DNA of 64,000 nucleotides from positions 13,408 to 77,407 of the forward strand of contig CAZMQX010000001.1 of NCBI GenBank assembly GCA_964568745.1, given 5' to 3'. The stretch comes from an uncultured Candidatus Saccharibacteria bacterium (lineage in GTDB: Bacteria > Patescibacteriota > Saccharimonadia > Saccharimonadales > Saccharimonadaceae). Below are positions 1 to 64,000 of the stretch, one piece after another. The position numbers were made by a program, and so were the translations under genes. The notes under the pieces were generated by a model. That model was not told the origin of the DNA and made no database searches. It worked only from the letters and a program-made list of their open reading frames with translations. The first letter of the stretch is position 1. The number at the start of each line of letters is the position of its first letter.

Positions 1-17
1 GGACAGATAAATAATAA

Positions 18-2129
18 ATGATAAAGGAGTATATGGCTGACATTAAAGATTTAAGCAAGCTACGCAATATCGGGATCATTGCCCATATTGATGCTGGCAA
101 GACGACGACTTCAGAGGCGATTTTGTATCGCACAGGTCTCAAGCACAAGATCGACCTAGTTAAGGGTGGGACTGGCGGTGCTGATACCGACTGGATGGAG
201 CAGGAAAAAGAGCGTGGTATCACGATTACTTCAGCCGCGGTGACAGTTTATTGGAAAGACCATCAGATCAACATCATTGATACGCCGGGGCACATCGATT
301 TTACCGCCGAGGTAGAGCGGTCTCTGCGCGTTCTTGATGGCGCCGTAGTCGTATTCGATGGCAAGATGGGTGTAGAAGCGCAGTCTGAGACTGTGTGGCG
401 CCAAGCGACCAAATATGGCGTGCCGCGCATCTGTTTCGTTAACAAAATCAACCAAATCGGTGGCGATTTTTACAAATCACTCGATTCTATCCATAAGCGT
501 TTGTCTAAAAATGCTGTGGCGATCCATTTGCCAATTGGTTTTGAAAAAGACATTTGTGGCGTAGTGGATCTTATCGACATGAAGGCTTACACCTACAAAG
601 ATTATGCCGACCACGAATTGACCGTCGGTGAAATTCCAGCCGATATGGTCGAAAAAGCCAAAAATGCTCGTTCAATGCTGATTGAAGAAGCGGTGCAAGC
701 CGACGAAGCTCTGATGGAGAAATTCTTTAACGAAGGCGAGGACGCGATCACAGAAGATGAGCTAAAAGCCGCTCTCAGAAAACGCGTACTCGATGGCGAT
801 TTCTTCCTCGTGACTGGTGGCGATGGTCGTGGCGTGATCGTTGAGAAGGTTCTTGACCTGATGACCGACTATCTGCCTTCGCCTCTTGACCGCGATCAAG
901 GTCAAACAGTTGGTACAAATCCAAAAACTGGCGACCAAGTCGTGCGAAAGGCAGACAATTCTGAACCTTTGACGGCTTTGGCATTTAAGATTGCGACTGA
1001 CCCATTTGTGGGTAAGTTAATCTTTATTCGCGTCTACGCCGGTAAGCTCAAATCTGGAGACACGGTTCTAAACGCTTCGACTGGAGACAAAGAGCGGATC
1101 GGTCGTTTGGTACGTATGCATGCCAACGATCGCAAGGACATTTCCGAGATTGGCGCAGGCGACATCGCGGCTGTAGTCGGGCTCAAGAATTGTACCACTG
1201 GTACTACCCTTTGCTCTCCTTCTGCGCCAATTTTACTCGAATCGATTGAATTCCCAGATCCACCAGTGTCGATTGCGGTCGAACCAAAGACCAAAGCCGA
1301 CCAAGAGAAAATGGGCATTGGCCTCTCAAAGATGGCTGAGGAAGACCCGACTTTCCGCGTCCACACTGACGAGGAGACTGGTCAAACCATTATCTCCGGT
1401 ATGGGCGAGTTGCACCTAGAAATCATTATTGATCGTTTGAAACGTGAACACAATGTAGAGGCTAACACCGGTGCTCCACAAGTGGCTTACCGCGAAACTA
1501 TTCGTGGTACTGCCGAGGCGCAGGGTAAGCATATCAAGCAGTCAGGTGGCCGTGGTCAGTATGGTGACGTATGGATCAAGTTTGAGCCAAACGAGCCAGG
1601 GAAGGGCTTCGAATTCATCGATCAGATCAAGGGTGGCGTGGTGCCGCAAGAATATCGCAAGCCAGTACAAAAAGGTGTCGAAGACACTTTGGCGGGTGGC
1701 GTAATTGCTGGTTACCCAGTAGTAGACATCAAGGCTACTTTGTATGATGGTTCCTACCACGATGTAGATTCATCGGAATTGGCCTTTACATTAGCGGGGT
1801 CGCTTGCTACGCGCGAAGGTATCAAGAAAGCTAATCCAGTACTACTTGAGCCCGTAATGAAGCTCGAAATCACTACTCCTGAAGAATTCATGGGTGATGT
1901 GATTGGCGACATTAATTCGCGTCGCGGCCGTATCGATGAAATGGAGGATTTGAATGGAGGAGCTAAGCTGATCAAGGCTTTCTGCCCTCTGGCAAATCTC
2001 TTCGGTTATACTGGTGATCTTCGTGGTATGACCCAAGGTCGCGCGGCGTCTTCGATGGAACTCTATGCTTACGAGGAAGTTCCGCCGAATGTAGCGCAAG
2101 AGATTATTGAAAAGAGAAATTCGAAATAA
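18..2129 (+). CDS. fusA: Elongation factor G
   Basis: 703 aa; AHIDAGKTT, RGITI, DTPGH, NKIN GTPase motifs; HIKQSGGRGQYG. True start may be the ATG at 33. Confidence 0.98.
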   Translation: MIKEYMADIKDLSKLRNIGIIAHIDAGKTTTSEAILYRTGLKHKIDLVKGGTGGADTDWMEQEKERGITITSAAVTVYWKDHQINIIDTPGHIDFTAEVERSLRVLDGAVVVFDGKMGVEAQSETVWRQATKYGVPRICFVNKINQIGGDFYKSLDSIHKRLSKNAVAIHLPIGFEKDICGVVDLIDMKAYTYKDYADHELTVGEIPADMVEKAKNARSMLIEEAVQADEALMEKFFNEGEDAITEDELKAALRKRVLDGDFFLVTGGDGRGVIVEKVLDLMTDYLPSPLDRDQGQTVGTNPKTGDQVVRKADNSEPLTALAFKIATDPFVGKLIFIRVYAGKLKSGDTVLNASTGDKERIGRLVRMHANDRKDISEIGAGDIAAVVGLKNCTTGTTLCSPSAPILLESIEFPDPPVSIAVEPKTKADQEKMGIGLSKMAEEDPTFRVHTDEETGQTIISGMGELHLEIIIDRLKREHNVEANTGAPQVAYRETIRGTAEAQGKHIKQSGGRGQYGDVWIKFEPNEPGKGFEFIDQIKGGVVPQEYRKPVQKGVEDTLAGGVIAGYPVVDIKATLYDGSYHDVDSSELAFTLAGSLATREGIKKANPVLLEPVMKLEITTPEEFMGDVIGDINSRRGRIDEMEDLNGGAKLIKAFCPLANLFGYTGDLRGMTQGRAASSMELYAYEEVPPNVAQEIIEKRNSK

Positions 2130-2150
2130 TCCACGCAATATATGAGTATA

Positions 2151-2180
2151 AAAAATCCTCGGCTTCTGCCGGGGATTTTT
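2151..2180. terminator. Bidirectional intrinsic terminator
   Basis: aaaaatcctcggc-ttct-gccggggattttt between the convergent fusA and lipoprotein genes. Confidence 0.85.
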
Positions 2181-2187
2181 GAGGGGA

Positions 2188-2832
2188 TTAGTGCGCAATG
2201 CGACGTAGCTCGCTAAGCGTTGCTTTCTTATCGATAGGTACGAGGTCGTTCATCTCGACGTCTGTGAGCTCGAAATCAGGCGTAAAAAAATGCGGTACGC
2301 CCGTGAATGTCGTGGTTTTATCGCAAGCATAGTCCCAGACGCCGTCGGCGTCGAGATCACACGCTGTGAAATAATCTAGATCCTTATTAAACCACGACTT
2401 GCGCTCAGACCAATTGATCAGAACACCCGTAACTTGGATAGATTCGCCAGCTTTATGCGCGTTAGCGACATCGTCTGAGGTGGCCAGCCAACACATCAAC
2501 TGGTTGTATATCAAGTCACGCCATTCTTTACCTTCTCCGTCAAGACCGATTTGTCTTGGCTCTGACACAAAACGTTCTTCTGAGCTGGTCTCGAGCCGGT
2601 ATATGACTGTTACGAGTTGGTCTTCCTCGATCGAATCGCGCACCAGCGTAGTGGCAAGACTCGCTGATCCCCAAAAATCAGCGTCATTAATTTCGCTCAT
2701 TAAGCTATCGATTACTTGGGTCGTGTTGCCTGGTTGAGCGGCCGCTGATTTTTGAGGACTCTCTTCGTCGCAAGAGGCTAACGTCAACAGATAGATACCT
2801 AGCAGCATCAGAAGTAAAAAGTGTTTTTCCAT
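2188..2832 (-). CDS. Predicted lipoprotein of unknown function
   Basis: Hydrophobic N-terminus ending in lipobox LASC; DLDADG (DxDxDG, Ca-binding-like) motif; SD-like GGAGG upstream and a TGCTATAAT promoter on the minus strand near 2883-2891. Confidence 0.7.
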   Translation of the reverse strand: MEKHFLLLMLLGIYLLTLASCDEESPQKSAAAQPGNTTQVIDSLMSEINDADFWGSASLATTLVRDSIEEDQLVTVIYRLETSSEERFVSEPRQIGLDGEGKEWRDLIYNQLMCWLATSDDVANAHKAGESIQVTGVLINWSERKSWFNKDLDYFTACDLDADGVWDYACDKTTTFTGVPHFFTPDFELTDVEMNDLVPIDKKATLSELRRIAH

Positions 2833-2916
2833 TTTAACCCTCCTTAAAGTACTTTTGCCCTATGTGAGCAAACTATTTTATCATTATAGCACACCTTGGC
2901 TTGAAAATTGTCTGCA

Positions 2917-2945
2917 TTGACTTTTATCGTATTTTGTGCTATAAT
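2917..2945 (+). promoter_or_regulatory. Near-consensus sigma70 promoter with extended -10
   Basis: TTGACT (2917-22), 17-nt spacer, TG-C-TATAAT (2940-45). Confidence 0.75.
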
Positions 2946-2950
2946 AGTAA

Positions 2951-3082
2951 GTGGACGACTATCCAGATTATTAATAAATCACTCCAAAAAGACGCGGATA
3001 GAATGGAAAGAGCGAAAAGGGTGATGTCCGCTATCATATACGCAACCAAATTTAGATTTAGTGGCCCGAGAGGCCGTTTTTT
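2951..3082 (+). ncRNA. Candidate ~130-nt small RNA or tuf leader
   Basis: Lies between the 2917 promoter and a weak terminator (ggcc-cgaga-ggcc + T6, 3061-3082); nested helices 2950-56/3026-32 and 2978-84/3019-25; family not recognised. Confidence 0.35.
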
Positions 3083-3098
3083 CATACTAATTTCACTC

Positions 3099-3127
3099 TT
3101 TACAATTTGAGCAAAATAGTCTAAAAT
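3099..3127 (+). promoter_or_regulatory. Probable tuf promoter
   Basis: TTTACA (3099-3104), 17-nt spacer, TAAAAT (3122-27); SD AGGAG before the tuf ATG. Confidence 0.55.
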
Positions 3128-3194
3128 AGTAGAGTAGAGTTTTGGAGCTGGTTTTTATTAGCGCTCCAAACATTAATAGAAAAAAGGAGAAAGA

Positions 3195-4379
3195 ATGGCA
3201 AATTTTGACCGTTCCAAACCACATATCAATGTGGGGACCATGGGTCACGTCGACCATGGTAAAACTACTTTAACGGCTGCGATTACTAGCGTACTCGCGA
3301 AGAGGCTTCCGTCGGACGTTAATAAACCAGTCGCTTATGACCAAATCGATAACGCTCCTGAGGAGAAGGCTCGTGGTATTACCATTGCCACCTCTCACCA
3401 AGAGTATGAGTCAGAGAAGCGCCACTACGCACACGTAGACATGCCAGGCCACGCTGACTACATTAAAAACATGATTACCGGTGCTGCTCAGGTAGATGGC
3501 GCTATCCTCGTGGTAGCTGCGAATGATGGTCCTTTGCCACAGACTCGTGAGCACGTACTTCTTGCTCACCAGGTGAACGTGCCAAAGATCATTGTCTTCC
3601 TCAACAAGATGGATCTAGCTGATCCAGAGCTAGTTGAGCTAGTCGAAATGGACGTCAGAGAGCTTCTCAACAAATATGGCTTTGATGGCGACAATGCTCC
3701 GATCATCAAGGGTTCTGCAACTAAGGCCTTAGAGGGTGACAAGGAAAACGAAGACGCTATCATGGAACTCGTCACTGCGATGGATGAGTACTTCGATATT
3801 CCTGAACATGACCTCGACAAGCCGTTTCTCATGCCGATTGAAGATGTATTCTCGATCAAGGGTCGTGGTACAGTTGCCACTGGCCGTATTGAGCAAGGCG
3901 TGATTAAACTGAACGACGAAGTCGAAATCGTTGGTCTAAAAGACACTCAGAAGTCTGTCGTGACTGGTATCGAAGCCTTCCACAAGACTCTTGACCAAGG
4001 TCAAGCCGGCGATAACGCAGGGTTGCTCCTTCGTGGTATCGAGCGCGATCAGATTGAGCGTGGTCAGGTGATTGCAAAGCCTGGTTCTATCACTCCTCAT
4101 ACTGAATTTGAGGCACAAGTTTATATCTTGAAGAAAGAGGAAGGCGGTCGCCATACTCCATTCTCCAAGGGTTATAAACCACAGTTCTACTTCCGCACCA
4201 CCGATGTGACTGGCGAAGTCGAGCTCCCGGCTGACAAAGAGATTGTTATGCCTGGCGATCAAGTTACCTTCAAGGTTAAATTGCTCGCTCCGGTGGCTAT
4301 GAACGATCAAGATCGTTTCGCTATCCGCGAAGGTGGCAAGACTGTTGGTTCTGGTGTTATCACTAAGGTTATCAAATAG
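3195..4379 (+). CDS. tuf: Elongation factor Tu
   Basis: 394 aa; [36 protein letters not shown]. Confidence 0.99.
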
Positions 4380-4394
4380 TCAGATTTGATCTTC

Positions 4395-4422
4395 AAAAAA
4401 TCTCCCGAATGGGAGATTTTTT
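4395..4422. terminator. Bidirectional intrinsic terminator
   Basis: aaaaaatctccc-gaat-gggagatttttt. Confidence 0.9.
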
Positions 4423-4431
4423 GGTTTACCA

Positions 4432-5550
4432 CTATTTATTGAAGTCCACCTTTTTGCGACTAAGTTGCGGCAAGAAGCGAATCAATAAGGAAAACGCTGA
4501 GACTCCGATGATAGATACCGGAATCAACATGGCATTAACTTCGCCAGTTGGGGTCCCAGTATTCGGTACTACGATGCTGGGGTCTTCTTTGGCTTCTGAG
4601 ACTCTTTCATAGTATTCAATCCCGCTACCAGCGCCACTGGCAAAGCCAAACACTATATTAAGACCCTCAGTCTGCGTCTTGGCGGCCAAACGTGTGTAAA
4701 TATTACTGATGTTTTGGGTCGCGATCACCTCACCCGTAGTGGGGTCATATTCAGAATAAATATAATTGCCATCCTGAACGTACATGTTCCTTAGCGATGA
4801 ACCGTTGTTCGGCTGAAGGTTGGCCATATCAACTGTATACATATTCTCTGGAACGAGCGGGTTTTCTGTACTAAGGATCTTAAATGACTGGGCGGCATCA
4901 ATATCCGTGAGGCCGAAGTATAATGAATCTGACTGATATGGCTCCTCTGTCTCATTTTTGTAGAAATTAATAGTTAGATCTAGGAACAGTTTATCGCCAC
5001 TAGTTGGATTAAAGTTGCTTGTGTCGTAGTCTGGTTCTGTACAGGTTGCATCGTTTATATATTTGTACCCCGCCATAAATAGTATTGCTATTATTTAGGA
5101 TAGCGATTGCTGCGCCATTGGCCGAAGATGCCGCCCTATTTTCGGACTTCGTCGACACATCGCTGCCACCACTCTCAAGATAAATATCATTGATCGTGGC
5201 TACCGCTGAGTAAGATGCATTGCTAAATACGACTTCATAATCTGAGTTTGCGCTAGACGACGATGTCGACATGAGCATAGGTTCGGGGGCATTGTTGTAG
5301 ATAAAATAATGGGCCTTTTTGCATTGATTTAGATCTTTGATGTAGCCATCGCTCCATTTTGTAGGATCTGATGGCATAGCTACAACATCATCTCCATTTA
5401 GTAATGGTTTTATAGAGTCCATCACGGATTGATCGATAACCTGTACGTTGCCGGATCCTAGTGGTGAACCGCCAGCATATTCGATGTATTGTTCCTTTTT
5501 TGTTTAATGACCTTGCTACTAGTTTAGTATAGATGTTGCTTATGGTCTTG
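4432..5550 (-). pseudogene. Frameshifted, 5'-truncated sortase-anchored surface protein
   Basis: C-terminal VPNTG (4555-69) + hydrophobic helix + basic tail SRKK. ORFs 5009-5425 and 4432-5076 join as ...NTIYGGYKYIND... if one base of the G4 run (C4 at 5068-71) is removed. In-frame stop at 5504-06; no signal peptide found. Confidence 0.65.
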
Positions 5551-5667
5551 TCAAGACCTTTTAGTTGATTTTTGGGGAAGAGTGTTATATAATATAGGTG
5601 TAATAAATAATAATTATCGAGCCCGAACAACTCGTGTCTTAGAGGTTATCGGGTAAGAAAGGAAAGA

Positions 5668-5994
5668 ATGGTAGAAAAAAAGAAAGAGGAAGGCCTCAAA
5701 ATCAGAATTCGTTTGAAGGCTTATGATCACCGCGTGATCGACCAAAGTGCAAAGCAGATCGTGGACACCGCAATCAGGACTGGTGCTTCCATTAGTGGAC
5801 CGATCCCTTTGCCAACTAAACGTTCCACTTTTACCGTAGTGAAGTCACCGCATGTCTATAAGACTGGCGGCGAGGCGTTTGAGATGAAAGTCCACAAGCG
5901 TTTGATCGATATTTCGAATGCTACGCCGAAGACGATTGAGAGTCTGCAGAATCTGTCTTTGCCGGCAGGTGTAGACGCCGAGATAAGGATGTGA
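5668..5994 (+). CDS. rpsJ: 30S ribosomal protein S10
   Basis: [29 protein letters not shown]. Confidence 0.98.
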
Positions 5995-5996
5995 AT

Positions 5997-6024
5997 AAAC
6001 CCCTGAGTATCTACTCAGGGGTTT
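5997..6024. terminator. Bidirectional intrinsic terminator
   Basis: aaacccctgagta-tc-tactcaggggttt immediately after the rpsJ stop. Confidence 0.9.
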
Positions 6025-6026
6025 TG

Positions 6027-7220
6027 CTATTTCTCATTGTATGCTAGTTGCTTGGAAACGGCGGCTTCGAGTCGACCATTTTGCCTCTTGCGAACATAGA
6101 CAGCATAGTTTTTGACTCCTACAAATCCGACGATCAGCTCATCGGAGATATTAGAGCTTAATACACTATTGTTTCTAGCACCAAATGAGAAATCGCGTTT
6201 TAAGAATTTTTCGTGCTTAGCGTAATCTTCCGCTAACTCTTTGACGCTTTGGCTGTCTGATAGCTTGGCAACTACTACGATTGGCTTGTCGTCGATGGTC
6301 GTAAAGATGATAGCATCATCTTCGGCATCGCTGACCGAGAGATCCATGCCCTCAGCTGCATAAAGAAGAGATCTCCGACATCTAATACGTTCAAACGTGC
6401 CTTCACCGAGACTGGCGTTCTTGTGATGCGGGGTTTTCTCAGAAATCTCATAAAGAGATTTGAAAGTACCACAATCTCGCCAGGTGAAGGATCCGACAGC
6501 AATTTTGCACTTCTTGAATTTCGTGAAAAATTCGTCGGTGCCCATACCGCGAACGTCCGCTTCGTCTATGGTCTTTAACAGAGTACTCGCTTTCCAGACA
6601 GCAATGCCGGTGTTGCAAGCCGTATCGTCACGTCGCATGAGTTTATCAGCCAGTTTTGTAGCAGGCTTCTCAATAAACTCATTGACAATGTAACAGCCAT
6701 TATCGCCATCTTCATAGATCGCGTGACCGCAACCCATCGCGGTGACTAAGTCATTGACTTTGACCCCGATGAGTACTGGGTAATCGTTTTCGGCTTCTTC
6801 CAGAGCGACCTTGATAGTATATTCAAAATCGTCATCAGTCGCTTCAAGATATTGATCTGCCGGGGTGCAGATAATCTTGGCATCTGGATCGAGTTTTGAG
6901 ATATACTTCGTTGCTTGATACATCGCCCCAGGATAACCCCAATCCGGTGCGATCTGAAAAATGTCTTGGGAAAGAACACCTCGAGGCATTGTCTGGGTCT
7001 TGGCTAACTCAACTTGACTATCACTAGTGGTAACCACCACGACATGATTTGGTTTGATGCCAAGGCCAACAAAGTTACCTATAGCGGCTTGGATGAATGT
7101 ATTGTCCCGATCAAGCTGACAAAACTGCTTTGGCTTGTCTGGATTACTGATAGGAAACAATCTAGTTCCTTTTCCTCCTGCGATAACGGCTAGCCATGTA
7201 TTGTTGTCCACTGGAACCAC
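6027..7220 (-). CDS. Mannose-1-phosphate guanylyltransferase-like sugar-phosphate nucleotidyltransferase
   Basis: IAGGKGTRLFPIS..PKQF, PADQY, FIEKP, NTGI, WRDCGTF match ManC-type NTP transferase motifs. Confidence 0.8.
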   Translation of the reverse strand: MVPVDNNTWLAVIAGGKGTRLFPISNPDKPKQFCQLDRDNTFIQAAIGNFVGLGIKPNHVVVVTTSDSQVELAKTQTMPRGVLSQDIFQIAPDWGYPGAMYQATKYISKLDPDAKIICTPADQYLEATDDDFEYTIKVALEEAENDYPVLIGVKVNDLVTAMGCGHAIYEDGDNGCYIVNEFIEKPATKLADKLMRRDDTACNTGIAVWKASTLLKTIDEADVRGMGTDEFFTKFKKCKIAVGSFTWRDCGTFKSLYEISEKTPHHKNASLGEGTFERIRCRRSLLYAAEGMDLSVSDAEDDAIIFTTIDDKPIVVVAKLSDSQSVKELAEDYAKHEKFLKRDFSFGARNNSVLSSNISDELIVGFVGVKNYAVYVRKRQNGRLEAAVSKQLAYNEK

Positions 7221-7338
7221 CTCCTAGACTGACAATTTGAGAAATAGTTATAAAAGTGCAAAATAGCCTTGATCCAGGCTATATCTATCATTATAACACA
7301 CTTTCGTAAAATACGCAAGCTGTGTTATAATGAATGCT

Positions 7339-8607
7339 ATGAGCGTGGCTAGTTTTAAGAAACGTTTTTACTTCATGGTGGCAAATTATTTTAGATTTTT
7401 TGCGAATATTGTCCTCAGACGCTGGAAACCACGAATCATCGCTGTAACGGGTTCGGCCGGAAAAACTACCATGATGATGATGCTAGAGCATGAAATAGGC
7501 AAAAAAGCACACTATTCACATAACGCCAATTCAGCTTTTGGGGTACCTTTTGATATTTTGGGGCTTAAGGGCATTCGTGGTTCAAAGGTCCGCTGGATTT
7601 GGCTACTTATCGCTACGCCCTTTAAGGCACTGTTTACTTGGCGAAGAAAAGAGTTTTATGTGGTTGAAATCGATGGGGAGCGGCCACACGAGGCAGAATT
7701 TTTGGCTAAATGGTTAAAACCTGAGGTGACTATTTGGGTGTCAATCGGCCTGTCCCATGCAGTGCAATTTGAAAAAGAAGTCGAGAATGGCAAATTCAAA
7801 AACGTGGGAGATGCCATCGCTGCAGAATTCGCCAATTTGCCAGTCAACACTTCAAAACGCGTCTATATTGACGCGAGTTCGAAGATCATGCAAGAGGCAG
7901 TACAAGGAATCGAGGCCAAGGTAATACCAATCCGCAAGTCAGAACTCAAAAAATACGTCGTTTATCCGGATTCAACGGATTTTACCTATGGTGATACAAC
8001 TTATCATTTTGATCACCCAGAGCCAAAAGATGTGGCATTTAATCTATTTGTGTTAAGAGATCTGATGAAATACTTAAAGCTCAGATTTAATCCTGATTTT
8101 ACGGGCCTCAAAATCGCTCCTGGGCGTAGCTCGCATTTTAAGGGCGAAAAAGGAATCGACATCGTGGATAGCAGTTACAATGCGCACATGATCAGTATGG
8201 CCTCAGTGCTCGATATGGCAAAGCGCATGCACGCCGAACATAAGTGGCTGGTAATCGGAGATGTGGTGGACCAGGGCTCAATGACCGAAGACGAACATGT
8301 GCGGCTTGCCAAATTAATTGCCGAAGTCAATCCCGAAAAGGTAATTCTGGTGGGCAAACGCACTAAAGAATTTACTGCTCCCGAGCTTAAAAAACTTGGA
8401 ATATCGGCGGTGTCGACTACGGATCCACGCAAAGCGCTTGAATATATCAAAAAGCGGATTCGGGGGCGAGAGACGTTGATATTTAAGGGTAGTCAATACC
8501 TGGAATGGATCATCGAAAAACTATTAGCTGATCCGACTGACGCTAAAAAGCTTTGTCGTCGCGAAAAGGCAGCTGTAGCTCGACGCAAAAGCTGGGGGCT
8601 AAATTGA
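7339..8607 (+). CDS. Mur ligase family protein (MurF-like)
   Basis: AVTGSAGKTT P-loop, DSSYNA, LFKGSQ. Start moved to ATG 7339 because ATG 7330 overlaps the TATAAT box. Confidence 0.85.
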   Translation: MSVASFKKRFYFMVANYFRFFANIVLRRWKPRIIAVTGSAGKTTMMMMLEHEIGKKAHYSHNANSAFGVPFDILGLKGIRGSKVRWIWLLIATPFKALFTWRRKEFYVVEIDGERPHEAEFLAKWLKPEVTIWVSIGLSHAVQFEKEVENGKFKNVGDAIAAEFANLPVNTSKRVYIDASSKIMQEAVQGIEAKVIPIRKSELKKYVVYPDSTDFTYGDTTYHFDHPEPKDVAFNLFVLRDLMKYLKLRFNPDFTGLKIAPGRSSHFKGEKGIDIVDSSYNAHMISMASVLDMAKRMHAEHKWLVIGDVVDQGSMTEDEHVRLAKLIAEVNPEKVILVGKRTKEFTAPELKKLGISAVSTTDPRKALEYIKKRIRGRETLIFKGSQYLEWIIEKLLADPTDAKKLCRREKAAVARRKSWGLN

Positions 8608-8626
8608 TGACTGAAAGGAGGTTTTA

Positions 8627-9307
8627 ATGGCAGATCTATACATAGTACATGGCTGGACTTACACCGTAGAGCCGTGGAAGGCGACGATTGAGATGCTGCG
8701 CGAGAAGGGGCTTAGTATTAAAATGCTTAAGGTGCCTGGACTGACAGAGCCGTCGCAAAAAGAATTTACGATCGAGGATTATGTGAAATGGGCCGACCGT
8801 GAAATACCCGATGGAGCGATTGCGTTAGGCCACTCTAATGGTGGACGGATTCTTCTTAACCTCTGCGCTAAAAATCCTGACAAGTTAAAATATCTAATTT
8901 TGCTCGATGCGGCCGGTATTTACGAGCCTTCTAAACGTAAAATATTAGTAGAAAAGATTGCCAAAGTTGGCAAGCCGCTAAAAAAGATTGCGGTGATCGA
9001 CAAAGCCTTTCATCGTTTAACTGGTTCAACCGATTATTCGCGAGCTCCCGAAAACATGAAAAGGACGCTGGCCAATATGCTAGAGTCAGACAAAGACTTG
9101 GACCTAAGCAAGGTCGAGACCAAGACCTTTATCTTATGGGGTAAGAAAGATACCACTACACCGCCAAGACAGGCGACTACTATGTACGAAAAATTGCCGA
9201 ATGCTGAGCTTAAATTCTATGCGAACTGGACACACGCGCCTTATATTTCTGATCCTGAAGGACTGGCGAGGGCGCTTCGCACCTTGATCGAAAGGATGAA
9301 AAAGTGA
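8627..9307 (+). CDS. Alpha/beta hydrolase
   Basis: HGW oxyanion motif, GHSNGG nucleophile elbow, WGKKD, C-terminal His (THAP). Confidence 0.85.
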   Translation: MADLYIVHGWTYTVEPWKATIEMLREKGLSIKMLKVPGLTEPSQKEFTIEDYVKWADREIPDGAIALGHSNGGRILLNLCAKNPDKLKYLILLDAAGIYEPSKRKILVEKIAKVGKPLKKIAVIDKAFHRLTGSTDYSRAPENMKRTLANMLESDKDLDLSKVETKTFILWGKKDTTTPPRQATTMYEKLPNAELKFYANWTHAPYISDPEGLARALRTLIERMKK

Positions 9308-10524
9308 AGAGATACTTCCTAGGGATGGCAGCAGGATATCGATGGAAAGATATCTTCCGACATACTTTTGCAGTGGGCGGTGAAAAAGATAGGGATTTGC
9401 TTTGTCAATATCTAAACAAACGCTACGGGGGCGAGACGATACTTTGTAAAAACGGGCGCTCGGCACTTGGATTGGCGTTAAAAGCGTATTTCGAGCCTGG
9501 TGACGCCGTGATTGTTAACGGTTTTACGTGCTATGCTGTATTTGAAGCGATAAAAGCGGCTGGGCTTACACCGATATTCGTGGATATATCCCAAGAAGAT
9601 TTGAACTTTGATGTAGTGGCACTCGGCAAGCTCAACACGTCTCATTCGGGGCCGCGTCGCTCGCGCCCGTCGCCACGGGGCTCGCGCGCTAAATCTCGCG
9701 CTGCCGCGCTCCGAAATGCCCCGAACGAGACATTATTGAGCTTGCCGATACGAGGCATCATCGTACAAAATTCCTTAGGGAATCCAGCAGACATCGTCGC
9801 GATCGAGAAGCTCGCAAAGAAATACGATTTAACGATCATCGAGGACATGGCGCATTGCGTTGGAGTAAAATACGCAGATGGACGCGAATGCGGCACTGTG
9901 GGCGTAGCGGCGGCTTTTTCGTTTGGGAAGGACAAGGTGATCGATACGGTCTCTGGTGGAGCTGTAGTATTCAGGGAGCCTGCTAAGCATAAGATTGAAT
10001 TACCTAATTTGAGACCTAGGCCGTCAGACCATTTACGAGCAAGATTCTATCCGCTTTTTGGAGGAATTTGCAGAAGTTTGACCGCTGTACATTTAGGTGG
10101 TCTCTTGATGCGTGGATTAGTAAAGATTCATTGGGTGGAGAAATCCGCCGACAATCGTTTAGATTTTCGACGAGTGATCTCGGGATTTGAAGCAAAACTG
10201 GCTTTGAGGCAGTTTGAAGCGCTTTCTCATAACAAGAAACAGCCAATACGGGAGTTCTGTTTGATCAACAACCGCAATGAAGTGCTAAAAAAGCTGGCCA
10301 AAGCGGGATACTATCTAGATGGGTTGTGGTACAAACAACCTGTTTCGCCGGAACGCTACTATAAAAAAGTACATTTCCCAGAAGAAAAATGCAAGACAGC
10401 GGTATATGTTGCAAAACACATTATTAATTTACCAACAAACTATGGCGAAAAGGCCACTAGAAAAGCAAAGCAGATAATCAAACCATATCTGGTGAAAGGA
10501 GGTAGTGTTGAACAGCCTAGCTAG
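9304..10524 (+). CDS. DegT/DnrJ/EryC1/StrS-family PLP aminotransferase carrying an in-frame palindromic insertion
   Basis: NGRSAL, FTC..V, IIEDMAH, FSFGKDK (PLP lysine), GGA; ~42-aa atypical insert GKLNTS...TLLSLP. Confidence 0.8.
   Translation: MKRYFLGMAAGYRWKDIFRHTFAVGGEKDRDLLCQYLNKRYGGETILCKNGRSALGLALKAYFEPGDAVIVNGFTCYAVFEAIKAAGLTPIFVDISQEDLNFDVVALGKLNTSHSGPRRSRPSPRGSRAKSRAAALRNAPNETLLSLPIRGIIVQNSLGNPADIVAIEKLAKKYDLTIIEDMAHCVGVKYADGRECGTVGVAAAFSFGKDKVIDTVSGGAVVFREPAKHKIELPNLRPRPSDHLRARFYPLFGGICRSLTAVHLGGLLMRGLVKIHWVEKSADNRLDFRRVISGFEAKLALRQFEALSHNKKQPIREFCLINNRNEVLKKLAKAGYYLDGLWYKQPVSPERYYKKVHFPEEKCKTAVYVAKHIINLPTNYGEKATRKAKQIIKPYLVKGGSVEQPS
9623..9748. repeat. Palindromic element E1 (family A), in frame in the DegT gene
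   Basis: 13-bp perfect inverted arms tcggcaagctcaa/ttgagcttgccga, inner gtctc/gagac and ttcggggc/gccccgaa; 73-bp core (9649-9721) identical to 11539-11611. Confidence 0.92.
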
Positions 10525-11512
10525 CGCGGAAGAATGGCAAAAGGTGGTCAAAAAGCACCCGGAAGCTAATTTTTTGCAATCACCTACTTACGGTAAAATG
10601 CATACGATCATCGGAGAAAAAGTCATTTTGGAGGATTTTGATGGGGGAGGTTGGGCGCTGATGATTATACATGATGCTAAACGTGGTAGATATATGGAGA
10701 TTCCGTGCGGGCCATTGCTAGACTGGGGTGACTTGAAGCAAACGAAGAAGATATTTGGCCTAATCCGTGATATTGCTAAAAAAGAGCATTGTGTATTTGT
10801 GAGAGTAAGGCCGCAACTTCCTGCCACTTCTGATAATCTTCAGCTTTTGGCCTCACTGGACCTTAAAAAAGCGCCGATGCACCTTGCGGCAGAGCATACT
10901 GTAATGATTGATCTCACCAAGACAGAAGAGGAACTACTTGCGGCGATGCGCAGACAAACACGCTACGAAGTGAGGCGAGCCGATAAGCTGGGCATTCGCG
11001 TGTCGAGAGACGATTCAAAGGATTGTTTCCGAGAATTTCATTCCATACAGGTTGAAACCGCTAAAAGACAAGGGTTTGTGCCACCAAGCCTAAATACTCT
11101 GTTTGCTGAGCGTGAGGCTTTCTTAGGTTCAGCATGGATTTACAAGGCAACGACCGACATAGATGGTGTACAAAAGCCGATGGCTTATGGGTTAATCATC
11201 GGCGATGGGCTTGAGGCCGACTATTACGAAGCGGCGTCGACAGATCTTAATCGCAAACTGCCCGGAGCGTACGCTTTATTATGGCAGGCGATGCGTGACC
11301 TCAAAAAGGCTGGCTATCAGCGTTTTAATTTGTGGGGGATCGCACCAGCCGGACAGCCAAATCACCGTTACGCCGGAGTGACTACTTTTAAGACTGGTTT
11401 CGGTGGTGAAGTTGTAGAATACGTGCCGGCGCATGACATGGTGATTTCACGGATGCGGTATCTAAAAGATTTAGTGGTAGAAAAAGCCAGGAAGAAACGG
11501 AGGCACCTATGA
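10505..11512 (+). CDS. FemAB/FemX-family peptidoglycan aminoacyltransferase
   Basis: NFLQS, GPLLDW, RVRP, MRRQTRYEVRRA, NLWG, FKTGFGG; GTG start with SD AAGGAGG. Confidence 0.88.
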   Translation: MLNSLASAEEWQKVVKKHPEANFLQSPTYGKMHTIIGEKVILEDFDGGGWALMIIHDAKRGRYMEIPCGPLLDWGDLKQTKKIFGLIRDIAKKEHCVFVRVRPQLPATSDNLQLLASLDLKKAPMHLAAEHTVMIDLTKTEEELLAAMRRQTRYEVRRADKLGIRVSRDDSKDCFREFHSIQVETAKRQGFVPPSLNTLFAEREAFLGSAWIYKATTDIDGVQKPMAYGLIIGDGLEADYYEAASTDLNRKLPGAYALLWQAMRDLKKAGYQRFNLWGIAPAGQPNHRYAGVTTFKTGFGGEVVEYVPAHDMVISRMRYLKDLVVEKARKKRRHL

Positions 11513-12645
11513 GCCAGATGAAAAATTCATTGAATCTCGGGCCGCGTCGCTCGCGCCCGTCGCCACGGGGCTCGCGCGCTAAATCTCGCGCTGCCGCGCT
11601 CCGAAATGCCCTCGATTTCAATGAATCTTTCCATCTTGAGTCTGCTTCCGATCGTGCTTCCTGGGATAGTTTTATCACTTCGCATTCAGAGGCAAATTTC
11701 TTGCAGTCGTGGGATTTTTATGAATTCCACAAGGCGCGGGGCAAGAAGGTTGTACGGCGCATCGTAATGCTTGACAATAAAATTGTCGGAGCTTATGCCG
11801 GAGTGGTAGAAACTGCTAAACGCGGGCGATATATGGCGATTGCCGGCGGGCCTATTCTTGATTGGCGCGACAAAAAACTAGTCAAGTTAATTTTTGATGA
11901 TATCCACGAGGAAGGAAAAAAGGCAGAGTGTGTGTTTGTGCGCATACGGCCACAGCTTGAGTTGTCCGACCAGTCTCTTCGTTTGATGGCAGAACTAAAA
12001 TTGAAGAAAGCACCGATGTATTTGTCGGTGGAATATGCTGGTGTACTAGACCTCAAAAAACCTGAAGAAGAGATCTTGGCCGGAGCATCGCAGGGTTTTC
12101 GTCGCAAGCTCAGAAAAGCCCTGAAAAATGACATAGAGATCACGGCAGATACGTCTGATGTTGCAATAAATGAATTCTGTCGTCTCGAAAAGTTACACGC
12201 TGAACGTCAAAAATATGTGGCTTTTTCCTCAAGTTTCCTGACGAAACAATTTGAGGCCTTTCGTGATGGGAACGAGATATTGATCTACACGGCACGAAAG
12301 GACGGTGAGGTCCTGGCGCAGAATTTCATGATTTTTTATGGACCAGAAGCGAGCTATCATTATGGCGTGTCATCGGAGCTTGGCACAAAATACTCTGCGG
12401 CTCCACTTCTACACATAAAAGCGATGGAGGAAGCCAGAAAACGCGGTTGCATACGCTATAATCTCTGGGGGATCGTGGAGCCAGAAGAGAAATCTCATCG
12501 TTTTTATGGAGTATCCGAGTTTAAACGCTCATTTGGTTGCGAAGAACTGCGCTATACGCCAGCTCACGATATGATCCTAAAACCAACTGCTTATCAACTA
12601 ACCAAAATAGTTGAAACTGCGCGCAAGAAAAAACGCCATGTATAA
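11509..12645 (+). CDS. Second FemAB/FemX-family aminoacyltransferase, N-terminal palindromic insertion
   Basis: NFLQSW, GGPILDW, YNLWG, FKRSFG; ATGA overlap with the upstream paralogue. Confidence 0.88.
   Translation: MSQMKNSLNLGPRRSRPSPRGSRAKSRAAALRNALDFNESFHLESASDRASWDSFITSHSEANFLQSWDFYEFHKARGKKVVRRIVMLDNKIVGAYAGVVETAKRGRYMAIAGGPILDWRDKKLVKLIFDDIHEEGKKAECVFVRIRPQLELSDQSLRLMAELKLKKAPMYLSVEYAGVLDLKKPEEEILAGASQGFRRKLRKALKNDIEITADTSDVAINEFCRLEKLHAERQKYVAFSSSFLTKQFEAFRDGNEILIYTARKDGEVLAQNFMIFYGPEASYHYGVSSELGTKYSAAPLLHIKAMEEARKRGCIRYNLWGIVEPEEKSHRFYGVSEFKRSFGCEELRYTPAHDMILKPTAYQLTKIVETARKKKRHV
11525..11626. repeat. Palindromic element E2 (family A), in frame near the FemAB-2 N-terminus
   Basis: 10-bp perfect arms attcattgaa/ttcaatgaat; core identical to E1. 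Confidence 0.92.
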
Positions 12646-12685
12646 AGATTTGTGATATAATAAGCATAAGTAATAAAGGAAAGAT

Positions 12686-13306
12686 ATGGCAAAAATTAAT
12701 CGTAAATATATTGATAAACACTGGCTGGTATTTATTTTTAGAGGATCACTTGCGGCACTATTTGGGGCGTACGCTTTGTTTGCGGGTATGTCTGAAATGG
12801 GGAACATGATTGCGATTGTAAGCATACTGTTACTGCTTATGGGTATCATTGATGCAGCTTCGGCACTTTACAGCTCTAGCAAAAAACACGGTTGGTTTAA
12901 TGCTGTGCTTGATGCGGCTGTGGATGTAGCCGCCGCTCTCATGCTTTTGTTCTTTGCTCGCGAGGATCTAATGCTATCTATGGTGGTACTTTCGGTCTAT
13001 ACAATCATTTCTGGGATTATTGATATCTTTCATGGATTTCTATCCACGGTTGACCCGACAGATCGCTTTATTCGCGTGTTTGCAGGGTGTTGTGGTTGTG
13101 TAATTGGTATTGTGATATTTAATGCTGGTGATTTTGAAATATCTACATTCGTGAGATTCTTTGGTGCCTACATGCTAATCGTTGGTGCAACGAGTCTAAT
13201 TTATGGTGTGCATAACCGCGCTCAAAACATTGAAGACAAAGTGGCCAGGAGTCAGGCGGCCAAGAGAACTAAGAAGACTAAAAGTACTAGCAAAAAGAAA
13301 AAGTAG
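12686..13306 (+). CDS. DUF308/HdeD-like membrane protein
   Basis: Six hydrophobic segments in two repeats, W..FIFRG start, basic tail. Confidence 0.7.
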   Translation: MAKINRKYIDKHWLVFIFRGSLAALFGAYALFAGMSEMGNMIAIVSILLLLMGIIDAASALYSSSKKHGWFNAVLDAAVDVAAALMLLFFAREDLMLSMVVLSVYTIISGIIDIFHGFLSTVDPTDRFIRVFAGCCGCVIGIVIFNAGDFEISTFVRFFGAYMLIVGATSLIYGVHNRAQNIEDKVARSQAAKRTKKTKSTSKKKK

Positions 13307-13361
13307 ATTTTGACTGCTCGGACCTGTTCGCTTTCTATCTTTTTGTGATATAATTTAGGTT

Positions 13362-14225
13362 ATGAAAGCAATTATCACTGATGCTGGTTTTGCCAGTCGC
13401 TATTTACCTATCACTAAAACAATTCCCAAGGCTATGATACCGATTGGTAGTAAGCCCGTAATGCAACTGTGCGTAGAAGAATGCGCTGAGGCGGGGATTG
13501 ATGAGATTATCATCGTTGCTACGCCAAATACAAAGGGCAAAGAAATCTACGACGATTATTTTCACAATCCGTCAGACAACGTCAAAGCGCTCCTAGAAAA
13601 GCAGGGCAAAATGGAGAGGTTTGAGCCGGTCGAGAAAATCATGCAATTCCCAAAGATCACCGTGATCGAGCAAGACGCAAGTTTGCCTTATGGTAATGGT
13701 TCGCCGATCGTTTCAGCACGCAAGTTCGTCGAAAACGATAAGGCTTTTGTCGTATTATATAGTGACGATTTAATCTTAGGCGCAAGCGATGTAAAAACCT
13801 TGATTGACAAATACAACGAAAACCCTGAGGCTAAGGCCGTGATCGCAACCCAAGAGATGCCTGAAGACACTTGGCATAAATACGGAATGGTAGCCTTAAA
13901 AGAAAATGGGACGCTCAGCCATATCGTAGAAAAACCCAAAACTCCAGATCAGAGCCCAAGTAACCTAACGAGTTACGGTCGCTATTTGTTGACACCCGAA
14001 GTATTTGACTACTTAGTGCCCGCTAATACAGGATTAGATGGGGAATTGTGGACTGTTGATGCGATCACTAAGCTCGCCGAACATGGTGATGTTGTCGTGG
14101 CGCATAGCCAAGGTAAATGGATCACTACTGGCGATCCAAAAAATTATTTCTTGGCACATCTAGAGTTTGTCATGCGCCAGACAGATTACGCCGATGATGT
14201 GCGAAAATTTGTAGAAGGTGTATAA
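13362..14225 (+). CDS. galU: UTP--glucose-1-phosphate uridylyltransferase-like
   Basis: AGFASRYLPITKTIPKAMIP, PYGNG, VEKP, YGRYLLTP, TGD. Confidence 0.75.
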   Translation: MKAIITDAGFASRYLPITKTIPKAMIPIGSKPVMQLCVEECAEAGIDEIIIVATPNTKGKEIYDDYFHNPSDNVKALLEKQGKMERFEPVEKIMQFPKITVIEQDASLPYGNGSPIVSARKFVENDKAFVVLYSDDLILGASDVKTLIDKYNENPEAKAVIATQEMPEDTWHKYGMVALKENGTLSHIVEKPKTPDQSPSNLTSYGRYLLTPEVFDYLVPANTGLDGELWTVDAITKLAEHGDVVVAHSQGKWITTGDPKNYFLAHLEFVMRQTDYADDVRKFVEGV

Positions 14226-14251
14226 TATAATTATAAATAGGAGGTAAAAAA

Positions 14252-14554
14252 ATGAATGTAGCGGAATGGATTATAGTAGCGATATTAAGCACAACACTGC
14301 TTTTGCTTTTGATTCTAGCGATTATTCTACTAGTTAAACTGATTAATCTCAGTAAAGAAGTTGAAAAAGTGGTGGTAGAGGGCCAGGATATTGCACGAAA
14401 TGCCAACGGCATCGTGTCTAATGTAAAGGGTATGACCTCATTTGGGGGGACGATCGAGATGTTTATCGACCGCTACATCACTCCTAAGCTCAAAGAAAAA
14501 ATCAAAGAATCCAAGGCTAAAGAAGCAAAAACTAAAGAAAGGAGCGAAAAATGA
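14252..14554 (+). CDS. Single-TM protein (DUF948/YoxC-like)
   Basis: N-terminal TM followed by a coiled segment; directly upstream of a YtxH-like gene. Confidence 0.55.
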   Translation: MNVAEWIIVAILSTTLLLLLILAIILLVKLINLSKEVEKVVVEGQDIARNANGIVSNVKGMTSFGGTIEMFIDRYITPKLKEKIKESKAKEAKTKERSEK

Positions 14555-14886
14555 CAGCCAAAAATAAAAGTGGAGCTGGTAAGTTCTTTCTCGGCGCGGC
14601 TCTGGGCGCATTGGTGGGAGCGGTCGCAAGTAAATTTATGAAGTCCAGTGCTGAAGACGAGGATTTTGAAGATCGACTTGAAGACGTAGAAGAAGATATC
14701 GCAGATTTCAAAGAAGATGCAGCGGAACGGTTGACAAGCGCAAAAGGCGCGGCCGAGAAAAAGGTGGAGGCAGCCAAGAAAAAGGCAGAGAAAGTTAGCA
14801 AAACTGCAGCAACGGAAGCGAAGAAGGTCGGTAAAGATATTGAAAAGGGTGCTGAGAAAGTAAAGAAGACCATCAAGAATGCCTAA
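14551..14886 (+). CDS. YtxH-like protein
   Basis: KFFLGAALGALVGA then a charged helical K/E/A-rich tail. Confidence 0.7.
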   Translation: MTAKNKSGAGKFFLGAALGALVGAVASKFMKSSAEDEDFEDRLEDVEEDIADFKEDAAERLTSAKGAAEKKVEAAKKKAEKVSKTAATEAKKVGKDIEKGAEKVKKTIKNA

Positions 14887-17800
14887 GGCTGTCAAATTAA
14901 AGCCAAGTGATTTTGTCCATCTGCATAACCACACGCATTATTCGCTTTTGGATGGTTTAACTAAGGTGCCAGAACTTGTACAATTCGTCAAGTCTGACGG
15001 AATGGAAGCTGTGGCTGTGACAGATCATGGCACGATGTCAGGGCTCGTTGAGTTATATAAGGAATGTAACGCTAATGGCATAAAACCTCTACTCGGTCTA
15101 GAAGCCTATGTCGCAGCGCGCAAGCTAACCGACAAAGATCCAGCGCATGACAAGCAACGCTTCCATGTGACTTTGATTGCCATGAATAATAAGGGCTACG
15201 AAAACCTCTGTCGAATTATGAGCAATGCCGAGGAGCATGGCAAATATTATAAGCCCCGTACTGATCATGATGAACTCAAAAAATATAACGAGGGAATTAT
15301 CTGCCTTTCTGGCTGTATGGGGTCAGAAATATCAGAGGCGATCCGAGCTGATGATGATGAGCGAGCACTGGAGCTAATCGATTGGTACAGAAACGTATTT
15401 AAGGATAGATTCTATCTTGAAATGCAAGATCATGGACACCCCAAATCCAGTACGCACTCTGCCGAGCAGAAGAAGGTCAATGATTGGCACATGGCACACG
15501 CTGAAGAACTTGGATTGCCTCTAGTCGTAACCTGTGATGCACACTATCTAAAAAAAGACGACCAAGACGCACACGAAGTGTTGCTCTGTATCGGCACGGC
15601 GGCAAACCTATCCGACACTAATCGTATGACGCTAAAGGATTTTGATCTACATGTGATACCGGCCGAGGAGATTATTGAACATTGGCAAGATACTTGTCCA
15701 GAAGCGGTTCTGAATACCAAAAGAATTGCTGACAGGTGCAATGTGGACCTAGAGCTCGGTCGGATTTTGATCCCGAAATTCCCCGTACCAGATGGAGAAG
15801 ACGAGAAAACGTATCTGGATAAGCTAGTGTTTCAGGGTTTGGTTTATCGATATGGCGGCAAAAAACTTGAAGATACCGCAAAAATAAGCATTAAGGAGTG
15901 TCGCAAGATATTGGCTGATGTGGATAAGGACCGCGACGACGACCACAAGGTTTTACCGCGTATTGATTACGAATTGTCAGTCGTAGATAAAATGGGCTAT
16001 AACGGCTATTTCTTGATCGTGCAAGATTTTATCAACTGGGGCAAATCTCAAAGGATCGTGTATGGGCCAGGGCGAGGTAGCGCGGCTGGTTCGATATTGG
16101 CTTATGCCCTTCGCATCACAGAGCTAGATCCGTTGAAATACGACTTGCTATTTGAGCGGTTCTTGAATCCGGATCGCATCTCGATGCCAGATATTGATAC
16201 CGATATCCAAGACACAAGACGAGACGAAGTAATCCAATACTGTTCTGACAAATATGGCTCCGCACGTGTTTCCAACATCGCGACTTTTGGTAAAATGATG
16301 GCCAAAAACGCTGTGCGTGACGTAGCGCGTGTCCTTGAAGTGCCATACGCAGAGGCAGATCGACTCGCCAAAATGGTACCCGATCCGGTACAGGGCCATC
16401 ACGTACATCTTGCTGATGCGATCCGAGAAGTCCCAGATCTTAAAAATGAATATGAAACAAACCCAACCTCAAAAGAAGTGATCGACTTTGCCTCAAGATT
16501 AGAAGGGACAATTCGTAATCACGGCGTGCACGCTTGTGGTGTAATCATCGCTCCAGATGATCTAGTAAAATTCCTACCGCTTGAAGTCTCGGCGAAAGGC
16601 CCAATCGCAGCCCAGTTCCCAATGGGTCAGGTAGAAGAACTTGGTCTACTCAAAATGGATTTTCTCGGACTCTCTAATTTATCCGTAATCAATAATGCTC
16701 TTAGAATGATCCGAAAAGTTTACCATGACGACATAGATCTATCGGCCTTACCACTCGACGATTCGGAAACATACGCGCTTTTGCAACGTGCAGAAACTAC
16801 TGGTGTATTCCAGCTAGAGTCTGCCGGTATGAAACGATATTTGCGCGACCTCAAGGCTTCAACTTTTGAAGATATCATCGCTATGGTAGCGCTTTATCGT
16901 CCGGGGCCGATGCAATTTATCGACTCGTTCATTAAACGAAAGCACGGCGAAGAGCCGATCACATATCTTCACCCTGGTCTTGAAGGAGCGCTAAAGAATA
17001 CTTATGGTATTTTGATTTATCAAGAGCAATTCATGCAGATCTCAAGGACTTGGTGCGGTTTTACGGGCGGGCAGGCAGACACTCTCAGAAAAGCTGTTGG
17101 CAAGAAGAAGGTCGACCTGATGAACAAAGTAAAACCCGACTTTATTAAGGGCGCTGTAGAGATTGGCGGGGCCACCAAAGAGATCGCTGAGACATTTTGG
17201 GATCAGCTTCTGGAATTTGCGAACTACTGTTTCAATAAATCACATGCCGCTTGTTACGCTCTGATCGCCTATTGGACGGCGTATCTCAAGGCTCATTATC
17301 CAGACGCTTTTATGGCTGCGCTGATGACGGCCGACATGCGATGGACCGATCGACTCGCGATTGAAATCGCCGAATGTAAGCGTATGGGGCTCAAAGTTCT
17401 AGGTCCAGACATCAATCAATCGTATGGCGACTTTGGCATTGTTGGTGGCGAAAAGACGATCCGATTTGGCTTGTCTGGGATCAAAAATATGGGCAAATCT
17501 TTGGTGGAAGACATCGTGATCCCAGAGCGCGACAAAAACGGTCCATTCAAATCAGTTTGTGATTTCGCTAAACGCATCGATTCTACTAAATTCAACAAAA
17601 AATCTTGGGAAGCCGCGATCAAAACTGGCGCATTCGATAGATTTGGTGCAACGCGGTCAGATCTCTTGTTCAATCTAGAGGCGGTGCAAGCCTATGGATC
17701 AAAAATTCAAAAAGACGTAGGGTCAGGTCAGACCGACCTTTTCGGCATGATGGGTGAAGCTGGTGCCGTACCGGAAGTTGAGATCAAGCCAGCACCGGTA

Positions 17801-18604
17801 CAACACCCAGAAAAGGAGCAGTTATTATGGGAACGTGACCTAATGGGGCTTTATCTTTCTGCGCACCCATTGGACAAATACGACACCTACTTTGAAGAGC
17901 AAACCCACCCAATGAGTCTGATTGCATCAGAAAATGACGGTAAAATGGTGACGGTGGGCGGAATCATTACAAATGTACGATCAATTCTCACCAAAAAAGG
18001 CGACAAAATGGCCTTTGTCAAAATGGAAGACAAAATGGATGAAATCGAATTTATAGTTTTCCCATCAGTTTTTGCAGAATATGGTGGGAAGTTAGAGGTA
18101 GATAACGTAGTGAGAGTACGCGGCCGAGTAAATGCTAAGGACAAGGAAGGGCGCATAACCTCTGACGTTAAGCTACTAGCCGAACAGGTCGAACTGATCT
18201 CGGACGACGTACTAGGGTCATACGTATCTACTGGCACCAAATTAGCCGCCCCTGCTCCTGCACCATCAGAACGTGGACGTAGGCGTAGCAAAATATCAGC
18301 AGAAAGAGTCCAGAACGCCGTAGCTGAACCTATTATTCATGAAGCGCGCGTACTTAAAAATCCGCCAAAAGACCCCCGCAAGGAAAGATTATACATACTT
18401 ATTGAACACCCTGATGATACAGAAACCTTGTCTGCAATTCGCAGATTGGCGGATTTATATTTAGGTTTCCAAGAAGTAGTATTGGTCCTAAAAGACGGCG
18501 AAACAAAACGCCCGCTTCGCATGCCATTCAAGGTTGATGCATCGGAGGACTTGCTAGTGAAACTGCGCGAATTAGTCGGCGCTGAAGCGGTAAAGGTCTG
18601 CTAA
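14879..18604 (+). CDS. dnaE: DNA polymerase III alpha subunit
   Basis: PHP HLHNHT, GPGRGSAAGS, SMPDIDTD, KMDFLGL, FNKSHA, OB-fold. Confidence 0.98.
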   Translation: MPKAVKLKPSDFVHLHNHTHYSLLDGLTKVPELVQFVKSDGMEAVAVTDHGTMSGLVELYKECNANGIKPLLGLEAYVAARKLTDKDPAHDKQRFHVTLIAMNNKGYENLCRIMSNAEEHGKYYKPRTDHDELKKYNEGIICLSGCMGSEISEAIRADDDERALELIDWYRNVFKDRFYLEMQDHGHPKSSTHSAEQKKVNDWHMAHAEELGLPLVVTCDAHYLKKDDQDAHEVLLCIGTAANLSDTNRMTLKDFDLHVIPAEEIIEHWQDTCPEAVLNTKRIADRCNVDLELGRILIPKFPVPDGEDEKTYLDKLVFQGLVYRYGGKKLEDTAKISIKECRKILADVDKDRDDDHKVLPRIDYELSVVDKMGYNGYFLIVQDFINWGKSQRIVYGPGRGSAAGSILAYALRITELDPLKYDLLFERFLNPDRISMPDIDTDIQDTRRDEVIQYCSDKYGSARVSNIATFGKMMAKNAVRDVARVLEVPYAEADRLAKMVPDPVQGHHVHLADAIREVPDLKNEYETNPTSKEVIDFASRLEGTIRNHGVHACGVIIAPDDLVKFLPLEVSAKGPIAAQFPMGQVEELGLLKMDFLGLSNLSVINNALRMIRKVYHDDIDLSALPLDDSETYALLQRAETTGVFQLESAGMKRYLRDLKASTFEDIIAMVALYRPGPMQFIDSFIKRKHGEEPITYLHPGLEGALKNTYGILIYQEQFMQISRTWCGFTGGQADTLRKAVGKKKVDLMNKVKPDFIKGAVEIGGATKEIAETFWDQLLEFANYCFNKSHAACYALIAYWTAYLKAHYPDAFMAALMTADMRWTDRLAIEIAECKRMGLKVLGPDINQSYGDFGIVGGEKTIRFGLSGIKNMGKSLVEDIVIPERDKNGPFKSVCDFAKRIDSTKFNKKSWEAAIKTGAFDRFGATRSDLLFNLEAVQAYGSKIQKDVGSGQTDLFGMMGEAGAVPEVEIKPAPVQHPEKEQLLWERDLMGLYLSAHPLDKYDTYFEEQTHPMSLIASENDGKMVTVGGIITNVRSILTKKGDKMAFVKMEDKMDEIEFIVFPSVFAEYGGKLEVDNVVRVRGRVNAKDKEGRITSDVKLLAEQVELISDDVLGSYVSTGTKLAAPAPAPSERGRRRSKISAERVQNAVAEPIIHEARVLKNPPKDPRKERLYILIEHPDDTETLSAIRRLADLYLGFQEVVLVLKDGETKRPLRMPFKVDASEDLLVKLRELVGAEAVKVC

Positions 18605-18630
18605 TTATATCTATATGGTATAATTAGGGT

Positions 18631-19047
18631 ATGAAAAAGAAGAGAGTGTCTAGTAGTGTGACGGTCAATCGTAAAGCGCGGTTTGATTACGTGCTTGGCG
18701 ATGAGCTGACGGTAGGTATGGCACTTGCAGGGCCGGAAGTGCGTCTGATCCGCGATCATCATGTCCAGCTGAAAGGCTCTTATGTAACTATCCGAAATGG
18801 AGAATTATGGTTATATGGACTCACGCTCGGTGCAGATACTGCGAGAAACATCAAACTACTTGCCACAAAAAAACAAATTGCTACTCTTGAGCGAGAAAAA
18901 AAGGACGGATCGACCATTGTGCCAGTGCGTTTAAATGGCGGGCAGAGATACATTAAGCTCGTGATTGCGATAGGTAAGGGTAAGAAGAAATATGATAAGC
19001 GCGAAGCCATCAAAAAACGCGACATTGAAAGAGGTAGATATGCTTAA
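18631..19047 (+). CDS. smpB: SsrA-binding protein (compact, 138 aa)
   Basis: NRKARFDY, G.EV, KLL, GKGKKKYDKRE. Confidence 0.9.
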   Translation: MKKKRVSSSVTVNRKARFDYVLGDELTVGMALAGPEVRLIRDHHVQLKGSYVTIRNGELWLYGLTLGADTARNIKLLATKKQIATLEREKKDGSTIVPVRLNGGQRYIKLVIAIGKGKKKYDKREAIKKRDIERGRYA

Positions 19048-19855
19048 AATTTTTTCCTGGAATGTTAATGGTTTGCGCGCGGTAATTCGTAAAGGGGCCT
19101 TACAAAAATTCATCCAGGAATATCAGCCGGATATTTTGTGCCTGCAAGAGATTAAGGCGAAACCAGAGCAAGTGGAGTATGATTTTCCGGGATACAAGGT
19201 ATTTTGGAATCCAGCAGAGCGAGCTGGCTATAGCGGGACGGCTACATTAGTTAGGGAAGAATTATTATCATTGCTTTCCTCAGCTGACTTGTTCGCCAAA
19301 AATCAAGATAATTATGCTTCGGAAAGCAACGATAATAATTCTTTCAACATAGCTGTTGACGAAGGCAGGATTCTTACGCTTGACTTTGAAAAGTTTTATT
19401 TAGTAAATGTTTATGTGCCGAATTCGAAGCCGGATCTAGCGAGATTGAAATTGCGTGAGGCAGAGTGGGATCCGGAGCTGCTGCGGTACTTAAAAGAGCT
19501 AAAAAAGACCAAGCCGGTGGTGGTGTGTGGGGATTTTAATGCAGCGCATAATGAGATCGATATTGCGAGACCGAAGACCAATCATCATTCGGCGGGGTTT
19601 ACCGATGAAGAGAGAAAGGGAATCACAAATTACATTAAGGCTGGATTAGTCGATACCTTTCGCTATTTGCATCCAGGATCGGTCCATTATACCTGGTGGA
19701 GTCACTGGGGCCAAGCGCGAGCAAACAATATCGGCTGGCGGATCGATTATTTCTTTGTGTCTGAATCTCTTAAAAGTAAGCTAGTCTCAGCGGAAATTTA
19801 CGAAAACGTGATGGGATCGGATCACTGCCCGATTTCGATCGAGCTGGAGATCTAA
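19040..19855 (+). CDS. xth: Exodeoxyribonuclease III / AP endonuclease with an in-frame hairpin insertion
   Basis: SWNVNGLRA, LQEIK, GYSGTA, EGR, YVPNS, CGDFN, WRIDYF, SDHCP; start at ATG 19040. Confidence 0.93.
   Translation: MLKIFSWNVNGLRAVIRKGALQKFIQEYQPDILCLQEIKAKPEQVEYDFPGYKVFWNPAERAGYSGTATLVREELLSLLSSADLFAKNQDNYASESNDNNSFNIAVDEGRILTLDFEKFYLVNVYVPNSKPDLARLKLREAEWDPELLRYLKELKKTKPVVVCGDFNAAHNEIDIARPKTNHHSAGFTDEERKGITNYIKAGLVDTFRYLHPGSVHYTWWSHWGQARANNIGWRIDYFFVSESLKSKLVSAEIYENVMGSDHCPISIELEI
19255..19345. repeat. Palindromic element E3 (family B), in frame in xth
   Basis: 13-bp arm aagaattattatc/gataataattctt plus 9-bp ttgctttcc/ggaaagcaa separated by one mismatch; shares TCAGCTG(G)ACTTG and TTATGCTTC(A/G)GAAA with the priA element. 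Confidence 0.85.
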
Positions 19856-19857
19856 GT

Positions 19858-20637
19858 ATGGACTATTTTGAAAAAATTGAATCAAATCCATATAAAGACT
19901 TGATATGGAACTTGCCGGAGCAAAAGCAAGGGCTAGTTAATGTAGTTGGTGGTAGCGCGGGGAGTTTTCGCTCTGAGGTCAAGATCGCTGAGTACTTGAC
20001 AGAAAAGTATCCGGTGCATGAAGTGCGGGTAATAATGCCCGATTCGCTCAAGAACAAATTACCTGGCTTGCCCTTTTTTCATTTTTTGACATCAACGGAG
20101 TCAGGATCGTTTGCCGAAAGCCAAGAACTGGTCAATGTGTTTGATCGAGCCGATTTTAATTTGATGCTTGGCGATCTTTCAAAAAACAAGGTCACAGGAA
20201 AAGCCATATCGGATTCACTAAAAACGACTAGCCGCGAAACTCTGATTACGCGCGATACAATAGATTTAATCAATGATAATAACCCCGAACGAATACTAAT
20301 GAATGAGCAAATAATTCTAATGGCGTCACTCTCCCAGTTACAGAAGCTCCTAAGAGCGATCTATTACCCAAAGATGATTCTGATGTCACAATCGCTTGTC
20401 CAAGTGGCAGAGATATTGCACAAATTTACTTTGAGTTATCCGATCAAGATCGTCTCGCTTCATGACGGTCAAATCTTAGTCGCAAAAAATGGCTTAGTAA
20501 AGGCTGTGCCACTAGAAAAATCTGGCTACTCACCGATTTTGCTCTGGAGCGGGGAATTGGCTGCAAAAATTGTAGCAATAAATCTATACAATCCAAACGA
20601 TTTTATCGGTGCAACTATTTGTGCGATTTTTGATTAG
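19858..20637 (+). CDS. Divergent YjeF-C / carbohydrate-kinase-like protein
   Basis: K..GLVNVVGGS.GS start and C-terminal SGELAA resemble the NAD(P)HX dehydratase fold, but the catalytic motifs are degenerate. Confidence 0.5.
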   Translation: MDYFEKIESNPYKDLIWNLPEQKQGLVNVVGGSAGSFRSEVKIAEYLTEKYPVHEVRVIMPDSLKNKLPGLPFFHFLTSTESGSFAESQELVNVFDRADFNLMLGDLSKNKVTGKAISDSLKTTSRETLITRDTIDLINDNNPERILMNEQIILMASLSQLQKLLRAIYYPKMILMSQSLVQVAEILHKFTLSYPIKIVSLHDGQILVAKNGLVKAVPLEKSGYSPILLWSGELAAKIVAINLYNPNDFIGATICAIFD

Positions 20638-21268
20638 TTCTACTGGCTAACTTTTTTTCAATGTCTACCGCGTCGCGCGAAATATTGTGTCGGCGCTGTC
20701 GTAGGAAAAACCAAACGAAGACAAAGATGAGACAGCCAAAAATAAATAGGGAGTATTTGACTGGATCAGGCCAATTTGTCGCAAAGAGAATAATAGCATT
20801 GACAATGCCTAGAATTATGGTATAAATATATCTTCTAGCAAGAATGATCTTTTTTGCGAGTGGAAAATTACGCCGCGCGAGTGAATGTTTGGTGCAATCG
20901 TCGGGGTGACCTAGAATTTTGCCATAGACTAATAAATCTCCGCCTATAGCTGAAAGAAGATAATAAACAATAAAGATAAGTCCGACGACCCAATTGATTC
21001 TTAGGGTTAGAAAGAGCACTTGCGCGCCAGCGAGCGTAACGTCGGCCGCCATGTCAAATTTGGCGGCATATTTGCGGTATTTCGGTGTTTTGTCTTTGGG
21101 AAATGGCCATTTGCGTGCACAGGTGCCATCAAAAGCATCGGTAAGCTCAGCTATAATGAAGATAATAAAAGCCGCTTTGGGACCACCGCTATGCATCACA
21201 CAACCATAAAGCAAGGCGAGTGCCAGAATCAATCTAGATAAAGTTAATAAATCTGCTAGATATCTCAT
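20615..21268 (-). CDS. CDP-alcohol phosphatidyltransferase
   Basis: ADLLTLSRL and TDAFDGTCAR..G/A..D..AD signature; multiple TMs. Confidence 0.85.
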   Translation of the reverse strand: MRYLADLLTLSRLILALALLYGCVMHSGGPKAAFIIFIIAELTDAFDGTCARKWPFPKDKTPKYRKYAAKFDMAADVTLAGAQVLFLTLRINWVVGLIFIVYYLLSAIGGDLLVYGKILGHPDDCTKHSLARRNFPLAKKIILARRYIYTIILGIVNAIILFATNWPDPVKYSLFIFGCLIFVFVWFFLRQRRHNISRDAVDIEKKLASRTNQKSHK

Positions 21269-22500
21269 GCTTTCATTATAGCAGAATTAAATATCTTTTC
21301 TAATAATTTAATACGCTTAGAAATAAGTATCTCATCGCGGTGCGCAAGCATGACTTCAGACATCTTGGCGATGCAGTCTGGATGTTTGAAAATAGTATTC
21401 AAGGCTTTGGTCATTTCAGCGGGATTCTCGTTTTTGCTGATGATGTAGCTACCCTTAGGAATGACTTCTTTCATGTCTGGGTCACAGATAAATACCGGCA
21501 CCCCATGCGCTTCGGCTTCGATCAAAGTCATGCCGAAAGTATCGAAATTGTATGACACAAGTACGTCCAACTGAGAAGAAGCGATGGCGGACTGGACTCT
21601 TTCAAAAGCGGTGTTACCATGAAAGGTGACATTCATGTGGTGGCACTTGGCATAACGTTTGGCTCGAAAATAATCTCCGCCGCCGCCATAAACATCTAAG
21701 TGGTACTTACCATTGACTTTGGATAATGCTCTTAGGAAAGGCATCATGCGCTTTTCGGCGGAAACGCGAGAATGCCAGATAATCTTAAGTTCACCATCTT
21801 TTGCTAATGATTTAAGACTAACTTTATCTGGGAATTTGTCGTCGGGATAGCCATTTGGGAAAACTTTGATGGGGCTAACCACGCCGTAACGAATCAGTTT
21901 TTCACGGAAATGCTCTGAGGGCGTGAGTACCAAATCGGCAGCATTGGCATGACGCACCATTAATTCCCACATTTTAGCCTTGGCTAGACTGTCGGCATAG
22001 TAGTCGTCACGCTTGACTCTGGTTGAAGAAGACAAATACCAAGAATGAAACCAATTAATAAGAATAGCTACAATGGTGCGAAATCCTCTAGGTATAAGAT
22101 TGGTTTCACCCATATCCTCGCGCCCGTGCATGACTTGGATAGTCGGAATACCAAGTTTGCGGCCGAGGCGCAAGGCCGCGATTGAACAACCCGATTCGTA
22201 GTGCACATAGAAAATGTCGAATTCTTTGAGTTCGGGGTGTTTTTCTAGGAGCCATTTTTCGACGATGCCGGGGCGCCGAGACACGGGAGTCAGCCCGCGA
22301 AAGAATAGTTTGCAACTCGGGACTTGATAGATTTGTTTTTGGGCGAGATCTCTACGCTCAGATTCAGAGCGCGGGAAGCCGGTGCTAAAGATTAGTACTT
22401 CGTGGCCATCGTTCTCAAGGGCGGTTTTTTGGGCATTTATGGAGCTGACGATGCCGCCAGTTAAGTCTAAGTAGCAGTCTGAGAAAAATGCAACCTTCAT
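21265..22500 (-). CDS. GT4-family glycosyltransferase (glycolipid synthase-like)
   Basis: MKVAFFSDCY...GGIVSS, TPS, SRVSAEK, FDTFGMTLIEA. Confidence 0.85.
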   Translation of the reverse strand: MKVAFFSDCYLDLTGGIVSSINAQKTALENDGHEVLIFSTGFPRSESERRDLAQKQIYQVPSCKLFFRGLTPVSRRPGIVEKWLLEKHPELKEFDIFYVHYESGCSIAALRLGRKLGIPTIQVMHGREDMGETNLIPRGFRTIVAILINWFHSWYLSSSTRVKRDDYYADSLAKAKMWELMVRHANAADLVLTPSEHFREKLIRYGVVSPIKVFPNGYPDDKFPDKVSLKSLAKDGELKIIWHSRVSAEKRMMPFLRALSKVNGKYHLDVYGGGGDYFRAKRYAKCHHMNVTFHGNTAFERVQSAIASSQLDVLVSYNFDTFGMTLIEAEAHGVPVFICDPDMKEVIPKGSYIISKNENPAEMTKALNTIFKHPDCIAKMSEVMLAHRDEILISKRIKLLEKIFNSAIMKA

Positions 22501-22550
22501 ATCTTTATTTTACCACGTAGTGTGGTATAATCGAAACATTAACAATTATA

Positions 22551-22641
22551 ATATCGAGAAGGAGTGAGGGAACGGCCCTTTGAGCTCCTGCCAACCTACC
22601 GTTTTGGCAAGGTGGTAAATCCGACCAGAAAGGAAAGATAT
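22551..22641 (+). promoter_or_regulatory. SAM-I riboswitch (translational type)
   Basis: ATCGAGA-AGGAG-TGAGGGAACGGCCC-TTTGA-GCTCC-T-GCCAACC...AGGTGGTAAATCC...AAGAT matches the SAM-I core; P1 atatc/gatat overlaps the metK ATG; extended -10 TGGTATAAT at 22523-31. Confidence 0.88.
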
Positions 22642-23605
22642 GTTCTATAGAACTGCGGAGAGCGTTTCTCCGAAACACCCAGACAAATTGTGTGACCGAA
22701 TCTCTGACGCGATTTTGGACGCTTATTTTGAAAAAGATCCAAATGCTCGCGTAGCAGCTGAGACTTGTGGTGGACACGGCGTAGTCTTTGTGACTGGTGA
22801 AATCACGTCGACGGCTGACGATATCGATATCCCAGCGATAGTCCACAGAATCGCAGGTGACGATATTGAAGTTCATACCAAGATAGTAAAACAATCGCCC
22901 GAAATCGCTCAAGGCGTAGATACTGGTGGAGCCGGTGACCAGGGAATCATGATCGGTTTTGCCTGTGATGAAACACCAGAAATGCTACCACGCGAAGTGG
23001 TGCTAGCGAGACGACTCAACCAATACATCTATGACAAACATGCTTATGATGGCAAGACACAAATTACTTTGGCACCAGACGGCTCGGTGGATTCTATCGT
23101 GGCTAGTTTTCAGAATGTACCGCACGACGAACTAGAAAAAATCGTACGAGAATTCATTAAGGAACACAAACTTGAGGGTAAATTAGAACTCCATATTAAT
23201 CCGGCAGGAGATTGGAACCAAGGCGGTTTTGACGCTGATACCGGCTTGACTGGTCGTAAACTGATTGTAGATAATTATGGGCCACGCGTGGCGATCGGTG
23301 GTGGCTGTTATTCTGGCAAAGATCCATCAAAGGTTGACCGTTCGGCTGCCTATATGGCACGTCGAATTGCGGTAGATTACCTAAGGAAGCGTAAAGCTCA
23401 TGAGGTGTTGGTGCGACTAGCCTATGCGATCGGCTACGCCGAGCCGCTCGAAAAGACCGTGATCATTGATGGCAAGCCTGAGGAGATCGAGGGCTATGAT
23501 CTCACACCGAATGGCATCATCAAATACCTAGACCTCAAGCGGCCGATTTATGAGGAGACTGCTTGCTATGGACATTATGGCGAAGGATTCGACTGGGACC
23601 GCTAG
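22640..23605 (+). CDS. metK: S-adenosylmethionine synthetase (compact)
   Basis: ESVSPKHPDK.CD.ISD, GAGDQG, GLTGRK.IVD.YG, GGG..SGKD..KVDRS. Confidence 0.96.
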   Translation: MFYRTAESVSPKHPDKLCDRISDAILDAYFEKDPNARVAAETCGGHGVVFVTGEITSTADDIDIPAIVHRIAGDDIEVHTKIVKQSPEIAQGVDTGGAGDQGIMIGFACDETPEMLPREVVLARRLNQYIYDKHAYDGKTQITLAPDGSVDSIVASFQNVPHDELEKIVREFIKEHKLEGKLELHINPAGDWNQGGFDADTGLTGRKLIVDNYGPRVAIGGGCYSGKDPSKVDRSAAYMARRIAVDYLRKRKAHEVLVRLAYAIGYAEPLEKTVIIDGKPEEIEGYDLTPNGIIKYLDLKRPIYEETACYGHYGEGFDWDR

Positions 23606-24953
23606 AAAATATATCGCGATTGATTTAAAGTCATTTTATGCTTCGGTAGAGTGCGTGGAGCGTGGGCTGGATCCTCTGGAGGCTCGGTTAGTGGTAGCCG
23701 ACGTTTCACGCACCGAAAAAACAATTTGTCTTGCTGTGTCGCCCGCCTTGAAAGCCCTAGGCATTTCAGGACGAGCGCGACTTTTTGAGGTGTACCAAAA
23801 GGCAAGGGATTTTATTATCGCACCGCCTCGTATGCAAAAATATATTGAGGTGAGCCAGCGAATTTTTAGGATCTATGCTTCTTTTGTCGCGACAGAAGAC
23901 ATTCATGTTTATTCTATTGACGAAGTATTTATTGATGCGACTTCATATCTTAAAAATTACAAAATGACCGCACGTGAACTTGCGATGACAATGATCAAAA
24001 AAGTACTTGCCGAAACCGGAATTACAGCCACAGCCGGCATAGGCTCAAATCTGTATCTCGCCAAAATTGCGATGGATATTGAAGCGAAGCGCATGCGACC
24101 AGATGAGGACGGCGTAAGAATCGCTGAACTAGACGAAAAATCTTATCGAAGGAAATTGTGGGCGCATCAACCTTTGACAGATTTTTGGCGAGTGGGTGCC
24201 GGCTATGCCAGGAGACTAAAAAAGTACGGGATTAGTACGATGGGGGACTTAGCGCGCTTTTCGCTTGCTGGTTCGGATAAGCTGTATCACGAATTTGGCG
24301 TCAATGCAGAACTTCTGATCGACCACGCTTGGGGGTATGAGCCCACGACCATGACAGACATCAAGGCATATCGGTCAGAAAACCACAGTTTGTCGAGCGG
24401 GCAAGTACTATCTCAGCCCTATAGTTCCAGTCGAGCAAGAATAGTGATCGCAGAGATGGCGGACGAACTGGCCCTAAAGCTCGTCCGCGACGAGCTGATG
24501 ACCGATCAGATTGCGCTAACACTCGGACACGACAAGACTAACCTCAAAAATTATCACGGTAAAGTGGTGTCAGACCACTATGGTCGCATGGTCCCAGCTC
24601 ACGCTCACGGGACGATCAACTTGCCTAGTTTTACTTCTGCGTCCAATCAAATCACGACAAAGACTTTGGAATTGTTTGATAAAATCGTAGATCCGGATCT
24701 TTTGATACGCCGAATGTACATTGTGGCAAACCATGTTAGACCAGCTTCCCTAAAAAAGCAAGCGCAGCAATTAAATATATTTACTGATTACGAAAAACTG
24801 GCAGAAGATATTGCCCGCGAGAAGCGTCGTGCCAAGGCCATCCTCAAGATCAAAGATCGCTATGGCAAGAATGCGATTTTGAAAGGAGTTAATTTTGAGG
24901 AAGGCGCAACCCAAATCAAACGTAACCGACAAATTGGGGGACATCAAGCATGA
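23568..24953 (+). CDS. Y-family error-prone DNA polymerase (UmuC/ImpB/MucB/SamB type)
   Basis: YIAIDLKSFYASVEC, YSIDEVFID, TATAGIG.NLYLAKIAMD, DFWRVG; start overlaps the metK 3' end. Confidence 0.9.
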   Translation: MDIMAKDSTGTARKYIAIDLKSFYASVECVERGLDPLEARLVVADVSRTEKTICLAVSPALKALGISGRARLFEVYQKARDFIIAPPRMQKYIEVSQRIFRIYASFVATEDIHVYSIDEVFIDATSYLKNYKMTARELAMTMIKKVLAETGITATAGIGSNLYLAKIAMDIEAKRMRPDEDGVRIAELDEKSYRRKLWAHQPLTDFWRVGAGYARRLKKYGISTMGDLARFSLAGSDKLYHEFGVNAELLIDHAWGYEPTTMTDIKAYRSENHSLSSGQVLSQPYSSSRARIVIAEMADELALKLVRDELMTDQIALTLGHDKTNLKNYHGKVVSDHYGRMVPAHAHGTINLPSFTSASNQITTKTLELFDKIVDPDLLIRRMYIVANHVRPASLKKQAQQLNIFTDYEKLAEDIAREKRRAKAILKIKDRYGKNAILKGVNFEEGATQIKRNRQIGGHQA

Positions 24954-25144
24954 AATTTGAGAATAGTGACTATAATGACATCATCGATCTGCCGCATTTT
25001 CATGATCCGGCAAGACCATACATGTCCCGAAAAAAGCGTGCCGCGCAGTTCGCGCCATTCAAATCACTTGGTGGCTATCACGAATCAATTGATGACGTAG
25101 CTGATGAGGTTAACGACGTGGTTTGGGAGGATATTGAACGATGA
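24950..25144 (+). CDS. YolD-like partner of the Y-family polymerase (short)
   Basis: YNDIIDLPH...MS...RAAQFAPF, typical of proteins following Firmicutes-type umuC; ATGA overlap. Confidence 0.7.
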   Translation: MKFENSDYNDIIDLPHFHDPARPYMSRKKRAAQFAPFKSLGGYHESIDDVADEVNDVVWEDIER

Positions 25145-25191
25145 TCCTAAATTAAATAAAAAATGATCTTGGTCGCCTGCCAAGATTTTTT

Positions 25192-25278
25192 TGGTGGGCA
25201 AAGAGGGACTTGAACCCTCACAGTGTTGCCACTAGCAGATTTTGAGTCTACCGCGTCTACCAGTTCCGCCATTCGCCC
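25192..25278 (-). tRNA. tRNA-Leu (CAA)
   Basis: GGGCGAA acceptor, TGGTAGA D-loop, anticodon stem gtaga-CT CAA AA-tctgc, long variable arm, GGTTCAAGTCC, encoded CCA. Confidence 0.96.
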
Positions 25279-25325
25279 GTGGCTTAATTATATCATAAAT
25301 CTCCAAGTTATGCTATAATTAGACT

Positions 25326-26528
25326 ATGGATTCGACTAATGGTGGGCAACTTCAGACTGATCTACAGAGACAGGCCGCGGCTGCTTTAGCACGCAAGAAA
25401 GTGCTCGCAGCTTATTCTGATGCTAACAGAAATACTGCTTACGCTGCGGAGCCTGGTGTTGACAATTCTCGCATGAAAGATGAGCCAGTCACGCAAAAGA
25501 TTAATTCCGAATCGTGGAAAAAATATCACTCTGCTTGGCAAGATTATTACCAAAAATACTATAGCGAGTATTATTCCAGAGCAGCTAAAGACTATGTAGC
25601 AAAGGAAAGGTTAAAAGACGCTCGTGCTAAGGCCGAAGAGGAAGAGATCCTAGATTCGCTAACACGTTCAAGCGCAAAGCTCGGCAAGAATCCTGGTATG
25701 TCACTAGGAGCAAATTCCACCAACGCTGAAAATCTTAATGAGGATAACGTCAAGAATACTATACGACGGGTAATCCGCAAAAAAGCGACCGAAAGTGCCA
25801 AAAATACTAGACGCAAACGCCATCTGATACCAGTGCTAGCTGGGCTCGCCGTCGTACTTTTTATTTTGTTCTTGCAATATAATCGCCTGATCTTTGCGCC
25901 GATTATGGCCTATGTATCTCCAGGCGATACTCCAGCACAGGAAATAGACGCCGTTGACCCAACGATATCGCAGGCAGTTTCGCCAGACCCAAGGTTGATT
26001 ATTCCTAAAATCAATGTTGATGTACCGATACATTTCGGCATCTCGCTTTCAGAGGTAATGTCGGCGATGAATAATGGTGTAGCGCATTACCGAATTGCTG
26101 GAGCGAGCTCGTATCCAGGCGAAATCGGCAATACGGTAATCACCGGTCATTCTGCAGGAGATATATATAGTTCGAACCCATATAAATATATCTTTTCTGG
26201 TCTGGAACGCCTTGAAGATGGCGATTTAATCTATATCAATTATAATTCCGTACGTTATACTTACCGAGTAGTAAAAAAAGAAGTAGTGGATCCATCCAAT
26301 GTTGCAGCCCTGGTTGTAAACACCGACAAACCACTTTTAACATTGGTGACTTGCACTCCACTGGGGACTTCTAGATATCGCCTATTAGTGACGGCAGAAC
26401 AAATTTCGCCAAGCGTAGAGACCGCTGAAGAGGCGGAGCAATTTACCCCCATAGACGATTCGGAGAATTTGCCTTCAAATGAACCTTCGTTCTTTGAAGG
26501 GATATGGGGATTCTTGACTGGTCAGTAA
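25326..26528 (+). CDS. Sortase with a long N-terminal cytoplasmic extension
   Basis: TM helix, then GVAHY, ITGHS, TLVTCTP.G...R catalytic His/Cys/Arg. Confidence 0.9.
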   Translation: MDSTNGGQLQTDLQRQAAAALARKKVLAAYSDANRNTAYAAEPGVDNSRMKDEPVTQKINSESWKKYHSAWQDYYQKYYSEYYSRAAKDYVAKERLKDARAKAEEEEILDSLTRSSAKLGKNPGMSLGANSTNAENLNEDNVKNTIRRVIRKKATESAKNTRRKRHLIPVLAGLAVVLFILFLQYNRLIFAPIMAYVSPGDTPAQEIDAVDPTISQAVSPDPRLIIPKINVDVPIHFGISLSEVMSAMNNGVAHYRIAGASSYPGEIGNTVITGHSAGDIYSSNPYKYIFSGLERLEDGDLIYINYNSVRYTYRVVKKEVVDPSNVAALVVNTDKPLLTLVTCTPLGTSRYRLLVTAEQISPSVETAEEAEQFTPIDDSENLPSNEPSFFEGIWGFLTGQ

Positions 26529-27941
26529 TCAGTGTTCAACAATCCATTCGCGCATTAGATAATCGTCGCTAAAATAATACAACCATTTATTATCAGTGAT
26601 GCCAACAGGGAAATGGTCAGAAACATTTTTGGCAATAACACGACGATTGTACCCGTCAAAATCATACACTACCAATTCTCCGTCGCGGACGGTGTAGATC
26701 ATGTCGTTGTCTATCCAGCCAAAAGTTTCTCCTTCAATCTCCCACTCACGGACAACACTCGCTTCAAGGTCGAGCGTGGCAATATGAGCACCTGCACTCA
26801 TAATAATATATTCACCGTCATGGCCAACTTCTGCTGCAGAAGGCGTAAAACTTAAATCATAGCTATCAATTTGAGTGAGATCATTTTGGCTATAGACAGA
26901 GATGGAAAATCCATCTAGCACAGCAATATATTTCTGATCATAAAATTTACCGATTAGAACCTTAGCCGCCTGGCTAGTGGTGGCGATATTGGTAATTTTA
27001 TCATCGTTTCCTACTTTGAGATAGCCAATGTAGTTTTTGGCTTGATCGCCGGTGCCCCTGCTAGCCGAAAAAACAATCTCGTTTTCATAATGATCAAAAC
27101 AATTGATGTTTTCGACCATAATTGACGAAAGTTGTCTAGTGGCCACGTTAATTCGATGTAGATTTCCGTTTTGTATTGCAAGGATATTGTTGGAATTATT
27201 GTCTAGAATTTGCATTTTGCTAAAATTCCCGCCGAATTCTTTTGTAAGGTTAATGCTCTGATCGGGATTCTTGACGTCTAGCAAAACCCATTCTGTAGTT
27301 TGATCGGATACAACTTGAAAAAGGATATGATTACCATCGGAGTCCCAATTCGCGGTTTTAATTTTGCCGGTGAAGAGACCGCTGGAAGCAGATTCTGTCA
27401 GGCTCACTGTGGAGAAAACCGTCGCGACATTGATGGATTTTGACTTTAATTCATTTGCAGTGAGATCTAGATATTGCCACTTAGTAGTATTATTGACAAA
27501 AAGAGCGGCATCGTGATCGGCATTCATTGTCGCGAATATTGTGCCAGTAGCATCATGCATTTTACTGGCAGTACGATCTTGCCAAAATAGTCTGGGGTAA
27601 TGAATACGATATAAAAGCCCCTCTTTGATATCAATAGTCTTAGACCAACTATCATATCCTTCTTTTGTGAGCGAAATAGTATGCTCGCCACTAGAAAGAA
27701 CTTTGGAGGTATTGGTGCGTTGCAACCAGGCAGTTTTGTCATCGATCGTTACATCTGCACCGGTGGGCACAGATGATATCTGCAACATACCTTGACGCTC
27801 AACCTTGAAATCAGAGTTCAGCCAATAACCAGATACGACAAAGGCCAACACCACTACAGTGATAATCACCGCAAGAACCATAACTGACTCGGAAATTATT
27901 ACCTTAAGATTCCGCCATCGTTTTGCTCTATCTCTATCCAT
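26529..27941 (-). CDS. PEGA-domain membrane-anchored protein (possible beta-propeller)
   Basis: N-terminal TM, GMLQISSVPTGADVTID...GEHTISLTKEGY.W.K PEGA pattern. Confidence 0.75.
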   Translation of the reverse strand: MDRDRAKRWRNLKVIISESVMVLAVIITVVVLAFVVSGYWLNSDFKVERQGMLQISSVPTGADVTIDDKTAWLQRTNTSKVLSSGEHTISLTKEGYDSWSKTIDIKEGLLYRIHYPRLFWQDRTASKMHDATGTIFATMNADHDAALFVNNTTKWQYLDLTANELKSKSINVATVFSTVSLTESASSGLFTGKIKTANWDSDGNHILFQVVSDQTTEWVLLDVKNPDQSINLTKEFGGNFSKMQILDNNSNNILAIQNGNLHRINVATRQLSSIMVENINCFDHYENEIVFSASRGTGDQAKNYIGYLKVGNDDKITNIATTSQAAKVLIGKFYDQKYIAVLDGFSISVYSQNDLTQIDSYDLSFTPSAAEVGHDGEYIIMSAGAHIATLDLEASVVREWEIEGETFGWIDNDMIYTVRDGELVVYDFDGYNRRVIAKNVSDHFPVGITDNKWLYYFSDDYLMREWIVEH

Positions 27942-28044
27942 AATATACTGTCATTATAACATACTAATCTGATTTTAGCTCGGTTTTAGCTCTTGCGTTT
28001 TAATAAAAAAATAGTAAAATGGTATTAGGATAAGTGAGGTAATA

Positions 28045-28977
28045 ATGCAAAAATCCAAAAATGATACTATGCCAAGCGTAGCGCGTCGCAGAACTATGAG
28101 TTCCACGACTCTAAACCGCAAATATGTCAAACGCCCGTCTAAGGCTCAGCAGAAAAAAGTCGAAGACATCGCAGTTAAAGTACGGCGAGTTGAGAAAAAA
28201 TCCGACGATAAGTCCATATCAAGCCCACGGATTTCGCATTTTGCTGATATTTCAGCAGCAAGCCCAGTAAACAAAGTGACCATGAATGAAATGATGGATA
28301 CCAAAGAGGAAGTAAAAAGCCACCCCCTACACGATGCGGCTAAAGCTAAAATGAAAAAACGCGTAGCAGACAATAGTGAATCCGCAGGCAATAGGGCAAC
28401 TGCTAGCGAAATAAAAGAACAGGCAATCCAAAAAGCACTACGCGAAGCTAACGCTTCGAACAAAATGACTTCGGACAAATCGGGTAGGAAATTGCGAGAC
28501 GCTCACAAATTGCATTTTGGTGTGGGCAAAGTCTTTTTGGCATTATCTTGCGCAGCTGTAGCAGTTTTTGCTATCGTGTATTTCGTCAATTTGAGCATGC
28601 CGGATATTTCACTTAAGGTTGCGGCCATGCAGACAGGGATCGATGCTTCTTATCCGAGTTATATCCCTAGAGGATATCGGATCTCTAGCATCACTTCTGA
28701 AAATGGAAAGGTGACACTAGAGTTCGTAAACGACGATGGAGAAGCATTTTCTATAGTGGAGGAAAGCTCATCTTGGGATTCTAATGCATTGATGACTAAT
28801 TATGTGAAAGAGTCTTTTGGAGATGACTGCAGTGTGATACGCGAACAGGGTCTCACTATCTATGCCAACAAAAATAACGCCGCTTGGGTAAATGGTGGGG
28901 TGGTATACAAACTAAAAGTTACTACTGGCTCTCTAACCAACAAACAAATTCGCTCTATCGCGGTCTCGATGCAATAA
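28045..28977 (+). CDS. Membrane protein with C-terminal DUF4367-like domain
   Basis: Basic disordered N-terminus, one TM, PSYIP.GY and AAWVNGGVVY motifs. Confidence 0.55.
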   Translation: MQKSKNDTMPSVARRRTMSSTTLNRKYVKRPSKAQQKKVEDIAVKVRRVEKKSDDKSISSPRISHFADISAASPVNKVTMNEMMDTKEEVKSHPLHDAAKAKMKKRVADNSESAGNRATASEIKEQAIQKALREANASNKMTSDKSGRKLRDAHKLHFGVGKVFLALSCAAVAVFAIVYFVNLSMPDISLKVAAMQTGIDASYPSYIPRGYRISSITSENGKVTLEFVNDDGEAFSIVEESSSWDSNALMTNYVKESFGDDCSVIREQGLTIYANKNNAAWVNGGVVYKLKVTTGSLTNKQIRSIAVSMQ

Positions 28978-29010
28978 TAGTCCGCCATTATTCCAATGAA
29001 GCTTGAAGCG

Positions 29011-30450
29011 TCAGAGGCTACGAGCGACTTGATTTAGGCGGGCCAACGTAGCCTCTCTTCCGAGCACCGCCATAGTGAGATTGAGTGCTGGGCTAAAGGG
29101 TGCAAAACTGATAGCGATACGAATAAGGCTAAACAGCTCGGCTGGTTTTTTGCCAGTATCAGCCAAAAGTTCATTTAAGGCGCTCTGCAAATTATCAGCA
29201 TTCCATGAGTCTAGCGCAGTGAGTTTGGCTATGGTGAGTTTAAGTAGGGATTCGATCTCGGATTCGGATAATTTTTTGATGAATTTGTTTTCTAGTAACA
29301 TAGCAAGATCGATCATCGGCTCTGCGAAGAAGTAGGCGGTCATGCTCCTAAGGTCCGACAAGGTCTTTAGACGATCGTAGATGATCGAGAGGACCTGAAT
29401 TTTGTATTCATCGCTACTATCTTTGGCAACTTCAGGCCAAAATCCGTCTGTCTTGGCATAGAGCGACTCAACGCCCTCTTCATCGAAAATCTTACGGATC
29501 CACTGACCATTTAGCCAGAGCAGTTTAGTCTCATCATAACGCGCACCAGAATTCTGAATACGGTCGAGCGAAAAGGCTTGAATTAACTCGTCTTTGCTGT
29601 AGATTTCTTGCTCGGTGCCATCATTCCAGCCTAGACAGGCTAGATAATTAAGCATGGCTTCGGGGAGTACTCCGTCTTCACGATATTCAGTAACGGATTT
29701 GGCACCGTCACGTTTGCCAAGTTTTTTGTTGCCACTAGGCGCTAGGATGTGGGGAAGGGAAACTATCTTGGGCGGAGTAATACCCAGTGCTTCATAAATA
29801 GCTAAATAATTCGGGGTGCTGGATAGATATTCTACCCCTCGCATCAAATGAGTGACTCCCATCTCATAATCGTCAATAATATGTGCAAAATTATAGGTGG
29901 GGTAACCGTCCTTTTTGATGAGAATAATGTCGTCTAAGACTTCTGGGCCGGTGTGCATGTCGCCCATGATTTCATCATGCCAGCTATAGGCTTTTGGCTC
30001 TGCTTTGAACCTAAGTGGCAGACCTGGCTCCCATTCAGGCGGATTTTCAGGACGGTAATTACGGTAGAGAAAGGGGGTCTTTTTATCACTACATTCTTTG
30101 CGATAGACGTCTAATTGCTCTGGCGAGGTGGGGTCAGCATAAGCTCGGCCCATAGCGATAAGTTTGCGTGCCCATTCGTGGTAGATCTCCATGCGCTCGC
30201 TCTGGAAATATGGTCCATGCGGACCGCCCACGATGGGGCCTTCGTCCCAATTGATATCCAACCATTCTAGAGTGTCTTCGATCAGCTCGGTGGCTCCTTC
30301 GACATAGCGAGCACGATCGGTATCTTCAATCCTGAGGATTAGTTTGCCATTATTCTGGCGGGCAAGAAGATAGGGATAGATAGCTGACCGTACGTTGCCT
30401 ATGTGAATATAGCCAGTGGGGCTGGGTGCAAATCTCGTCACAATACTCAT
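29011..30450 (-). CDS. gltX: Glutamate--tRNA ligase
   Basis: RFAPSPTG.IHIG (HIGH), LRIEDTD, KLGKR (KMSKS-like); start at ATG 30450. Confidence 0.96.
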   Translation of the reverse strand: MSIVTRFAPSPTGYIHIGNVRSAIYPYLLARQNNGKLILRIEDTDRARYVEGATELIEDTLEWLDINWDEGPIVGGPHGPYFQSERMEIYHEWARKLIAMGRAYADPTSPEQLDVYRKECSDKKTPFLYRNYRPENPPEWEPGLPLRFKAEPKAYSWHDEIMGDMHTGPEVLDDIILIKKDGYPTYNFAHIIDDYEMGVTHLMRGVEYLSSTPNYLAIYEALGITPPKIVSLPHILAPSGNKKLGKRDGAKSVTEYREDGVLPEAMLNYLACLGWNDGTEQEIYSKDELIQAFSLDRIQNSGARYDETKLLWLNGQWIRKIFDEEGVESLYAKTDGFWPEVAKDSSDEYKIQVLSIIYDRLKTLSDLRSMTAYFFAEPMIDLAMLLENKFIKKLSESEIESLLKLTIAKLTALDSWNADNLQSALNELLADTGKKPAELFSLIRIAISFAPFSPALNLTMAVLGREATLARLNQVARSL

Positions 30451-30476
30451 AGATTTATTATAACATTGGTGAAGCA

Positions 30477-30502
30477 TAAAAAAAAGCCCCCAGATGGGGG
30501 GC
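30477..30502 (-). terminator. Intrinsic terminator
   Basis: gccccc-agatg-gggggc with an A-tract on its left (U-tract on the minus strand). Confidence 0.7.
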
Positions 30503-30505
30503 AGT

Positions 30506-31495
30506 TTATACTAGTTCGTCCTCTTCTTCGTCTTCGTCATCTTCTTTGCGCTTGGCTAGGATAAAGAAGAACATGCCAGTGGCCGCAGCGACCGAAGCAG
30601 TAGTGGCGAGACCAGAGACTAATGATGAGCCTTCACTTATCGATGAGCTAACATCCTCGATCACGCCCTGTGGAGCTTGATATCCGTCGTACGAACTTAC
30701 GTTGTTACCGTCGCTAACCTGGGTGGTGGTGGTCGAAGTAGCCGAGGAGCCCGAACCAGAAGTGCGTGAATAGGTATAGACTGTCGAGCCGTTAGCTCCA
30801 CCAGTTGGCGATGGGGTGTATTGGGCAACATTCTCGGTATTTCCTGGAGTGGCTGGATTTGTAGGTGTAACTGGGTTCGTGTTATTATCAATTACTCCAG
30901 TGACTACGCTAATAATAACCGTGCCGGCATAGGTACCGGCTACTTTATTGGCGTCAGCTTTAGCACCAAAGTAAACATCCTGAGAACCAGTAGAAGTACC
31001 GGCCGCGGCCGAAATTAAGGTGATCGGGCTTGAGCTGGTGCTGACCATCGGACGATAAGTGCCAGTATAAGAAGTATCGTCTAATGAATAACCCCAGTAA
31101 TTAGCTGGAAATGCGCTGCAAGCAGCGCTAGAACAAGTATAACTGCTGCCGCTTGTCAACGTTGGCAATGTTTCTGTGTTGCGAGTAGTATTAGTAAGAT
31201 TGGTTGTACCCTGCGAATACATAGACGCCGTAAAACCATTGGAATTATTTGTGGAAACATTGACATTGATGGTATTGCGCAAAAAAGTGTTCACATCACC
31301 TGTGGCCCAATTAGTAGGCGTAGTGACAGAAACAGAAAGGGTCTCCCTAACGTTTACCTCAAAAGTCGTGTCACACGTGGCATTGGCACATGTGATCGCC
31401 TCTACATGCTGAAAAATAAAAATAAACGAGATGCAGATTAGCGTACACGCGAGGCTGGTTAAACTTAGTGTGACCTTAGTTTTTGTCTTAAGCAT
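30506..31495 (-). CDS. Secreted/anchored Ser-Thr-rich surface protein (WxL/pilin-like beta domain)
   Basis: Signal peptide, NYWGYS and YFGAKA...AGTYAGTV motifs, C-terminal TM plus acidic tail; start at ATG 31495. Confidence 0.6.
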   Translation of the reverse strand: MLKTKTKVTLSLTSLACTLICISFIFIFQHVEAITCANATCDTTFEVNVRETLSVSVTTPTNWATGDVNTFLRNTINVNVSTNNSNGFTASMYSQGTTNLTNTTRNTETLPTLTSGSSYTCSSAACSAFPANYWGYSLDDTSYTGTYRPMVSTSSSPITLISAAAGTSTGSQDVYFGAKADANKVAGTYAGTVIISVVTGVIDNNTNPVTPTNPATPGNTENVAQYTPSPTGGANGSTVYTYSRTSGSGSSATSTTTTQVSDGNNVSSYDGYQAPQGVIEDVSSSISEGSSLVSGLATTASVAAATGMFFFILAKRKEDDEDEEEDELV

Positions 31496-31608
31496 GATTC
31501 CATTATACACAACCGTTTTGTTTTTTGCAATGTTTTTTTGTTTTTTCGGCAAAAAATGTGGAAAAAAGTTATGTTTTTTAGTATAATTAGATAAAAGTGG
31601 AGTTAACA

Positions 31609-32874
31609 ATGCAAAAAGATCACGTCAAAAAAACTATTACCCAAGAAGAGCTTGCACAGGCCTTTACTGGTGAGGTGGCTATGCCAGCCGAGAAGACCAA
31701 GAAAAAATCCAAGATCTCCGAGCGTACGTTGGCTATTTTTCTCATCGTCGGTGTGGTTCTGCTGACAGCAGGATGCGCGATGCTAGCATTTGGCATTTTG
31801 AATCTTGGCGAATCCGCGAGCGATGTCGAATACCCCGATCTCAAAGCCGAAAAGGACGCGCAAAAATATTACAGCCCTTTGACTGGCCAATCCATAGAGA
31901 CGGAGTCTGACGTTACTGCGCCGATCTATTGCATACAGACTCCAAACGGCACCGATGGAGCAAGGCCACAAGCAGGACTAAATCAAGCTGGTGTGATATT
32001 TGAGGCAATTGCCGAAGCCGGCATCACCCGTTTTGCGGCAATCTATCAAAATCCGACTTCATCAGTGATTGGCCCGATTCGTTCACTCCGTATTTATTAT
32101 CTTGAATGGGATACTCCGTTTGACTGCACCATTGTGCATGCGGGTGGTTCGGGAGATGCGCTAGCGGCGGTATCAGACGGTGGGTACAAGGACCTGACTG
32201 AAGATTATACCTACATGTACCGCGGGACTAGCGGTAGTAGATTATGGAATAATCTATTCACGACTGCCAGCAATCTAAAACGTTTTAGCTCTGATCGGGG
32301 GTATGATAAGTCTGAAGCCAAGGGCTTTGCACGAATGACACCAGATGAATCGCAGAAGGCACGAGTAGACGAGCAGGTGAGCGAGAAACTAGTCATCACT
32401 AAGCCCGCCAAAGGGAATACATCGGAGCTAAAACCTACAGTAACTACGATCGGTCTAAGATTTGGCGGGTTGCCTAATTATAATGTAGACTATGCTTATG
32501 ACGCTAATTCTAACACCTACCATAGAAGTTATCAGAGTGGGGTAGCGCACGAAGTCTATAATTGTCCGCCCGATGATCTCGGCGAGAAAAACCCTGAGAG
32601 TGTCTGCTCACTAGTGCAAATGGCGCCTACGGTAGTGGTAGCAATGGTTGTTTCAGAACACCGTGCTTCGGATAACTATCACGAAGATATCACCGCTATC
32701 GGTTCGGGTGATGCCTACATCTTTCAAAATGGTGGAGTGAAGCAGGGCACTTGGAAGAAGGCTTCCCGCGAGGCGCAAATTGAGTTTGTTAACACGAACG
32801 GGGAATCAATAAAATTAGCGCCTGGGCAGACAATTATTTCCGCGGTGCCAACCTATGGTAGTGTTGACTTTTAG
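31609..32874 (+). CDS. DUF3048-domain membrane-anchored protein
   Basis: One TM, SPLTG, ARPQAGLNQA..IFE..AE.GITRF, GPIRS.R, HAGGS. Confidence 0.85.
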   Translation: MQKDHVKKTITQEELAQAFTGEVAMPAEKTKKKSKISERTLAIFLIVGVVLLTAGCAMLAFGILNLGESASDVEYPDLKAEKDAQKYYSPLTGQSIETESDVTAPIYCIQTPNGTDGARPQAGLNQAGVIFEAIAEAGITRFAAIYQNPTSSVIGPIRSLRIYYLEWDTPFDCTIVHAGGSGDALAAVSDGGYKDLTEDYTYMYRGTSGSRLWNNLFTTASNLKRFSSDRGYDKSEAKGFARMTPDESQKARVDEQVSEKLVITKPAKGNTSELKPTVTTIGLRFGGLPNYNVDYAYDANSNTYHRSYQSGVAHEVYNCPPDDLGEKNPESVCSLVQMAPTVVVAMVVSEHRASDNYHEDITAIGSGDAYIFQNGGVKQGTWKKASREAQIEFVNTNGESIKLAPGQTIISAVPTYGSVDF

Positions 32875-32952
32875 GGTCGGTGTGCTATAATGAAAAAGTG
32901 CACCTAACCCCCCTTGGGTGCACACTTGGTATAAGGGGTATTGTTACAATGT

Positions 32953-33028
32953 GGCCTCGTCGTCTAGTGGTTAGGACGTCTGGTTCTCATCCAGAAAATC
33001 GCGGGTTCGACTCCCGCCGAGGTCACCA
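32953..33028 (+). tRNA. tRNA-Glu (CTC)
   Basis: GGCCTCG acceptor, anticodon stem tctgg-TT CTC AT-ccaga, GGTTCGACTCC, encoded CCA. Confidence 0.97.
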
Positions 33029-33112
33029 ATAAAAAAGGCGCCTATGCCTTATTTTTATTGGTGACGAGAAGGGAGAAACGAAGTTACTCCCGCCGAGGTC
33101 ACCAATAAAAAA
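33010..33112. repeat. Direct / inverted / direct copies of the tRNA-Glu 3' end
   Basis: 27-bp direct repeat actcccgccgaggtcaccaataaaaaa (33010-36 and 33086-112); 14-bp inverted arm gtcaccaataaaaa/tttttattggtgac between them. Confidence 0.85.
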
Positions 33113-33136
33113 AGAGGGCGCTTGCGGGGGGCGAAT

Positions 33137-34081
33137 TTAAAGCACCAAAGTAAAAGTTGTCTTTGCCCTATCGCTTTTACAATTTATGTTCCACCCATTC
33201 TGGTCACAAAGTGCTTTAGCAATGGCGAGTCCGAGTCCCGAGCCGTCTTTCGTCTTATCACTTTGATAAAATCGATCAAAAACTTTTTCTTGATCTTTAC
33301 TGGAGATTGTGGCACCATCATTTGCGACCATTATTTTGTTTCTTTCCAATGTCACTGTTATCTTTTTGTTCCCATACTTCGTGGCGTTATCCAGTAGTAT
33401 ATCTAGGACCTGCAGAATGTCTTGTTTTGGCAAAAACAAGGGCTTTGAGCCGTCGTTGTACTCAAATAAGATATCACCAGAAAATTTTGGTTTGAACATT
33501 TCGATGCGTTTTTTCAACTCGGCTTTTAGGTCCACTTCTTTAGATACACTTTTCTTTATGTTGCCGGCATCCATTTTTGCAAGCTGTAAAAGGTCTAGGA
33601 CCAATTTATTCGCATGATCGATCTCGTCTTCAATATTGGACTTCCATTTTCTATTTTCTTCATCCACATCTAAAGCTTCGACATTTGCCCCAATAACCGC
33701 GAGCGGTGTTTTGAGCTCGTGCGAGGCGTTGGCGATGAATAACTTCTGTTTGTCATAAGAATCTTTTACTGGCGCAATAATTTTTTGTGACGCAAAATAA
33801 GTGATCAGAAAAGTAGCCACTTCGATAACAGCCCCAACACAAAGCAAAGTGGCAAAAAGACGCGCGCTGCCATCTTCGCGATCGTCCTGGATGTAAGCTC
33901 TTAATTCCTGTTCATCGTAAGGCATAGGGGTCGGCATGCTGAGGTCCGGTTCGGAAAATGGCTTTGGCTCTGGGCGCGTCATCGACGAGAAAATCATAAT
34001 CAAAGTACCGGATAAAACAAGAATAATGGTAGTGACAACCATGGTGATGATGATTATGCGGTTTCTTAACTTCTTAAACAT
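33137..34081 (-). CDS. Sensor histidine kinase (CiaH-like)
   Basis: Two TMs, FIANASHELKTPL H-box, LLDNATKY, FDRFY, GSGLGLAIA. Confidence 0.93.
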   Translation of the reverse strand: MFKKLRNRIIIITMVVTTIILVLSGTLIMIFSSMTRPEPKPFSEPDLSMPTPMPYDEQELRAYIQDDREDGSARLFATLLCVGAVIEVATFLITYFASQKIIAPVKDSYDKQKLFIANASHELKTPLAVIGANVEALDVDEENRKWKSNIEDEIDHANKLVLDLLQLAKMDAGNIKKSVSKEVDLKAELKKRIEMFKPKFSGDILFEYNDGSKPLFLPKQDILQVLDILLDNATKYGNKKITVTLERNKIMVANDGATISSKDQEKVFDRFYQSDKTKDGSGLGLAIAKALCDQNGWNINCKSDRAKTTFTLVL

Positions 34082-34741
34082 TTATTTATCCGTTAGTTTA
34101 TATCCAAGGCCCCGAACAGTGATAATTCTTGCTTTGCTATGGATTTTCTTTAATAGTTTGCGGATTCTAGAGATGTAAGATTCTACATAATTATCCTCGC
34201 CGAGACCCATTTCTCCCCAAACTTTGGCGAGCAAATGCTCTTTGCTAATTAACACTTCTGGTGATTTTATAAATTCAGTGACAATTTCTGCTTCCTTTGC
34301 AGTGAGCTGCTCCCCATTTAGAGTCGCGTTTGTTTTATTTAGCACCAAATCGCCGTACGTGATATCTGAAACGTCAATATTTTTTGGACGGCGAACCACG
34401 GCTTTAATTCTTGCCACAAGTTCTGCGGTCTTAAATGGCTTAGCGAGATAATCATCGGCACCGTGATCTAAGTGGCTGATTTTGCTCTCCACCTCAGATA
34501 ATGCCGAAAGCATGATGACGGGTGTTTGGATTTTTTTCTCGCGCATACGTTTCAAAATATCCGTACCAGAAAACTTCGGTAGCATAATATCTAAAACAAC
34601 GCAGTCGTAAATATCGCTCATGGCGTTTTCTAGGCCATCTTCACCATTATCCACGAGGTCGACCGAGATGCCTTGTTTTTCTAGGTTGTATTTTACGGCT
34701 TCAGCCAAGAAAGTCGCGTCTTCTACATAGAGTACTCGCAT
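34082..34741 (-). CDS. OmpR-family response regulator
   Basis: VED, VLDIMLP, GADDYLAKPF, winged-helix TVRGLGY. Confidence 0.95.
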   Translation of the reverse strand: MRVLYVEDATFLAEAVKYNLEKQGISVDLVDNGEDGLENAMSDIYDCVVLDIMLPKFSGTDILKRMREKKIQTPVIMLSALSEVESKISHLDHGADDYLAKPFKTAELVARIKAVVRRPKNIDVSDITYGDLVLNKTNATLNGEQLTAKEAEIVTEFIKSPEVLISKEHLLAKVWGEMGLGEDNYVESYISRIRKLLKKIHSKARIITVRGLGYKLTDK

Positions 34742-34782
34742 AATTATTCTCCTTATTTAATTATAATATAATTCTGCGCTTT

Positions 34783-34836
34783 CAAGCTAAAACCAAGCTG
34801 AAAATACCTTCCGGTATATTTTAAGATTTTTTTCAG
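34783..34836. promoter_or_regulatory. Putative response-regulator boxes in the divergent promoter
   Basis: TTTAAG-5nt-TTTCAG (34820-36) and caagct repeated at 11-bp spacing (34783, 34794), similar to the streptococcal CiaR TTTAAG-N5-TTTAAG box. Confidence 0.45.
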
Positions 34837-34886
34837 GTAAATCGGTGATAATGGTGTTGTATAATAATTAAAAAGGAGGATTTCCC

Positions 34887-35162
34887 ATGGAAAACGATAA
34901 GATCAAAAACAAGGACATTGCGAAAGAAAAAATTATTCTTTTCGTAATTGGTGTGCTGGTTGGTGCTGTTATTTCAACTGCGGCATTCTTTGTCTATGCC
35001 AAGACTTTGGGGGCTGACAGCAGCGCCAATAGTTCATCATCACAACAAATGCCCGGTGGCACTCCGCCAGAAAAACCAAGTGGCAATAACTCCGGAAATG
35101 ACCAAGATGGCACTCCGCCGGAAAAGCCAAGCGACGATAATGACTCAAAAAGCGATAGTTAA
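34887..35162 (+). CDS. Small membrane-anchored protein with duplicated GTPPEKPS
   Basis: SD AAGGAGG, one TM, 23-bp imperfect direct repeat at 35058-80 and 35109-31. Confidence 0.75.
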   Translation: MENDKIKNKDIAKEKIILFVIGVLVGAVISTAAFFVYAKTLGADSSANSSSSQQMPGGTPPEKPSGNNSGNDQDGTPPEKPSDDNDSKSDS

Positions 35163-35175
35163 AGGGGGGGTCATA

Positions 35176-36522
35176 GTGAATAAGAAGGACAAAATAGCGT
35201 ATGCCGCTATAATCACCACCCTGACGGCGACCTTAGCAATGCTGTGGCTGTTGACTATCAATACAATAAACTCCGTCTATGAGGGTTCTAATGACAAAGG
35301 CGTGTCGCAGGTGCCGGGTGGTGGATCTTCATCTGTAGACTATTCATCGATCAAAGAGATTACTTCCGATGAGGTTGTCACGAGCGGCGAGTTTTCTTCG
35401 GCTAGTGCCGATGAGAACGTTATCCTTGCGTCTGGGGACATCACGGCGACTTTGTCGGGCATCACGGTCACTAAGACTGGCGATTCGGATGGTGGCGATA
35501 ATACTAGTTTTTATGGTACTAACTCAGCAATCATCGCTAAGGACGGCGCGAATCTAACTATCAAGAATGCCCGCATCACAACTAATGCTACCGGTGCCAA
35601 CGGAGTGTTTTCTTATGGCGGTTCGGCAACCACGAATAATTCGTCTTCAGACGACACTACGGTGAATATATCTGATTCGGTCATCACCACCAACAAAGAT
35701 AACTCCGGAGGTATCATGACTACCGGTGGCGGCATTATGAACGCGGATAATCTCACCGTCACTACGAGTGGTACTTCGAGCGCGGCAATTCGTTCGGACC
35801 GTGGCGGGGGGACGGTTACGGTAAATGGTGGAACTTACAAAACTACCGGCAAGGGTTCTCCGGCTATCTATTCTACGGCGGACATTACTGTAAAAAATGC
35901 CACGCTCACCGCAACGGCTTCTGAGGGGGCGATTATCGAGGGCAAAAACAGTATCACGCTTGAAAACGTTGATCTCACAGACACAAATAACGAACTGAAC
36001 GGACAGTCGACAACTTATAAGAATATATTTCTGTATCAATCGATGTCTGGCGACGCGGCTTCGGGTGAGGCGGTTTTTACGGCCAAGAACTCTACGATCA
36101 CCACCAATAAGGGAGACAACTTCTATGTTACCAACACCACAGCTACGATCAACTTGGAGAACAACAAAATCATCAATAACGACTCGGCTGGCAATTTTCT
36201 TAGAATTCAAGCTGATTCGTGGGGTAATTCTGGCAGCAATGGTGGTACCGTCACATTGAATCTAACCAATCAATCTGCCACCGGAAAAATTGTGGTAGAC
36301 TCAATTTCTACATTGACGATGAATCTTAAAACTGGGGCTTCATTCAAAGGCGTGATTAATAACGAAAATGCTGGCGAAGTATTTCTATCCTTGGATAGTT
36401 CTAGCACCATTACCCTAACCGGTGACACATATATAAAATCACTCACCAATGCAGACGCGAGCAATAGCAATATTCACACGAATGGCTACAAGCTATATGT
36501 GGATGGCGTATTGCTAAAGTGA
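35176..36522 (+). CDS. Secreted Ser/Thr/Gly/Asn-rich beta-helix-like protein
   Basis: GTG 35176 after a G-rich SD; TM/signal, repetitive ITT.G..S.AI turns. Confidence 0.7.
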   Translation: MNKKDKIAYAAIITTLTATLAMLWLLTINTINSVYEGSNDKGVSQVPGGGSSSVDYSSIKEITSDEVVTSGEFSSASADENVILASGDITATLSGITVTKTGDSDGGDNTSFYGTNSAIIAKDGANLTIKNARITTNATGANGVFSYGGSATTNNSSSDDTTVNISDSVITTNKDNSGGIMTTGGGIMNADNLTVTTSGTSSAAIRSDRGGGTVTVNGGTYKTTGKGSPAIYSTADITVKNATLTATASEGAIIEGKNSITLENVDLTDTNNELNGQSTTYKNIFLYQSMSGDAASGEAVFTAKNSTITTNKGDNFYVTNTTATINLENNKIINNDSAGNFLRIQADSWGNSGSNGGTVTLNLTNQSATGKIVVDSISTLTMNLKTGASFKGVINNENAGEVFLSLDSSSTITLTGDTYIKSLTNADASNSNIHTNGYKLYVDGVLLK

Positions 36523-36597
36523 TGAGGGGGCAAATTATAACATTGAACCCGAATCGTTGATTTTACGAGAGGTAATCTTTATGGTATAATATTTATT

Positions 36598-37989
36598 ATG
36601 AAGAGATTGCCTATCGTAGCGTTGATTGGTCAGACGAATGCTGGAAAATCGAGCATCCTGAATCGTTTGGCGCGCAAAAATATCGCCATTGTAGCACGCG
36701 AGGAGGGAACTACGCGCGATAATGTTGTGGCAACGATAGATGATAGTTTTATTTTGATAGATACTGCTGGTCTGAAAGACCCGTCTGATGATTTTGAGGC
36801 ATCGATCCAAGAACAGATCAGTGACGCGATCGATGCGGCCGATGTAATATTGGTCACATTGGATTCGTCGAAATATTTTGATCATCGTGACGCAAAAATT
36901 GCCAAGGATGCGCTCCGTTCTAAAAAGCCGGTTTTGCTCGTTTTGAATAAGTGCGACTTAGGCGAGTCATTGCCGATAGAAGAATTTCGCGCCCTCGGTA
37001 TTGCGCCAGAGAACACTTTTTATATTTCGGCGACGACTGGACAGGGTATTGACAGCCTGAAAAGGCAATTGGAATATGGTTTTTCTCGGGACGGCGTCGC
37101 TCCATCCCGTCGTCACGGGCGGAGCGCGCCTTCATCCTCGGTCGTAACCTCCGGACACCCTCAAAAAACATATTCCCAATTGCCTTTTTGTCAAACTCCC
37201 CTGAAAATCGCTCTGATCGGGCGGCCGAATGTCGGGAAGTCGTCGCTTTTTAATGCTCTGGGGAAGAAACAGCAGGCGATCGTGAGTTCAAAACAGGGAA
37301 CCACGCGCGATGTAAATCGTGTATCCGTGAAGTACAAGGGACGAGAGCTTGAGATTTTAGACACGGCGGGCCTGAGAAAGCCAGGGAAGCGCGAAGTGGG
37401 GATCGAAAAGTTCTCAGCGATTCGTACTTTAGCGGCGATTGAGGAGGCGGATATTTGTTGTCTTCTCGTCGATGCTACCGAGCCGCACGCTAAGCTCGAC
37501 CAAACTCTCGCTGGACAGATCGTTGAAGCCGGTAAAGGTATAATCATGGTGGTGACCAAAGTAGACTTACTGAAGTCGTCAGCTGAGGATTCGAATACAC
37601 TTCTTGATGACCTTGAGCGAGATTTTGACTTTTTGCCGTTTGCGCCGGTGGTATTGACTAGCTCTGAGACAGGGGAGAATGTCACAAGATTATTTGAACT
37701 AGCACTCCAGATAGACGAATCAAGACACCAAGAGGTCAAAACTTCAGAACTCAATAAGATCCTCGGCGATGCGATGGTGAGCCACCCGCCGGCTGGCCTC
37801 AAAAATACAAGACCAAAACCAAAATACATCGTGCAAACTGATACTTGCCCACCGTGGTTTGTGGTACATGGTCACGACCTAGGGTTGCTACATTGGTCGT
37901 GGAAGCGATTTTTGGAGCGCAAAATCCGTGAAAAATACCCGTTTATTGGTACTCCGATCATGTTTTCTTTTCGAAACGACCAAAAATAA
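36598..37989 (+). CDS. der: Ribosome biogenesis GTPase Der (EngA) with an in-frame palindromic insertion in the GD1-GD2 linker
   Basis: Two G-domains (GQTNAGKS, DTAG, NKCD; GRPNVGKS, DTAG, TKVD) and KH-like C-terminus. Confidence 0.96.
   Translation: MKRLPIVALIGQTNAGKSSILNRLARKNIAIVAREEGTTRDNVVATIDDSFILIDTAGLKDPSDDFEASIQEQISDAIDAADVILVTLDSSKYFDHRDAKIAKDALRSKKPVLLVLNKCDLGESLPIEEFRALGIAPENTFYISATTGQGIDSLKRQLEYGFSRDGVAPSRRHGRSAPSSSVVTSGHPQKTYSQLPFCQTPLKIALIGRPNVGKSSLFNALGKKQQAIVSSKQGTTRDVNRVSVKYKGRELEILDTAGLRKPGKREVGIEKFSAIRTLAAIEEADICCLLVDATEPHAKLDQTLAGQIVEAGKGIIMVVTKVDLLKSSAEDSNTLLDDLERDFDFLPFAPVVLTSSETGENVTRLFELALQIDESRHQEVKTSELNKILGDAMVSHPPAGLKNTRPKPKYIVQTDTCPPWFVVHGHDLGLLHWSWKRFLERKIREKYPFIGTPIMFSFRNDQK
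37060..37188. repeat. Palindromic element E4 (diverged family A), in frame in der
   Basis: 13-bp perfect arms aaaaggcaattgg/ccaattgcctttt; 79-nt core 37084-37162 shares blocks tctcggg, gcgtcgctc, cccgtcg, cacggg, gcgcgc, ctccg, ccctc with 11535-11613. Confidence 0.88.
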
Positions 37990-38074
37990 GGTTTTTTGTG
38001 GTAAAATATAGGTAAGGTGGGAGTACAAAGGTACTCTTTTTTAAGAGCACGTACTTTAAAAAGGAGGGGATAGC

Positions 38075-39733
38075 ATGTCAAACAATCGACCTATTTTCGT
38101 GCTTGACACAAATGTGATCATAGATTATGTCGATATAATCCCTGGTGAAGATGGTAAGCCGCCGGTCGAACCGACGATCGATTTGACCGATGCCCACATC
38201 GTGATTCCATCGGTAGTGGTCCGGGAACTCTCGAACTTCAAAAACGAGAAGACCGATCGAGGCAAAGCCGCGCGAACAGCTCTTCGTAGACTGCGGAAAT
38301 TGGCTGAGTACAACTATTGCACGATGCAAGAGTCTTATTCACTTGATGCTGAAATCGAGCCAATCAGCTGCTTCAAAGAAGACAGCTCCATTAGTATGGC
38401 TGAGCTCAAAGAACTGTTTGAGTCAGAGCAGCTGGTCTCGATCTTGCCCGTGCATAAGAATTTTCGCAAGGCTCTGCCGTTTCACCCATCAGACAGCGAT
38501 ATGGACGGTCAGATTATCCTGACTGCGCTAACTGTGGGTGCAATCCAAAACGGCTTGCCGATCGATGGCACCGCTGATACCATCACACTGCAGGATACTT
38601 ATTTTAACGACGTGATACTGGTAACAAATGACAATGGCTTGGCGATCCGAGCAAGGGAACGCGGTATTCAGACCGAGCGATATGGTTATAAATACCCCGA
38701 TCCGTACACTGGCAGGCGTGATGTTGTAGTACCAAAAGAGGTTTTTGATGAATTTTATAATTCACAGGAGATCTCGTTGGGGTTTTGGGAAGAACACATG
38801 CCGGACCAGCCGCCGCTAATTGCCAACGAATTTATCATCATGAGCCTGGCAGACGATGCGGAATATCCAAGTGGTTACGACCCGGGTGAAGATCCGTATT
38901 ATAGCTATATCGGCCGTTATGAAGTACGCGAAGAAGCGATTGTGCCACTCAGGTACATTCGGAGTTTTCCTGTCGGGCTTCACAATGCTGGGCAGGCAAT
39001 CTATGCTGAGTCGCTGATGGATCCACACATTGCCGCGGTACTCTGCACGGGACCGGCCGGTTCTGGCAAGACCTACATGGCCACGATCTACGGATATCAC
39101 GCCTGCAAAGAGGGCGAATTTATCGGTGTGACGGTGGTACCATGTGAATCGCGTAGCAAGCTTGGGGCGCTACCTGGAGATCTAGACGAAAAAATGGATC
39201 CGGAGGTTCAGCCGCTCAAGAATGCCTTGAGGAATTATCTTCTAACTGAGGATGCCAAGTTTAGAAAGGAGCTTGAAGCTCTTCGCAAATATGGCACTGG
39301 TTCAGATGGTAAGAAAAAAGCAAAATCTCAAGGCAGCGACGATGAAGCACCGGAGAAGCGATCGATCAAGGCAAAATTAGCCGACCGCGTGGATTTGATC
39401 TGGGATAATTGGTTTTCTAATATACCGATCGAACACGCGAGAGGGCGAGATTTTAGCCACGAATTAGCAATCTATGACGAATTTCAAGATCAAAGTATTT
39501 CTCAAGCGGATACACTGATCAAGCGCTTGGGCATGAATGGCAAGATCATCATCACCGGTGATATTGAGCAAATCCACGCGCCTTATATTGATGCAACTAG
39601 TAGCGGATTGGTTTACGCTTCAAAGATGCTGATGGATAGTCCATACGTGGCGCAGGTATGTTTTACCGAAGACGAAATTATGCGGCATCCGCTAGTCAAA
39701 ATGATTGCAATAAGACAGAAGTCAACAACATAG
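38075..39733 (+). CDS. PhoH2-like PIN + PhoH ATPase fusion
   Basis: VLDTNV PIN start, D..I, VTND..L.IRA, GPAGSGKT Walker A, LGALPGDL.EK, RGR, DEFQ, TGD.EQ, RH. Confidence 0.88.
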   Translation: MSNNRPIFVLDTNVIIDYVDIIPGEDGKPPVEPTIDLTDAHIVIPSVVVRELSNFKNEKTDRGKAARTALRRLRKLAEYNYCTMQESYSLDAEIEPISCFKEDSSISMAELKELFESEQLVSILPVHKNFRKALPFHPSDSDMDGQIILTALTVGAIQNGLPIDGTADTITLQDTYFNDVILVTNDNGLAIRARERGIQTERYGYKYPDPYTGRRDVVVPKEVFDEFYNSQEISLGFWEEHMPDQPPLIANEFIIMSLADDAEYPSGYDPGEDPYYSYIGRYEVREEAIVPLRYIRSFPVGLHNAGQAIYAESLMDPHIAAVLCTGPAGSGKTYMATIYGYHACKEGEFIGVTVVPCESRSKLGALPGDLDEKMDPEVQPLKNALRNYLLTEDAKFRKELEALRKYGTGSDGKKKAKSQGSDDEAPEKRSIKAKLADRVDLIWDNWFSNIPIEHARGRDFSHELAIYDEFQDQSISQADTLIKRLGMNGKIIITGDIEQIHAPYIDATSSGLVYASKMLMDSPYVAQVCFTEDEIMRHPLVKMIAIRQKSTT

Positions 39734-39757
39734 CTGACTACTGCTCCCACCTTTTTA

Positions 39758-39777
39758 TGCCCCGCTCTTGCGGGGCA
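39758..39777 (+). terminator. Probable terminator
   Basis: tgccccgc-tctt-gcggggca after the PhoH-like stop. Confidence 0.6.
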
Positions 39778-39819
39778 GTTCTATTTTGGACTTACTACAT
39801 TCTTTGATATAATAAATAT

Positions 39820-40329
39820 ATGAGATTAGTCGTTGGGTTAGGGAATCCTGGCAACCAGTATAATTTTACGAGACATAATACCGGTTTTTTGGTGCTGGAT
39901 TATCTCTTTAAGGTGCGGGGGTTGCAGTGGTCAGAAAAGCCGCGACTAGGAGCCCTTTGGGGACGAGATGGAGACGCAATTTTTATTAAGCCGCAAGATT
40001 TTTATAATAATTCAGGGCAAGCCGTGACGGCATATATGCATTACTACAAAATCCCGGCTTCGAATATCATGGTGATCTGTGACGATTTTAATCTAGAATT
40101 TGGCACTTTGAGGTACCGCTCTTCTGGTTCGGCTGGGGGGAATAATGGATTAAAATCAATCATCGCCGCACTAGGCTCGGAGGATTTTGCACGAATCAGA
40201 GTAGGGACAGGGAACGATACGCTCCGCAAACGTATTGGCGATACGGATTTTGTGCTTTCGAAATTTACGCCAGAAGAGCGATCGCTGTTGCCAGAAATAT
40301 TGAAATCGGCGACTGAGAGATTATGCTAG
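39820..40329 (+). CDS. pth: Peptidyl-tRNA hydrolase
   Basis: VGLGNPG..Y..TRHN.GF, KP..F.N.SG, GS.GG.NG.KS, R.RVG, FVLSKF. Confidence 0.95.
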   Translation: MRLVVGLGNPGNQYNFTRHNTGFLVLDYLFKVRGLQWSEKPRLGALWGRDGDAIFIKPQDFYNNSGQAVTAYMHYYKIPASNIMVICDDFNLEFGTLRYRSSGSAGGNNGLKSIIAALGSEDFARIRVGTGNDTLRKRIGDTDFVLSKFTPEERSLLPEILKSATERLC

Positions 40330-41253
40330 CCCCCAGTTGTTCATACCGAGGGGGTGGACGCGGGATTTGATCTCAAGGAGAGTGATGGTTTGATTAAAAA
40401 TTTCGGGTGGGAGATGAGTAGCGCGCATAATTTCTTCGCCAGAACGGAGGCCACTATTTAAGGCTTGAAGAATTTTGGTTTCGATATCGTTATCACCGAT
40501 GAGATGATTGGTTTTGAGATTTTTCTTCGCATAGTCTTCTGGGAAGAGTAGGCGAAGAACATCGTCTGGCTCAGTATAAGGAAGCGCGCCTTGCTGGATT
40601 AACTTGTTGCAACCCTGAGAATAAGGATTTGTGATATTCCCCGGGACGGCAAACACTTCCTTGCCTTGAGCGAGGGCATGAGAGGCAGTGTTTAAGGATC
40701 CGGATTTAACCGCGGACTCAACGACAACGACAACGTCCGAAAGCCCAGAAATAATCCTATTGCGTTCTAAGAAACTAGTTTTTGGAAATGGGGAAGACCC
40801 GGGGGCATATTCGGAGATAATCGCGCCGTTTTGCTCAACAATCTTTCTGGCGACTGGTTCATGGGGCTTTGGATAGATATCATCAATTGCAGTGCCAAGT
40901 ACCGCGACCGTGATGCCACCAGCATCGAGACAACCGCGATGTGAAATTGTATCAATCCCAAAAGCCAAACCGGAAACGATCACCGCACCACGCTTGCCGA
41001 GCTCGTAGGCGAGCTTATAGGCGACTTCCTCACCATATCTAGTATTATGACGCGAACCGACGATGGCGACGGTCTTGGGGCGCCCTGGAATGCTGTTTTT
41101 GTTCGCTTTTTTTGACATATTTTCTGGTAATTTTCCACGAAAATACAATGTTTTAGGCTTAAGCGCAATAGAGCTTAACACCTCTGTAAAAATGTGTTCT
41201 TGGGGCGATATTTGGTTGATTTTATCAAAAAAGTTGGTAAAAAGTGTTGACAT
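40321..41253 (-). CDS. dprA: DNA-processing protein DprA
   Basis: AIVGSR, VSGLAFGID, AVLGT, SEY, F..RNRIISGLS, SGSLNTA, FAVPG. Confidence 0.95.
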   Translation of the reverse strand: MSTLFTNFFDKINQISPQEHIFTEVLSSIALKPKTLYFRGKLPENMSKKANKNSIPGRPKTVAIVGSRHNTRYGEEVAYKLAYELGKRGAVIVSGLAFGIDTISHRGCLDAGGITVAVLGTAIDDIYPKPHEPVARKIVEQNGAIISEYAPGSSPFPKTSFLERNRIISGLSDVVVVVESAVKSGSLNTASHALAQGKEVFAVPGNITNPYSQGCNKLIQQGALPYTEPDDVLRLLFPEDYAKKNLKTNHLIGDNDIETKILQALNSGLRSGEEIMRATHLPPEIFNQTITLLEIKSRVHPLGMNNWGLA

Positions 41254-41275
41254 TTTATTTCTCCTGTGCTATAAT
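41247..41275 (+). promoter_or_regulatory. Perfect consensus sigma70 promoter
   Basis: TTGACA (41247-52), 17-nt spacer, TG-C-TATAAT (41270-75); the -35 overlaps the dprA start codon on the other strand. Confidence 0.85.
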
Positions 41276-41281
41276 TTAGTC

Positions 41282-41592
41282 AGTTGGTACCCAAAAAGGT
41301 ACCACACCGCACCTAAATAAGTTATAATTTCAGCTATACTACTTCCAGTATAGCAGAAATTGCGAGCTTTTGAAACCCTTTCGGACTTGGAATTTCTTCA
41401 TGGTTCTCAAGTTTATAAGTATTACCTCCACTTTGAAAGGAATCTTTCGAAGGCTTAGCAATCCCTCTAACCGGCGGGCCCCAGAACTAGTGTGAGGTGG
41501 GTTACGCTCCGGGGGTTACCCGGTATAGTAGTGAAGCGTTAGAGGGCCAAAATAGCCTCAGGTGATGCCCACCCTTACCTGAGGCTATTTTG
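41282..41592 (+). ncRNA. Candidate ~310-nt structured non-coding RNA
   Basis: Consensus promoter, at least four helices, its own 16-bp terminator; only a 31-codon ORF (41400-41495) without an SD. Confidence 0.5.
41548..41592 (+). terminator. Strong hairpin terminator
   Basis: 16-bp perfect caaaatagcctcaggt/acctgaggctattttg with a 13-nt loop. Confidence 0.85.
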
Positions 41593-41611
41593 TTGCTAAA
41601 AAAATAACTGG

Positions 41612-41637
41612 AAAAAACCCTGGCCAAAAAGCCAGGG
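41612..41637 (-). terminator. Terminator of the 41651-41986 gene
   Basis: A6 + ccctggc-caaaaa-gccaggg. Confidence 0.75.
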
Positions 41638-41650
41638 CAAGAATAAGGTG

Positions 41651-41986
41651 CTATTTGTCCAAAAATGACATCAGAGCGTCAACTATTGCTGGGTCAAGCG
41701 TGAGCTCTTGCTTGGACTTTGGATTATTCGGTAATTCCGAATCAAGACCTAATTTGGAGTACAGAGTGCTAAGGGCTCTTTTTTTCTTTTTTGAGAGTTC
41801 ATCTAACTGATTGTAGAGCTCTCGCTTGAGCATTTTAGTTGCTAGCCTGTAACGCTCCTGACGCACTGGGTCCTTGGGGTTCATAGCTAGTATAAGCTTC
41901 TCCGCTGTAAGATGCTCTTGATTTTTGCGAATGTAATACTCCGCTATAGCTTGACGCTTATTTGCGTTAGTGATATTAATGGACAT
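41651..41986 (-). CDS. Hypothetical basic helical protein (111 aa)
   Basis: G-rich SD upstream, own terminator, no recognised motif. Confidence 0.65.
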   Translation of the reverse strand: MSINITNANKRQAIAEYYIRKNQEHLTAEKLILAMNPKDPVRQERYRLATKMLKRELYNQLDELSKKKKRALSTLYSKLGLDSELPNNPKSKQELTLDPAIVDALMSFLDK

Positions 41987-42083
41987 TTCACTGCCCCCCT
42001 TTCTGTTGGATACTTATATAATAGCATAGAGATAGAGTTTTGTCAAGGTCGCTTATGGTTGACTGGTGTGTTATCATAGTTAT

Positions 42084-44348
42084 ATGGCAAAAAATTTGGT
42101 GATAGTGGAGAGTCCGGCAAAAGCCAAAACCATCGAAAAATATCTGGGCGCTGATTTCAAGGTGCTTGCTTCGGTGGGGCATATCCGTAAGGACACAAAG
42201 GTCGATAAGTCTACTTTTGATGTAACTTACGAGATAGACCCGGGACACACCAAAATTATTTCTGAACTAAAAAAAGAGGCCAAAGCGGCCGACAAAATCT
42301 GGCTCGCAACAGATGAAGACCGCGAAGGCGAGTCGATTTCTTGGCATCTATGCGAGGTATTGAAGCTACCAAAAGACACGGCTAGAATTACTTTTCATGA
42401 GATCACTAAGCCGGCGCTAGAACAGGCAATTGAACATCCACGGACAGTAGATATGGATATGGTGTCGAGCCAGCAAGCCAGGCAAACGCTAGATATGCTT
42501 GTGGGCTACGATCTTTCCGATATCGTGCGACGCAAGGTGCCCGGTGCGGTATCAGCTGGACGCGTGCAATCTCCAGCACTCCGGCTCATTGTAGAGCGCG
42601 AAAAGGAAGTCGAGAAGTTTGAAAGTAAATTTGATTTTAAAATAACAGGGAAATTTTTCAAAGACTCGGAATTTACTGCAAATTTGGAGAAGAATAGTCC
42701 GAAAGATGAAAAAACGACTGAAGCACTACTGAGGAAGCTGTCGGCGGAGAGGTTCACGGTAGTGGATGTAGAAGAAACAGACGGGGTGAAGGCGAACCCG
42801 GTTCCGTTTACAACGGCAGCTCTCCAGATTGAAGCAAATGCTAAGTTAGGATTTTCGTCGCGGACCACCATGAGTGCTGCGCAAGGCCTGTATCAGGCAG
42901 GGTTAATTACTTATCACCGCACAGATTCGTTGAATTTATCATCACAAGCGATATCGGCGATCGCGTCATATATTGAAAACAAATTTGGCAAGAATTATTT
43001 GAGAGTACGTTCATTTAAAACGAAATCGGCTTCGGCGCAAGAGGCGCATGAAGCGATTCGTCCAACTGATGTAACGAGAGTCGTAGCAGGGAAGAATGAT
43101 TATGAAAAACGGTTGTATCAGTTGATTTGGGCGCGGACAGTGGCGACGCAAATGGCGAATGCCAAGATCGCCAAAACCACTATTCATCTTTCGCATGATT
43201 TTGTGGCCAAAGGTGAAATGGTGGTGTTTGACGGATTTTTGAAAGTTTATGGCAAGTCAAAAGATACGGAATTGCCAAAATTGAAAAAAGGCGATTCACT
43301 TGATTGCCTGGAGCTTACCGCGAAACAGACTTTTAGCAAGCCGCCGGCTAGGTACACCGAAGGGTCTTTAGTGAAAAAATTAGAGGAATTAGGAATTGGG
43401 CGGCCATCAACCTACGCTTCGATTATGACCGCAATCCAGGCTCGTAAATACGTCGAAAAAGGCGAATCCGAAGGTCAAACTAGAGAGGTGGTGGAATTAC
43501 ACGCCAAAAAGGGTGCTATCAACCGTGAATTAATACAAGAAAAATATGGAGCCAACAAAGGTAAACTCGTCCCCACGCCGATTGGAGAGCTGGTGTCAGG
43601 ATTTTTGACTGACAACTTCAAAAACATTGTGGATTATAAGTTTACGGCAAATATCGAGAAAGACCTGGACCTCGTGGCAGACGCCAAATTGGAGCGCGTA
43701 AAAATGCTTCGAGATTTCTACGGGCCGTTTCATGATACAGTTTTGATGGCGAATGGAGTGGAACGCTATAACAATGCACGTTTGCTCGGTCATCACCCCG
43801 AGAATGGCAAACCAATCTATGCAAAAGTTGGCAAAAATGGTGGTTTTATCCAACTGGGCGACAACGAGAAGGAGACAAAAGAAAAACCGAGATTCGCGCC
43901 TCTACCAAAACGAAAGACCGTAAAGAGTGTGACCTTGAAACAGGCACTCCAGCAACTGGCTTTGCCGGCATTGCCACGAGTATTGGGAGAAGCTCCGGAC
44001 GGAACAGAGCTCATCGCCGCAAATGGACCTTTTGGTCCTTATCTAAAAGGCGGTAAGTACAATATTCCGATGAAAGATCTAGATCCGTATACGGTGACCT
44101 TTGATGAAGCTCTGCCTTTGTACCAGAAAAAACTCGACTCAATGATCGCAGATTTTGGCGAAATTCAGATTATCAATGGCGCTTATGGACCATACGTAAA
44201 GGGGCCGGGACGACGCAATAATGTCAAAATACCAAAGGACATCGATCCGAAGACGCTGACGGAAGATTCGGCGCGCGAAATGCTCAAAAATAAACCAAAA
44301 ACTGCTAGGCGCGGCGTGCGTGGTAAGCGTAAGAAAAGTACTAAATAA
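42084..44348 (+). CDS. topA: DNA topoisomerase I
   Basis: LVIVESPAKAKTI, ATDEDREGE, SAGRVQS, ITYHRTDS (catalytic Tyr), GIGRPSTYA, C-terminal G.FGPY repeats. Confidence 0.98.
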   Translation: MAKNLVIVESPAKAKTIEKYLGADFKVLASVGHIRKDTKVDKSTFDVTYEIDPGHTKIISELKKEAKAADKIWLATDEDREGESISWHLCEVLKLPKDTARITFHEITKPALEQAIEHPRTVDMDMVSSQQARQTLDMLVGYDLSDIVRRKVPGAVSAGRVQSPALRLIVEREKEVEKFESKFDFKITGKFFKDSEFTANLEKNSPKDEKTTEALLRKLSAERFTVVDVEETDGVKANPVPFTTAALQIEANAKLGFSSRTTMSAAQGLYQAGLITYHRTDSLNLSSQAISAIASYIENKFGKNYLRVRSFKTKSASAQEAHEAIRPTDVTRVVAGKNDYEKRLYQLIWARTVATQMANAKIAKTTIHLSHDFVAKGEMVVFDGFLKVYGKSKDTELPKLKKGDSLDCLELTAKQTFSKPPARYTEGSLVKKLEELGIGRPSTYASIMTAIQARKYVEKGESEGQTREVVELHAKKGAINRELIQEKYGANKGKLVPTPIGELVSGFLTDNFKNIVDYKFTANIEKDLDLVADAKLERVKMLRDFYGPFHDTVLMANGVERYNNARLLGHHPENGKPIYAKVGKNGGFIQLGDNEKETKEKPRFAPLPKRKTVKSVTLKQALQQLALPALPRVLGEAPDGTELIAANGPFGPYLKGGKYNIPMKDLDPYTVTFDEALPLYQKKLDSMIADFGEIQIINGAYGPYVKGPGRRNNVKIPKDIDPKTLTEDSAREMLKNKPKTARRGVRGKRKKSTK

Positions 44349-44409
44349 TTATTTTCATTTTTTGTAAAAATTATGATACAATAGTATGGAGAAATCTTGA
44401 ATTTGACAG

Positions 44410-44438
44410 TTGACAACTACGCATATTCATGATATTAT
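44410..44438 (+). promoter_or_regulatory. Sigma70 promoter
   Basis: TTGACA (44410-15), 17-nt spacer, TATTAT (44433-38). Confidence 0.7.
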
Positions 44439-44485
44439 AGTACAAATTCATAATATTAACGGGGGTGGAACAAGGAAAGATACTG

Positions 44486-45514
44486 ATGGATCAAAATGCG
44501 GAAATCCTAAAAAATGCAATCGCCGGAAGTCTAAAAATCATCGAACAGGATCGAGAAAGGGAAATCGTTTCAAGAAGATTTGGTCTTACTGGAGCTAAAG
44601 AAACTCTTGAGCAGATCGGTGAAATGCTATCGATCACACGAGAACGCGTTAGGCAATTAGAAAAAGCCATCCTGATCCGTCTTCAAATTTCCGCAGAAGA
44701 CAACCAAATACCCGAACTTGCTCCCGCTGAAAAGATCCTTGTACGTAATCTTACCGAGACCGGTCGCGTCTCCCGACTAGCAGATCTAGCTGATAAGATT
44801 TATGGTCGCAAGACGACCATGGAGGAGCGTACTGGCATTTACTTTATTGCTACTTTCGCCAAAAACCTAACTGTTATCGAAGAAAACGACCGCTACTACG
44901 CGGCCGTTGGCATTTCTGATTATGGTGATAGCCGTGTAATCAAGAGTAGAGTTGACGAGATTGTCAAGCTGATCAAAGAGAACAAACAACCTATGACTTT
45001 GGACGAACTTGACAACAAGTTAAATTATGAACACCCTGACCATATAAAAGCAATAGCGTCAATCTCAAAACAACTTGCTGCCTTAAATGGCATGTGGGGA
45101 CTTTCGAAATGGCCTTCTGTAAACCCCAAAAATATCCGCGACAAGATCTTCGTTATACTAGAATCGCGCAAGGAGCCAATGCATTTCTCGGATATCGCCC
45201 GCGAAATCAAAGAATCTAACTTCAAGCGCAAAAATGTCACCGTGCAAGCAATTCATAATGAGCTGATCAAGGATCCGAGATTTGTCCTGATTGGACGTGG
45301 AATTTATGCATTGTCGACCTGGGGCTACAAAAAGGGAACTATATCCGACATCATCAAATCTATCCTAGAAAAATCCTCAGAACCACTGACCCGCGAAGAG
45401 ATCGTCAAACAAACCCTACGAGTCCGCAAGGTCAAAGAGACCACCATTTTACTCAATCTTCAAAACAAGAAATTATTCAAAAAAGTCGATAAGAATTTAT
45501 ATACACTAGCATAA
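44486..45514 (+). CDS. Sigma70 region-4 + HARE-HTH (RNAP delta-like) protein typical of CPR
   Basis: RRFGL...ETLEQIG...ITRERVRQLE; P.HF.DIA; AIHNELIKD.RFVLIGRG.YAL..WG. Confidence 0.8.
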   Translation: MDQNAEILKNAIAGSLKIIEQDREREIVSRRFGLTGAKETLEQIGEMLSITRERVRQLEKAILIRLQISAEDNQIPELAPAEKILVRNLTETGRVSRLADLADKIYGRKTTMEERTGIYFIATFAKNLTVIEENDRYYAAVGISDYGDSRVIKSRVDEIVKLIKENKQPMTLDELDNKLNYEHPDHIKAIASISKQLAALNGMWGLSKWPSVNPKNIRDKIFVILESRKEPMHFSDIAREIKESNFKRKNVTVQAIHNELIKDPRFVLIGRGIYALSTWGYKKGTISDIIKSILEKSSEPLTREEIVKQTLRVRKVKETTILLNLQNKKLFKKVDKNLYTLA

Positions 45515-45532
45515 GTGTGATAAAATGATACT

Positions 45533-48352
45533 ATGGAAGCGATTATACATTTTATTCTTATGCCAATATTTTGGATCCCGGTGGTGGGTGTGCTCGCTTT
45601 TTTAACCTATCGAAATTACAAAAAACTCAATCGTATCAAAGTTTTGAACGTCGATTCGGTCTTGCTCATGCTTGAAATCCCGCGCACCAACGACAAAAAA
45701 GAGTTGGCTCAAGAACAATTATTTGCTAGTTTGCACGGAATTCTAAGAGATAAGCAAGAACTTAGAAACTCTGGTGGAGTACAAGAACATTTGTCATTTG
45801 AAATCGTTTCAACCGCCGGGCAAATCCGCTTTTATGTGTGGGTGCCAAAAGTATTGCAGAGTTTTGTAGAAGGGCAGATTTACTCTCAATATCCTACAGT
45901 GCAGATCTACAAGATGAATGAAGATTATGTAGATGGGCGCAAGAACTACCCTGTAAATTATATGACCGAACTTGGGTTAATCGAAGACGAGGCTCTACCA
46001 ATCAAAACTTTTGAAAGTTTTGAAGTCGACCCTCTGGCCGGTATCACGGGGACTTTGGCGAAACTCAGTCCCGATCGCTCTGAGGAGCTTTGGATCCAGA
46101 TTTTGACGAGACCGATTGCAGATGATTGGCACAAGACTACCACCGATAAATGGATCCGGCGGGTAAAGACTGGTACAAGATCGCTTTTTTCGGGCAGTGG
46201 GATCGACTGGACTTGGATCATCGAAGCATTTGCGGCGTTATTTAGACCACCTGCTGGCGGTACTAACTCAGATACAACGATCGAATTATCTGAACGCGAC
46301 AAGACACGGATCGCTAAAGCCGAAGAAAAGGCCACCAAACTCGGCTATGAAGTTAAAATCCGCCTGGCATATCTTGGCCAGAATGACACCGATGCTAAGT
46401 TGAACATGCAGGCTTTAGTTGGCACGTTTAAGCAATTCAATTCAACCAATCTGAATGGTTTTAAACAAATCGGTGGGACCTTTAATGCCGCAGATCTTGA
46501 TGCCTACAAGATGCGCCAATTCTCGGATCGTGGTTTTATACTGAATATCTCTGAGCTTGCTTCGGTGTATCATTTGCCTCATACTTCCGTCGAAACACCC
46601 AACATCGTCTGGGCGACTTCAAAGACCGCTGAACCGCCGGCTAAACTGCCGGTGTTGACTGGTGATACTAGCAACGATGAAAATGTCTCGGCTTTTGGCT
46701 TAACAAACTTCCGTGGCATCAATCATCAGTTTGGGCTACTGCGTCGCGATCGTTCAAGACATGTGTATATTATCGGTCAGACTGGGGCAGGGAAGAGCGG
46801 CATGCTAGAGCTTTTGGCACTTTCTGACGTATTTTATAATCAAGGCTATTGTATCATTGACCCGCATGGTGATTTTGCGATTGATAACTTAAAATTTATT
46901 CCGGAATCGAGGATCCGTGATGTGGTATATTTCAACCCGGCAGATACGGCATTTCCGGTCGCCTTTAATCCGCTTGAGGTGTCGGACCCAGCCAAAAAAC
47001 CGAATATCTGTTCTGAAGTAATCGGCGTCCTCAAGCGAATGTTTGGCGACTCATGGGGCCCGAGGCTTGAGCATATTTTGCGCTATACTTTGCTGGCTCT
47101 ACTTGATCGTCCTTCCACAACGCTACTCGATATCTCGCGTTTGCTCACGGACAAAGATTTTCGCAAAGAGACGCTCAAATATTGCAAAGATGTCACCGTC
47201 TTGCAATTCTGGAAACATGAATTTGGTCAATGGAACGAAAAACAGGTTAATGAATCGATCGCGCCGGTGCTAAACAAAGTTGGGGCCTTTACCGCTAACC
47301 CAATTATTCGCAACATCATCGGTCAGCCAAAGTCCTCTTTTGATATTCGTAAAATCATGGACGAGGGTAAGATCTTGGTCGTAAACCTATCTAAAGGTCT
47401 GATTGGTGAAGACAATGCTGGCATTCTTGGTGCATTCTTGGTGACGAAGGTCCAACTTGCGGCAATGTCTCGCTCCGATATACCACGAGTAGAGGATCGC
47501 CGGCCATTTTACTTATATGTAGACGAATTTCAGAACTTTGCGACTGATTCGTTTGCTGTGATCCTTTCTGAGGCACGAAAATACGGCCTAAATCTTACAG
47601 TGGCCAACCAATACGTTGCCCAGATGACTGATTCAGTGCGAGATGCAGTGTTTGGCAATGTTGGCACAACGATTTCGTTCAGAGTGTCTGCCGACGATGC
47701 GCCGATTCTAGTCAAGCAATTTGAGCCGACCTTTGAAGAATCTGATCTGATCCAGCTCAATAACCGTCATTTTGTAATCTCGATGATTATCGGTGGTGAA
47801 AAAGTCCCAGCTTTTTCAGCAACTACGCTTTCTATTCCAGAATCGCCGTCAGATAATTTTGAAGCCATCGTGGCGCATTCACGCGAATATTATGGTAGAC
47901 CGAGGCTCGAAGTGGAGCGTGAGATCCGTGAGACCATCGAACAAGCGGACAAATACAAGAAGAACTTAGCCGATTCTGGTCGACAAGAGCCAAAAATTAT
48001 CCTGCGGTCCGGGCTTAGCCCTAACACCGCCGAAGGTAAGGAGCGACTCGGTCTAAAGGATCTTGCGCGAATGGTTGAAGAAAACGGAGAGGGGAAGGTC
48101 CAATTTGTAAAACCAAAAGGGAAACGTGCCAATAAAAACCGCCAGCAGACCAAAAAAGGGAACCGTGCGTCGTCAAACAGCGGTAATTCCCCTGTTCGTC
48201 CAGAGGTGGAGTATCAAGAAAAGTCGACCGTCCCTATTAAACCATCCCACGATGCCGCCTCTGTTAATTCTCTATCTACCCCTGTTAAAGAGCCAGAGAA
48301 TTACGCCCCGAAAGATAACTCTGTAGATGGATTTCTATCTATAAAACACTAA
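45533..48352 (+). CDS. TrwB/VirD4-VirB4-like ATPase with N-terminal TM
   Basis: GQTGAGKS Walker A, IDPHGD, FNPL, LYVDEFQNF Walker B, SEARKY, ANQY, GNVGT. Confidence 0.85.
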   Translation: MEAIIHFILMPIFWIPVVGVLAFLTYRNYKKLNRIKVLNVDSVLLMLEIPRTNDKKELAQEQLFASLHGILRDKQELRNSGGVQEHLSFEIVSTAGQIRFYVWVPKVLQSFVEGQIYSQYPTVQIYKMNEDYVDGRKNYPVNYMTELGLIEDEALPIKTFESFEVDPLAGITGTLAKLSPDRSEELWIQILTRPIADDWHKTTTDKWIRRVKTGTRSLFSGSGIDWTWIIEAFAALFRPPAGGTNSDTTIELSERDKTRIAKAEEKATKLGYEVKIRLAYLGQNDTDAKLNMQALVGTFKQFNSTNLNGFKQIGGTFNAADLDAYKMRQFSDRGFILNISELASVYHLPHTSVETPNIVWATSKTAEPPAKLPVLTGDTSNDENVSAFGLTNFRGINHQFGLLRRDRSRHVYIIGQTGAGKSGMLELLALSDVFYNQGYCIIDPHGDFAIDNLKFIPESRIRDVVYFNPADTAFPVAFNPLEVSDPAKKPNICSEVIGVLKRMFGDSWGPRLEHILRYTLLALLDRPSTTLLDISRLLTDKDFRKETLKYCKDVTVLQFWKHEFGQWNEKQVNESIAPVLNKVGAFTANPIIRNIIGQPKSSFDIRKIMDEGKILVVNLSKGLIGEDNAGILGAFLVTKVQLAAMSRSDIPRVEDRRPFYLYVDEFQNFATDSFAVILSEARKYGLNLTVANQYVAQMTDSVRDAVFGNVGTTISFRVSADDAPILVKQFEPTFEESDLIQLNNRHFVISMIIGGEKVPAFSATTLSIPESPSDNFEAIVAHSREYYGRPRLEVEREIRETIEQADKYKKNLADSGRQEPKIILRSGLSPNTAEGKERLGLKDLARMVEENGEGKVQFVKPKGKRANKNRQQTKKGNRASSNSGNSPVRPEVEYQEKSTVPIKPSHDAASVNSLSTPVKEPENYAPKDNSVDGFLSIKH

Positions 48353-48359
48353 AAATCCT

Positions 48360-48411
48360 AAAGACAACTACAATCATTTTTATGCTTCAGAAAATAATCG
48401 TAGTTGTCTTT
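48360..48411. repeat. Intergenic hairpin carrying the family-B 3' motif; may act as a terminator
   Basis: 12-bp arms aaagacaactac/gtagttgtcttt enclosing aatcatttttatgcttcagaaaa, near-identical to priA 61705-61726. Confidence 0.75.
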
Positions 48412-48599
48412 CTGTGTATAGTTTTAATGTCGCACAATACAGATTTTAAGACATTACGGTTATGGTTTGAAGACGATTGAGTTATCGTCCTGATCAAGTC
48501 GAATATCTCCTGGCAGGGAGAGAACCGAGCAAATATAGAATTATTAAGTGATATGTCGAAGGTTATTATAACTTATTTTCGTTCGCGGTTGACTTCACG

Positions 48600-48684
48600 C
48601 CAGGTTAATTTTCACAACATTTCACTCAATCCTCACCAAAAAAGTGTTGGCTCGGATGAGGAAATGTTGGTAAAAATTAACTGG
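48600..48684. repeat. Long imperfect intergenic palindrome
   Basis: Nested ccag/ctgg, ttaatttt/aaaattaa, caacatttc/gaaatgttg, ctc/gag, atcc/ggat. Confidence 0.75.
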
Positions 48685-48927
48685 GTTCGTCAAATGCTCA
48701 TTAAAACAAGCTATGGTAACCCGTACAAATGAGGGGGCTTGAGTTATCTAATTATCTGACTTTTTGAGGCGATTTTGCCAATTTGACTTTTCCCCGTTTT
48801 ATTTCCCTATTTCGTTCCCTCCCCTGTTAATTTGCCATTTTTTTATTCTATTCTTTGTTGCATAGCAAAAAACAACCTGAACAAAAACCGAACAAAATAG
48901 GGGATTACCAGAACTGCGTTTGATTCC

Positions 48928-49518
48928 CTATTTCCAAAAGGCTTTACCTGGGGTACGGACATCTAGATATTCAAAATCGGTGATTCCCTGCGAGGTAAGA
49001 TACCGAATGAGCCGGTCGGTGTCTTCGACAGATACGGCTGTCTCGCGATCGATCGTCATCTTGATATATCCGGTGTAGCCATTAAGATAGAAATGAATTG
49101 TACGAATAGAACCAGATGGTACGACAACCTTGCTTGGCGTGTAGCCAAGGTCACGAAGATCGGCTTCGGCTTGACCGATGTAACTAGTCATACGGCCGGT
49201 AATCTGGTGAGTGGCGTCTTCTTCTACTATTTCGATCGTGGGTTGATAAATAGTGACGTCTGTTTCCTCACTGAGCGGCTCGGTTTTGCTGTCACTGACA
49301 AGTTTGATCGTAAAAATCCCTAGGACAATTGCTAACAAGATAAAACCGGCCGTGGTAATAGAGATACGAAGGAACTTTTTTTGTTTGTCCTTTTTACGGG
49401 CGGCAGCGCGTTCACGTTTGGTTTCGAGTTGTTCCCTGGCCCCACCAATAGTACGGCCCGACATGATGGTGGACTTACGGTTCATTTTGCGCTTTACGAG
49501 TTTTGGTTCTTCTCCCAC
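48928..49518 (-). CDS. Single-TM protein downstream of murG (degenerate FtsQ/DivIB-like)
   Basis: Basic cytoplasmic N-terminus, one TM, C-terminal YLDVR.PGKAF resembling the FtsQ end; dcw position. Confidence 0.5.
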   Translation of the reverse strand: MGEEPKLVKRKMNRKSTIMSGRTIGGAREQLETKRERAAARKKDKQKKFLRISITTAGFILLAIVLGIFTIKLVSDSKTEPLSEETDVTIYQPTIEIVEEDATHQITGRMTSYIGQAEADLRDLGYTPSKVVVPSGSIRTIHFYLNGYTGYIKMTIDRETAVSVEDTDRLIRYLTSQGITDFEYLDVRTPGKAFWK

Positions 49519-49523
49519 CGCGA

Positions 49524-50756
49524 CTAAGCCTCCTCCAAAATGATATCCGCAAGGCGACGGGCCGCATCTGAGCGGGCTTCTTCGGCTAGGCGATCGGCCA
49601 GGTCGGCACGAACACGTGGTGACTTGATCAGGCGACGAATTTCGTCTAGTAAGATCTCGGGGTGCTGGACCATTTTGGGATCATCTACTACGGAGACTGC
49701 ACCGGATTTCTCGAGGCGTTCGGCATTTTTGGTTTGGTGAGCACCAGGAAGGCGAGCAAATGGCACTAGAATGACTGATTTTTTAAGAGACGCGAGCTCA
49801 GCGATAGTGGTGGCGCCAGCACGTGAGACGACGACGTCGGCTGCACCCATGAGTTCGTCCATGGTAGTGTTGAATTCCCACATACGGAAGTTCGATTCAA
49901 GAGAGGCTTTGTCCCAGTTTTCGTATTTTTTGAGGTCGATCATCGACTCGTAGTGTTTGCGACCAGCAACCAAGCCTACTGAAGTAAATTTGAGTAGTTC
50001 TGGGAGAATAGCTCTGGTGGCTTCGTTGAGATTTTCGGAGCCTTGAGATCCGCCGGTGATGACAACTAGCGGCTTGTCTGGATTAAAAGAAAAGGCCTTT
50101 TTTAGTGAGATTTGTTTTGTGGGGCTCGTGGGCCTAAACTCGGCACCGACCGGGATACCGGTCCAGACGTAATTTGGGTGTTTTTCCTGTATTTCTTCTG
50201 GAATGGGCATACCAAAGGCCACTTTGGTCGCGCGTTTCATGAGCAGACGGTTAGCGAGGCCAGCTACGACATCGGATTCGTGAATGATATAAGGAATATG
50301 GAATAGCTTGGCGATGAGGCCTACTGGCAGAGACACATAGCCACCTTTCAAAAAGATGATGTTTGGCCGTGAAGATTTACGGGAGAGACGCCAAAAAGCT
50401 ACTACGAGGCCTGCTAGGAAGCCGAAGAATCCACAGATATTGCCAATGATCAAATCTTTAATGGTGAGGCCAAAGTGCACAAAATAATCTTTGAAGGTCC
50501 AGCCGGCGTAGCGATGAAATTTGCCAGCTGGCAAACGGCGTACACGAATGTATGTAGTCTTTTTGCGACGGGCTTCTTCGCCCCATGCAACTCCGAGCTC
50601 GGTGGTGAGCCTGGTAACATTTTTGTAATATTTGAAATCAGTCCAAAATTCTACTTCGGCACGTGGTTTTTGTTCTAATATTTCACGAACTACGGCGACG
50701 GCTGGCGTGATGTGCCCCCCCGAGCCGCCTCCGACTACTAATATCTTCATTTGCAA
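49524..50756 (-). CDS. murG: UDP-GlcNAc:lipid I transferase
   Basis: GGGSGGHITP, KGGYVS.P, HESD...GLAN, TGGSQGS, SRAGATTIAE. Confidence 0.95.
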   Translation of the reverse strand: MQMKILVVGGGSGGHITPAVAVVREILEQKPRAEVEFWTDFKYYKNVTRLTTELGVAWGEEARRKKTTYIRVRRLPAGKFHRYAGWTFKDYFVHFGLTIKDLIIGNICGFFGFLAGLVVAFWRLSRKSSRPNIIFLKGGYVSLPVGLIAKLFHIPYIIHESDVVAGLANRLLMKRATKVAFGMPIPEEIQEKHPNYVWTGIPVGAEFRPTSPTKQISLKKAFSFNPDKPLVVITGGSQGSENLNEATRAILPELLKFTSVGLVAGRKHYESMIDLKKYENWDKASLESNFRMWEFNTTMDELMGAADVVVSRAGATTIAELASLKKSVILVPFARLPGAHQTKNAERLEKSGAVSVVDDPKMVQHPEILLDEIRRLIKSPRVRADLADRLAEEARSDAARRLADIILEEA

Positions 50757-51912
50757 TTACCTCTCTACTAGTATAACACGAAATTTGCAAAACAAGCCCT
50801 AAAGCAAAGCTAAGAAAGACCATACTAGTACCGCCATAAGAGAGTAGTGGCAAGGTGATACCAGTTACTGGGACTAGGCTGGTCATTGCCATAATATTAA
50901 CTACGACTTGAGCTAAGGTCCAGGCAAATACGCCAACAACGATTAGGCGATCGTCGTTGTCGGACGTGCCGCCAGCGACTCTCAACATGCGAATAAGCAT
51001 AACACCAAATACGGCTAGAACTACGAAAAGCCCAAAAAAGCCAAAGGTTTCACCCATGATTGCGAAAACTGAGTCGTTGATAGATTCTGGTAAATAGCCT
51101 GTAGCTTGTACTGAGTTGCCGATACCAACACCAAATAATCCGCCTGTGCCAATCGCCAGCATGGCGTTTTCGACGTGATAAGTCGAGTCTGATGATTCTC
51201 CACCCTGCAAAGTGGAAAGCCAAGCATCTACACGCTCCATGCGGTGGCTAGAAGTAGCGACAGCCCCCACCGCTATCACGAGAACTAATGCTACCATGAT
51301 GAGATATTGTTTTGCAGGTACGCCGGCAATCAGTAACATGCCAAAAATGATAGAGATTAGCGCCACGCCTGTGCCGAGATCGCCCTGAGCGATCACGACC
51401 AAAAATAGTGCGGCGCCGCACACAACCAAGAGTGGTAACCAAAAATCTTTGAGATCGCCAATCTTACCTTTTTCCCTTTTGCGGGCAAGAAAATCGGCAA
51501 GGTAAATGACTGTGGCGAGTTTTAGAAGTTCAGCTGGCTGGAAACTGACTAAGCCAAGGTTGAACCAACGACATTCGCCAAGTTCACACTTAGCGAGACT
51601 AGAGTGCATGAGTGAGAGCAAAAAGAGCAGTGCCGACAAGGCTAGGGCGATAATCATGAGGGGTTTGGCGTATTTCTTGATAAATTTTAGTGGGATCCAT
51701 TTGAAAGCGGCAAAAAAAGCAACGAGAGATAAAGCAACCGAACGAAGCTGACCGACGAAAAAATAGTTGGGATCGTAATCTGTACCATAAGTGCTGTTTA
51801 GGACATTAGCGCGCATGGGGCCAATCGCATAGATAATGATCAGGCCAAGAGCCATGAGACCGAGCGTGGCAAACAATATTACTAAGTCTGATTTGTGCTT
51901 GCGAGTTTTCAC
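50683..51912 (-). CDS. ftsW: FtsW/RodA/SpoVE family peptidoglycan polymerase
   Basis: RWF, SFQPAEL.K, GDLG, GG.FG.G.G.S, YLPE...D, G.TLP..SYGGTS; GTG 51912 overlaps the mraY stop. Confidence 0.92.
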   Translation of the reverse strand: MKTRKHKSDLVILFATLGLMALGLIIIYAIGPMRANVLNSTYGTDYDPNYFFVGQLRSVALSLVAFFAAFKWIPLKFIKKYAKPLMIIALALSALLFLLSLMHSSLAKCELGECRWFNLGLVSFQPAELLKLATVIYLADFLARKREKGKIGDLKDFWLPLLVVCGAALFLVVIAQGDLGTGVALISIIFGMLLIAGVPAKQYLIMVALVLVIAVGAVATSSHRMERVDAWLSTLQGGESSDSTYHVENAMLAIGTGGLFGVGIGNSVQATGYLPESINDSVFAIMGETFGFFGLFVVLAVFGVMLIRMLRVAGGTSDNDDRLIVVGVFAWTLAQVVVNIMAMTSLVPVTGITLPLLSYGGTSMVFLSFALGLVLQISCYTSREVIANEDISSRRRLGGAHHASRRRSS

Positions 51913-52931
51913 AGTGCACCTCCGGTGGCGGCGATAAAGATGCCCATGATCGCGCATACACCGGCGATGATCCAAAAACGCATGACGATTTTAGCTTCGC
52001 CCCAGCCAATGGCTTCAAGGTGATGGTGAAGCGGAGCAGAAATGAAGATTTTGCGATGAAGGAGCTTCTTGGAAGCGAGCTGAAGAAGACTAGAACCTGC
52101 TTCCACCACAAAAGGAAGACCAATTACGGGCAGGAGCAAAAATGAATTTGTCATCATGGCGACCACACCAAGCCCGGCGCCGAGAGCGAACGAGCCCGTA
52201 TCGCCCATCATGAAACGAGCCGGTGGGACGTTGAACCAGACATAAGATAAGAGCCAGCCAACCACAGTAAGACAGAAACCAAATAGCATAATATTGCCCT
52301 GGAACAGCGCTATAACACCATAAGCAGCGTAAGCAATCATCGATAAGCCTCCAGACAAACCATCAAGTCCGTCGGAGATATTGACAGCATTACTTGTTGC
52401 GACTACGGCAAATGCGAAAATCAGAATCATCCAGACTTCACCAACATTGAAGTCGCCAATAAACGGCACCATGATGTCGGTCCAACCGAGTTTTACAGCA
52501 AAGAACCAGCCGAGGACTAAACCAACGAGACTTATAAGTAGGAATTTTACGGGACCGCGAAGACCAGCCGCGCCTCGGCCGGAGCCAAAGATATTAATAC
52601 AATCGTCAACCACTCCTACCAAAGCGCCGCCCAGAAAGCCTACTAGTGGTAGCCAAGTCTGCCCACGATCGAGATTAAAGGCCCAAGTAACGGCCGTGAC
52701 TGCCAGCACGCCGACAAGCCCAGCCATAGTAGGAAAAACTCGTTTGAATTTGTGAGCGTGAAGTTTGCGCATGATCGGTAGAGCTTTGCCATCTACTGTG
52801 GTAGTTTTTTGTTTTTTCCAAAATTTGTATTTATAGGCAAAGTGTGTATAGAATGGTGTTAAGATCATCGAGAAAAGAAAACCACCGAGTGCAAGTAATA
52901 GTCCGTAAAAAATTTCGTCATTGATGCTCAT
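51909..52931 (-). CDS. mraY: Phospho-MurNAc-pentapeptide transferase
   Basis: PTMAG, G.VDD, SNAVNISDGLDGL, FMMGDTGS, APLHHH.E..GW. Confidence 0.96.
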   Translation of the reverse strand: MSINDEIFYGLLLALGGFLFSMILTPFYTHFAYKYKFWKKQKTTTVDGKALPIMRKLHAHKFKRVFPTMAGLVGVLAVTAVTWAFNLDRGQTWLPLVGFLGGALVGVVDDCINIFGSGRGAAGLRGPVKFLLISLVGLVLGWFFAVKLGWTDIMVPFIGDFNVGEVWMILIFAFAVVATSNAVNISDGLDGLSGGLSMIAYAAYGVIALFQGNIMLFGFCLTVVGWLLSYVWFNVPPARFMMGDTGSFALGAGLGVVAMMTNSFLLLPVIGLPFVVEAGSSLLQLASKKLLHRKIFISAPLHHHLEAIGWGEAKIVMRFWIIAGVCAIMGIFIAATGGAL

Positions 52932-52938
52932 AAATATA

Positions 52939-54810
52939 TTATAATACTCCTGGTTTGATTTTCAAGTAGTCGATGAGATAATTTGAGACATCGTCAAATA
53001 GACCGCTTGCGATCTGGCCATCAAGATATTGACCCTCTCCTAGCATTTTTACCATGATGACGTATGACGGCATTTCACCATTTGGAGCTACGAAGCCGAT
53101 ATAAGTACCGACAGTCTCACTCATGGTGTCGTCGTAGGCGCCGTCTTTGATTACCTGAGCGGTGCCAGATTTGCCACCAATGGTATAGCCAGGGCGATCG
53201 ATGCCGGCTTTGACTTTGTAGTCGCGGTTGTTAATAAACATGTCACGCATTGCGGCAGAAGTCTCATCTGATAAAATTTTATCTTCGATCTTATTGCTCG
53301 ACGGGTCTTGCCGCGCCTTCTCCTCCCCCATTTTGCTATCGCTCAATGGGGGACCCCCTCCAGGCGCGTCACCCGTCGATGTAACACTTTTTGAGACAAC
53401 TTCTCCGTTTTCGTAATACCCTTTAATAATCGTCGGAGTGCGCCAATAGCCACCATTTACGACCGCCGAGTAAGCCGTGGCGGTCTGAATCATGGTGATG
53501 CCGAGGTTTTGACCAAATGTCATGTTGGCGTACACCGAATCACGCCCCCAACCTTCGTTTGGATCTGGAATAAAGCCTTCGGCTTCAATTAGCTCGATAC
53601 CCGTAGCTTGGCCTAAACGGAATTTATTGTAATAATAATCATAGAGCTTTTCCCTGCCCTGCTGGGTGATTTGATTCGAGTTGCCGCCGAGTAGTTTTAG
53701 AGCATAAATCGAGCCAGTATTCAGCGACCAATAGAGAGCGGTGCGCATATTGATGGTGCCATACAAACTAGAGCGTTGCTCAGCATTCTTGATCTCCCAG
53801 TCATCTACCACTTCGTAGCCTTGGTTAAAATACGTAGTATCTGGGCTCATGACGCCTTCATTAATTGCGGCCGAAAAGGCAAAACTTTTGCAGACGGAAG
53901 CTGGCTCGTATGGGACTTCGGTGACTTGATTGAGATAAGCTGAAGCATCGGTGACGTCACCATAGTTTGCTGGATTGTAATTTGGTAGATTGGCCATAGT
54001 CAATACTTCTCCAGTGTTTGGGTTCATGACTAATACTGATGCATGAGTGGCGGCGGTAGAATTAATGTGATTCATCGCAATTTCTTCGACGCCCTGCTCG
54101 AGTCCGCGGTCAATAGAGAGAACGAGATCTTTGCCGTCTTCGGCGGGGATCTTGACGTTGTCGCTGCCAATGCTCAGTGCAACTTTGTTGACATCGGCGG
54201 TAGATTTAATGGTGCCGTCCTTGCCAGCAAGTATGCTGTTTAGTGAACCCTCTATGCCATATTGGCCAAGGCCGTCGGCGTTCACAAAACCTAGCACAGT
54301 AGAAGCAAGCGTCCCTTCTGGATAAACTCGTTCGTTGGATTTTTTGAACCAGACGTTATCTAATTTTGCGTCGCTTAGCTTTTCAATGATGTCACGCGGG
54401 ACATTTTTGGCGACAATGGAATAGCGGAGTCCTTCTGTATTATACACTTCATCTAAATCTACGACGACATAATCTTTGGCGTAATTCTCGAGAGCTTGCT
54501 TGATGGTGTCTTTGTCGGTAACGGCAGGGTCAATAATAATCTGATATTTCGTCTGGTTGAGTACGATGGCAACTGGTTCGTTTTGATCCATCATGTATAT
54601 TTCCCCTCGCCTAGCCGTGATTGTCTCTAGAATGGTATGTTCTTCATCGGCCCTGGCGACCCATTGATCATGCTCAACAATCTGAATGAAAAAGAGTCGC
54701 ACCGTAATGATGGTAAGCGCGACTAACACGACGCCCCGTAATACCTTGAGGCGAGAACGTGGCGAGGCGGACGAGTTTTCGTCCTTATGATAATGATTAT
54801 TCCGTGGCAT
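52939..54810 (-). CDS. ftsI: Class B penicillin-binding protein with an in-frame palindromic insertion
   Basis: RGEI, R.YP, GQYGIE, EPASVCK (SxxK), SLN (SxN), GKSGTAQ; ~28-aa atypical insert TGDAPGGGPP...DPSS. Confidence 0.9.
   Translation of the reverse strand: MPRNNHYHKDENSSASPRSRLKVLRGVVLVALTIITVRLFFIQIVEHDQWVARADEEHTILETITARRGEIYMMDQNEPVAIVLNQTKYQIIIDPAVTDKDTIKQALENYAKDYVVVDLDEVYNTEGLRYSIVAKNVPRDIIEKLSDAKLDNVWFKKSNERVYPEGTLASTVLGFVNADGLGQYGIEGSLNSILAGKDGTIKSTADVNKVALSIGSDNVKIPAEDGKDLVLSIDRGLEQGVEEIAMNHINSTAATHASVLVMNPNTGEVLTMANLPNYNPANYGDVTDASAYLNQVTEVPYEPASVCKSFAFSAAINEGVMSPDTTYFNQGYEVVDDWEIKNAEQRSSLYGTINMRTALYWSLNTGSIYALKLLGGNSNQITQQGREKLYDYYYNKFRLGQATGIELIEAEGFIPDPNEGWGRDSVYANMTFGQNLGITMIQTATAYSAVVNGGYWRTPTIIKGYYENGEVVSKSVTSTGDAPGGGPPLSDSKMGEEKARQDPSSNKIEDKILSDETSAAMRDMFINNRDYKVKAGIDRPGYTIGGKSGTAQVIKDGAYDDTMSETVGTYIGFVAPNGEMPSYVIMVKMLGEGQYLDGQIASGLFDDVSNYLIDYLKIKPGVL
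53298..53379. repeat. Palindromic element E5, in frame in ftsI
   Basis: Three nested perfect stems: tcgacgggt/acccgtcga (9 bp), cgcgcct/aggcgcg (7 bp), tcccccatt/aatggggga (9 bp). Confidence 0.88.
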
Positions 54811-55141
54811 ATCCAGTGACCGGTGCGTCTTCCATAGCCGCAGCGACAGTACTGGTGCGAGCAGTGGCGACAGAATTTAAGCGAGCTTTTTCAACGGCGA
54901 GGTCATCTTTTTTGGCATTCATTTCGATAATTTCAGATTCAACAGAGGATATTTCGTAATCAAAACTGGTGGCCTTGGTGCCTTCGGCTACATAGATCAA
55001 ACCGAATACAAGAGTAAGCATACTGACAATGACAATTTGAGAGATGGATCCGAGACTCCGTTTGGTGTGACGGACGGTATTGCGGTTGCGGACGAACGTC
55101 GTCGTGCCTTGCCGCCTGGTGACAAAAGTTTGATCTTGCAT
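54797..55141 (-). CDS. FtsL-like cell division protein
   Basis: Short cytoplasmic N-terminus, one TM, coiled coil ending EKARL; position between rsmH and ftsI. Confidence 0.65.
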   Translation of the reverse strand: MQDQTFVTRRQGTTTFVRNRNTVRHTKRSLGSISQIVIVSMLTLVFGLIYVAEGTKATSFDYEISSVESEIIEMNAKKDDLAVEKARLNSVATARTSTVAAAMEDAPVTGYATE

Positions 55142-55357
55142 TTGATTATTGTTCCTCGCTATATTGATGTTTGTTTTTATTTATTATTTTAATCCTGACA
55201 TAGACCGGGGGCTTATTAAAAGCAGAGCCAAAAGTAACTTTTAGTAGTTTCCCCGGGAAGGTCATACACTCCACACTCTCCGTGTGATTCTCCAATGGTA
55301 GGCCTTAAAGGGCCCATGTCGTCGTTAGACAATTGTTATTACCTAACGACGGGGGGT

Positions 55358-55423
55358 TTAGCGAAAGTGGACTTTCACAGTTTGTTTGCGCGACTTATTC
55401 GCGATGGCGATTTGTTTTGGCAT
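55358..55423 (-). CDS. 21-aa small ORF MPKQIAIANKSRKQTVKVHFR (possible leader peptide)
   Basis: Perfect SD AAGGAGG 4 nt before the ATG; followed by a hairpin-rich 200-nt region. Confidence 0.45.
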   Translation of the reverse strand: MPKQIAIANKSRKQTVKVHFR

Positions 55424-55457
55424 ATTGCCTCCTTTTTGTTTATTTATTTTTGTTTTA

Positions 55458-56336
55458 TCAATTCCGCTTTTGGCCTAAACGCAATTTGGCGCTTCTGGCT
55501 CGCGGGTTGATAACTAATTCATTTTCTCCTGCAGTGATGGGTTTTTTGTTGAGTATCTCGAGAGTTGATTCTTCGCCAAGGCTAGAATATTCTTTGAAGA
55601 ATTCCTTAACTAGGCGGTCTTCCAGACTGTGAAAAGAGATGATTCCAATTCGGCCATCAGGTTTTAGCAATTTCGGGAGCATAGGCAAAGTTTGTTCGAT
55701 CTGCTCTAGCTCGCGATTGACTTCAATCCTGATCGCTTGAAATACTCTTGTCGCTGGGTGAATTTTGCTGTAGCCGTGAATTCGTACACGAATTAATTCG
55801 GCTAGTTCTCTTGTGCTTTTAATGGGACGATGCGTTACTATAACTCGCGCAAACATTTTGCTTCGGCCTGCCGGTATTTCACCGTAGGTGGAAAAAATGT
55901 GCGCCAACTGATCTTCGCTGTATTTATTTACTACGTCTGCTGCTGTACTATCCTGCCTTCTGTCCATACGCATATCAAGAGGAGCGTCTTCTCTAAACGA
56001 AAAACCTCTTTCGCCCACATCCAGCTGCGGAGACGAAACTCCAAAATCCGCGAGTATCATGTCAAAAGTCTTTCCACACTCGAAAAGCTGTAGCACTGCA
56101 CTATAAAAATCTGTGTTTTTGATCTCGGTGTCGGGTGGAAATTTGCGCCTTAAATAGTCGGCCGCATATTCGTCACGATCGACCAAAACTGCGTCTTTAT
56201 AATTCTGTGTTACATCCAAAATCTTGCTAGCGTGACCTCCGAAGCCGGCTGTCAAATCTAGGTACGACTCTCCGCGCTTTGGGTTTAATCCTGCTAGGAC
56301 TTCTGATAATAATACTGGGATATGTAGTTTCTCCAT
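55458..56336 (-). CDS. rsmH: 16S rRNA C1402 methyltransferase
   Basis: HIPVLL.EV, DLT.GFGGH, DFGVSS.QLD, LDMRMD, HPATRVFQAIRIEVN.EL, SFHSLEDR.VK, NPRARSAKLR. Confidence 0.97.
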   Translation of the reverse strand: MEKLHIPVLLSEVLAGLNPKRGESYLDLTAGFGGHASKILDVTQNYKDAVLVDRDEYAADYLRRKFPPDTEIKNTDFYSAVLQLFECGKTFDMILADFGVSSPQLDVGERGFSFREDAPLDMRMDRRQDSTAADVVNKYSEDQLAHIFSTYGEIPAGRSKMFARVIVTHRPIKSTRELAELIRVRIHGYSKIHPATRVFQAIRIEVNRELEQIEQTLPMLPKLLKPDGRIGIISFHSLEDRLVKEFFKEYSSLGEESTLEILNKKPITAGENELVINPRARSAKLRLGQKRN

Positions 56337-56964
56337 GTATATATTATACACTGTTTTTTGCTTGAGACCGTTCATCTAGAAACTTCAGCGGGTTTGTTTC
56401 TGCTTTGATTTTTGTTTGTTCACAATGAATCCACCATGATCGATTTGCGTAAAGCAAGTCATAGATCATAGCCGTTGAGAGACTTATTGTGTTTTAACCA
56501 TATAGAGTTTTATTGGGAGGTGTGTTTTAGGGAAGGAACGCACGATTGTTTTTTCGCATCTCGCTTAATATTTAATGCGCGCGAAGCTCCTAGATGGTCG
56601 GTCTCAAACTTTGTTAATGTACGACTTTTTGTTTAGCGTTTTTGTGTTTTATCGCTTGTTATTAGTTTATGATATTTTGCCACAAAATGCAAGAGCTTTT
56701 TTGTACTTTTTTATGTAAATAGTTTTTCGCATGTGTGGAAAACCTTATCTGTTATTTTCCCGAACATACATTAATCAAAAACCGAACGCTAGAGGTCGCA
56801 AAACCCGAACAAATTCTTCTTGATTTTTCTTACATTTATTGCGCAATATAGCTAATGTTGGGTCCGCTATTCCCTGTCGCTCTACTATTCTTGACTAACT
56901 CGCTATGTTGTGGTATAATTAAGATATTGGCGTTACTTTTTGGTTTAAGAGAGGAGTGGGTTTT

Positions 56965-57294
56965 ATGAGTAATGCTTGTACCTATAAAAGTTGTTGGGAC
57001 GAATTTGAATCAATCAGATTTGAATATCTTGAACTGAGAGCTGAGGCTACGAAAGCCGGTGAGACGCTGGCACAATTTGCTAGTATCGATACACTGGAGT
57101 TAATCCAGGATAGGCTTGAGACCTTGCTTGAGGAATCTGGGACTTTGCAGGTAACTGCTAGAGAGCACTTACAGAGTGCGGCTACGAGTTTGCTTCATAG
57201 CATCACGACAGTTCTTTGTGATGCTTATATGTTTAGAGCCGATTCGGCCGCTGATTTTGATTTATACGCTATGCAGGAGGTGGAAGTAAAATGA
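56965..57294 (+). CDS. Hypothetical helical protein (paralogue 1)
   Basis: SD GAGGAG, ATG 56965; aligns by eye with the next ORF. Confidence 0.7.
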   Translation: MSNACTYKSCWDEFESIRFEYLELRAEATKAGETLAQFASIDTLELIQDRLETLLEESGTLQVTAREHLQSAATSLLHSITTVLCDAYMFRADSAADFDLYAMQEVEVK

Positions 57295-57584
57295 CGAAAC
57301 TTAATTCTGACAAATATGTTGAGCTGATGGAAAGGTTCGACACTGCTCGTAATGGTTATAGAGCACTTGCAAGGGGCGCGGAAGCATCACACATGATGCT
57401 GGAACAGTATGTTGATGTGGCAGATCTATTAGAACTCAAAAATACACTTGATGCAATCCTGGTAGAAGCCAAAGAAAGACTGAGGGACTACGATGAATAT
57501 CTCGAGGTCACAAGCGCGGCCGTTTCACTCGCAAACGCGGTTGAGTCTACGATGTATCTTGCGAGATACGTTTCTAATAAATAG
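57291..57584 (+). CDS. Hypothetical helical protein (paralogue 2)
   Basis: ATGA overlap, SD GGAGG, terminator downstream. Confidence 0.7.
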   Translation: MTKLNSDKYVELMERFDTARNGYRALARGAEASHMMLEQYVDVADLLELKNTLDAILVEAKERLRDYDEYLEVTSAAVSLANAVESTMYLARYVSNK

Positions 57585-57608
57585 TCTGTAGCCAAATCCC
57601 AACAAGAG

Positions 57609-57640
57609 ACCGGCGCAAATTTTTCAAAGCGCCGGTTTTT
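57609..57640 (+). terminator. Intrinsic terminator
   Basis: accggcgc...gcgccggt + T-tract. Confidence 0.75.
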
Positions 57641-57681
57641 ATTTTTCGTGATATAATGGATAAAAATAAGTGAGGTAAGCA

Positions 57682-58659
57682 ATGGATAATTCAGAATTCG
57701 ATGTGTTTCTGTGGGCGAACGAGATCGATGAAGTCAAAAATAACGTTTCGGCAGAGCTCTTTTTGTTTAACAAGAACTATACGCCATTCAAAATCAAATA
57801 TTCAGACAAGCTGACTGGGGCAGTGAAGGCAATGTTCATGCAAGAGGCGATCTCTTACATCATCACCGAGGCCGACAAAGGATTAGAGTGCCGAGAGTAT
57901 GAGCGTGCCGATGGTGAAGAAAAAGTGATTTATCGAACCCTCGTGTCTAAAGTCGGTCGCGCCGAGACTTTGATTCATTTGATTGAAAATGAATATAAGG
58001 ATATCGATTATTTCTCTGAAAACGAATACGATTTCAAAAAAGTTAAAGGCATCATCGCGCGTTTTACTTATCCGGGCGAAGACGGTATAAAAGCATTTTA
58101 TATCGCAAAATTATTGCCGGCTTCATCGGCGCTAAAAGGCACCTCGTCTTGGGAAATCAATGGCGAGTCGTTTGAACCGTTCTCTGCCGAGATCGCGCTC
58201 AAGATGCCAGATGACAACCAAGTTGCAATCGTTGATGGTAACATCGTCGTGTTTAATCAAGCGAAATTCGAAAATCTGTTTCAGTACGATTACAAATCAC
58301 AAGTAATAGCAGAGGCAAAGGCTAAGGAACTCTGCGAGAAGTACAAGCTATCATTTGCTGAAGGCTTGACGCTTGATGCCCTGCTTGCCGATAAAAAACC
58401 GATCCTTAAGAAGGTTCAAGCGATGGATATTGCCGAAGAAATGCCGCAAGATAAGCTACTTGATTACGCCGACGAGATGCAACTAGAGCTGATGACCGAC
58501 GATGATGGCTCGATCATCATCATGGACGATAAGGATCTCACGATGTTTGTGAATTTATTAAATGAGGACTACTATGTGTCGCCAGTCAATGGTAAACGCT
58601 ATGAGATTAAGTCCAAAAAACTACTAGGCGAGCCGGATGGTGAACCACCACGAGGATAA
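57682..58659 (+). CDS. DUF4868 / KwaB-like protein
   Basis: 325 aa acidic protein; VFNQAKFENLFQY and C-terminal FVNLLNEDYYVS....YEIKSK resemble DUF4868. Confidence 0.6.
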   Translation: MDNSEFDVFLWANEIDEVKNNVSAELFLFNKNYTPFKIKYSDKLTGAVKAMFMQEAISYIITEADKGLECREYERADGEEKVIYRTLVSKVGRAETLIHLIENEYKDIDYFSENEYDFKKVKGIIARFTYPGEDGIKAFYIAKLLPASSALKGTSSWEINGESFEPFSAEIALKMPDDNQVAIVDGNIVVFNQAKFENLFQYDYKSQVIAEAKAKELCEKYKLSFAEGLTLDALLADKKPILKKVQAMDIAEEMPQDKLLDYADEMQLELMTDDDGSIIIMDDKDLTMFVNLLNEDYYVSPVNGKRYEIKSKKLLGEPDGEPPRG

Positions 58660-58670
58660 CGTTTTTGGGA

Positions 58671-59207
58671 TTAATTATTTAATTCGAAGTAGGTGCTATC
58701 TACGAAGTTGGATTCGCCGAGAGTCTGGAAGGTTTTCTTCAAATCTTCTTTTGCCGCAGTGATTGAATCACCAGGGGTGAGATCGGATTCGATCTTGGCA
58801 TAGTAGCCGGGTTTGCCTTCGACTTTGTCGAGATAGATGTAATTCCCCTCTCCCATCTTGAGATCTTGACGACGACGAGATACCTCGGCGATGGGCTTGA
58901 AGCCGAGTTGCAAGATGATATTGACTAAGGTCTCGTAATCTTTGATCACGGTCTCTTCGGTGATGTCGATGCCGGAATCTTCGATATGACGCTTCAAGAT
59001 GAAGCTGTATTTGGCGGGTTTATCAACGGCGCGCATTTCGGTACGCATAATAAGACGCGGGAAGTTGGCGTGAGGTTTGTAATTGCGCGGCACATAAACA
59101 CGATCGTGTTGCCAATAAGTTGATGAAAAATTTAGTTCAATGTCGGCGAGTTTTTGCACGAAGTTGTCGTGACTGTTCAACTTGCATTTGACGATGGCTC
59201 TTCTCAT
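58671..59207 (-). CDS. CYTH-domain-like protein
   Basis: Q.DRVY, LIMR, LGF.....VSRRR, IYLDKVE; the usual ExE motif is degenerate. Confidence 0.6.
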   Translation of the reverse strand: MRRAIVKCKLNSHDNFVQKLADIELNFSSTYWQHDRVYVPRNYKPHANFPRLIMRTEMRAVDKPAKYSFILKRHIEDSGIDITEETVIKDYETLVNIILQLGFKPIAEVSRRRQDLKMGEGNYIYLDKVEGKPGYYAKIESDLTPGDSITAAKEDLKKTFQTLGESNFVDSTYFELNN

Positions 59208-60823
59208 AAGAATATTATATCACATATCCGAGCTTCGAGGGATTTGACGCCGTTAAAATTGTTTTCGGTAAATCTGACTAAAGGCTCGATGCGATCAAAG
59301 TCGGGGTCGATTTGGAGCCATTTTTCAGGAGCAAAGAAAGCGAGGCATTTTAGTATTTTGCCGTGATGATCACGAAGATCGAGGCGGAGATGATTGCGAT
59401 CGGCACCCATGCGAGTGATGTTTGCAATCTCTACATTCTTCAAGCGAAAGATCGGTTCTTCGTTCCCTGGACCGTAAGGTTCGAGTTTTTTAAGCTCATC
59501 CAAGAGATTGAGGTTTAACTCAGAAAAATCGGTGATATCGAGATCAGCATGGCACAAAAAGTATTTTTCTTGATCTTTAAGATGGAGGCTGCGGTAGTAT
59601 TCATTAATTTTTTCGCGGAATGCGTAGAGATTTTTGCCCTCTAGCCTAACGCCGGCGGCAGCAGCGTGACCACCACCGCTAATTATAGTATCTTTAGCAA
59701 AATTCAGAGCATCGGCAAGGTTAAAATCACCGAAGCTCCGGCCAGAACCTTTGTATATGCCATTGCCCAGCTCGGTCAGAACAAAGGCAGGCTTTTGGTG
59801 TGCTTCGACCAATCGCCCTGCAACGATACCAAGAATCCCTTCGTGCCAATGGCCAATCGCGATGATGACTGGATCATCGCTGAGGCCTTGCTTTTCAATG
59901 TCACTGATGGCGGAAATCTGCTCGGTTTTACGTTTTTTATTTAATTGTTCGAGCTTTTCGGCAAGAGAGGCGGCGATGGGTGCTGAATCGGCACGGAGTA
60001 GATCTAGCGACAAATCGGCGGTCTCAAGACGGCCGGCGGCGTTAAGCCGTGGACCGATCTGGAAACCGATAGATTCTGAGTTTAGATTTTTGAGGCCGGC
60101 CCTGCGCATCAGCTCGATGAGGCCGGGGCGGCGAGTTTTTTCGAGAACTTTGATGCCATAGAATCCGAGGCGACGGTTCTCCCCTGTCAAAGTCATACTA
60201 TCGCAAATCGTACCGAGCAAAACAAGGTCAAGAAGCCATTTTTCTTGGCCGTTTTTGATTAGCCCTTCACTTACAAGAGCTTCGGCGAGCTTAAAAGCGA
60301 CGCCAACACCGGCAAGATTCATCAGTGCATCGGTCGGGGCATCTTTGCGGTGAGGATTAATCACGGCGATAGCTTCAGGCATCTCGTCGGCAGTTTCATG
60401 GTGGTCGGTAATAATTGTGTCGATATGTTCGTGGTTTAGTTCGTTTACGATGTCGTGATTGCGAGAACCACAGTCTACAGTAATGACAAGTGTGGCTTTG
60501 TTAGTTTTGGCACGCGTAATGAGACGTGAGCTCATGCCATAACCATCGGCAAAACGATCAGGAAGCATGATTTTGATATCTTTTGGATCTAAACCGGCAA
60601 GGACAAGAGCTTGCTCCATCACGGTACTGGCGGTAACACCATCGACATCATAGTCACCATAAATGAGGATTTTTTCGTGAGATTTTATGGCTGTTTTGAT
60701 ACGATCAATAGCCTTCGTCATGTCTTTTAGCAAAAATGGGTCGATGCGATCTTCGTATTTGGGGCTTACAAAATCTTGGTCCAAACCACGGTTTTTGATG
60801 AGTTGTATAAAAATGTTGCTCAA
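59204..60823 (-). CDS. recJ: ssDNA-specific exonuclease RecJ
   Basis: IYGDYDVDG, RFADGYG, ITVDCG, ITDHH (DHH), GPRLNAAGRL, SGRS, GGHAAAAG. Confidence 0.96.
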   Translation of the reverse strand: MSNIFIQLIKNRGLDQDFVSPKYEDRIDPFLLKDMTKAIDRIKTAIKSHEKILIYGDYDVDGVTASTVMEQALVLAGLDPKDIKIMLPDRFADGYGMSSRLITRAKTNKATLVITVDCGSRNHDIVNELNHEHIDTIITDHHETADEMPEAIAVINPHRKDAPTDALMNLAGVGVAFKLAEALVSEGLIKNGQEKWLLDLVLLGTICDSMTLTGENRRLGFYGIKVLEKTRRPGLIELMRRAGLKNLNSESIGFQIGPRLNAAGRLETADLSLDLLRADSAPIAASLAEKLEQLNKKRKTEQISAISDIEKQGLSDDPVIIAIGHWHEGILGIVAGRLVEAHQKPAFVLTELGNGIYKGSGRSFGDFNLADALNFAKDTIISGGGHAAAAGVRLEGKNLYAFREKINEYYRSLHLKDQEKYFLCHADLDITDFSELNLNLLDELKKLEPYGPGNEEPIFRLKNVEIANITRMGADRNHLRLDLRDHHGKILKCLAFFAPEKWLQIDPDFDRIEPLVRFTENNFNGVKSLEARICDIIFL

Positions 60824-60835
60824 TCTATACCCCTG

Positions 60836-61126
60836 TTAGCCAATAGTTTTACTGGGTTTGCTGCCTTTTTGCGATTTGATGACAATGGACTGAAGTTCTT
60901 TTAGAATCGGGAAAGATTTGTTGGTCTGATAGATCTTGTTGTTGCCTTTTTTGGTGACGATGAGGAAACCGCCTTTCGCCATGCGTTCGAGCTCGCGCTG
61001 GATATTGCCTGGGTCTTCTTTGATGAGTTTAGCTAAACCTCTGACGTGAGTCTTAAAATCTGGGTACTTGGCAAAGACAACCAATATTTTGCGACGCACA
61101 CGTGACGTAACAAATATTTCTAACAT
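60836..61126 (-). CDS. Winged-helix (ArsR-like) DNA-binding protein
   Basis: S.VRRKIL..F, VRGLAKLI.ED.GNIQREL, GN.K.Y..N. Confidence 0.75.
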   Translation of the reverse strand: MLEIFVTSRVRRKILVVFAKYPDFKTHVRGLAKLIKEDPGNIQRELERMAKGGFLIVTKKGNNKIYQTNKSFPILKELQSIVIKSQKGSKPSKTIG

Positions 61127-61239
61127 ATTACCTCGCTTAATTCCTTTTATTATAGCACGATTTCGGTAATAATTACAACATTATTACATGGAGATTGACA
61201 GCAATTTATTCGCGATTCACTTCGTGCTATAATTGTAGT

Positions 61240-63318
61240 ATGTTTTATGAGGTGATACCGGAGGGGAAAGTGGAGGAGCTGACGTATTCGAGCGATGATT
61301 CCCTTTTGCCGGGGCAGGTGGTGTTGGTACCGGTTGGACGGCGAGTGGTACCAGGGATGGTGATTAAAAAAGTTGCGCAACCGGATTTTGCCACGAAAAA
61401 AATTTTGCAAGTTTTGTATTCAAAGCCGCTGCCGCAACATCTTCTAAAAACAATTGGCTTTATTCATGATTATTACATGGTATCATCGGGTTCAGCAGTG
61501 TCATTAGTACTGCCCAGAGGAGTACAGAAGAAACGCCGAAAAACCGAACAGATGTTCGGTACTATGCAGGATGTGGCTGTGTCTGTTTTTTCTTCAGCTG
61601 GACTTGAAAATTCAGAAACGTCATACGCAGGACGGCCGGGAGAACCGCCCGCCTCGCGGGCGAACCTCTCGGCGTCGTCTGGAATATACGTTCCTGAATT
61701 TTCAAATCATTTTATGCTTCAGAAAAAACAGATTCAGCCATATATCCCACTTAATACCTATCAAAAAAATGCCCTAGAAGGCCTTTTAAGGGCGCCAGGA
61801 GCCACGAAACTACTGCATGGCGTTACTGGTAGTGGTAAAACTAATATATACCTCAAAATGGCTTTAAATGCCCTTAGACAGCAAAAATCAACTATTCTTT
61901 TAGTGCCGGAAATTGCTTTGACGAGTCAGCTTGTTCGGGTTTTCCAGGATTATTTTGGGCCACGAGTGGTAGTGATGCACTCTAAACAAACAGAGGCAGA
62001 GCGGCATTTGATTTTTGAATCGATTCTGGCATCCAGAGAACCGCTAGTGGTGATTGGGCCGAGGTCGGCGCTGTTTGCTCCTCTATCTAATTTGGGGTTA
62101 ATTATCATCGACGAAGAACACGAAAACGCCTATTACCAAGAAAATTCGCCAAGATATTCTACAATCAGAGTAGCGAGTTTTATGGCAGATAAGTTAGGCT
62201 GCCCTCTGATATTGGGCTCGGCTACTCCAGACATTTCAGATTATTATTTGGCTCTAAAACGCGGTTCGTTGGTGCAACTACTCAAAAAGGCGAAAAATGC
62301 CGCTATAAAACCAGATATTGAAATCATTGACTTCAAAAACAGGGAGAATTTTAGCAAAAATAAATATTTTTCTAATCCCCTGTTAAAATCCATACAATCA
62401 AATCTAGAACAGGGGCGGCAGACGCTAATTTTTCACAACCGCAGAGGCTCTGCACCACTCACAATTTGTGAAAATTGTGGAGAGGAGATTCTGTGCCCAA
62501 ATTGTTTTTTGCCACTAAACTTGCATGCTGATCAATACGAGTTACATTGTCATACGTGTGGTTTTACAGAGAAGGTGCCAGCGGGATGCCCAAAGTGCGG
62601 AACGCCTGGATTAGTCCATAAAGGTTTTGGGACAAAACTACTAGAATCAGAGTTACATAAACTCTTCCCAAAGGCGGAAATTCGGAGATTCGATGCAGAT
62701 AACAAAAAAGACGAGAGTTTAGACGCTGTTTATTCAGAAGTAAAAAATGGCGAAGTGGATATAATAATCGGTACTCAAACGGTGGCAAAAGGACTAGATT
62801 TACCAAAATTGGCTACGGTAGGAGTAGTACAGGCAGATGCGGGGCTTTCGCTACCTGATTATATGGCGGAGGAACGAGTTTTTCAGTTGCTCACCCAGGT
62901 AATTGGAAGAGTAGGTCGTGGTCATCTAAAAGAAGCGAAGGTTTTCATCCAAACTTTTCGGCCGGAGCATCCAGTTTTGCAGTTTGCGGCAAGTGAGGAC
63001 TATTTGGGATTTTATGATTATCTAATACAGAGGCGACGTAAAGCCGGTTTTCCGCCGTTTCGATTTGTAATGAAACTTGAAATCACTATGAAAACAGAGG
63101 CAATAGTGCTGAAAAAGGTGCGAGAGCTAGTGTCGCGATTGTCGCAAGATGCTAGACTAATCGTTTCTCCACCGCAACCAGGATTTCATGAAAGAACTGC
63201 CAAAGGTTACACCTGGCAAATCATCGTGCGAAGTAAATCACGAAAAGCATTGATAGAAATATGCGAGAAACTAGACAAAAACTTCCGAGTGACTTTAGAC
63301 CCACCAGGGTTACTATAA
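61240..63318 (+). CDS. priA: Primosomal protein N' with a ~60-aa in-frame palindromic insertion
   Basis: G..V.VP.G.R, LHGVTGSGKT, IIDEEH, GSATP, NRRG, CxxC x4 zinc module, KGLD, Q..GR.GR; start at ATG 61240. Confidence 0.96.
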   Translation: MFYEVIPEGKVEELTYSSDDSLLPGQVVLVPVGRRVVPGMVIKKVAQPDFATKKILQVLYSKPLPQHLLKTIGFIHDYYMVSSGSAVSLVLPRGVQKKRRKTEQMFGTMQDVAVSVFSSAGLENSETSYAGRPGEPPASRANLSASSGIYVPEFSNHFMLQKKQIQPYIPLNTYQKNALEGLLRAPGATKLLHGVTGSGKTNIYLKMALNALRQQKSTILLVPEIALTSQLVRVFQDYFGPRVVVMHSKQTEAERHLIFESILASREPLVVIGPRSALFAPLSNLGLIIIDEEHENAYYQENSPRYSTIRVASFMADKLGCPLILGSATPDISDYYLALKRGSLVQLLKKAKNAAIKPDIEIIDFKNRENFSKNKYFSNPLLKSIQSNLEQGRQTLIFHNRRGSAPLTICENCGEEILCPNCFLPLNLHADQYELHCHTCGFTEKVPAGCPKCGTPGLVHKGFGTKLLESELHKLFPKAEIRRFDADNKKDESLDAVYSEVKNGEVDIIIGTQTVAKGLDLPKLATVGVVQADAGLSLPDYMAEERVFQLLTQVIGRVGRGHLKEAKVFIQTFRPEHPVLQFAASEDYLGFYDYLIQRRRKAGFPPFRFVMKLEITMKTEAIVLKKVRELVSRLSQDARLIVSPPQPGFHERTAKGYTWQIIVRSKSRKALIEICEKLDKNFRVTLDPPGLL
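61569..61747. repeat. Palindromic element E6 (family B with a nested GC-rich hairpin), in frame in priA
   Basis: tggctg-NN-tctgttttttct/agaaaaaacaga-NN-cagcca (18 of 20 bp), ttgaaaattcag/ctgaattttcaa (12 bp), aacgt/acgtt, apical cgcccgc-ctc-gcgggcg. Confidence 0.9.
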
Positions 63319-63416
63319 CGTAAACTTTTATCAGAATGTGCTGCAACTCAAAATTAACTATATTTGTAATTATGTGATAAAATAAGCATAAGTGTTAAAT
63401 TAAAGGGAGGTTTTTT

Positions 63417-64000
63417 ATGTGCACAGGCGCTAGGTTTAGCGACGATCAAGGTAATATGTATTTCGGACGAAATTTGGACTGGTCTACTCCCTATGGGCAG
63501 AAGGTCGTGATTACACCACGGGGGTATAAGTACAAATCGGCATTCTTAGGTGAAATGTCTAATTCCCCAGCGTTGATTGGAATGGGGATTATCGCCGAGA
63601 ATACGCCATTATATTTTGATTGTGCGAATGAATGGGGGCTGGCGATTGCAGGACTAAACTTTCCTGGTTATGCGGCCTACGAGGCTGATGCTGTGGAAGG
63701 CAAGACTAATGTGGCGGCTTATGAATTCCCTCTTTGGGTGGCTTTGAATTTTAAGACGGTAGATGAAGCGGAAAAAGCCTTGAAAAACGTGGCGATTGTT
63801 TCTAAACCCATCAATGAGCAATATCCGGTGTCACAGCTTCACTGGATTATTGGGGACGCGAAGCGATCAATTGTGGTAGAATATACCGCTCAGGGTATGG
63901 AGATCTTCAAGAATGATGTGGACATTCTGACCAACCAGCCAGGATATGGGTGGCACAAGGAGAATTTGCGCAATTACATGAATCTCTTCCCGCAGATGCC
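63417..64000 (+). CDS. bsh: Bile salt hydrolase / choloylglycine hydrolase (Ntn hydrolase), runs off the window end
   Basis: Translated by hand: MCTGARFSDDQGNMYFGRNLDW...YFDCANEWGLAIAGLNFPGYA...YEFPLWVA...LHWIIGD...LTNQP...NLRNY; catalytic Cys2, Arg18, Asp21, Asn81; SD GGGAGG. Confidence 0.9.
   Translation, partial: MCTGARFSDDQGNMYFGRNLDWSTPYGQKVVITPRGYKYKSAFLGEMSNSPALIGMGIIAENTPLYFDCANEWGLAIAGLNFPGYAAYEADAVEGKTNVAAYEFPLWVALNFKTVDEAEKALKNVAIVSKPINEQYPVSQLHWIIGDAKRSIVVEYTAQGMEIFKNDVDILTNQPGYGWHKENLRNYMNLFPQM

Follow-up and report, generated by a model that had tools for sequence, protein, structure and literature searches.

Protein-coding palindromic selfish DNA has so far been treated as a peculiarity of Rickettsia, and locus-specific inverted arms have, to our knowledge, not been described for the Rickettsia palindromic elements (RPEs). 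As summarised in PMC10969869 from the work of Ogata et al. (2000, 2002), RPEs are palindromic repeats of ~100-150 bp lying in frame within many housekeeping genes. MITEs and REP/BIME sequences (PMC10969869, PMC3184786) resemble the elements described here in being short structured repeats with terminal inverted repeats and no coding capacity. The coding palindromes of Nematomorpha mitochondria are likewise locus-specific inverted repeats within protein-coding genes that are dynamically gained and lost; both of their arms are translated, and template switching has been discussed for their formation and maintenance (PMC6649704). The yeast mitochondrial GC clusters and 'byp' elements mentioned in the same paper are likewise GC-rich mobile palindromes invading the genes of an AT-richer, compact genome, those of the byp type (including in Magnusiomyces) being skipped by the ribosome with no requirement for frame.

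The elements reported here were followed up from a window, the whole 64,000-nucleotide stretch of DNA that was analysed, belonging to the 643-kb genome of a Nanosyncoccus-like Saccharibacterium (93.75% complete; hereafter G000). The features of the RPE-like class are present, namely multi-copy palindromes of ~80-180 bp that lie in frame, are absent from orthologues and are read in several frames. Like RPEs, they occupy the reduced genome of an obligate associate, sit in frame in unrelated housekeeping genes, are fold-compatible, have no known transposase and are restricted to a genus. They differ from RPEs in the unrelated phylum of their host (Saccharibacteria/CPR), the likeness being one of features with no sequence relationship expected, in cores that are much GC-richer than the genome and 96-100% identical between species, and in the locus-specific inverted arms of one family (A). 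The earlier note on this DNA had known of no equivalent in Saccharibacteria or CPR, and our own literature search found no report of RPE-like elements in these bacteria either. Unlike the Nematomorpha palindromes, which have no shared mobile core and whose arms are perfect, up to 284 bp long and encode conserved residues (PMC6649704), the Saccharibacteria arms are short and imperfect, surround a conserved GC-rich repeat and add residues. Unlike MITEs, they show no recognisable direct target-site duplication and no cognate IS with matching ends; unlike REP/BIME, they come with no RAYT/Y1 gene that could be found; and unlike both, they lie overwhelmingly within genes and in frame, not outside genes. 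We consider it probable that the elements are small, non-autonomous, GC-rich palindromic mobile DNA of three families, family A being genus-restricted as sampled, and that they would constitute RPE-like selfish DNA which, judging from sequence, is translated.

Hairpins of the window and their families

All six stem-loops that the earlier note had placed inside uninterrupted ORFs were recovered in position, and each ORF carried its expected Pfam family (Table 1). When the RNA fold of each hairpin was scored against 200 dinucleotide shuffles, not one shuffle folded as well as the native sequence in any of the six cases, the z scores being -5.2 for DegT, -3.7 for FemAB, -8.0 for xth, -6.9 for der, -6.7 for ftsI and, for priA, -7.6 (inner hairpin) and -11.2 (whole). 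The xth, priA and der elements were also the longest inverted repeats returned for the window by an inverted-repeat finder. Five other inverted repeats of the window (46958-47050, 7777-7853, 2668-2758, 6026-6196 and 32282-32434) were rejected, their folds being no better than those of shuffles (z -1.1 to -1.8). Genome-wide, the inverted repeats whose arms reach 14 nt or more numbered 60, against 6-9 in triplet-shuffled genomes. Rfam at the gathering threshold reported only two tRNAs and a SAM riboswitch in the window and matched none of the elements.

Table 1. Palindromic elements of the window, with positions counted from its first nucleotide
Feature	Position	Strand	Host ORF	Parts
Family A in DegT/DnrJ/EryC1 aminotransferase	9623-9748	+	9304-10524	core ~9643-9725; locus-specific arms ~9623-9648 and ~9722-9748
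Family A in FemAB-family gene, extreme N-terminus	11520-11631	+	11509-12645	core ~11533-11615
Orphan AT-rich hairpin in xth	19257-19343	+	18992-19855	28-nt arms, 31-nt loop, no GC-rich core
Diverged family A in der (EngA), GD1-GD2 linker	37060-37188	+	36598-37989	core ~37083-37164; arms 25 nt
Family B in ftsI/PBP, transpeptidase domain	53298-53379	-	52939-54810	
Family C, nested, in priA, linker before helicase core	61569-61747	+	61195-63318	outer arms 61571-61598 and 61716-61743; inner arms 61601-61621 and 61688-61708; GC-rich centre between

The single palindrome family first proposed gave way to three repeat families and one orphan, the xth hairpin. Family A comprises the DegT, FemAB and der copies, family B the ftsI copy and family C the priA copy; by blastn, nhmmer and covariance-model searches, G000 holds ~20 copies of A, 14 of B (the count from iterated nhmmer) and 4-5 of C. 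The DegT element scores 103 bits with covariance model R1, and its 73-nt core is identical to that of the FemAB copy and read in the same frame, the frame of the der copy being a different one. Double compensatory changes at 9 of the 18 predicted inner-helix pairs reveal covariation in the family A core, the ends of which are conserved and inverted (TTCGGGG/TCTCGGG ... CCCCGAA/CCCTCGA type); the mobile unit of this family would be a core of ~73-83 nt, a structured hairpin with conserved inverted ends. Family B, which has conserved termini (ACATCGACGGGTG ... GGACCCGTCGAG) and no locus-specific arms, is like a classical small palindromic repeat. Relatives of the priA copy of family C are found at G000:C10:11710-11862 (94% identical) and in a second genome at G010:C2 (81%). 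The xth hairpin, of which the genome holds no second copy, has only 12-14-nt motifs in common with the family C shell (E 0.01-0.17) and may be an arms-only hairpin or a shell remnant related to that family.

Empty sites and reading frame

Alignment with orthologues, suggested earlier as a way of delimiting the inserts, revealed same-genus orthologues without the segments at five of the six sites. The peptide segments that had looked foreign to their families are accordingly true extra residues in der, priA, ftsI, DegT and FemAB, while the status of the xth segment as an insertion is unclear, relatives having a length-variable loop there that is longer here by only ~10 aa. The insert measures +32 aa (96 nt) in der relative to genomes G010, G004 and G011, +48 aa in priA relative to G010 and G004, and +21-28 aa in ftsI relative to G010, G004 and G012; in DegT, 26-35 aa are absent from six same-genus orthologues. 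In FemAB, ~36 additional residues immediately follow Met-Ser-Gln, and the distance from the start codon to a conserved W-D motif is ~49 aa, vs. ~13 aa in orthologues. A clean 40-aa insert was likewise found in tsaD, and +31 aa in a methyltransferase-like gene relative to same-genus orthologues. Altogether, empty orthologous sites were identified for DegT, Fem, der, ftsI, priA, tsaD and three other genes, the presence of elements differing among close relatives. In an AF2 model of DegT, the insert (residues 111-140) has pLDDT values of 57-62 compared to 86-95 in its flanks.

Each of the 20 family A copies examined in G000 lies within an ORF of 256-998 aa and keeps its host ORF open. Among 40 further copies from 20 other genomes, 35 have ORFs of 150 aa or more around them and five lie outside long ORFs. 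Chance alone would preserve the frame in one third of cases, stop codons not yet counted. The frames used by 47 family A copies were sense-0 (24 copies), antisense-0 (14), sense-1 (4), antisense-1 (3) and sense-2 (2); with five of six frames in use, conservation is thus at the level of DNA rather than of the peptide, the sense-0 form of which is strongly basic. In the DegT element, a right arm that was a perfect inverted copy of the left arm would give an in-frame TGA, and the observed difference of 3 to 4 nt removes it, a mismatch that is consistent with selection for translation. Having entered protein-coding genes, the elements would survive only if they leave the frame intact, bring no stop and sit in a tolerant surface loop or linker. 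Their frame conservation suggests that they are transcribed and translated as low-complexity, probably disordered loops of essential proteins, the hosts including DegT, FemAB, Der, PBP/FtsI, PriA, TsaD, TruB and RarA among others.

Alternatively, the elements might be removed before or during decoding, by intron-like excision or by ribosomal bypassing of the type known from T4 gene 60, leaving the proteins without the extra peptides. Although the long arms join the two host junctions, an arrangement suited to excision or to a ribosome hop, and GC-rich palindromic insertions skipped during translation are known from a yeast mitochondrion (cited in PMC6649704), removal predicts unconstrained frames and stops, yet a single open frame leads into the downstream host sequence in all 20 copies of G000 and in the 35 foreign copies, and the DegT right arm departs from a perfect copy exactly where the TGA would arise. 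Bypassing would also call for matching take-off and landing codons, which the arms, as inverted and not direct repeats, do not supply. We regard removal as very improbable and, in contrast to the byp elements, ordinary translation as likely.

Distribution and the search for a mobilising enzyme

Family A was found in 56 of the 61 sampled genomes of the genus, five having no detectable copy, and in none of 139 genomes that represent 111 further genera of the order. Cores at least 96% identical formed 56 pairs, 44 of them between species, including G067/G000 and G036/G016 at 100% identity; only one of the 56 pairs represented an orthologous insertion. The finding of 73-nt cores that are 96-100% identical at unrelated sites, in species whose housekeeping genes are ~70% identical, points to current horizontal spread, the core passing, as it would seem, from site to site and from species to species. 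The earlier proposal of RPE-like mobile palindromes that add peptides in frame is borne out by the empty sites, the non-orthologous sites across the genus, the identical cores and the consistently open ORFs.

The segments might instead be selected host features, either functional Arg/Ser/Pro-rich linkers or mRNA or DNA hairpins regulating expression or replication. Such a role would agree with the basic character of the sense-0 peptide, with the predominance of two frames (sense-0 with 24 and antisense-0 with 14 of the 47 copies) and with the insertions that are common to different species and conserved in their arms (L101/L120 and four other pairs). It is difficult to reconcile with the reading of the same DNA in five frames and both orientations, the occurrence of the same element in host proteins of unrelated function, the variable presence among close relatives, the five genomes of the genus devoid of detectable copies and the removal of elements by deletion with retention of the gene (see below). 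Selection as host features is judged improbable, and mobile DNA the preferred reading.

Mobilisation would occur in trans. The genome-wide search for a Y1/RAYT HUH nuclease or a reverse transcriptase (RT) advised in the earlier note yielded no match to the Y1 HUH transposase (PF01797) in G000 at E <= 0.01, a control search detecting it in 6 of the 14 reference genomes used, and two RT genes that are not co-distributed with the elements. RT was rejected as the mobiliser upon comparison of the 61 genomes: with 16-20 copies of family A, genomes G010, G011, G056, G066 and G067 have no RT match, and G043 and G044 have RT and no family A copies. A 2.6-kb unit at G000:C1:92682-95416, bounded by 87-nt GC-rich inverted repeats and enclosing a 526-aa ORF, was also considered; the ORF occurs in only 4 of the 61 genus genomes, is not co-distributed with the elements and was rejected. 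No cognate autonomous IS with the same ends was found in a search that covered transposase families beyond Y1/HUH in part.

Locus-specific arms, turnover and meaning

Arms of 12-35 nt, unique to the locus, close every family A copy (~20 in G000 and 40 of 40 elsewhere). The arm score of the 40 foreign copies had a median of 8.5, vs. a median of 0 and a maximum of 5.5 in the null. Arms were unrelated among copies with cores at least 95% identical (mean 10.2, equal to background), and orthologous insertions retained them. The flanks of family A copies are inverted, not direct, repeats, and neither the clean junctions of tsaD nor those of the recent insertion G000:C2:38467 revealed a recognisable direct duplication of the target site. 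At the latter, the host-conserved residues L-L-L-A-D-I-I are encoded by the left arm, of which the right arm is the reverse complement, and the blastn alignment to G010 extends through the left arm; the arm consisting of conserved host codons, the host flank would have given rise to the palindrome at this site. Across 53 copies, the coding-strand purine content was 0.532 in the gene-upstream arm and 0.469 in the other arm (p = 0.007). No support emerged for a rule placing the host arm 5' of the core in every case, and the host-like arms showed no significant polarity with respect to GC skew (11 of 18). In a test of which arm stems from the host, deleting one arm and scoring against orthologues gave small differences that were mixed with equalised windows.

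Both arms of the tsaD element are new, being absent from four orthologues, and no source for them was found within 400 nt, elsewhere in the genome or among 369 genus genomes; the arm junction had 0 exact matches in metagenome and genome collections and was unique among the 369 genomes at up to 3 mismatches. Arms in general showed only chance genome matches of 10-13 nt, with none within 400 nt above shuffled expectation. The der hairpin, arms included, is ~80% identical to an element in a different, non-orthologous gene of G010.

Each inserted core would come to be closed by its own inverted arm pair. The likeliest origin of the arms, which we put forward with reserve, is fold-back (snap-back/template-switch) DNA synthesis with the very stable core hairpin as its nucleus. 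During insertion or shortly afterwards, this synthesis would produce an inverted copy of the neighbouring flank, and stops and frameshifts would later be cleared from the arms by selection. This origin does not fit every copy, given the two new arms of tsaD and the arms that der has in common with the non-orthologous G010 copy. More speculatively, the ~75-nt core may be a self-sufficient mobile hairpin that spreads horizontally from one Saccharibacteria species to another, possibly via natural competence, and has no dedicated transposase, its integration being coupled to fold-back synthesis with duplication of the target flank in inverted orientation. If so, this would be an insertion mode that leaves an inverted rather than a direct target duplication and acts as a continual source of coding palindromes specific to their loci and of new peptide loops for essential proteins.

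Turnover of the elements was apparent at the DegT and priA sites. DegT allele P0031 differs from P0004 by the loss of 96 nt between CTCG microhomologies, P0016 has kept the arms and lacks the core, and the same loop is filled in about half of 120 DegT homologues, by inserts of at least six types. The priA site is occupied by family A in G012 and by a family B-like element in G011. Three near-isogenic filled/empty DegT pairs (P0013/P0101, P0073/P0112 and P0044/P0115) encode proteins 93-94% identical, the loop DNA being too diverged to define junctions. Arms-only alleles, microhomology deletions and different core families at one site suggest that the hairpin may outlive its core, the whole hairpin probably moving on occasion.

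These alleles also bear on a rival explanation, in which the arms are pre-existing coding palindromes and GC-rich mobile cores enter and leave the hairpin tips, arms and cores having separate histories. In its favour are an arms-only allele of the P0016 type at the DegT site of filled alleles with the same arms, the presence of several families in the same loops, a strong hairpin without a core (xth), the outer motif GATG(T)GGCT / AGCCAT common to the priA elements of G000 (family C) and G012 (family A) despite their different cores, and the short ATGG...CCAT repeat at the site in the empty priA allele of G010. Strong unoccupied coding hairpins are, however, scarce in G000, as illustrated by the shuffle-like folds of the other window repeats; the empty der alleles of three species have no palindrome; the der sites of G000 and genome G001 hold the same family with different arms; one arm at C2:38467 is conserved host coding sequence; and the origin of the hairpins themselves is left unexplained. 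We consider entry into pre-existing hairpins unlikely, and retain fold-back synthesis as the likeliest origin of the arms.

These elements represent an independent and apparently currently active system of protein-coding palindromic DNA in ultra-small episymbiotic Saccharibacteria, suggesting that, where genomes are extremely reduced and densely coding, selfish repeats are repeatedly driven into genes. They offer a mechanism for the many lineage-specific insertions of CPR proteins and affect the annotation, alignment and structure prediction of CPR proteomes, as exemplified by the DegT loop inserts. The identity of cores between species marks DNA exchange that is still going on within the genus. 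Should fold-back duplication of the target be the source of the arms, these would constitute a previously undescribed integration signature and a natural system in which palindrome formation and tolerance may be studied in bacteria.

Hairpins inside open reading frames

The genome studied (G000; 643 kb in 28 contigs, GC content about 44.5%; the window is G000:C1:13408-77407) belongs to a Nanosyncoccus-like genus of Saccharibacteria represented by 369 genomes in the collection searched. The stem-loops that an earlier note had placed inside the ORFs of DegT, FemAB, xth, der, ftsI (PBP) and priA all proved real, with RNA fold z-scores of -3.7 to -11.2 and 0 of 200 dinucleotide shuffles folding as well. 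Those of xth, priA and der were the top inverted repeats of the window according to an inverted-repeat finder. Counting those whose arms reach 14 nt or more, the whole genome has 60 inverted repeats versus 6-9 in triplet-shuffled genomes. As had been claimed, each hairpin lies within one open ORF with the expected Pfam domains; in DegT, xth and PBP the domain match is lengthened by approximately the length of the hairpin. A further stem within the window [Table], of which the whole fold (z -1.4) is no better than shuffles, may be a chance occurrence or an old remnant.

Rather than the single palindrome family originally proposed, three families and a unique hairpin were distinguished. Family A, whose GC-rich core measures about 73-83 nt, occupies DegT and FemAB, whose cores are identical at 73 of 73 positions, and in diverged form der; family B, in ftsI, counts 14 copies with conserved termini; and family C, in priA, has a nested palindromic layout and a second copy, 94% identical, on contig C10. 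All that the hairpin in xth shares with the family C shell are motifs of 12-14 nt. The helix of the family A core is conserved, with double compensatory changes in 9 of 18 predicted pairs, and none of the elements matched an Rfam family. Five nested AT-rich palindromes (about 150-190 nt, GC about 0.3) on other contigs, none spanned by a long ORF, may represent a further, intergenic palindromic repeat family.

Features located in the window and elsewhere in the genome studied
Feature	Coordinates	Remarks
DegT loop	window 9600-9760	
SAM-I riboswitch	window 22548-22644	Rfam RF00162, 61.9 bits; immediately 5' of ORF starting 22640
14-bp outer stem around 125 nt	window 32282-32434	within ORF 31597-32874
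Recent family A copy	G000:C2:38467	
Nested AT-rich palindrome	G000:C6:17870-18039	
Nested AT-rich palindrome	G000:C24:5311-5493	
Nested AT-rich palindrome	G000:C26:4824-4974	
Nested AT-rich palindrome	G000:C11:5736-5919	
Nested AT-rich palindrome	G000:C15:12029-12216	
Reverse transcriptase gene	G000:C3:1100-2257	L058
Reverse transcriptase gene	G000:C28:919-2244	L059
Unit between two perfect 87-nt GC-rich inverted repeats	G000:C1:92682-95416	L053:83-2817; outside window; repeats 2.6 kb apart

Insertion sites and the encoded peptides

The peptide segments were rightly regarded as foreign in Der, PriA, FtsI, DegT and FemAB, all of which have same-genus orthologues without them; Xth is the weaker case, as the difference there amounts to just ~10 aa in a variable loop. 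Relative to such orthologues, PriA is longer by 48 aa, FtsI by 21-28 aa and DegT by 26-35 aa, while FemAB carries about 36 additional residues immediately past its start. Outside the window, TsaD harbors a clean 40-aa insert within a conserved stretch and a methyltransferase-like protein has gained 31 aa. Der is 32 aa longer than in three species; at the same site, a fourth species has the same family inserted with different arms, and a fifth an unrelated tandem duplication. In genome G012 (L022, contig C37), the Der GD1-GD2 linker contains, at the position of the G000 family A element, a ~19-aa unit present twice in tandem (EASKSAF.PAASPLRAHEA), and this duplication also folds as a long hairpin. 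At the priA site, G012 carries an element of family A and G011 one that is family B-like. Inserts of 20-45 aa, of at least six unrelated types, are found at the DegT loop in about half of 120 homologues; this loop is an insertion hot spot, where 97%-identical proteins (among P0002-P0120) have the element present, partly deleted or reduced to its arms.

The claim that the elements lie in frame was borne out by the genome's family A copies, 12 canonical and 8 diverged, every one of which lies within an ORF of 256-998 aa, and by 35 of 40 copies from 20 other genomes, which lie within ORFs of at least 150 aa. Since family A copies are read in five of the six frames, it is the DNA or its structure that is conserved and not the peptide. 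Were the elements spliced out or bypassed in translation, there would be no constraint on frame or stop codons, yet both proved constrained; the right arm of the DegT copy deviates from a perfect inverted copy exactly at a would-be in-frame TGA. The AlphaFold model of DegT (pLDDT 84, pTM 0.87 overall) drops to a pLDDT of 57-62 over residues 111-140, as would be expected of a tolerated surface excursion.

Locus-specific arms and their origin

A pair of inverted, AT-rich arms, 12-35 nt long and varying between copies, closes each element of family A. Arms were present in 40 of 40 copies from other genomes, with a median score of 8.5; under the null the median was 0 and the maximum 5.5. Arm similarity is at background even for copies with cores at least 95% identical, and orthologous insertions keep their arms. 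No source for the arms was found elsewhere in the genome or within 400 nt. Family B is without locus-specific arms; in family C these extend for about 10 nt beyond the conserved shell.

The idea that the arms arose when the target flank was duplicated in inverted orientation suits some copies but not all. It is supported by the recent copy on contig C2, whose left arm consists of host-conserved L-L-L-A-D-I-I codons and whose right arm is their reverse complement, by truB, where the downstream arm resembles host sequence, and by the coding-like purine content of the gene-upstream arm (53 copies, p = 0.007). Both arms of the tsaD copy, however, are new and of no detectable source, and the arms of the der hairpin are shared with a non-orthologous element in genome G010, which argues against flank duplication as the sole route. 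Hairpins also appear to outlast their cores: one DegT allele lacks the core and keeps both arms, and at the priA site an outer arm motif is common to alleles with different core families. Elements decay as well: besides this arms-only allele, another DegT allele equals a filled one minus 96 nt between CTCG microhomologies.

Mobility of the core

A covariance model of the core detected family A, at up to about 30 copies per genome, in 56 of the 61 genomes sampled from the genus; the 139 genomes searched from 111 other genera of the same order gave no hit. Among 56 core pairs that are 96-100% identical, 44 link different species that share about 65-78% identity in their housekeeping genes, and only one of the 56 is orthologous; the core is thus a unit that recently moved both inside species and across species boundaries.

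A Y1/HUH transposase was looked for in the genome and not found. Its two reverse transcriptase genes, of uncertain type, gave weak, below-cut-off matches to group II, retron and DRT models and may be DGR-type or defence enzymes; they were rejected as mobilisers, since several near-complete genomes rich in elements lack them and genomes free of elements have them. One of them adjoins an HTH protein, and contig C28 (2.3 kb) terminates in inverted GC-rich repeats. The unit on contig C1 encodes a DUF3800 protein and a 526-aa ORF without Pfam or NCBIfam match; present in 4 of 61 genus genomes only, the ORF was discarded as a mobiliser, and the unit thus has the look of a rare cassette, mobile or accessory. 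Mobilisation by host replication or repair functions, or by an unrecognised gene, is possible.

In the mechanism that we propose, a core would insert, and its stable hairpin would prompt fold-back or template-switch synthesis building arms from the flank; selection would trim stops and frameshifts, cores would later be lost or replaced, and whole hairpins would occasionally be mobilised. For the coding palindromes of nematomorph mitochondria, template switching is a mechanism already put forward (PMC6649704). In keeping with the earlier note, full-text literature searches on Saccharibacteria, Patescibacteria and Nanosyncoccus turned up no account of elements of this kind. The precedent it had invoked also held: the Saccharibacteria elements are functional counterparts of the Rickettsia palindromic elements (PMC10969869, citing Ogata 2000 and 2002), from which they are set apart by locus-specific arms and inter-species core identity.

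Follow-up and report, generated by a model that had tools for sequence, protein, structure and literature searches.

Why do two neighbouring genes for unrelated proteins share an identical stretch of DNA? The question is raised by the window analysed here, a stretch of 64,000 nucleotides from the 643 kb genome of a Candidatus Nanosyncoccus (Saccharibacteria), indicated below as G000. An earlier note on this DNA had claimed that positions 9649-9721 and 11539-11611 are base-for-base identical, and they proved to be so over 73 nt, at a distance of 1890 nt, with none of 100 shuffles giving such a match. The first copy lies in an ORF for a DegT/DnrJ/EryC1-type aminotransferase (9304..10524, plus strand, PF01041), and the second in an ORF for a FemAB-family transferase (FemAB-2; 11509..12645, plus strand, PF02388), whose start and the stop of the preceding FemAB gene overlap. 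Both ORFs run through the 73 nt in frame and give the same 24 residues, in agreement with the note, and the GC content of this core is, as had been stated, clearly above the 44% of the genome. The read-through proposed for FemAB-2 was also confirmed: downstream of the element, no in-frame start codon precedes the conserved N-terminal W-D...ANFLQSWDFYEFH block, and for this reason translation of FemAB-2 must cross the element.

The pair is not isolated. The genome contains 21 full copies of the ~73-nt GC-rich core, and one further copy is broken in two by the assembly, with one part at the end of contig C14 and the other at the start of C27. The two identical cores matched the covariance model of the family on the minus strand, with E-values of 1.4e-23 (9649..9721) and 2.3e-22 (11539..11611); in both copies the better-folding strand, hereafter the GA strand, is the minus strand, with -66.5 kcal/mol versus -51.8 kcal/mol for the plus strand in the first copy. 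A third member was found in the window inside der (EngA), as a diverged core with its own arms (37054..37197, minus strand, E 2.3e-12; G000:C1:50461-50604), and is read in a different frame from the pair. Cores that are 100% identical form three pairs in the genome, with unrelated flanks and arms within each pair, and, because two of these pairs span different contigs, nearness within one operon is not needed for identity. The earlier note had suggested a recent copying by a possibly still active element, and the three pairs support this as the best reading; the finding was, however, understated, since the two stretches are part of a genus-wide family with a covarying core, target-copied arms and a rule that relates its orientation to the replication strands. 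Members of the family were detected in Nanosyncoccus alone: in 149 genomes belonging to the order, the covariance model had no match in any other genus, and the orthologous sites in sister species were mostly empty or occupied by a different subfamily. An Rfam scan of the region gave noise only.

The core folds, on a single strand, as a three-way junction of the helices P1, P2 and P3. Covariation across 76 distinct copies was strong: 22 out of 31 pairs change on both sides, and the covariation score was 0.356, compared to 0.110 in shuffled controls (0/500 reached 0.356) and at most 0.066 in slid controls. The two strands are not equivalent. Transitions that give G·T on one strand were 62, versus 13 on the other (p = 8e-9), and the extra bases forming bulges, mostly G, were 60 and 29, respectively, with peaks some 10-11 and 21 nt away from the core. 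The preference is for the same strand in all three features, namely G·T wobbles, tandem G·A and bulges. A C-to-T mutation bias on the G-rich strand was considered as the cause of the wobble asymmetry and rejected, because, reasoning from this asymmetry and from the orientation of the copies, it predicts the opposite sign.

Every copy is closed by its own inverted arms of 20-30 bp. In copy 1 the upstream arm (9623..9648, plus strand) encodes LGKLNTSHS and pairs with the downstream arm (9722..9748, plus strand), encoding PNETLLSL. The alignment with insert-free relatives places the residues of the upstream arm in the native DegT linker, the empty relative P0003 reading ...SHARGIIVQN at this site, and the downstream arm is an imperfect inverted copy of 9623-9648, inserted together with the core. 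In fact, the 406 aa of the protein correspond to the 373 aa of P0003 plus 33 aa, and the 99 nt to 73 plus 26. In copy 2 the first codons of FemAB-2 form the upstream arm (11517..11538, plus strand), which pairs with the downstream arm (11612..11635, plus strand). Native gene sequence forms one arm, and its inverted copy the other, in seven of the eight sites that could be resolved. In TrmD of G016, 98 aa correspond in the same way to 66 plus 32 aa, and the arm encodes the conserved ARKFA; residue alignments place the native arm upstream in QueA and MgsA, and downstream in TruB and LigA. The hypothesis that one fixed arm (the upstream one, or the 5' one on a given strand) is always native was rejected, both polarities being observed. 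The exception is TsaD, in which both arms are foreign: 26 relatives with ordinary spacing have strictly 35 aa at this position, and G000 has 40 aa more, equal to the whole hairpin. In most of the resolvable sites, then, the gene has gained the core together with 20-30 nt of its own adjoining sequence in inverted copy, and each copy is therefore a hairpin of 115-145 nt whose arms are unique to the site.

These arms were not palindromes present before the insertion, since the empty orthologous sites have none, and copies of them elsewhere in the genome were limited to chance 13-18-mers. A 9-nt match between the TsaD arm and the TrmD site was within chance expectation. By inspection, no direct target-site duplication was recognised, the flanks being inverted and not direct repeats. 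The arms of copies with identical cores carry several mismatches; in the pair studied here the arms of both copies have 3-6 mismatches or indels, versus none in the 73-nt cores. This is too many for polymerase error, and suggests either older sites with cores evened out later or selection. As for their maintenance, in the LigA copy common to G000 and G046, 46 out of 48 arm bases are identical and the two differences make a single compensated pair, compared to an identity of only 43% at the flanking third codon positions.

Each of the 21 copies is located inside a long housekeeping ORF, in which it keeps the frame and introduces no stop; the hosts include GatB, Der, LeuRS, PheT, TruB, PolA, ArgRS, TrmD, TsaD and LigA. 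On average 1.5 of the three frames of each hairpin are open, yet the frame of the host is always open and runs on downstream, and the frame in which the core is read varies, as does its orientation in the gene. The copies that persist have a length multiple of three, no stop codon and a position in a tolerant loop of the protein; being of such length and stop-free, they would be translated, as predicted from their sequence, into an insert of 30-45 residues. Introns and inteins do not fit, with no group I or II match above Rfam noise and inserts of 30-48 aa that are all in frame and open.

The orientation of the copies follows the replication strands. With the strands assigned from the GC skew of contigs, and not from a mapped origin, the GA strand coincided with the C-rich strand in 61/73 copies, independently of gene direction (19/21 in this genome and 42/52 in the others, p = 9e-6). 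In genes of the G-rich strand, 12 copies are antisense and one is sense; in those of the C-rich strand, seven are sense and one is antisense. An orientation set by gene direction or by open frames was thus rejected, the copies being mostly sense on the C-rich strand and mostly antisense on the G-rich one. In TrmD, G016 and G024 share the same core, which is opposite in orientation relative to the gene, and both copies follow the rule.

We lean, with moderate confidence, towards the reading that a non-autonomous hairpin repeat, specific to the genus, left a copy in each of the two genes, and that a replication-strand-specific copying of single-stranded DNA adds the core and an inverted flank. 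The copying would be tied to DNA replication and would act on one strand, which could explain both the fixed orientation of the core relative to the replication strands and the wobbles, G·A pairs and bulges on one strand. As the likeliest route, the nascent strand would switch template onto another copy of the core and then copy the flank by folding back; the complementarity of the arms would be preserved by later template switches between them, and an enzyme encoded by the element would not be required. It has been reported that template switching creates, lengthens and evens out the arms of inverted repeats, and flips the spacer between them (PMC8794818, PMC8604942, PMC13100816). Several observations go against this route. 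It does not account for the way in which the nascent strand would reach a core at a distant locus; the native arm is found on either side of the core, unlike the prediction of a single fixed fold-back order; the foreign arms of TsaD do not fit; and the excess of G·T on one strand, with the conservation of the LigA hairpin, could reflect a host function of the folded strand and not a mere by-product.

Among the alternatives, an unlikely but serious one is that both sites were anciently occupied by related elements, and that their identity is due to gene conversion between cores 1.9 kb apart, with no fresh insertion. Short and close direct repeats are good substrates for gene conversion, and the cores are perfect here, unlike the arms that enclose them. 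Moreover, both inserts are fixed in every independent contig carrying the 406-aa and 378-aa proteins, and no empty allele of the same species was present among the best protein matches, where the nearest insert-free DegT is 76% identical. Two metagenome scans gave neither an empty nor a filled DegT allele, indicating that the collection is without this species. Conversion, however, is hard to reconcile with the two other pairs of identical cores on different contigs, it would require tracts that end exactly at the core edges in every pair, and it leaves unaccounted for both the spread to 21 genes and the different occupants at the same sites of sister species.

Slightly less probable still is that the repeat is mobilised in trans by a dedicated and unrecognised enzyme, either a recombinase acting on the folded core in the single-stranded DNA of the fork or a reverse transcriptase (RT) copying a core RNA, with the arms arising at or after integration. 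A covarying, sequence-specific three-way junction does resemble a substrate recognised by a protein, and the spacing of the bulges, of roughly one helical turn, hints at a protein that measures distances on the stem. The bias of the elements relative to replication points in the same direction; such a bias is a hallmark of single-strand transposition of the IS200/IS605 type and of endonuclease-less retrohoming. Nevertheless, no Y1 (HUH) transposase (PF01797) was detected in G000, which is 93.75% complete, with positive controls; TnpB was not found in the same genome; and the tyrosine recombinase is just one. The two reverse transcriptase genes of this genome could speak for an RT; as the mobiliser it was rejected, because its presence does not track that of the elements: G010 and G011 have 11-14 elements and no RT, and the element-free genomes G003, G013 and G021-G023 have one to three. 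The RT-bearing contig C28 has 52-nt terminal repeats, and these were rejected as the parent of the core for lack of significant similarity. The terminal inverted repeats that all copies of a classical MITE share with each other and with a parent IS were not found either: the arms are site-specific, and the only element seen with terminal repeats, that of C28, is unrelated.

We consider quite improbable that the copies are selected by the host for a cellular function as folded RNA or single-stranded DNA, such as a processing or binding site or an intron-like excised segment. The LigA hairpin, site-specific arms included, is far better conserved between two species than the neighbouring synonymous sites and shows a compensatory change, and the marked excess of changes compatible with wobbles, like the tandem G·A of one strand, would agree with such a function. 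On the other hand, excision would not demand that every copy be in frame and open, the well-folding strand is antisense to the mRNA in 13 of 21 copies, in sister species the element is mostly missing from the orthologous site or replaced by another subfamily, and Rfam gave no match. Finally, an artefact of assembly or binning as the origin of one copy, or of both, can be practically dismissed: the split copy at C14 and C27 shows that the repeats break the assembly elsewhere, but at least 24 contigs of independent assemblies, some longer than 50 kb, encode both the exact 406-aa DegT and the exact 378-aa FemAB-2 protein with their inserts, and both ORFs are intact and homologous on either side of the insert.

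Going back to the hairpin repeat copied at replication, its closest analogues by description are the Rickettsia palindromic elements (RPEs), palindromes of ~100-150 bp without a transposase of their own, which occupy various unrelated housekeeping genes in a reduced genome, keep the reading frame and are translated into loops that the proteins tolerate (PMC10969869). Likewise, the Nanosyncoccus repeat is short, palindromic, transposase-less and present in many copies, in frame and with intact ORFs, in a reduced genome. In an RPE family, however, the whole palindrome and the peptide of one frame are conserved among copies, whereas here the core alone is common; the arms are unique to each site and mostly derived from the target, more than one frame and either orientation are used for the core, and its orientation follows the replication strand. 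We found no described bacterial repeat in which an inverted copy of the adjoining gene sequence serves as an arm. The hairpins generated by template switching are similar in the target-derived arm, in the compensated changes and in the flipping of the same core at the TrmD site, but the described events reuse local sequence only, whereas the Nanosyncoccus repeat brings a conserved foreign core of 73 nt each time.

Other systems share part of these features. In IS200/IS605 transposons, their small derivatives (PATEs) and REP/REPIN sequences with their RAYT, the folded single strand is the active form and the orientation is biased relative to the fork, similarly to the bias observed here (61/73). 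These systems need, however, a Y1 HUH transposase and have conserved subterminal hairpins, whereas this genome is without Y1 and the arms are not conserved; furthermore, REPs are extragenic, and every Nanosyncoccus copy is intragenic. The attC sites of integrons are imperfect hairpins recognised by shape over sequence, whose extrahelical bases mark one strand, and the Nanosyncoccus repeat resembles them in being an imperfect hairpin with extra bases marking one strand. They lie between cassettes beside an integron integrase; the repeat has no cassettes, and its core is conserved in sequence and translated. The GC clusters and double-hairpin elements of fungal mitochondria are short, GC-rich, structured and mobile in a small, AT-richer genome, sometimes in coding sequence. 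In GC-richness, structure, small genome and position inside coding sequence the Nanosyncoccus repeat is like these clusters, which are organellar and unrelated to it in sequence; to our knowledge, they have not been reported to copy the target flank inverted.

Palindromic repeats in frame in essential genes have been known mainly from Rickettsia, and their mobility is still unexplained. The covarying core, the arms copied from the target, the asymmetry of one strand and the orientation rule, taken together, make the spread of a transposase-less repeat directly testable, and related Saccharibacteria can be cultured on host bacteria. In practice, copies of the repeat break genome assemblies, and alignments, phylogenies and structure predictions are affected because the repeats inflate and alter many Saccharibacteria marker proteins, such as tRNA synthetases, TsaD, TrmD, LigA and PolA. 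More tentatively, the repeat might represent a new class of mobile DNA, in which a transposase-less folded core of 73 nt is copied at the fork by host polymerases and writes the inverted sequence of the neighbouring gene as its closing stem, which selection or repeated template switches would keep paired. If this is true, the essential proteins of an ultra-small bacterium would keep gaining surface loops by a strand-specific mechanism that leaves footprints.

The two cores at 9649-9721 and 11539-11611 are the same at 73 of 73 nt, with a start-to-start spacing of 1890 nt, as the earlier note had claimed, and an equivalent match was found in 0 of 100 shuffled sequences. Both lie in frame inside long ORFs, as was also proposed: the first in a DegT-type aminotransferase (9304-10524) and the other in the second of two FemAB transferases, FemAB-2 (11509-12645), in which all possible starts are upstream of the element, bearing out the claim that translation would have to cross it. 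The idea that one copy is an assembly artefact, raised in the same note, fails, since both exact proteins, bearing their inserts, occur jointly on at least 24 contigs from independent assemblies. Gene conversion between the neighbouring cores is a live alternative to fresh insertion for this pair; there are three pairs of 100% identical cores in the genome holding the window (G000), and this one alone is close together, the other two being on different contigs.

The pair belongs to a larger family. In G000 (643 kb, 28 contigs, 44% GC), BLAST and a motif scan revealed 21 full related cores of ~73 nt, which group into several subfamilies, as well as one that is divided between two contigs. The split element occupies the end of one contig (C14:15674-15693) and the start of another (C27:1-48), an indication that repeat copies break the assembly. 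By DNA similarity, the family was found in 16 of the 24 genomes sampled from the genus, and in none of 16 other families of the order. A covariance model trained on 76 distinct copies recovered 18 copies in G000 and one in the only further genome drawn from the genus, with no match among 119 other genera of the order (149 genomes). The hairpins are a genus-restricted, structured repeat family that has been copied recently; a literature search found no published description of these elements.

The core folds on one strand, here called the GA strand, into a closing helix P1 (GGGC/GCCC), a short hairpin P2 and a long hairpin P3, whose tip is an invariant five-pair stem with a four-base loop. Over the 76 distinct copies, pairing holds in 89% of cells and both-sided changes occur at 22 of 31 pairs; the covariation score was 0.356, compared to 0.110 in shuffles (0 of 500 as high) and at most 0.066 in slid controls. 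Moreover, between subfamilies entire helix segments are exchanged for different complementary ones. The fold is therefore under selection, which implies that the single-stranded form of the core is the one that matters.

On either side of the core, each copy has its own imperfect inverted repeat, which lengthens P1 by 20-30 bp. These arms are unrelated between copies with identical cores, and no other arm matches were found elsewhere in G000. What had been added was worked out by comparing filled genes with insert-free orthologues. DegT counts 406 aa, against 373 aa in its nearest empty relative, and the additional 33 aa (99 nt) correspond to the core (73) and one arm (26), the residues of the upstream arm aligning with the native linker. 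For TrmD, about 15 members of the genus are empty, with 66-69 aa separating two conserved motifs, while in another genome of the genus, G016, this distance is 98 aa (66 + 32); there the conserved ARKFA is encoded by the upstream arm, and the downstream arm is its inverted copy. Residue alignments, from which the length excess was read by eye, indicate that the native arm is upstream in QueA and MgsA and downstream in TruB and LigA; in Der the upstream arm looks native, judging from the flanking residues of the G000 gene alone. The exception is TsaD, in which the +40 aa of G000 amount to the whole hairpin with both arms, against a spacing of strictly 35 aa in 26 relatives with ordinary spacing. 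At most of these sites, then, the arms are target-derived and inverted.

The two arms of an element evolve in concert. The insertion in LigA, with the same arms, is common to G000 and another member of the genus, G046. Here the flanking coding DNA is 72-75% identical (43% at third codon positions) and the arms are identical at 46 of 48 positions, both differences forming one compensated pair, synonymous in the native arm and non-synonymous in the copy. A similar double change was observed in TrmD between two further genomes, G024 and G004.

When the 5' arm was aligned to the reverse complement of the 3' arm, with equal scoring for both strands, the arms revealed a marked one-strand asymmetry. 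Transitions produce G·T 62 times on the GA strand and 13 times on the other (p = 8e-9; 35 vs 5 if counted per element), and where P1 meets the arms most copies have a tandem G·A/G·A on the GA strand. Single extra bases show a twofold excess in the GA-strand 5' arm (60 vs 29), are mostly G and almost never C, and peak at distances of ~10-11 and 21 nt from the core; towards the outside, the last 8-10 bp of the arms are near-perfect. The asymmetry is independent of which arm is native and of gene direction.

The orientation of the elements follows GC skew, and not gene direction. The skew of G000 is strong and contig-wide (absolute 0.1 to 0.38 in 5-kb windows), which is unusual for 44% GC, and of the 21 copies in this genome 19 have the GA strand on the C-rich strand, as do 42 of 52 copies within 8-kb loci of other Saccharibacteria genomes (p = 9e-6). 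Genes on the G-rich strand hold 12 antisense elements and 1 sense, those on the C-rich strand 7 sense and 1 antisense. The TrmD elements of G016 and G024 have the same core, turned in opposite directions with respect to the gene; as the two genomes also differ in the skew strand that carries trmD, neither copy breaks the rule. Further in-frame long hairpins with other cores, in xth (window 19255-19345), ftsI (53298-53379) and priA (61569-61747), resemble the main family in that the minus, C-rich strand gives the better fold, with z-scores of -6 to -7.5.

All 21 copies are located in long housekeeping ORFs, coding for GatB, DegT, FemAB, Der, two methyltransferases, LeuRS, PheT, TruB, PolA, ArgRS (two copies), TrmD, TsaD, a class I tRNA synthetase (two copies), QueA, LigA, a DNA methylase, MgsA and an O-antigen ligase. 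On average only 1.5 of the 3 frames are open per hairpin, yet all 21 copies leave the host frame open and preserve the frame downstream; neither would be needed by an element excised from the mRNA. The elements are read in more than one frame and in either orientation, so that they share no conserved peptide. Judged from the sequence, these insertions in essential genes are in frame and read through.

The same loops have been struck repeatedly across species, by different subfamilies and at slightly shifted points, in DegT, TrmD, TsaD, TruB and the N-terminus of FemAB-2. In relatives, the DegT linker (P0002, P0004-P0006, P0013, P0014; L033, L034) holds at least three other kinds of insert, of 30-45 residues, and in the closest relative (79% identity) the site is occupied by another insert. 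In LigA of G046 (L181), the orthologous element has a second, unrelated hairpin of 78 nt sitting precisely within its apical P3 loop, also in frame and read through; insertion may favour hairpin tips. Immediately after the element, LigA of G000 (L115) has 17 additional residues (DEVDGG...KEVLEL), absent from G046 and G010, a further genome of the genus; their DNA has its own short inverted repeat and may represent another small palindromic insertion or an event of arm growth.

As for the machinery, no Y1 or TnpB homologue was found in G000, which encodes one tyrosine recombinase and two reverse transcriptases; across the genus, the presence of reverse transcriptases showed no correspondence with that of the elements. 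One of the two (441 aa) is encoded, with an unknown 294-aa ORF, on a 2.3-kb contig (C28; L308:1-2319) with terminal inverted repeats of 52 nt (96% complementary) at its ends, which have no significant similarity to the hairpin core. The other (385 aa; contig C3, L307:84-2254) is preceded by a 339-aa HTH_3-domain protein and best matches generic reverse transcriptase models; the repeat pair typical of diversity-generating retroelements was not seen at this locus. We suggest that copying is coupled to replication, via the single-stranded folded core, and that the arms arise when template switching occurs by fold-back or between arms. Such switching has been reported to make inverted repeats, extend them, even them out and flip them (PMC8794818, PMC8604942, PMC13100816). 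The closest known system, the Rickettsia palindromic elements (PMC10969869), has the lifestyle in common, but not the architecture. The way in which the core template is located, the strong wobble and bulge asymmetry, the fixed bulge distances, the two foreign arms of TsaD and the well-conserved LigA hairpin fall outside this explanation, and leave room for an overlooked protein partner, or for the folded strand having a role at host level.

Follow-up and report, generated by a model that had tools for sequence, protein, structure and literature searches.

Four hairpins inside coding genes

The window, a stretch of 64,000 nucleotides from the genome (here G000) of an uncultured Candidatus Saccharibacteria bacterium, carries four hairpins inside protein-coding genes, all of them described on the plus strand. 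E1 (9623..9748) lies in a gene encoding a DegT-family aminotransferase (ORF 9304-10524), with arms at 9623-9635 and 9736-9748 and a core at 9649-9721. It is translated through as a stretch of 42 amino acids, and its N-side arm encodes the residues LGKLN, which are host-like. E2 (11516..11636) is located at the N terminus of a FemAB-family gene (ORF 11509-12645) and has perfect 10-bp arms at 11525-11534 and 11617-11626 flanking a core at 11539-11611. The third hairpin (19257..19343; arms 19257-19269 and 19331-19343) is found in xth, which encodes exonuclease III, while E4 (37060..37188; outer arms 37060-37072 and 37176-37188) occupies the linker between the two GTPase domains encoded by der/engA (open frame at about 36547-37986).

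The arm pairs of E1, E2, xth, and E4, which a previous sequence-only reading of this DNA had described as perfect, are exact at these positions, each arm sequence having exactly two occurrences, one per strand. For the three 13-mer arms (E1, xth, and E4), two matches were obtained in none of 100 shuffles, whereas the 10-mer of E2 reached two matches in 4 of 100 and is therefore weak when taken alone. The cores of E1 and E2 are identical over 73 nt, and E4 is a diverged member of the same family (nhmmer E = 3e-07), so that the common core proposed for the three elements is confirmed. The same reading had remarked that the outer spans of E1, E2, xth, and E4 (126, 102, 87, and 129 nt) are multiples of three; this is correct for the four hairpins but not general, since only 16 of the 34 full copies have an outer span divisible by three.

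The xth hairpin has an AT-rich stem of about 24 bp without the GC-rich core, and an additional outer stem pairs TA(T) codons with IAV codons. The gene is only 10 amino acids longer than its orthologue in the relative G010, against a hairpin span of 87 nt, and the N-side arm aligns with residues of the orthologues. Both this arm and the LGKLN arm of the DegT gene thus agree with the earlier proposal that the left arms encode plausible native residues. The G011 allele of xth, although shorter than the other three seen, forms a coreless stem of about 17 bp between TAILFS codons and ENSIAV codons. No second copy of the xth hairpin was detected in G000 or G010. We also considered whether it forms one family with the element in priA and rejected this grouping, as the xth hairpin resembled neither the priA element nor any other locus by BLAST.

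A repeated core within private stems

According to our analysis, the 643-kb genome contains about 23 copies of the element and its relative G010 at least 20. The 34 full copies analyzed here come from the window genome and from G010, the one relative that was fetched whole. All of the complete copies (about 40) are located within long ORFs, in the host reading frame and without a stop codon. They share a core of about 65 nt that is conserved, rich in GC, and composed of several hairpins; it is adjoined by a 2x2 TC/TC internal loop, itself conserved, or by the paired variant TTCG/CGAA. Beyond the base of this common core, the complementarity of the stem exceeds that of all 100 shuffled right flanks in 34 of 34 full copies, and the arms comprise 22 to 46 nt per side, bulges included, which is longer than the 10 to 13 bp originally described. 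Private stems therefore exist and are general. The claim that arms are unrelated between sites holds for most copies but fails for 4 to 5 of the 561 copy pairs, in which copies in different genes share arm sequence: a trio in G010, C6:24923 of G000 with C2:66667 of G010, and E4, whose arms are similar to those of the G010 copy C4:24793, located in another gene and in another reading frame.

The paired bases show no preferred codon register (counts of 14, 12, and 8). A single-base bulge is found on the right arm of the element in 35 of 50 cases, 21 of these 35 being a C, at a position about 17 to 25 nt from the core base. A census of 10-mer inverted repeats returned 151 clusters versus 119 in mirror-repeat controls, a seed length too noisy for the counting of remnants.

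Whereas the stems are private to their sites, the cores cluster by genome. The nearest relative of a core is found within the same genome for 32 of 34 cores; those at four orthologous sites are only 61 to 70% alike, while cores at other sites of the same genome are 84 to 98% alike. This implies that cores turn over inside persisting stems. In the der linker, which is empty and 14 amino acids long in G010 and G011, the site is filled in G090 and G042 with different arms and cores, and G067 retains a decayed copy. Both arms are present without a core in the DegT protein P0010 (compared with P0004), in the LeuRS proteins P0142 and P0143, and in TsaD of G042, and at the LeuRS site, as judged from peptides only, cores of the same subfamily read reversed in P0140 and in P0169 to P0172, which is what inversion of a spacer would produce. 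Stems thus persist where cores have been lost or replaced.

Filled sites compared with empty orthologues

A filled site could be compared with an empty orthologue at 14 sites, which fall into two groups. At 6 of them (E1, C19, C2:38473, E4, LeuRS, and C6:15109 of G010), the gene gained approximately a hairpin from which one arm is subtracted, and one of the two arms resembles host protein. E1 gained a net 78 nt relative to its G010 orthologue, compared with a hairpin of 126 nt, and E4 gained 96 nt, compared with 129 nt; both values lie nearer to a hairpin lacking one arm than to a complete one, with a deviation of 2 nt for E4 and of 18 nt for E1. At C2:38473, the host residues ADII reach to within 6 nt of the core, which means that the entire left arm is host sequence there. 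At the remaining 8 sites, E2 and TsaD among them, the whole hairpin was gained, with both arms extra. For E2, this follows from a net gain of 114 nt out of a 121-nt hairpin, albeit in a region of low flank identity. The TsaD site has been filled three times independently, with wholly foreign arms and no flank copied, and its flanks are conserved and would not be harmed by an added flank copy.

The host-like arm is therefore a feature of some sites only, the two arms being foreign at others. The proposal that the right arm is a reverse-complement copy of the target is consistent with LeuRS and with the gains of E1 and E4 but does not extend to the 8 sites where the empty orthologue lacks both arms, an outcome that the sequence-only reading had itself set against its model. 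The side of the native arm differs between sites: it is left of the element at some of them but right of it at C2:66667 of G010. When every arm was searched by BLAST against G000 and G010, only chance-level matches were obtained besides the known siblings, and the TsaD arms were not found in their own neighborhood either. Fully foreign arms are not explained by simple local template switching.

About half of the sites are common to G000 and G010, which indicates that many insertions are old. Gene lengths at LeuRS, DegT, der, and C2:38473 fit equally a copied arm that was added to host residues and one that overwrote them. The two predictions lie within about 2 amino acids of each other, since the inner part of the stem is about as long as the outer one and loop length itself differs by about 2 amino acids.

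Host codons and co-variation at the LeuRS site

The LeuRS site is filled in about 19 of the 79 genomes of the genus and empty in the remainder. Empty alleles have 7 to 8 amino acids between EI[ED]F and I[TKR]VF, and filled alleles keep approximately the same number outside the insert. In all filled alleles, the conserved EIEF codons fall within the N-side arm and face their complement in the C-side arm, so that the C-side peptide corresponds each time to the complement of the N-side codons, e.g., FKL with SLN, FPV with TGN, FAV with IAN, and FLL with SKN. Since the EIEF codons are present in every empty allele, this arm of the stem is host and not element sequence.

A trio consisting of G000 and two relatives, L113 and L114, with a flank identity of about 76%, allowed the fate of the stem after insertion to be followed. 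The core of G000 is identical to that of L113 at 84 of 84 positions, while at least 3 pairs (3 to 6) of the outer stem carry compensatory double changes, each of them joining two third-codon positions. The copied arm thus tracks synonymous changes of the native arm, next to an unchanged core, and pairing has been kept up after insertion. On the basis of these 3 to 6 LeuRS pairs, pairing is renewed by matched changes in both arms at synonymous sites; the same co-variation could also result from selection for a DNA hairpin. An RNase III gene is present in the LeuRS neighborhood of relatives.

Element orientation

In 36 of 43 copies, the orientation of the element corresponds to the sign of the local GC skew. 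With respect to the host gene, 18 copies have the same orientation and 19 the opposite one. Orientation accordingly follows strand compositional asymmetry and not transcription.

Possible origins of the stems

One account of the host-like arms, put forward in the sequence-only reading, is that the target flank is copied in inverted form during integration itself, through snap-back or through self-primed synthesis starting at the element's palindromic base, so that flank, core, and inverted flank arise in one step and with a fixed polarity. The gain of about a core plus one arm at 6 of 14 sites agrees with it, as does the left arm made entirely of host sequence at C2:38473, and the one-base bulge, mostly on the right arm and at a roughly constant distance, looks like a mechanistic scar. 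The genome also encodes two reverse transcriptases, which are unclassified and adjoin none of the copies, and reverse transcriptases of such a kind are known to make snap-back products. However, we deem this account unlikely, because the gain includes both arms at 8 of 14 sites, one TsaD codon was filled three times independently without any flank being copied, arms change in step after insertion, arms outlast cores and cores are swapped within arms, and the side of the native arm varies. What stands of the earlier reading is a process that it named, template switching, which fits the data best; its restriction to the moment of insertion does not stand, in view of the co-variation, the coreless arms, and the core swaps. 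Alternatively, the arms could be the element's own, in which case copies would be old, stems would have diverged under selection for a DNA hairpin (for mobility or a genomic function), cores would be kept by purifying selection or gene conversion, and resemblance to the host would be due to chance. The arms extra on both sides at 8 of 14 sites would be expected from this, as would arms common to copies in different genes and genomes and the age implied by the many sites common to G000 and G010, and a LeuRS core identical at 84 of 84 positions between flanks of 76% identity points to constraint. This view is already contradicted by the LeuRS stem, which includes EIEF codons conserved in empty alleles, and it fits poorly with the G011 xth stem, formed in the shortest allele of the loop seen, and with the six sites that gained one arm less than a full hairpin, so that we consider it slightly less probable still.

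The stems might instead have been selected in RNA, where they would close an mRNA structure for splicing out or processing the insert or for regulating translation. The core helices show rich compensatory co-variation between subfamilies, the stems are very stable, and the RNase III gene near LeuRS in relatives would be in keeping with such a role. Nevertheless, all of the approximately 40 copies are in frame and stop-free, which precise removal from the mRNA would not need, and the elements follow GC skew while standing in either orientation to transcription. Furthermore, the stem mismatches, read in the mRNA sense, comprise 9 G-U versus 21 A-C and hence no excess of G-U wobble, and an Rfam scan of the E1-E2 region gave chance-level matches only and no family. 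The RNA stem, raised earlier as the alternative, is thereby disfavored and appears to us the least plausible of these explanations.

We consider it probable, with considerable reserve, that the elements are fold-back repeats in which template-switch mutation lengthens and mends the stems, and not only at insertion; with the same reserve, we assign the family, found in frame inside housekeeping genes, to a gut or rumen genus of Saccharibacteria. Each copy would then consist of three layers, namely, the core, an inner stem that presumably arrived together with the insert, and an outer stem in which, at many sites, the flank of the host gene appears to face its own reverse complement. The strong core hairpin may nucleate template switching during replication (quasipalindrome correction), such that the nascent strand transiently copies the opposite arm and the palindrome is extended and repaired outward, presumably up to the point where the host protein no longer tolerates it, while cores would move, or be homogenized, between existing hairpin sites of one genome. 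Template switching is known to create and maintain hairpin stems, to homogenize and expand inverted-repeat arms, and to invert spacers, coding DNA included (PMC8794818, PMC8604942, PMC13100816, PMC7202029). No single template-switch event was seen between the genomes compared, the closest relatives found having about 78% DNA identity. The bias of the bulge toward the right arm points to a polar, element-linked step that template switching does not predict.

More tentatively, and in our opinion with less chance of being right than otherwise, the GC-rich cores may be transposase-free mobile cassettes that spread by template switching between hairpin "landing pads." The pads would be self-extending palindromes that recruit codons of essential genes, replacing or adding to them, so that the element keeps writing new peptide into host proteins, in an orientation set by the replication fork. 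If so, mobility would depend on the structure of the DNA and not on end sequences or an enzyme of its own. If the template-switch explanation favored above holds, a selfish hairpin repeat would do more than add a loop to essential proteins, as its stem would grow into neighboring codons and force one stretch of protein to be the reverse complement of another. A mutation process known as sporadic would be tied to a repeated genomic element, offering a natural system, with dozens of sites per genome, for studying how palindromes grow, how compensatory changes evolve without selection, and how proteins innovate. It would also bear on the transposase-free persistence of mobile DNA in the very small CPR genomes.

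Comparison with known systems

The elements resemble several known kinds but combine a repeated core with a site-private, partly host-built stem, and our literature search found no paper describing them. The Rickettsia palindromic elements RPE-1 to RPE-10, reportedly described by Ogata et al. in 2000 and 2002, are likewise short palindromic repeats that have been inserted into housekeeping genes of a reduced genome with the reading frame preserved. Both kinds are translated through as extra surface loops, and neither has a transposase gene of its own. As far as can be compared by description, RPE copies share their entire sequence, ends included, whereas here the copies have in common only the core, about 65 nt long, the closing stem being site-private and partly made of host codons and the cores turning over in persisting stems; the host, in addition, belongs to a Saccharibacteria (CPR) lineage.

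Template-switch, or quasipalindrome-associated, mutation, known from the Ripley model, the assays of the Lovett laboratory, and the analyses of Monttinen and Loytynoja (2022; PMC8794818) and Abraham and Hazkani-Covo (2021; PMC8604942), shares with the present case the copying of nearby sequence as its reverse complement, the homogenization and expansion of arms, and multibase compensatory changes occurring at once. The process can also invert spacers, operates within coding DNA, and is tied to replication. Adjacent, preexisting sequence was seen copied in reverse complement in LeuRS, in xth of G011 and G000, and at C2:38473, but not at the 8 of 14 sites with foreign arms. Previously known cases occur sporadically, as single events at short inverted repeats, while here the process is apparently systematic and seems to be nucleated by a repeated mobile core, at 20 to 40 sites per genome, with stems of 20 to 45 bp in essential genes.

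The REP/REPIN-RAYT systems and the IS200/IS605-derived PATEs are also hairpin-forming short repeats with a single-stranded DNA biology that depends on replication orientation. In contrast to the intragenic elements with private stems reported here, they lie outside genes, their stems are conserved and carry a tagged tetranucleotide, and they require a Y1 HUH transposase. A search for this enzyme (PF01797/Y1_Tnp) found none in the window's own genome (93.75% complete), while control genomes gave matches. Classical MITEs such as the Correia elements are small, non-autonomous, and multicopy and can form hairpins, but their copies have common terminal inverted repeats and short direct target duplications, neither of which is present here; as the sequence-only reading had correctly noted, the ends differ between sites, and the flanks form inverted rather than direct repeats.

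Hairpin copies in the window and in related genomes

The four arm pairs named in the sequence-only reading, those of E1 (DegT-family gene, 9623-9748), E2 (FemAB-family gene, 11516-11636), E4 (der/engA, 37060-37188) and the xth hairpin (19257-19343), are exact in sequence and lie at these coordinates. E1 and E2 have in common a 73-nt core in which every base is identical, and E4 is a diverged relative of their family. According to iterated nhmmer profile searches, the genome containing the window (G000; 643 kb, 28 contigs, 44% GC) holds about 23 copies, each with a shared GC-rich core flanked by a stem of two arms, and a relative compared over its whole genome (G010) holds at least 20. Complete copies all lie within long open reading frames, in frame and free of stop codons, with several reading frames represented and with either orientation towards the gene. 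The element has no match in Rfam. Judged by the source names of its close protein homologues, G000 belongs with gut or rumen Saccharibacteria; one relative bears the name Candidatus Nanosyncoccus alces.

A further hairpin element at 61604-61705 (+ strand), in a priA-like ORF of 720 aa, is in frame and GC-rich with arms of about 20 bp; since its core is missed by the family-A profile, the repeat family in G000 is larger than the 23 counted copies. The same profile misses a nested, three-stem, GC-rich hairpin at 53298-53379 (- strand), read in frame in an ftsI-like ORF of 645 aa, whose 82-nt span is not divisible by three. Two G000 contigs end in what appear to be two halves of a single copy of the element (C27:5-44 and C14:15646-15693), so that these hairpins may break assemblies.

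Layers of the stem

A long stem, different in sequence from one site to the next, closes each full copy, and in 34 of 34 copies the complementarity past the base of the shared core exceeds that obtained with any of 100 shuffled right flanks. From one subfamily to another, the helices of the core differ in a compensatory way. When each left arm is aligned with its reverse-complemented right partner, the core is seen to be adjoined by either a conserved internal loop (2x2, TC/TC) or a paired variant (TTCG/CGAA), followed by the private (site-specific) stem, which usually has a single extra base about 17 to 25 nt from the core base and, beyond this bulge, a perfect outer run mostly of 6 to 16 bp. 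The bulge is on the element's right arm in 35 of 50 cases and is a C in 21 of those 35. Arms are almost always private; the exceptions are four or five pairs in which copies from different genes have a common arm sequence, among them a trio within G010, E4 with a G010 copy whose gene and reading frame are both different, and G000 C6:24923 with G010 C2:66667. Stems can thus travel with the element.

Filled and empty sites

The right arm had been proposed to be a reverse-complement copy of the target made at insertion, so that exactly one arm would be ancestral. We set 14 filled sites each against the empty orthologue in the other genome of the G000/G010 pair and measured the net gain. The gain fits the proposal at six sites, where it is about the hairpin minus one arm (C19, C2:38473, E4, LeuRS, G010 C6:15109 and, grouped with them, E1, whose net gain is 18 nt below that value), and does not fit it at the other eight (E2, TsaD, TruB, LigA, ValRS and G010 C3:122356, C3:67402 and C6:18013), where the whole hairpin was gained to within -7 to +20 nt and both arms are extra. 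Judging from sequence lengths, the copy arm could have been either added or written over host residues, as inner and outer stems are about equal in length and the loops differ among themselves by some 2 aa.

Within the one-arm-less group, LeuRS gives the clearest picture. Its N-side arm spans the conserved EIEF codons, present in every empty allele too, while the C-side arm is the reverse complement of the N-side arm in each filled allele examined, and the C-side peptide tracks the N-side residues (FKL/SLN, FPV/TGN, FAV/IAN and FLL/SKN). Empty alleles have 7 to 8 residues between two conserved motifs, a length that filled alleles roughly retain apart from the insert. Judged by peptides, the same core subfamily is found here also in reversed orientation.

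TsaD is the clearest case of the both-arms-extra group. Of 30 genus alleles inspected at the DNA level, about 24 are empty here, with spacing fixed at 13 aa, and the majority of the 79 matching genomes likewise showed the split match that characterizes an empty site. The fills in G000 and in two other genomes of the genus (G085 and G024) occupy the same codon, but their foreign arms (17 to 27 bp) are wholly unlike one another and their cores differ. Flank copying is seen in none of these three fills, and no further match to the arms was found in the neighbourhood or across G000 and G010.

Stem persistence and core turnover

That copying is confined to insertion is contradicted by co-variation at LeuRS, by arms lacking a core and by core turnover. 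G000 and the loci of two closer relatives (L113 and L114; flanks about 76 to 78% identical) share one LeuRS insertion, private inner stem included, and the core is identical between G000 and L113 over 84 of 84 nt. Synonymous changes in the outer stem's native arm have complementary counterparts in the opposite arm in at least three pairs, each of which joins two third-codon positions. Both arms are kept and the core is absent in the LeuRS homologues P0142 and P0143, in TsaD of another genus genome (G042) and in the DegT homologue P0010, which is exactly 90 nt shorter than P0004 and whose remaining arms form a 12-bp hairpin with a 4-nt loop. For 32 of 34 cores the nearest relative lies within the same genome, the clustering being by genome and not by site: at four orthologous sites the cores are only 61 to 70% alike, against 84 to 98% for same-genome cores at other sites. 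The same sites are filled in many lineages by different subfamilies. Taken together, these results indicate that stems are long-lived and that cores are replaced or homogenized within them. That E1 and E2, separated by 1.9 kb, have identical cores is consistent with core transfer and does not require two fresh insertions.

Among the DegT homologues P0001 to P0089, one aminotransferase surface loop (A1 columns about 135 to 200) holds inserts of different subfamilies and orientations, apparently independent across many metagenomic relatives; P0089 has a much longer insert in this loop, and P0052 has an additional insert at a second site.

Candidate mechanism and known systems

In 36 of 43 copies the orientation of the element matches the local GC skew in sign, and copies located on one G000 contig are always on a single strand. 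With respect to the host gene, 18 copies have the same orientation and 19 the opposite one; stem mismatches, read in mRNA sense, comprise 9 G-U, 21 A-C and 26 others. The skew-linked orientation, the gene-strand balance, the few G-U mismatches and the in-frame position of all copies argue against the alternative that the arms close an RNA stem for splicing or processing. On sequence evidence, the orientation, mismatch and frame results favour a replication-linked process on DNA.

Template-switch mutation fits best, with the source of foreign arms, the right-arm bulge, the entry of the core and its conservation falling outside this explanation. Template switching is reported to make reverse-complement copies, to create and repair hairpin stems in one event, to homogenize and expand the arms of inverted repeats and to invert their spacers, coding DNA included (PMC8794818, PMC8604942, PMC13100816, PMC7202029). 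With its high stability, the core hairpin would be ideally suited to nucleate template switching, and stem extension would halt where the host protein tolerates no change; the lack of a host-derived outer stem in the TsaD fills would follow from their position between conserved residues, where extension would have stopped. The xth hairpin has neither a GC-rich core nor a relative elsewhere. The shortest allele of its loop seen (99 nt, in the genus genome G011) yet has a stem of about 17 bp that joins the TAILFS to the ENSIAV codons, and the xth gene of G000 exceeds its G010 counterpart by only 10 aa, though the hairpin spans 87 nt. The coreless stem and the short alleles show that reverse-complement copying of host codons also occurs in this lineage without a core.

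Rickettsia palindromic elements are the nearest described family, but their defining shared ends were not found in the Saccharibacteria copies, which also differ from classical MITE, REP/RAYT and IS200-type elements in their features. Our literature search found no paper describing these Saccharibacteria elements. G000 has no Y1 transposase, and no tie to the elements is drawn from this. It does encode two RVT_1 reverse transcriptases (L065 and L066; C3:1100-2257 and C28:919-2244), which score under all NCBIfam class cut-offs, one of them preceded by an HTH-domain gene, and which may be diversity-generating or defence retroelements; no hairpin copies adjoin these genes, and no tie to the elements was found.

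When folded with RNA parameters, the G000 locus L083 (C4, about 24,860 to 25,050) pairs the conserved NWIGRS codons with the TTRPDT codons, well outside the LeuRS element; the pairs are mostly G-T and may be due to chance. Long perfect mRNA stems would be potential substrates of RNase III, and in two relatives leuS is followed, about 4 kb downstream, by a gene for this enzyme (L113:16066-16809 and L114:16004-16702).

What the first reader, a model, noticed from the sequence alone, without database searches (positions are those of the whole stretch)
19255..61747. Second element family (B) shared by xth and priA, with a compensatory base change
xth reads ttcc-TCAGCTG-ACTTG...CAAG-ataa-TTATGCTTC-ggaa (19276-19324). 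priA reads ttct-TCAGCTGGACTTG...CAA-atcatt-TTATGCTTC-agaa (61590-61724). The closing pair covaries (ttcC/Ggaa vs ttcT/Agaa) and the unpaired internal-loop sequences are conserved, which is expected of a recognised structure rather than a chance palindrome. The apical loop is variable: 12 nt in xth, but about 90 nt in priA, where it holds a further GC-rich hairpin, suggesting nested insertion of one element into another. The 3' motif is read in different frames (YASE vs FMLQK).
Basis: seen in the sequence. Interest (0 to 1): 0.7.

Follow-up and report, generated by a model that had tools for sequence, protein, structure and literature searches.

The report
In-frame palindromic repeat family in Saccharibacteria
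The two look-alike hairpins in xth and priA are copies of one roughly 180-base palindromic selfish repeat that sits in frame inside housekeeping genes of one genus of gut Saccharibacteria, much as the Rickettsia palindromic elements do, and the short xth copy is a full copy that lost its middle.

Summary
Both shared boxes lie where stated and are far above chance: the 5' box gives 2 hits against 0.02 expected, the 3' box 3 against 0. Both sit inside long palindromes that are read through in frame.

They belong to a real repeat family of about 177-195 nt with termini CGGGTCCTG.../...CCACCCG.
- This genome holds full copies in priA, tatD, obg and cysS, and a deleted copy in xth.
- A covariance model finds the family in 55 of 150 genomes of the same genus, up to 12 copies each. 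Some records of that genus are titled Candidatus Nanosyncoccus or Saccharibacteria.
- It finds none in 148 genomes of 118 other genera of the order.
- Of 95 distinct copies, 62 lie inside open frames of housekeeping genes.
- Stems covary strongly: 96.6% of cells are paired and 29 of 36 pairs show double changes.
- G.T mismatches are no commoner than A.C, so the palindrome is kept at the DNA level rather than as RNA.

The "nested insertion" reading is wrong. Close relatives carry the full-length element at the same xth site, in either orientation, and short forms have differing deletion end points.

No direct target duplication, no cognate transposase and no Rfam family was found. Flanks are inverted-complementary instead.

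Verdict: a new member of the RPE-like kind, in a new phylum. Other first-reader notes on this same genome already describe the wider system.

The parts
18992..19855 (+). xth (exodeoxyribonuclease III) ORF of 287 aa that hosts the short family-B copy in frame
   Evidence: ORF list. PDB homologues reach E 2.7e-78, with about 19 extra residues in one loop. In the AF2 model the core is confident (pTM 0.81) and residues 104-120 fall below pLDDT 50.
19257..19343 (+). Internally deleted family-B copy, an 87-nt palindrome. It consists of arms 19257-19279 and 19321-19343, the 5' box 19280-19291, a leftover 5' arm of the middle stem 19292-19303, and the 3' box 19304-19324.
   Evidence: Inverted repeat I1. 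Alignment with full-length copies at the same site in G012, G110 and G020. Close relatives P0014, P0025 and P0008 have the same outer residues plus about 30 more in the middle.
19235..19252 (+). Host codons for G-T-A-T-L-V that form the outermost, now imperfect, pairing with 19346-19360
   Evidence: In relatives the 3' arm ATAGCAGTTCC (IAVP) is the exact reverse complement of GGAACTGC.AT (GTAI). Xth proteins without an element have GDPLTEGR there instead.
19346..19360 (+). Degenerate inverted copy of the host flank, encoding NIAVD just before the conserved EGR
61195..63318 (+). priA ORF of 707 aa that hosts a full-length family-B copy in the linker before the GVTGSGKT motif
   Evidence: ORF list. 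The same linker is empty in G060, G042 and G053, and holds other element families in G070 and G012.
61563..61750 (+). Full-length family-B copy with diverged outer termini. The covariance-model match covers 61583-61730.
   Evidence: CM R1 scores 156 bits, E 1.9e-29. The fold gives -105.7 kcal/mol. It is 94% identical to the tatD copy at G000:C10:11710-11862.
61575..61593 (+). Outer left arm GGCTGTGTCTGTTTTTTCT, which pairs with 61721-61739
   Evidence: The same arm type, GGCTGAAyCTgTTTTTTCT, occurs in other genes of other genomes.
61594..61606 (+). 5' box TCAGCTGGACTTG
   Evidence: It is conserved across copies.
61601..61621 (+). Middle stem, 5' arm, which pairs with 61688-61708
   Evidence: Inverted repeat I5. 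A compensatory T/A swap separates it from the tatD copy.
61621..61631 (+). Conserved unpaired box TCATACGCAGG
   Evidence: The columns are invariant or nearly so in A1 and A2.
61646..61662 (+). Apical GC hairpin CGCCCGC-CTC-GCGGGCG
   Evidence: The tatD copy has CGTCTGC-TTC-GCAGACG, which is two compensatory double changes.
61679..61689 (+). Conserved unpaired box CTGGAATATAC
61688..61708 (+). Middle stem, 3' arm
61709..61720 (+). 3' box ATTTTATGCTTC
61721..61739 (+). Outer right arm AGAAAAAACAGATTCAGCC

Best explanation
Family B is a genus-restricted, non-autonomous palindromic repeat of about 177-195 nt in gut Saccharibacteria. Some records of the genus are titled Candidatus Nanosyncoccus. 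It is of the same kind as the Rickettsia palindromic elements.

What is shown:
- Anatomy. Outer arms with termini CGGGTCCTG.../...CCACCCG enclose a 5' box TCAGCTGGACTTG and a 3' box CAAATCA..TTATGC. Inside these lie a middle stem, a mismatched bubble of about six bases a side formed by the invariant boxes (T)CATACGC and GGAATATA, and a GC-rich inner stem with an apical hairpin.
- Location. Copies sit in intergenic DNA and, more often, in frame in permissive loops and linkers of housekeeping proteins.
- History of the xth copy. The copy in this genome is a full copy that lost about 90 central bases.

What is inferred:
- Genic copies are transcribed and translated as a disordered surface insert. 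The grounds are that they are kept free of stop codons and that the insert has low confidence in the model.
- The arms are kept complementary by a DNA-level process, either template switching within quasipalindromes or conversion between arms. That process also mirrors host flank sequence into the opposite arm.
- Copies decay by internal deletion.
- Copies can flip in place by recombination between their arms.

The way new copies arise is not shown. No transposase and no direct target duplication were found. Likely candidates are hairpin-primed or repair-associated copying into reused sites, or gene conversion between copies.
For: Family and spread:
- CM R1 finds five matches in this genome: priA and tatD on both strands, plus a split copy.
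- nhmmer adds copies cut by contig ends. Those lie in obg and cysS, in frame.
- 55 of 150 genomes of the genus have 1-12 copies.
- None of 148 genomes from 118 other genera of the order has one.
- A pattern scan of 185,579 species hits almost only Saccharibacteria and Nanosyncoccus MAGs. The hits elsewhere fail the CM.

In-frame residence:
- 62 of 95 distinct copies lie in open frames of priA, tatD, xth, tsaD, trmD, pheT, der, lepA, mnmA, obg, recG and others.
- Genic copies keep on average 1.95 open frames. Intergenic copies keep 0.59, and 15 of 29 have none.
- In the AF2 model of Xth the core is confident and the insert falls below pLDDT 50.

Palindrome maintenance:
- 96.6% of cells are paired, 29 of 36 pairs show double changes, and 0 of 500 shuffles reach the observed values.
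- G.T 20 against A.C 24.

Deletion origin of the xth copy.

In-place inversion: G070 and G018 carry the same element reversed at the same site.

Recent activity:
- The G000 priA and tatD copies are 94% alike.
- Two G046 copies in different genes are 96.6% alike.
- The priA site is empty in the nearest sampled relative, G060.

Flanks: 6.9 of 12 positions are inverted-complementary against 3.9 +/- 0.3 when permuted, and 24 of 27 copies have no direct repeat.
Against: - Nothing shows how a new copy is made.
- None of seven transposase Pfam families is shared by five element-rich genomes, and this genome has none of them.
- There is no direct target duplication, so the word 'mobile' rests on similarity patterns alone.
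- The unpaired boxes are more conserved than the stems, and one G.T pair is fixed in 71 of 93 copies. Purely neutral selfish DNA does not explain either.
- Translation of the insert is inferred, not observed.
- Reuse of the same protein loops by several element families could mean targeting rather than mere tolerance.
Confidence: 0.8

Rival explanations
1. The hairpins are cis-acting RNA structures selected in each message, for example RNase III or decay sites that tune expression of housekeeping genes. The conserved boxes would be recognised by a protein.
For: Covariation is strong and the unpaired boxes are invariant. One G.T position is fixed. The folds are very stable.
Against: - There is no G.U tolerance beyond two columns: G.T 20 against A.C 24.
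- 14 of 62 genic copies are antisense to the gene, and they keep the same fixed G.T, which reads as A.C in the message.
- A third of copies are intergenic.
- Presence at a given site is patchy between close species.
- Large internal deletions are tolerated.
- No Rfam family matches.
Confidence: 0.07
2. One reading: a short hairpin element of the xth type is the basic unit, and the priA copy arose when a GC-rich element inserted into its apical loop.
For: - The central 75 nt also occur between quite different outer parts, as in the obg copy at the ends of contigs C10 and C7.
- Different cores occupy the same palindromic flanks at the tatD site in different species. Insertion into the centre of an older palindrome is therefore not excluded as a general process.
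Against: - Every one of about 190 CM matches has box, stem and core together.
- Short forms are rare, confined to xth in a few lineages, and have different end points.
- Relatives that share this genome's extended outer-arm residues, such as P0014, P0025 and P0008 at 78-83% identity, have the full-length form.
Confidence: 0.03
3. An intervening sequence removed after transcription or translation, that is, intron-like or intein-like.
For: It lies inside essential genes and is flanked by a long helix, as rRNA intervening sequences are.
Against: - Genic copies are kept stop-free and in frame, while intergenic ones are not. Removal from the message would make that unnecessary.
- The frame differs between copies.
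- There are no intein or intron signatures and no Rfam match.
Confidence: 0.02

Closest known systems
Rickettsia palindromic elements (RPE; Ogata et al. 2000, as summarised in PMC2229807)
   Same: - A palindromic repeat of 100-200 bp predicted to form a long stem-loop.
- Dispersed copies in intergenic DNA and fused in frame into conserved housekeeping proteins of a small-genome, host-dependent bacterium.
- No known transposase, and target duplication unclear.
- Several families coexist.
   Different: - No sequence relation, and a different phylum (Saccharibacteria/Patescibacteria).
- Restricted to one genus.
- Flanks are locus-specific inverted repeats that include mirrored host codons.
- The same protein loops are reused by different families.
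- In-place inversion and internal deletion are documented.
Bacterial MITEs such as Correia/NEMIS, ERIC, RUP and YPAL (PMC2229807, PMC10969869)
   Same: Small, non-coding and multicopy, with terminal inverted repeats. Transcripts would fold into long hairpins. Some are co-translated with host genes.
   Different: - No direct target-site duplication (24 of 27 copies).
- No TA termini.
- No IS with matching ends, and none of the seven transposase families tested is shared by the five element-rich genomes searched.
- The whole element is one palindrome rather than two short TIRs.
REP/BIME elements with RAYT (Y1) transposases (PMC3733652)
   Same: Palindromic repeats maintained with compensatory changes.
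   Different: REPs are 20-40 bp, extragenic and carry GTAG/CGTC heads. No Y1 transposase is present here.
Quasipalindrome template-switch mutagenesis (Ripley model; studied in E. coli by Lovett and co-workers; from my own knowledge)
   Same: It would explain apparent compensatory evolution without RNA-level selection, and the outward growth of a palindrome into flanking host sequence.
   Different: It is a mutational process, not an element family. Its action here is inferred from the mismatch spectrum and mirrored flanks, not shown.

Membership tests
RPE-like in-frame palindromic repeats (the kind, not the Rickettsia families themselves) | Repeat of 100-200 bp that folds into one long imperfect hairpin | tested here: met
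   Folds of 12 copies give -71 to -112 kcal/mol over 260-nt windows. The consensus structure has 36 pairs.
RPE-like in-frame palindromic repeats (the kind, not the Rickettsia families themselves) | Many dispersed copies within a genome and across related genomes | tested here: met
   Five copies in this genome. 55 of 150 genus genomes hold it, up to 12 copies each.
RPE-like in-frame palindromic repeats (the kind, not the Rickettsia families themselves) | Inserted in frame in conserved protein genes without breaking them | tested here: met
   62 of 95 copies lie in open frames. The Xth fold is intact in the model and the PDB alignment is continuous apart from one loop.
RPE-like in-frame palindromic repeats (the kind, not the Rickettsia families themselves) | The insert is translated and the host protein stays active | not testable with these tools
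   Only indirect support: genic copies are stop-free and intergenic ones are not.
Rickettsia RPE families proper | Sequence similarity to RPE-1 to RPE-8, and occurrence in Rickettsia | tested here: not met
   The single Rickettsia MAG hit of the pattern scan fails the CM. Every pattern-scan hit outside records titled Saccharibacteria or Nanosyncoccus fails the CM, except one record titled only 'bacterium'. The CM finds no copy in 148 genomes of 118 other genera of the order.
MITE (non-autonomous derivative of an IS) | Terminal inverted repeats | tested here: met
   Termini CGGGTCCTG.../...CCACCCG are shared by copies with unrelated flanks.
MITE (non-autonomous derivative of an IS) | Direct target-site duplication | tested here: not met
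   24 of 27 copies with clear termini have no direct repeat. The flanks are inverted-complementary instead.
MITE (non-autonomous derivative of an IS) | A full-length IS with the same ends, or a cognate transposase, in the same genomes | tested here: not met
   In five element-rich genomes PF01797, PF07282, PF01548, PF13358 and PF00872 are absent, PF00665 occurs in 2 and PF01609 in 1. This genome has none. Only seven families were tested, and MAGs are incomplete.
REP/BIME with RAYT | 20-40 bp extragenic palindromes with GTAG/CGTC heads and a Y1 transposase | tested here: not met
   The size, the genic location and the absence of PF01797 all disagree.
Curated structured RNA (Rfam 15) | Match to a covariance model | tested here: not met
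   Seven loci searched at E up to 1 gave only one chance miRNA hit elsewhere.

The most novel reading that the evidence does not exclude
These elements may not be classical transposons. They could spread and persist through a hairpin-based, transposase-free route that uses host replication and repair, such as fold-back priming or template switching. That route would create locus-specific inverted duplications of the target, including mirrored copies of essential host codons. It would keep both arms in step with synonymous change in the host gene. It would also make the centres of existing palindromes preferred landing sites, so that several families reuse the same protein loops.
Probability: 0.25. 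Interest if true: 0.8.

Novelty: new member of a known kind. Interest (0 to 1): 0.55.

Why it matters
Saccharibacteria have some of the smallest and most streamlined bacterial genomes. Even so, this genus tolerates several families of selfish palindromes inside essential genes such as priA, xth, tatD, obg, cysS, tsaD and trmD. That parallels Rickettsia in an unrelated, host-dependent lineage and suggests a recurrent outcome of reductive evolution.

There are practical consequences:
- The elements break assemblies. Three contig ends in this genome lie inside copies.
- They inflate protein lengths.
- They mark permissive loops in conserved enzymes.

The inverted, rather than direct, flank duplications and the DNA-level maintenance of pairing offer a natural system for studying quasipalindrome correction and palindrome growth. 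I found no description of such elements in Saccharibacteria or Patescibacteria in the paper library.

Tried and rejected
- **Rfam.** An E-value search of seven loci found nothing relevant.
- **Viral contigs.** Eight pattern hits all fail the covariance model, so they are chance. Hits in other phyla in the genome collection are chance as well. My estimate is that the pattern would give about 100 chance hits over 596 Gb, and none of these hits passes the CM.
- **Transposase partner.** Seven Pfam families were searched in five element-rich genomes. None is shared, and this genome has none.
- **Direct target duplication.** Not found. Comparing the filled G000 priA site with the empty G060 site shows the element in place of a 29-nt linker, without a clean junction.
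- **RNA-level selection.** Rejected on the mismatch spectrum and on the antisense copies.
- **Nested insertion.** Rejected on comparative grounds.
- **Literature.** Three searches found no report of such elements in Saccharibacteria or Patescibacteria.


Full report

In xth (ORF 18992-19855) an 87-nt palindrome spans 19257-19343. Its arms are AAGAATTATTATCATTGCTTTCC and GGAAAGCAACGATAATAATTCTT. They enclose TCAGCTGACTTG, TTCGCCAAAAAT, CAAGATAA and TTATGCTTC.

In priA (ORF 61195-63318) the arms are GGCTGTGTCTGTTTTTTCT (61575-61593) and AGAAAAAACAGATTCAGCC (61721-61739). They enclose TCAGCTGGACTTG, a 21-bp middle stem (61601-61621 with 61688-61708), a GC-rich centre, and ATTTTATGCTTC.

Both are the two longest inverted repeats of the window. 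Both are read through in frame, and the 3' box is read in different frames.

The boxes are not chance. The 5' box gives 2 matches against 0.02 expected and the 3' box 3 against 0.00. In the whole 643-kb genome the 5' box occurs only at these two sites.

**Copies in this genome.**
- A third full copy lies in a tatD-family gene on another contig, G000:C10:11710-11862. It is 94% identical to the priA copy. It differs by two double changes in the apical hairpin (CGCCCGC/GCGGGCG against CGTCTGC/GCAGACG) and by a T/A swap in the middle stem.
- Three contig ends stop inside further copies.
- The ends of C7 and C10 join into one copy that lies antisense and in frame in obg. The end of C24 cuts a sense copy in cysS.
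- The genome therefore has four full-length copies and the short xth copy, all in housekeeping genes.

**The family.** I aligned fourteen copies from six genomes. The consensus has 36 pairs, 22 of them with compensatory double changes. I built covariance model R1 from this alignment.

R1 finds the family in 55 of 150 genomes of the same genus, with 1-12 matches each. It finds none in 148 genomes from 118 other genera of the order.

A pattern made of the two invariant boxes was scanned over one genome per species of bacteria and archaea. It hits almost only MAGs titled Candidatus Nanosyncoccus sp. or Candidatus Saccharibacteria bacterium, from ruminant gut, termite gut and other animal-associated samples. 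Hits in other phyla and in viral contigs fail the model. Several of the named records are the same loci as the same-genus handles, so the genus includes records named Nanosyncoccus.

Comparing near-identical copies that have unrelated flanks places the termini at CGGGTCCTG... and ...CCACCCG, often preceded by GG and followed by CC. The full length is about 177-195 nt. The priA copy of this window has diverged termini and spans roughly 61563-61750.

**Where the copies sit.** Of 95 distinct copies, 62 lie inside stop-free frames that extend at least 90 nt on both sides. Of these, 48 are sense, mostly in one frame, and 14 are antisense.

Judging by their flanking protein sequence, the hosts are PriA, TatD, Xth, TsaD, an exonuclease I-like protein, TrmD, PheT, Der, LepA, MnmA, Obg, RecG, a PcrA/UvrD-like helicase, RecJ and others.

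Genic copies keep on average 1.95 of six frames open. Intergenic copies keep 0.59, and 15 of 29 have none. That contrast is what translation through the insert predicts. It argues against removal from the message.

Xth aligns end to end with solved exonuclease III structures, apart from about 19 extra residues in one loop. An AF2 model built on 40 relatives has a confident core (pTM 0.81). The insert falls below pLDDT 50 at residues 104-120, between strands 83-88 and 127-131.

**Why the xth copy is a deleted full copy rather than a scaffold.**
- In G012, G110 and G020 the same xth site holds a full-length element with the same middle stem, GTTTGCCAAAAATG.../...CATTTTTGGACAAAC.
- The window's TTCGCCAAAAAT is the 5' arm of that stem. 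It now joins directly to CAAGAT, the remains of CAAATC.
- Among 120 close Xth relatives from public data, most carry a full-length copy.
- Relatives that share this genome's extended outer arms have about 30 extra residues exactly where this genome has none. Compare LVREELSSLLFS.DLLAKN-VIHW...IYIFGLANQ-LYVSKSNNDNSF with LVREELLSLLSSADLFAKN-Q-DNYASESNDNNSF.
- Other short forms (G060, G005, and P0024, P0033, P0041, P0061, P0074 and more) have different end points. Deletion therefore happened repeatedly.
- G070 and G018 carry the same element at the same site in reverse orientation. Recombination between the two arms would produce that.

**DNA palindrome or RNA structure.** On 95 distinct copies, 96.6% of cells are standard pairs, 29 of 36 pairs show double changes (610 cells), and no shuffle or slide control comes near. 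The alignment was fitted to the model, which favours pairing. The independent MAFFT alignment gave the same picture.

Outside two special columns, G.T or T.G cells number 20, A.C or C.A cells 24, and other mismatches 70. No excess appears on the sense strand of host genes. An RNA helix under selection would tolerate G.U far better than A.C. A DNA palindrome kept by copying one arm from the other would not.

I therefore read the covariation as DNA-level maintenance. One column is G.T in 71 of 93 copies, A.T in 22 and never G.C, and this includes all 14 antisense copies. I cannot explain that.

**Flanks.** Copies with clear termini show no direct target duplication (24 of 27). The 12 nt outside the two termini are inverted-complementary at 6.9 positions, against 3.9 +/- 0.3 in 2000 permutations.

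In xth the 3' arm ATAGCAGTTCC (IAVP) is the reverse complement of the conserved host codons GGAACTGC.AT (GTAI). Xth proteins without an element have GDPLTEGR there instead.

In tatD of relatives the 5' flank mirrors each species' own codons for (L/P)(V/I)A of the conserved AIGE motif. This holds even around a different GC-rich core.

One arm can thus be essential coding sequence while the other tracks it. Three readings fit:
- fold-back priming at insertion;
- template switching afterwards;
- insertion into the centre of older palindromes.

I could not separate them. This agrees with another first-reader note on the same genome.

**Activity and site reuse.** Copies at different genes in one genome can be nearly identical: G000 priA and tatD at 94%, two G046 copies at 96.6%. 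Orthologous sites in different genomes are about 70% alike. The priA linker is empty in G060, G042 and G053. It holds other element families in G070 and G012, and family B in G020 and G122.

The tatD loop likewise holds family B, a family encoding RPAGPSPRAAGA-like peptides, a family encoding EAASARNDGPEERR-like peptides, or nothing. This means either recent insertion at reused, permissive or preferred sites, or gene conversion between copies.

No Y1, TnpB, IS110, IS630 or IS256 transposase domain was found in five element-rich genomes. The rve and DDE_Tnp_1 domains occur in only some of them. This genome has none of the seven.

**Comparison with what is known.** The closest known kind is the Rickettsia palindromic element. 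RPEs are 105-146 bp, fold into long stem-loops, are fused in frame into 19 protein genes with the product still active, have unclear target duplication, and have no known transposase (PMC2229807).

Family B shares all the features I could test but has no sequence relation and lies in another phylum. It fails two defining features of MITEs, namely direct target duplication and a cognate IS. It fails those of REP/RAYT. It matches no Rfam family. Three literature searches found no description of such elements in Saccharibacteria or Patescibacteria.

**Verdict.** The family assignment and the covariation are right. The nested-insertion and RNA-structure readings are not supported.

This is a new member of a known kind, with one unusual trait, the inverted flank duplication, that deserves follow-up.

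Noticed in passing
window 48360-48411: A 21-bp-stem hairpin lies 8 nt after the stop of the 939-aa ORF 45533-48352. It carries ATCATTTTTATGCTTCAGAAAA, which shares a 17-nt run with the family-B 3' box of priA. It may be an extreme deletion remnant or a terminator built from one.
   Followed up: partly
Folds are -52 to -82 kcal/mol. It is covered by other notes on this genome.
   Followed up: partly
L191-L220 (tatD loci of relatives); window 61195-61800 and L285-L292 (priA): The same protein loops are occupied in different species by family B, by a family encoding RPAGPSPRAAGA-like peptides, by a family encoding EAASARNDGPEERR-like peptides, or by nothing. The last family also sits in xth of G058.
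   Followed up: partly
G000 contig ends: C7 30761-30874, C10 26333-26408, C24 8247-8309: Three contigs end inside family-B copies. The C7 and C10 ends overlap and join obg in frame across the element. The C24 end cuts a copy in cysS. The repeats evidently break the assembly.
   Followed up: yes
alignment A2, columns 65/101: One stem position is G.T in 71 copies, A.T in 22 and never G.C, whatever the orientation to the host gene. A second position (37/125) is G.T in 44.
   Followed up: partly
window 56362-56607, 6026-6196 and 48600-48684: Further long inverted repeats (25, 22 and 24 nt arms) that do not belong to family B. Not examined beyond folding.
   Followed up: no
L268, L269, L270 (G129): Three intergenic family-B copies are 99% identical, and so is about 40 nt of left flank and 60 nt of right flank. 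The element may here be part of a larger repeated unit.
   Followed up: no
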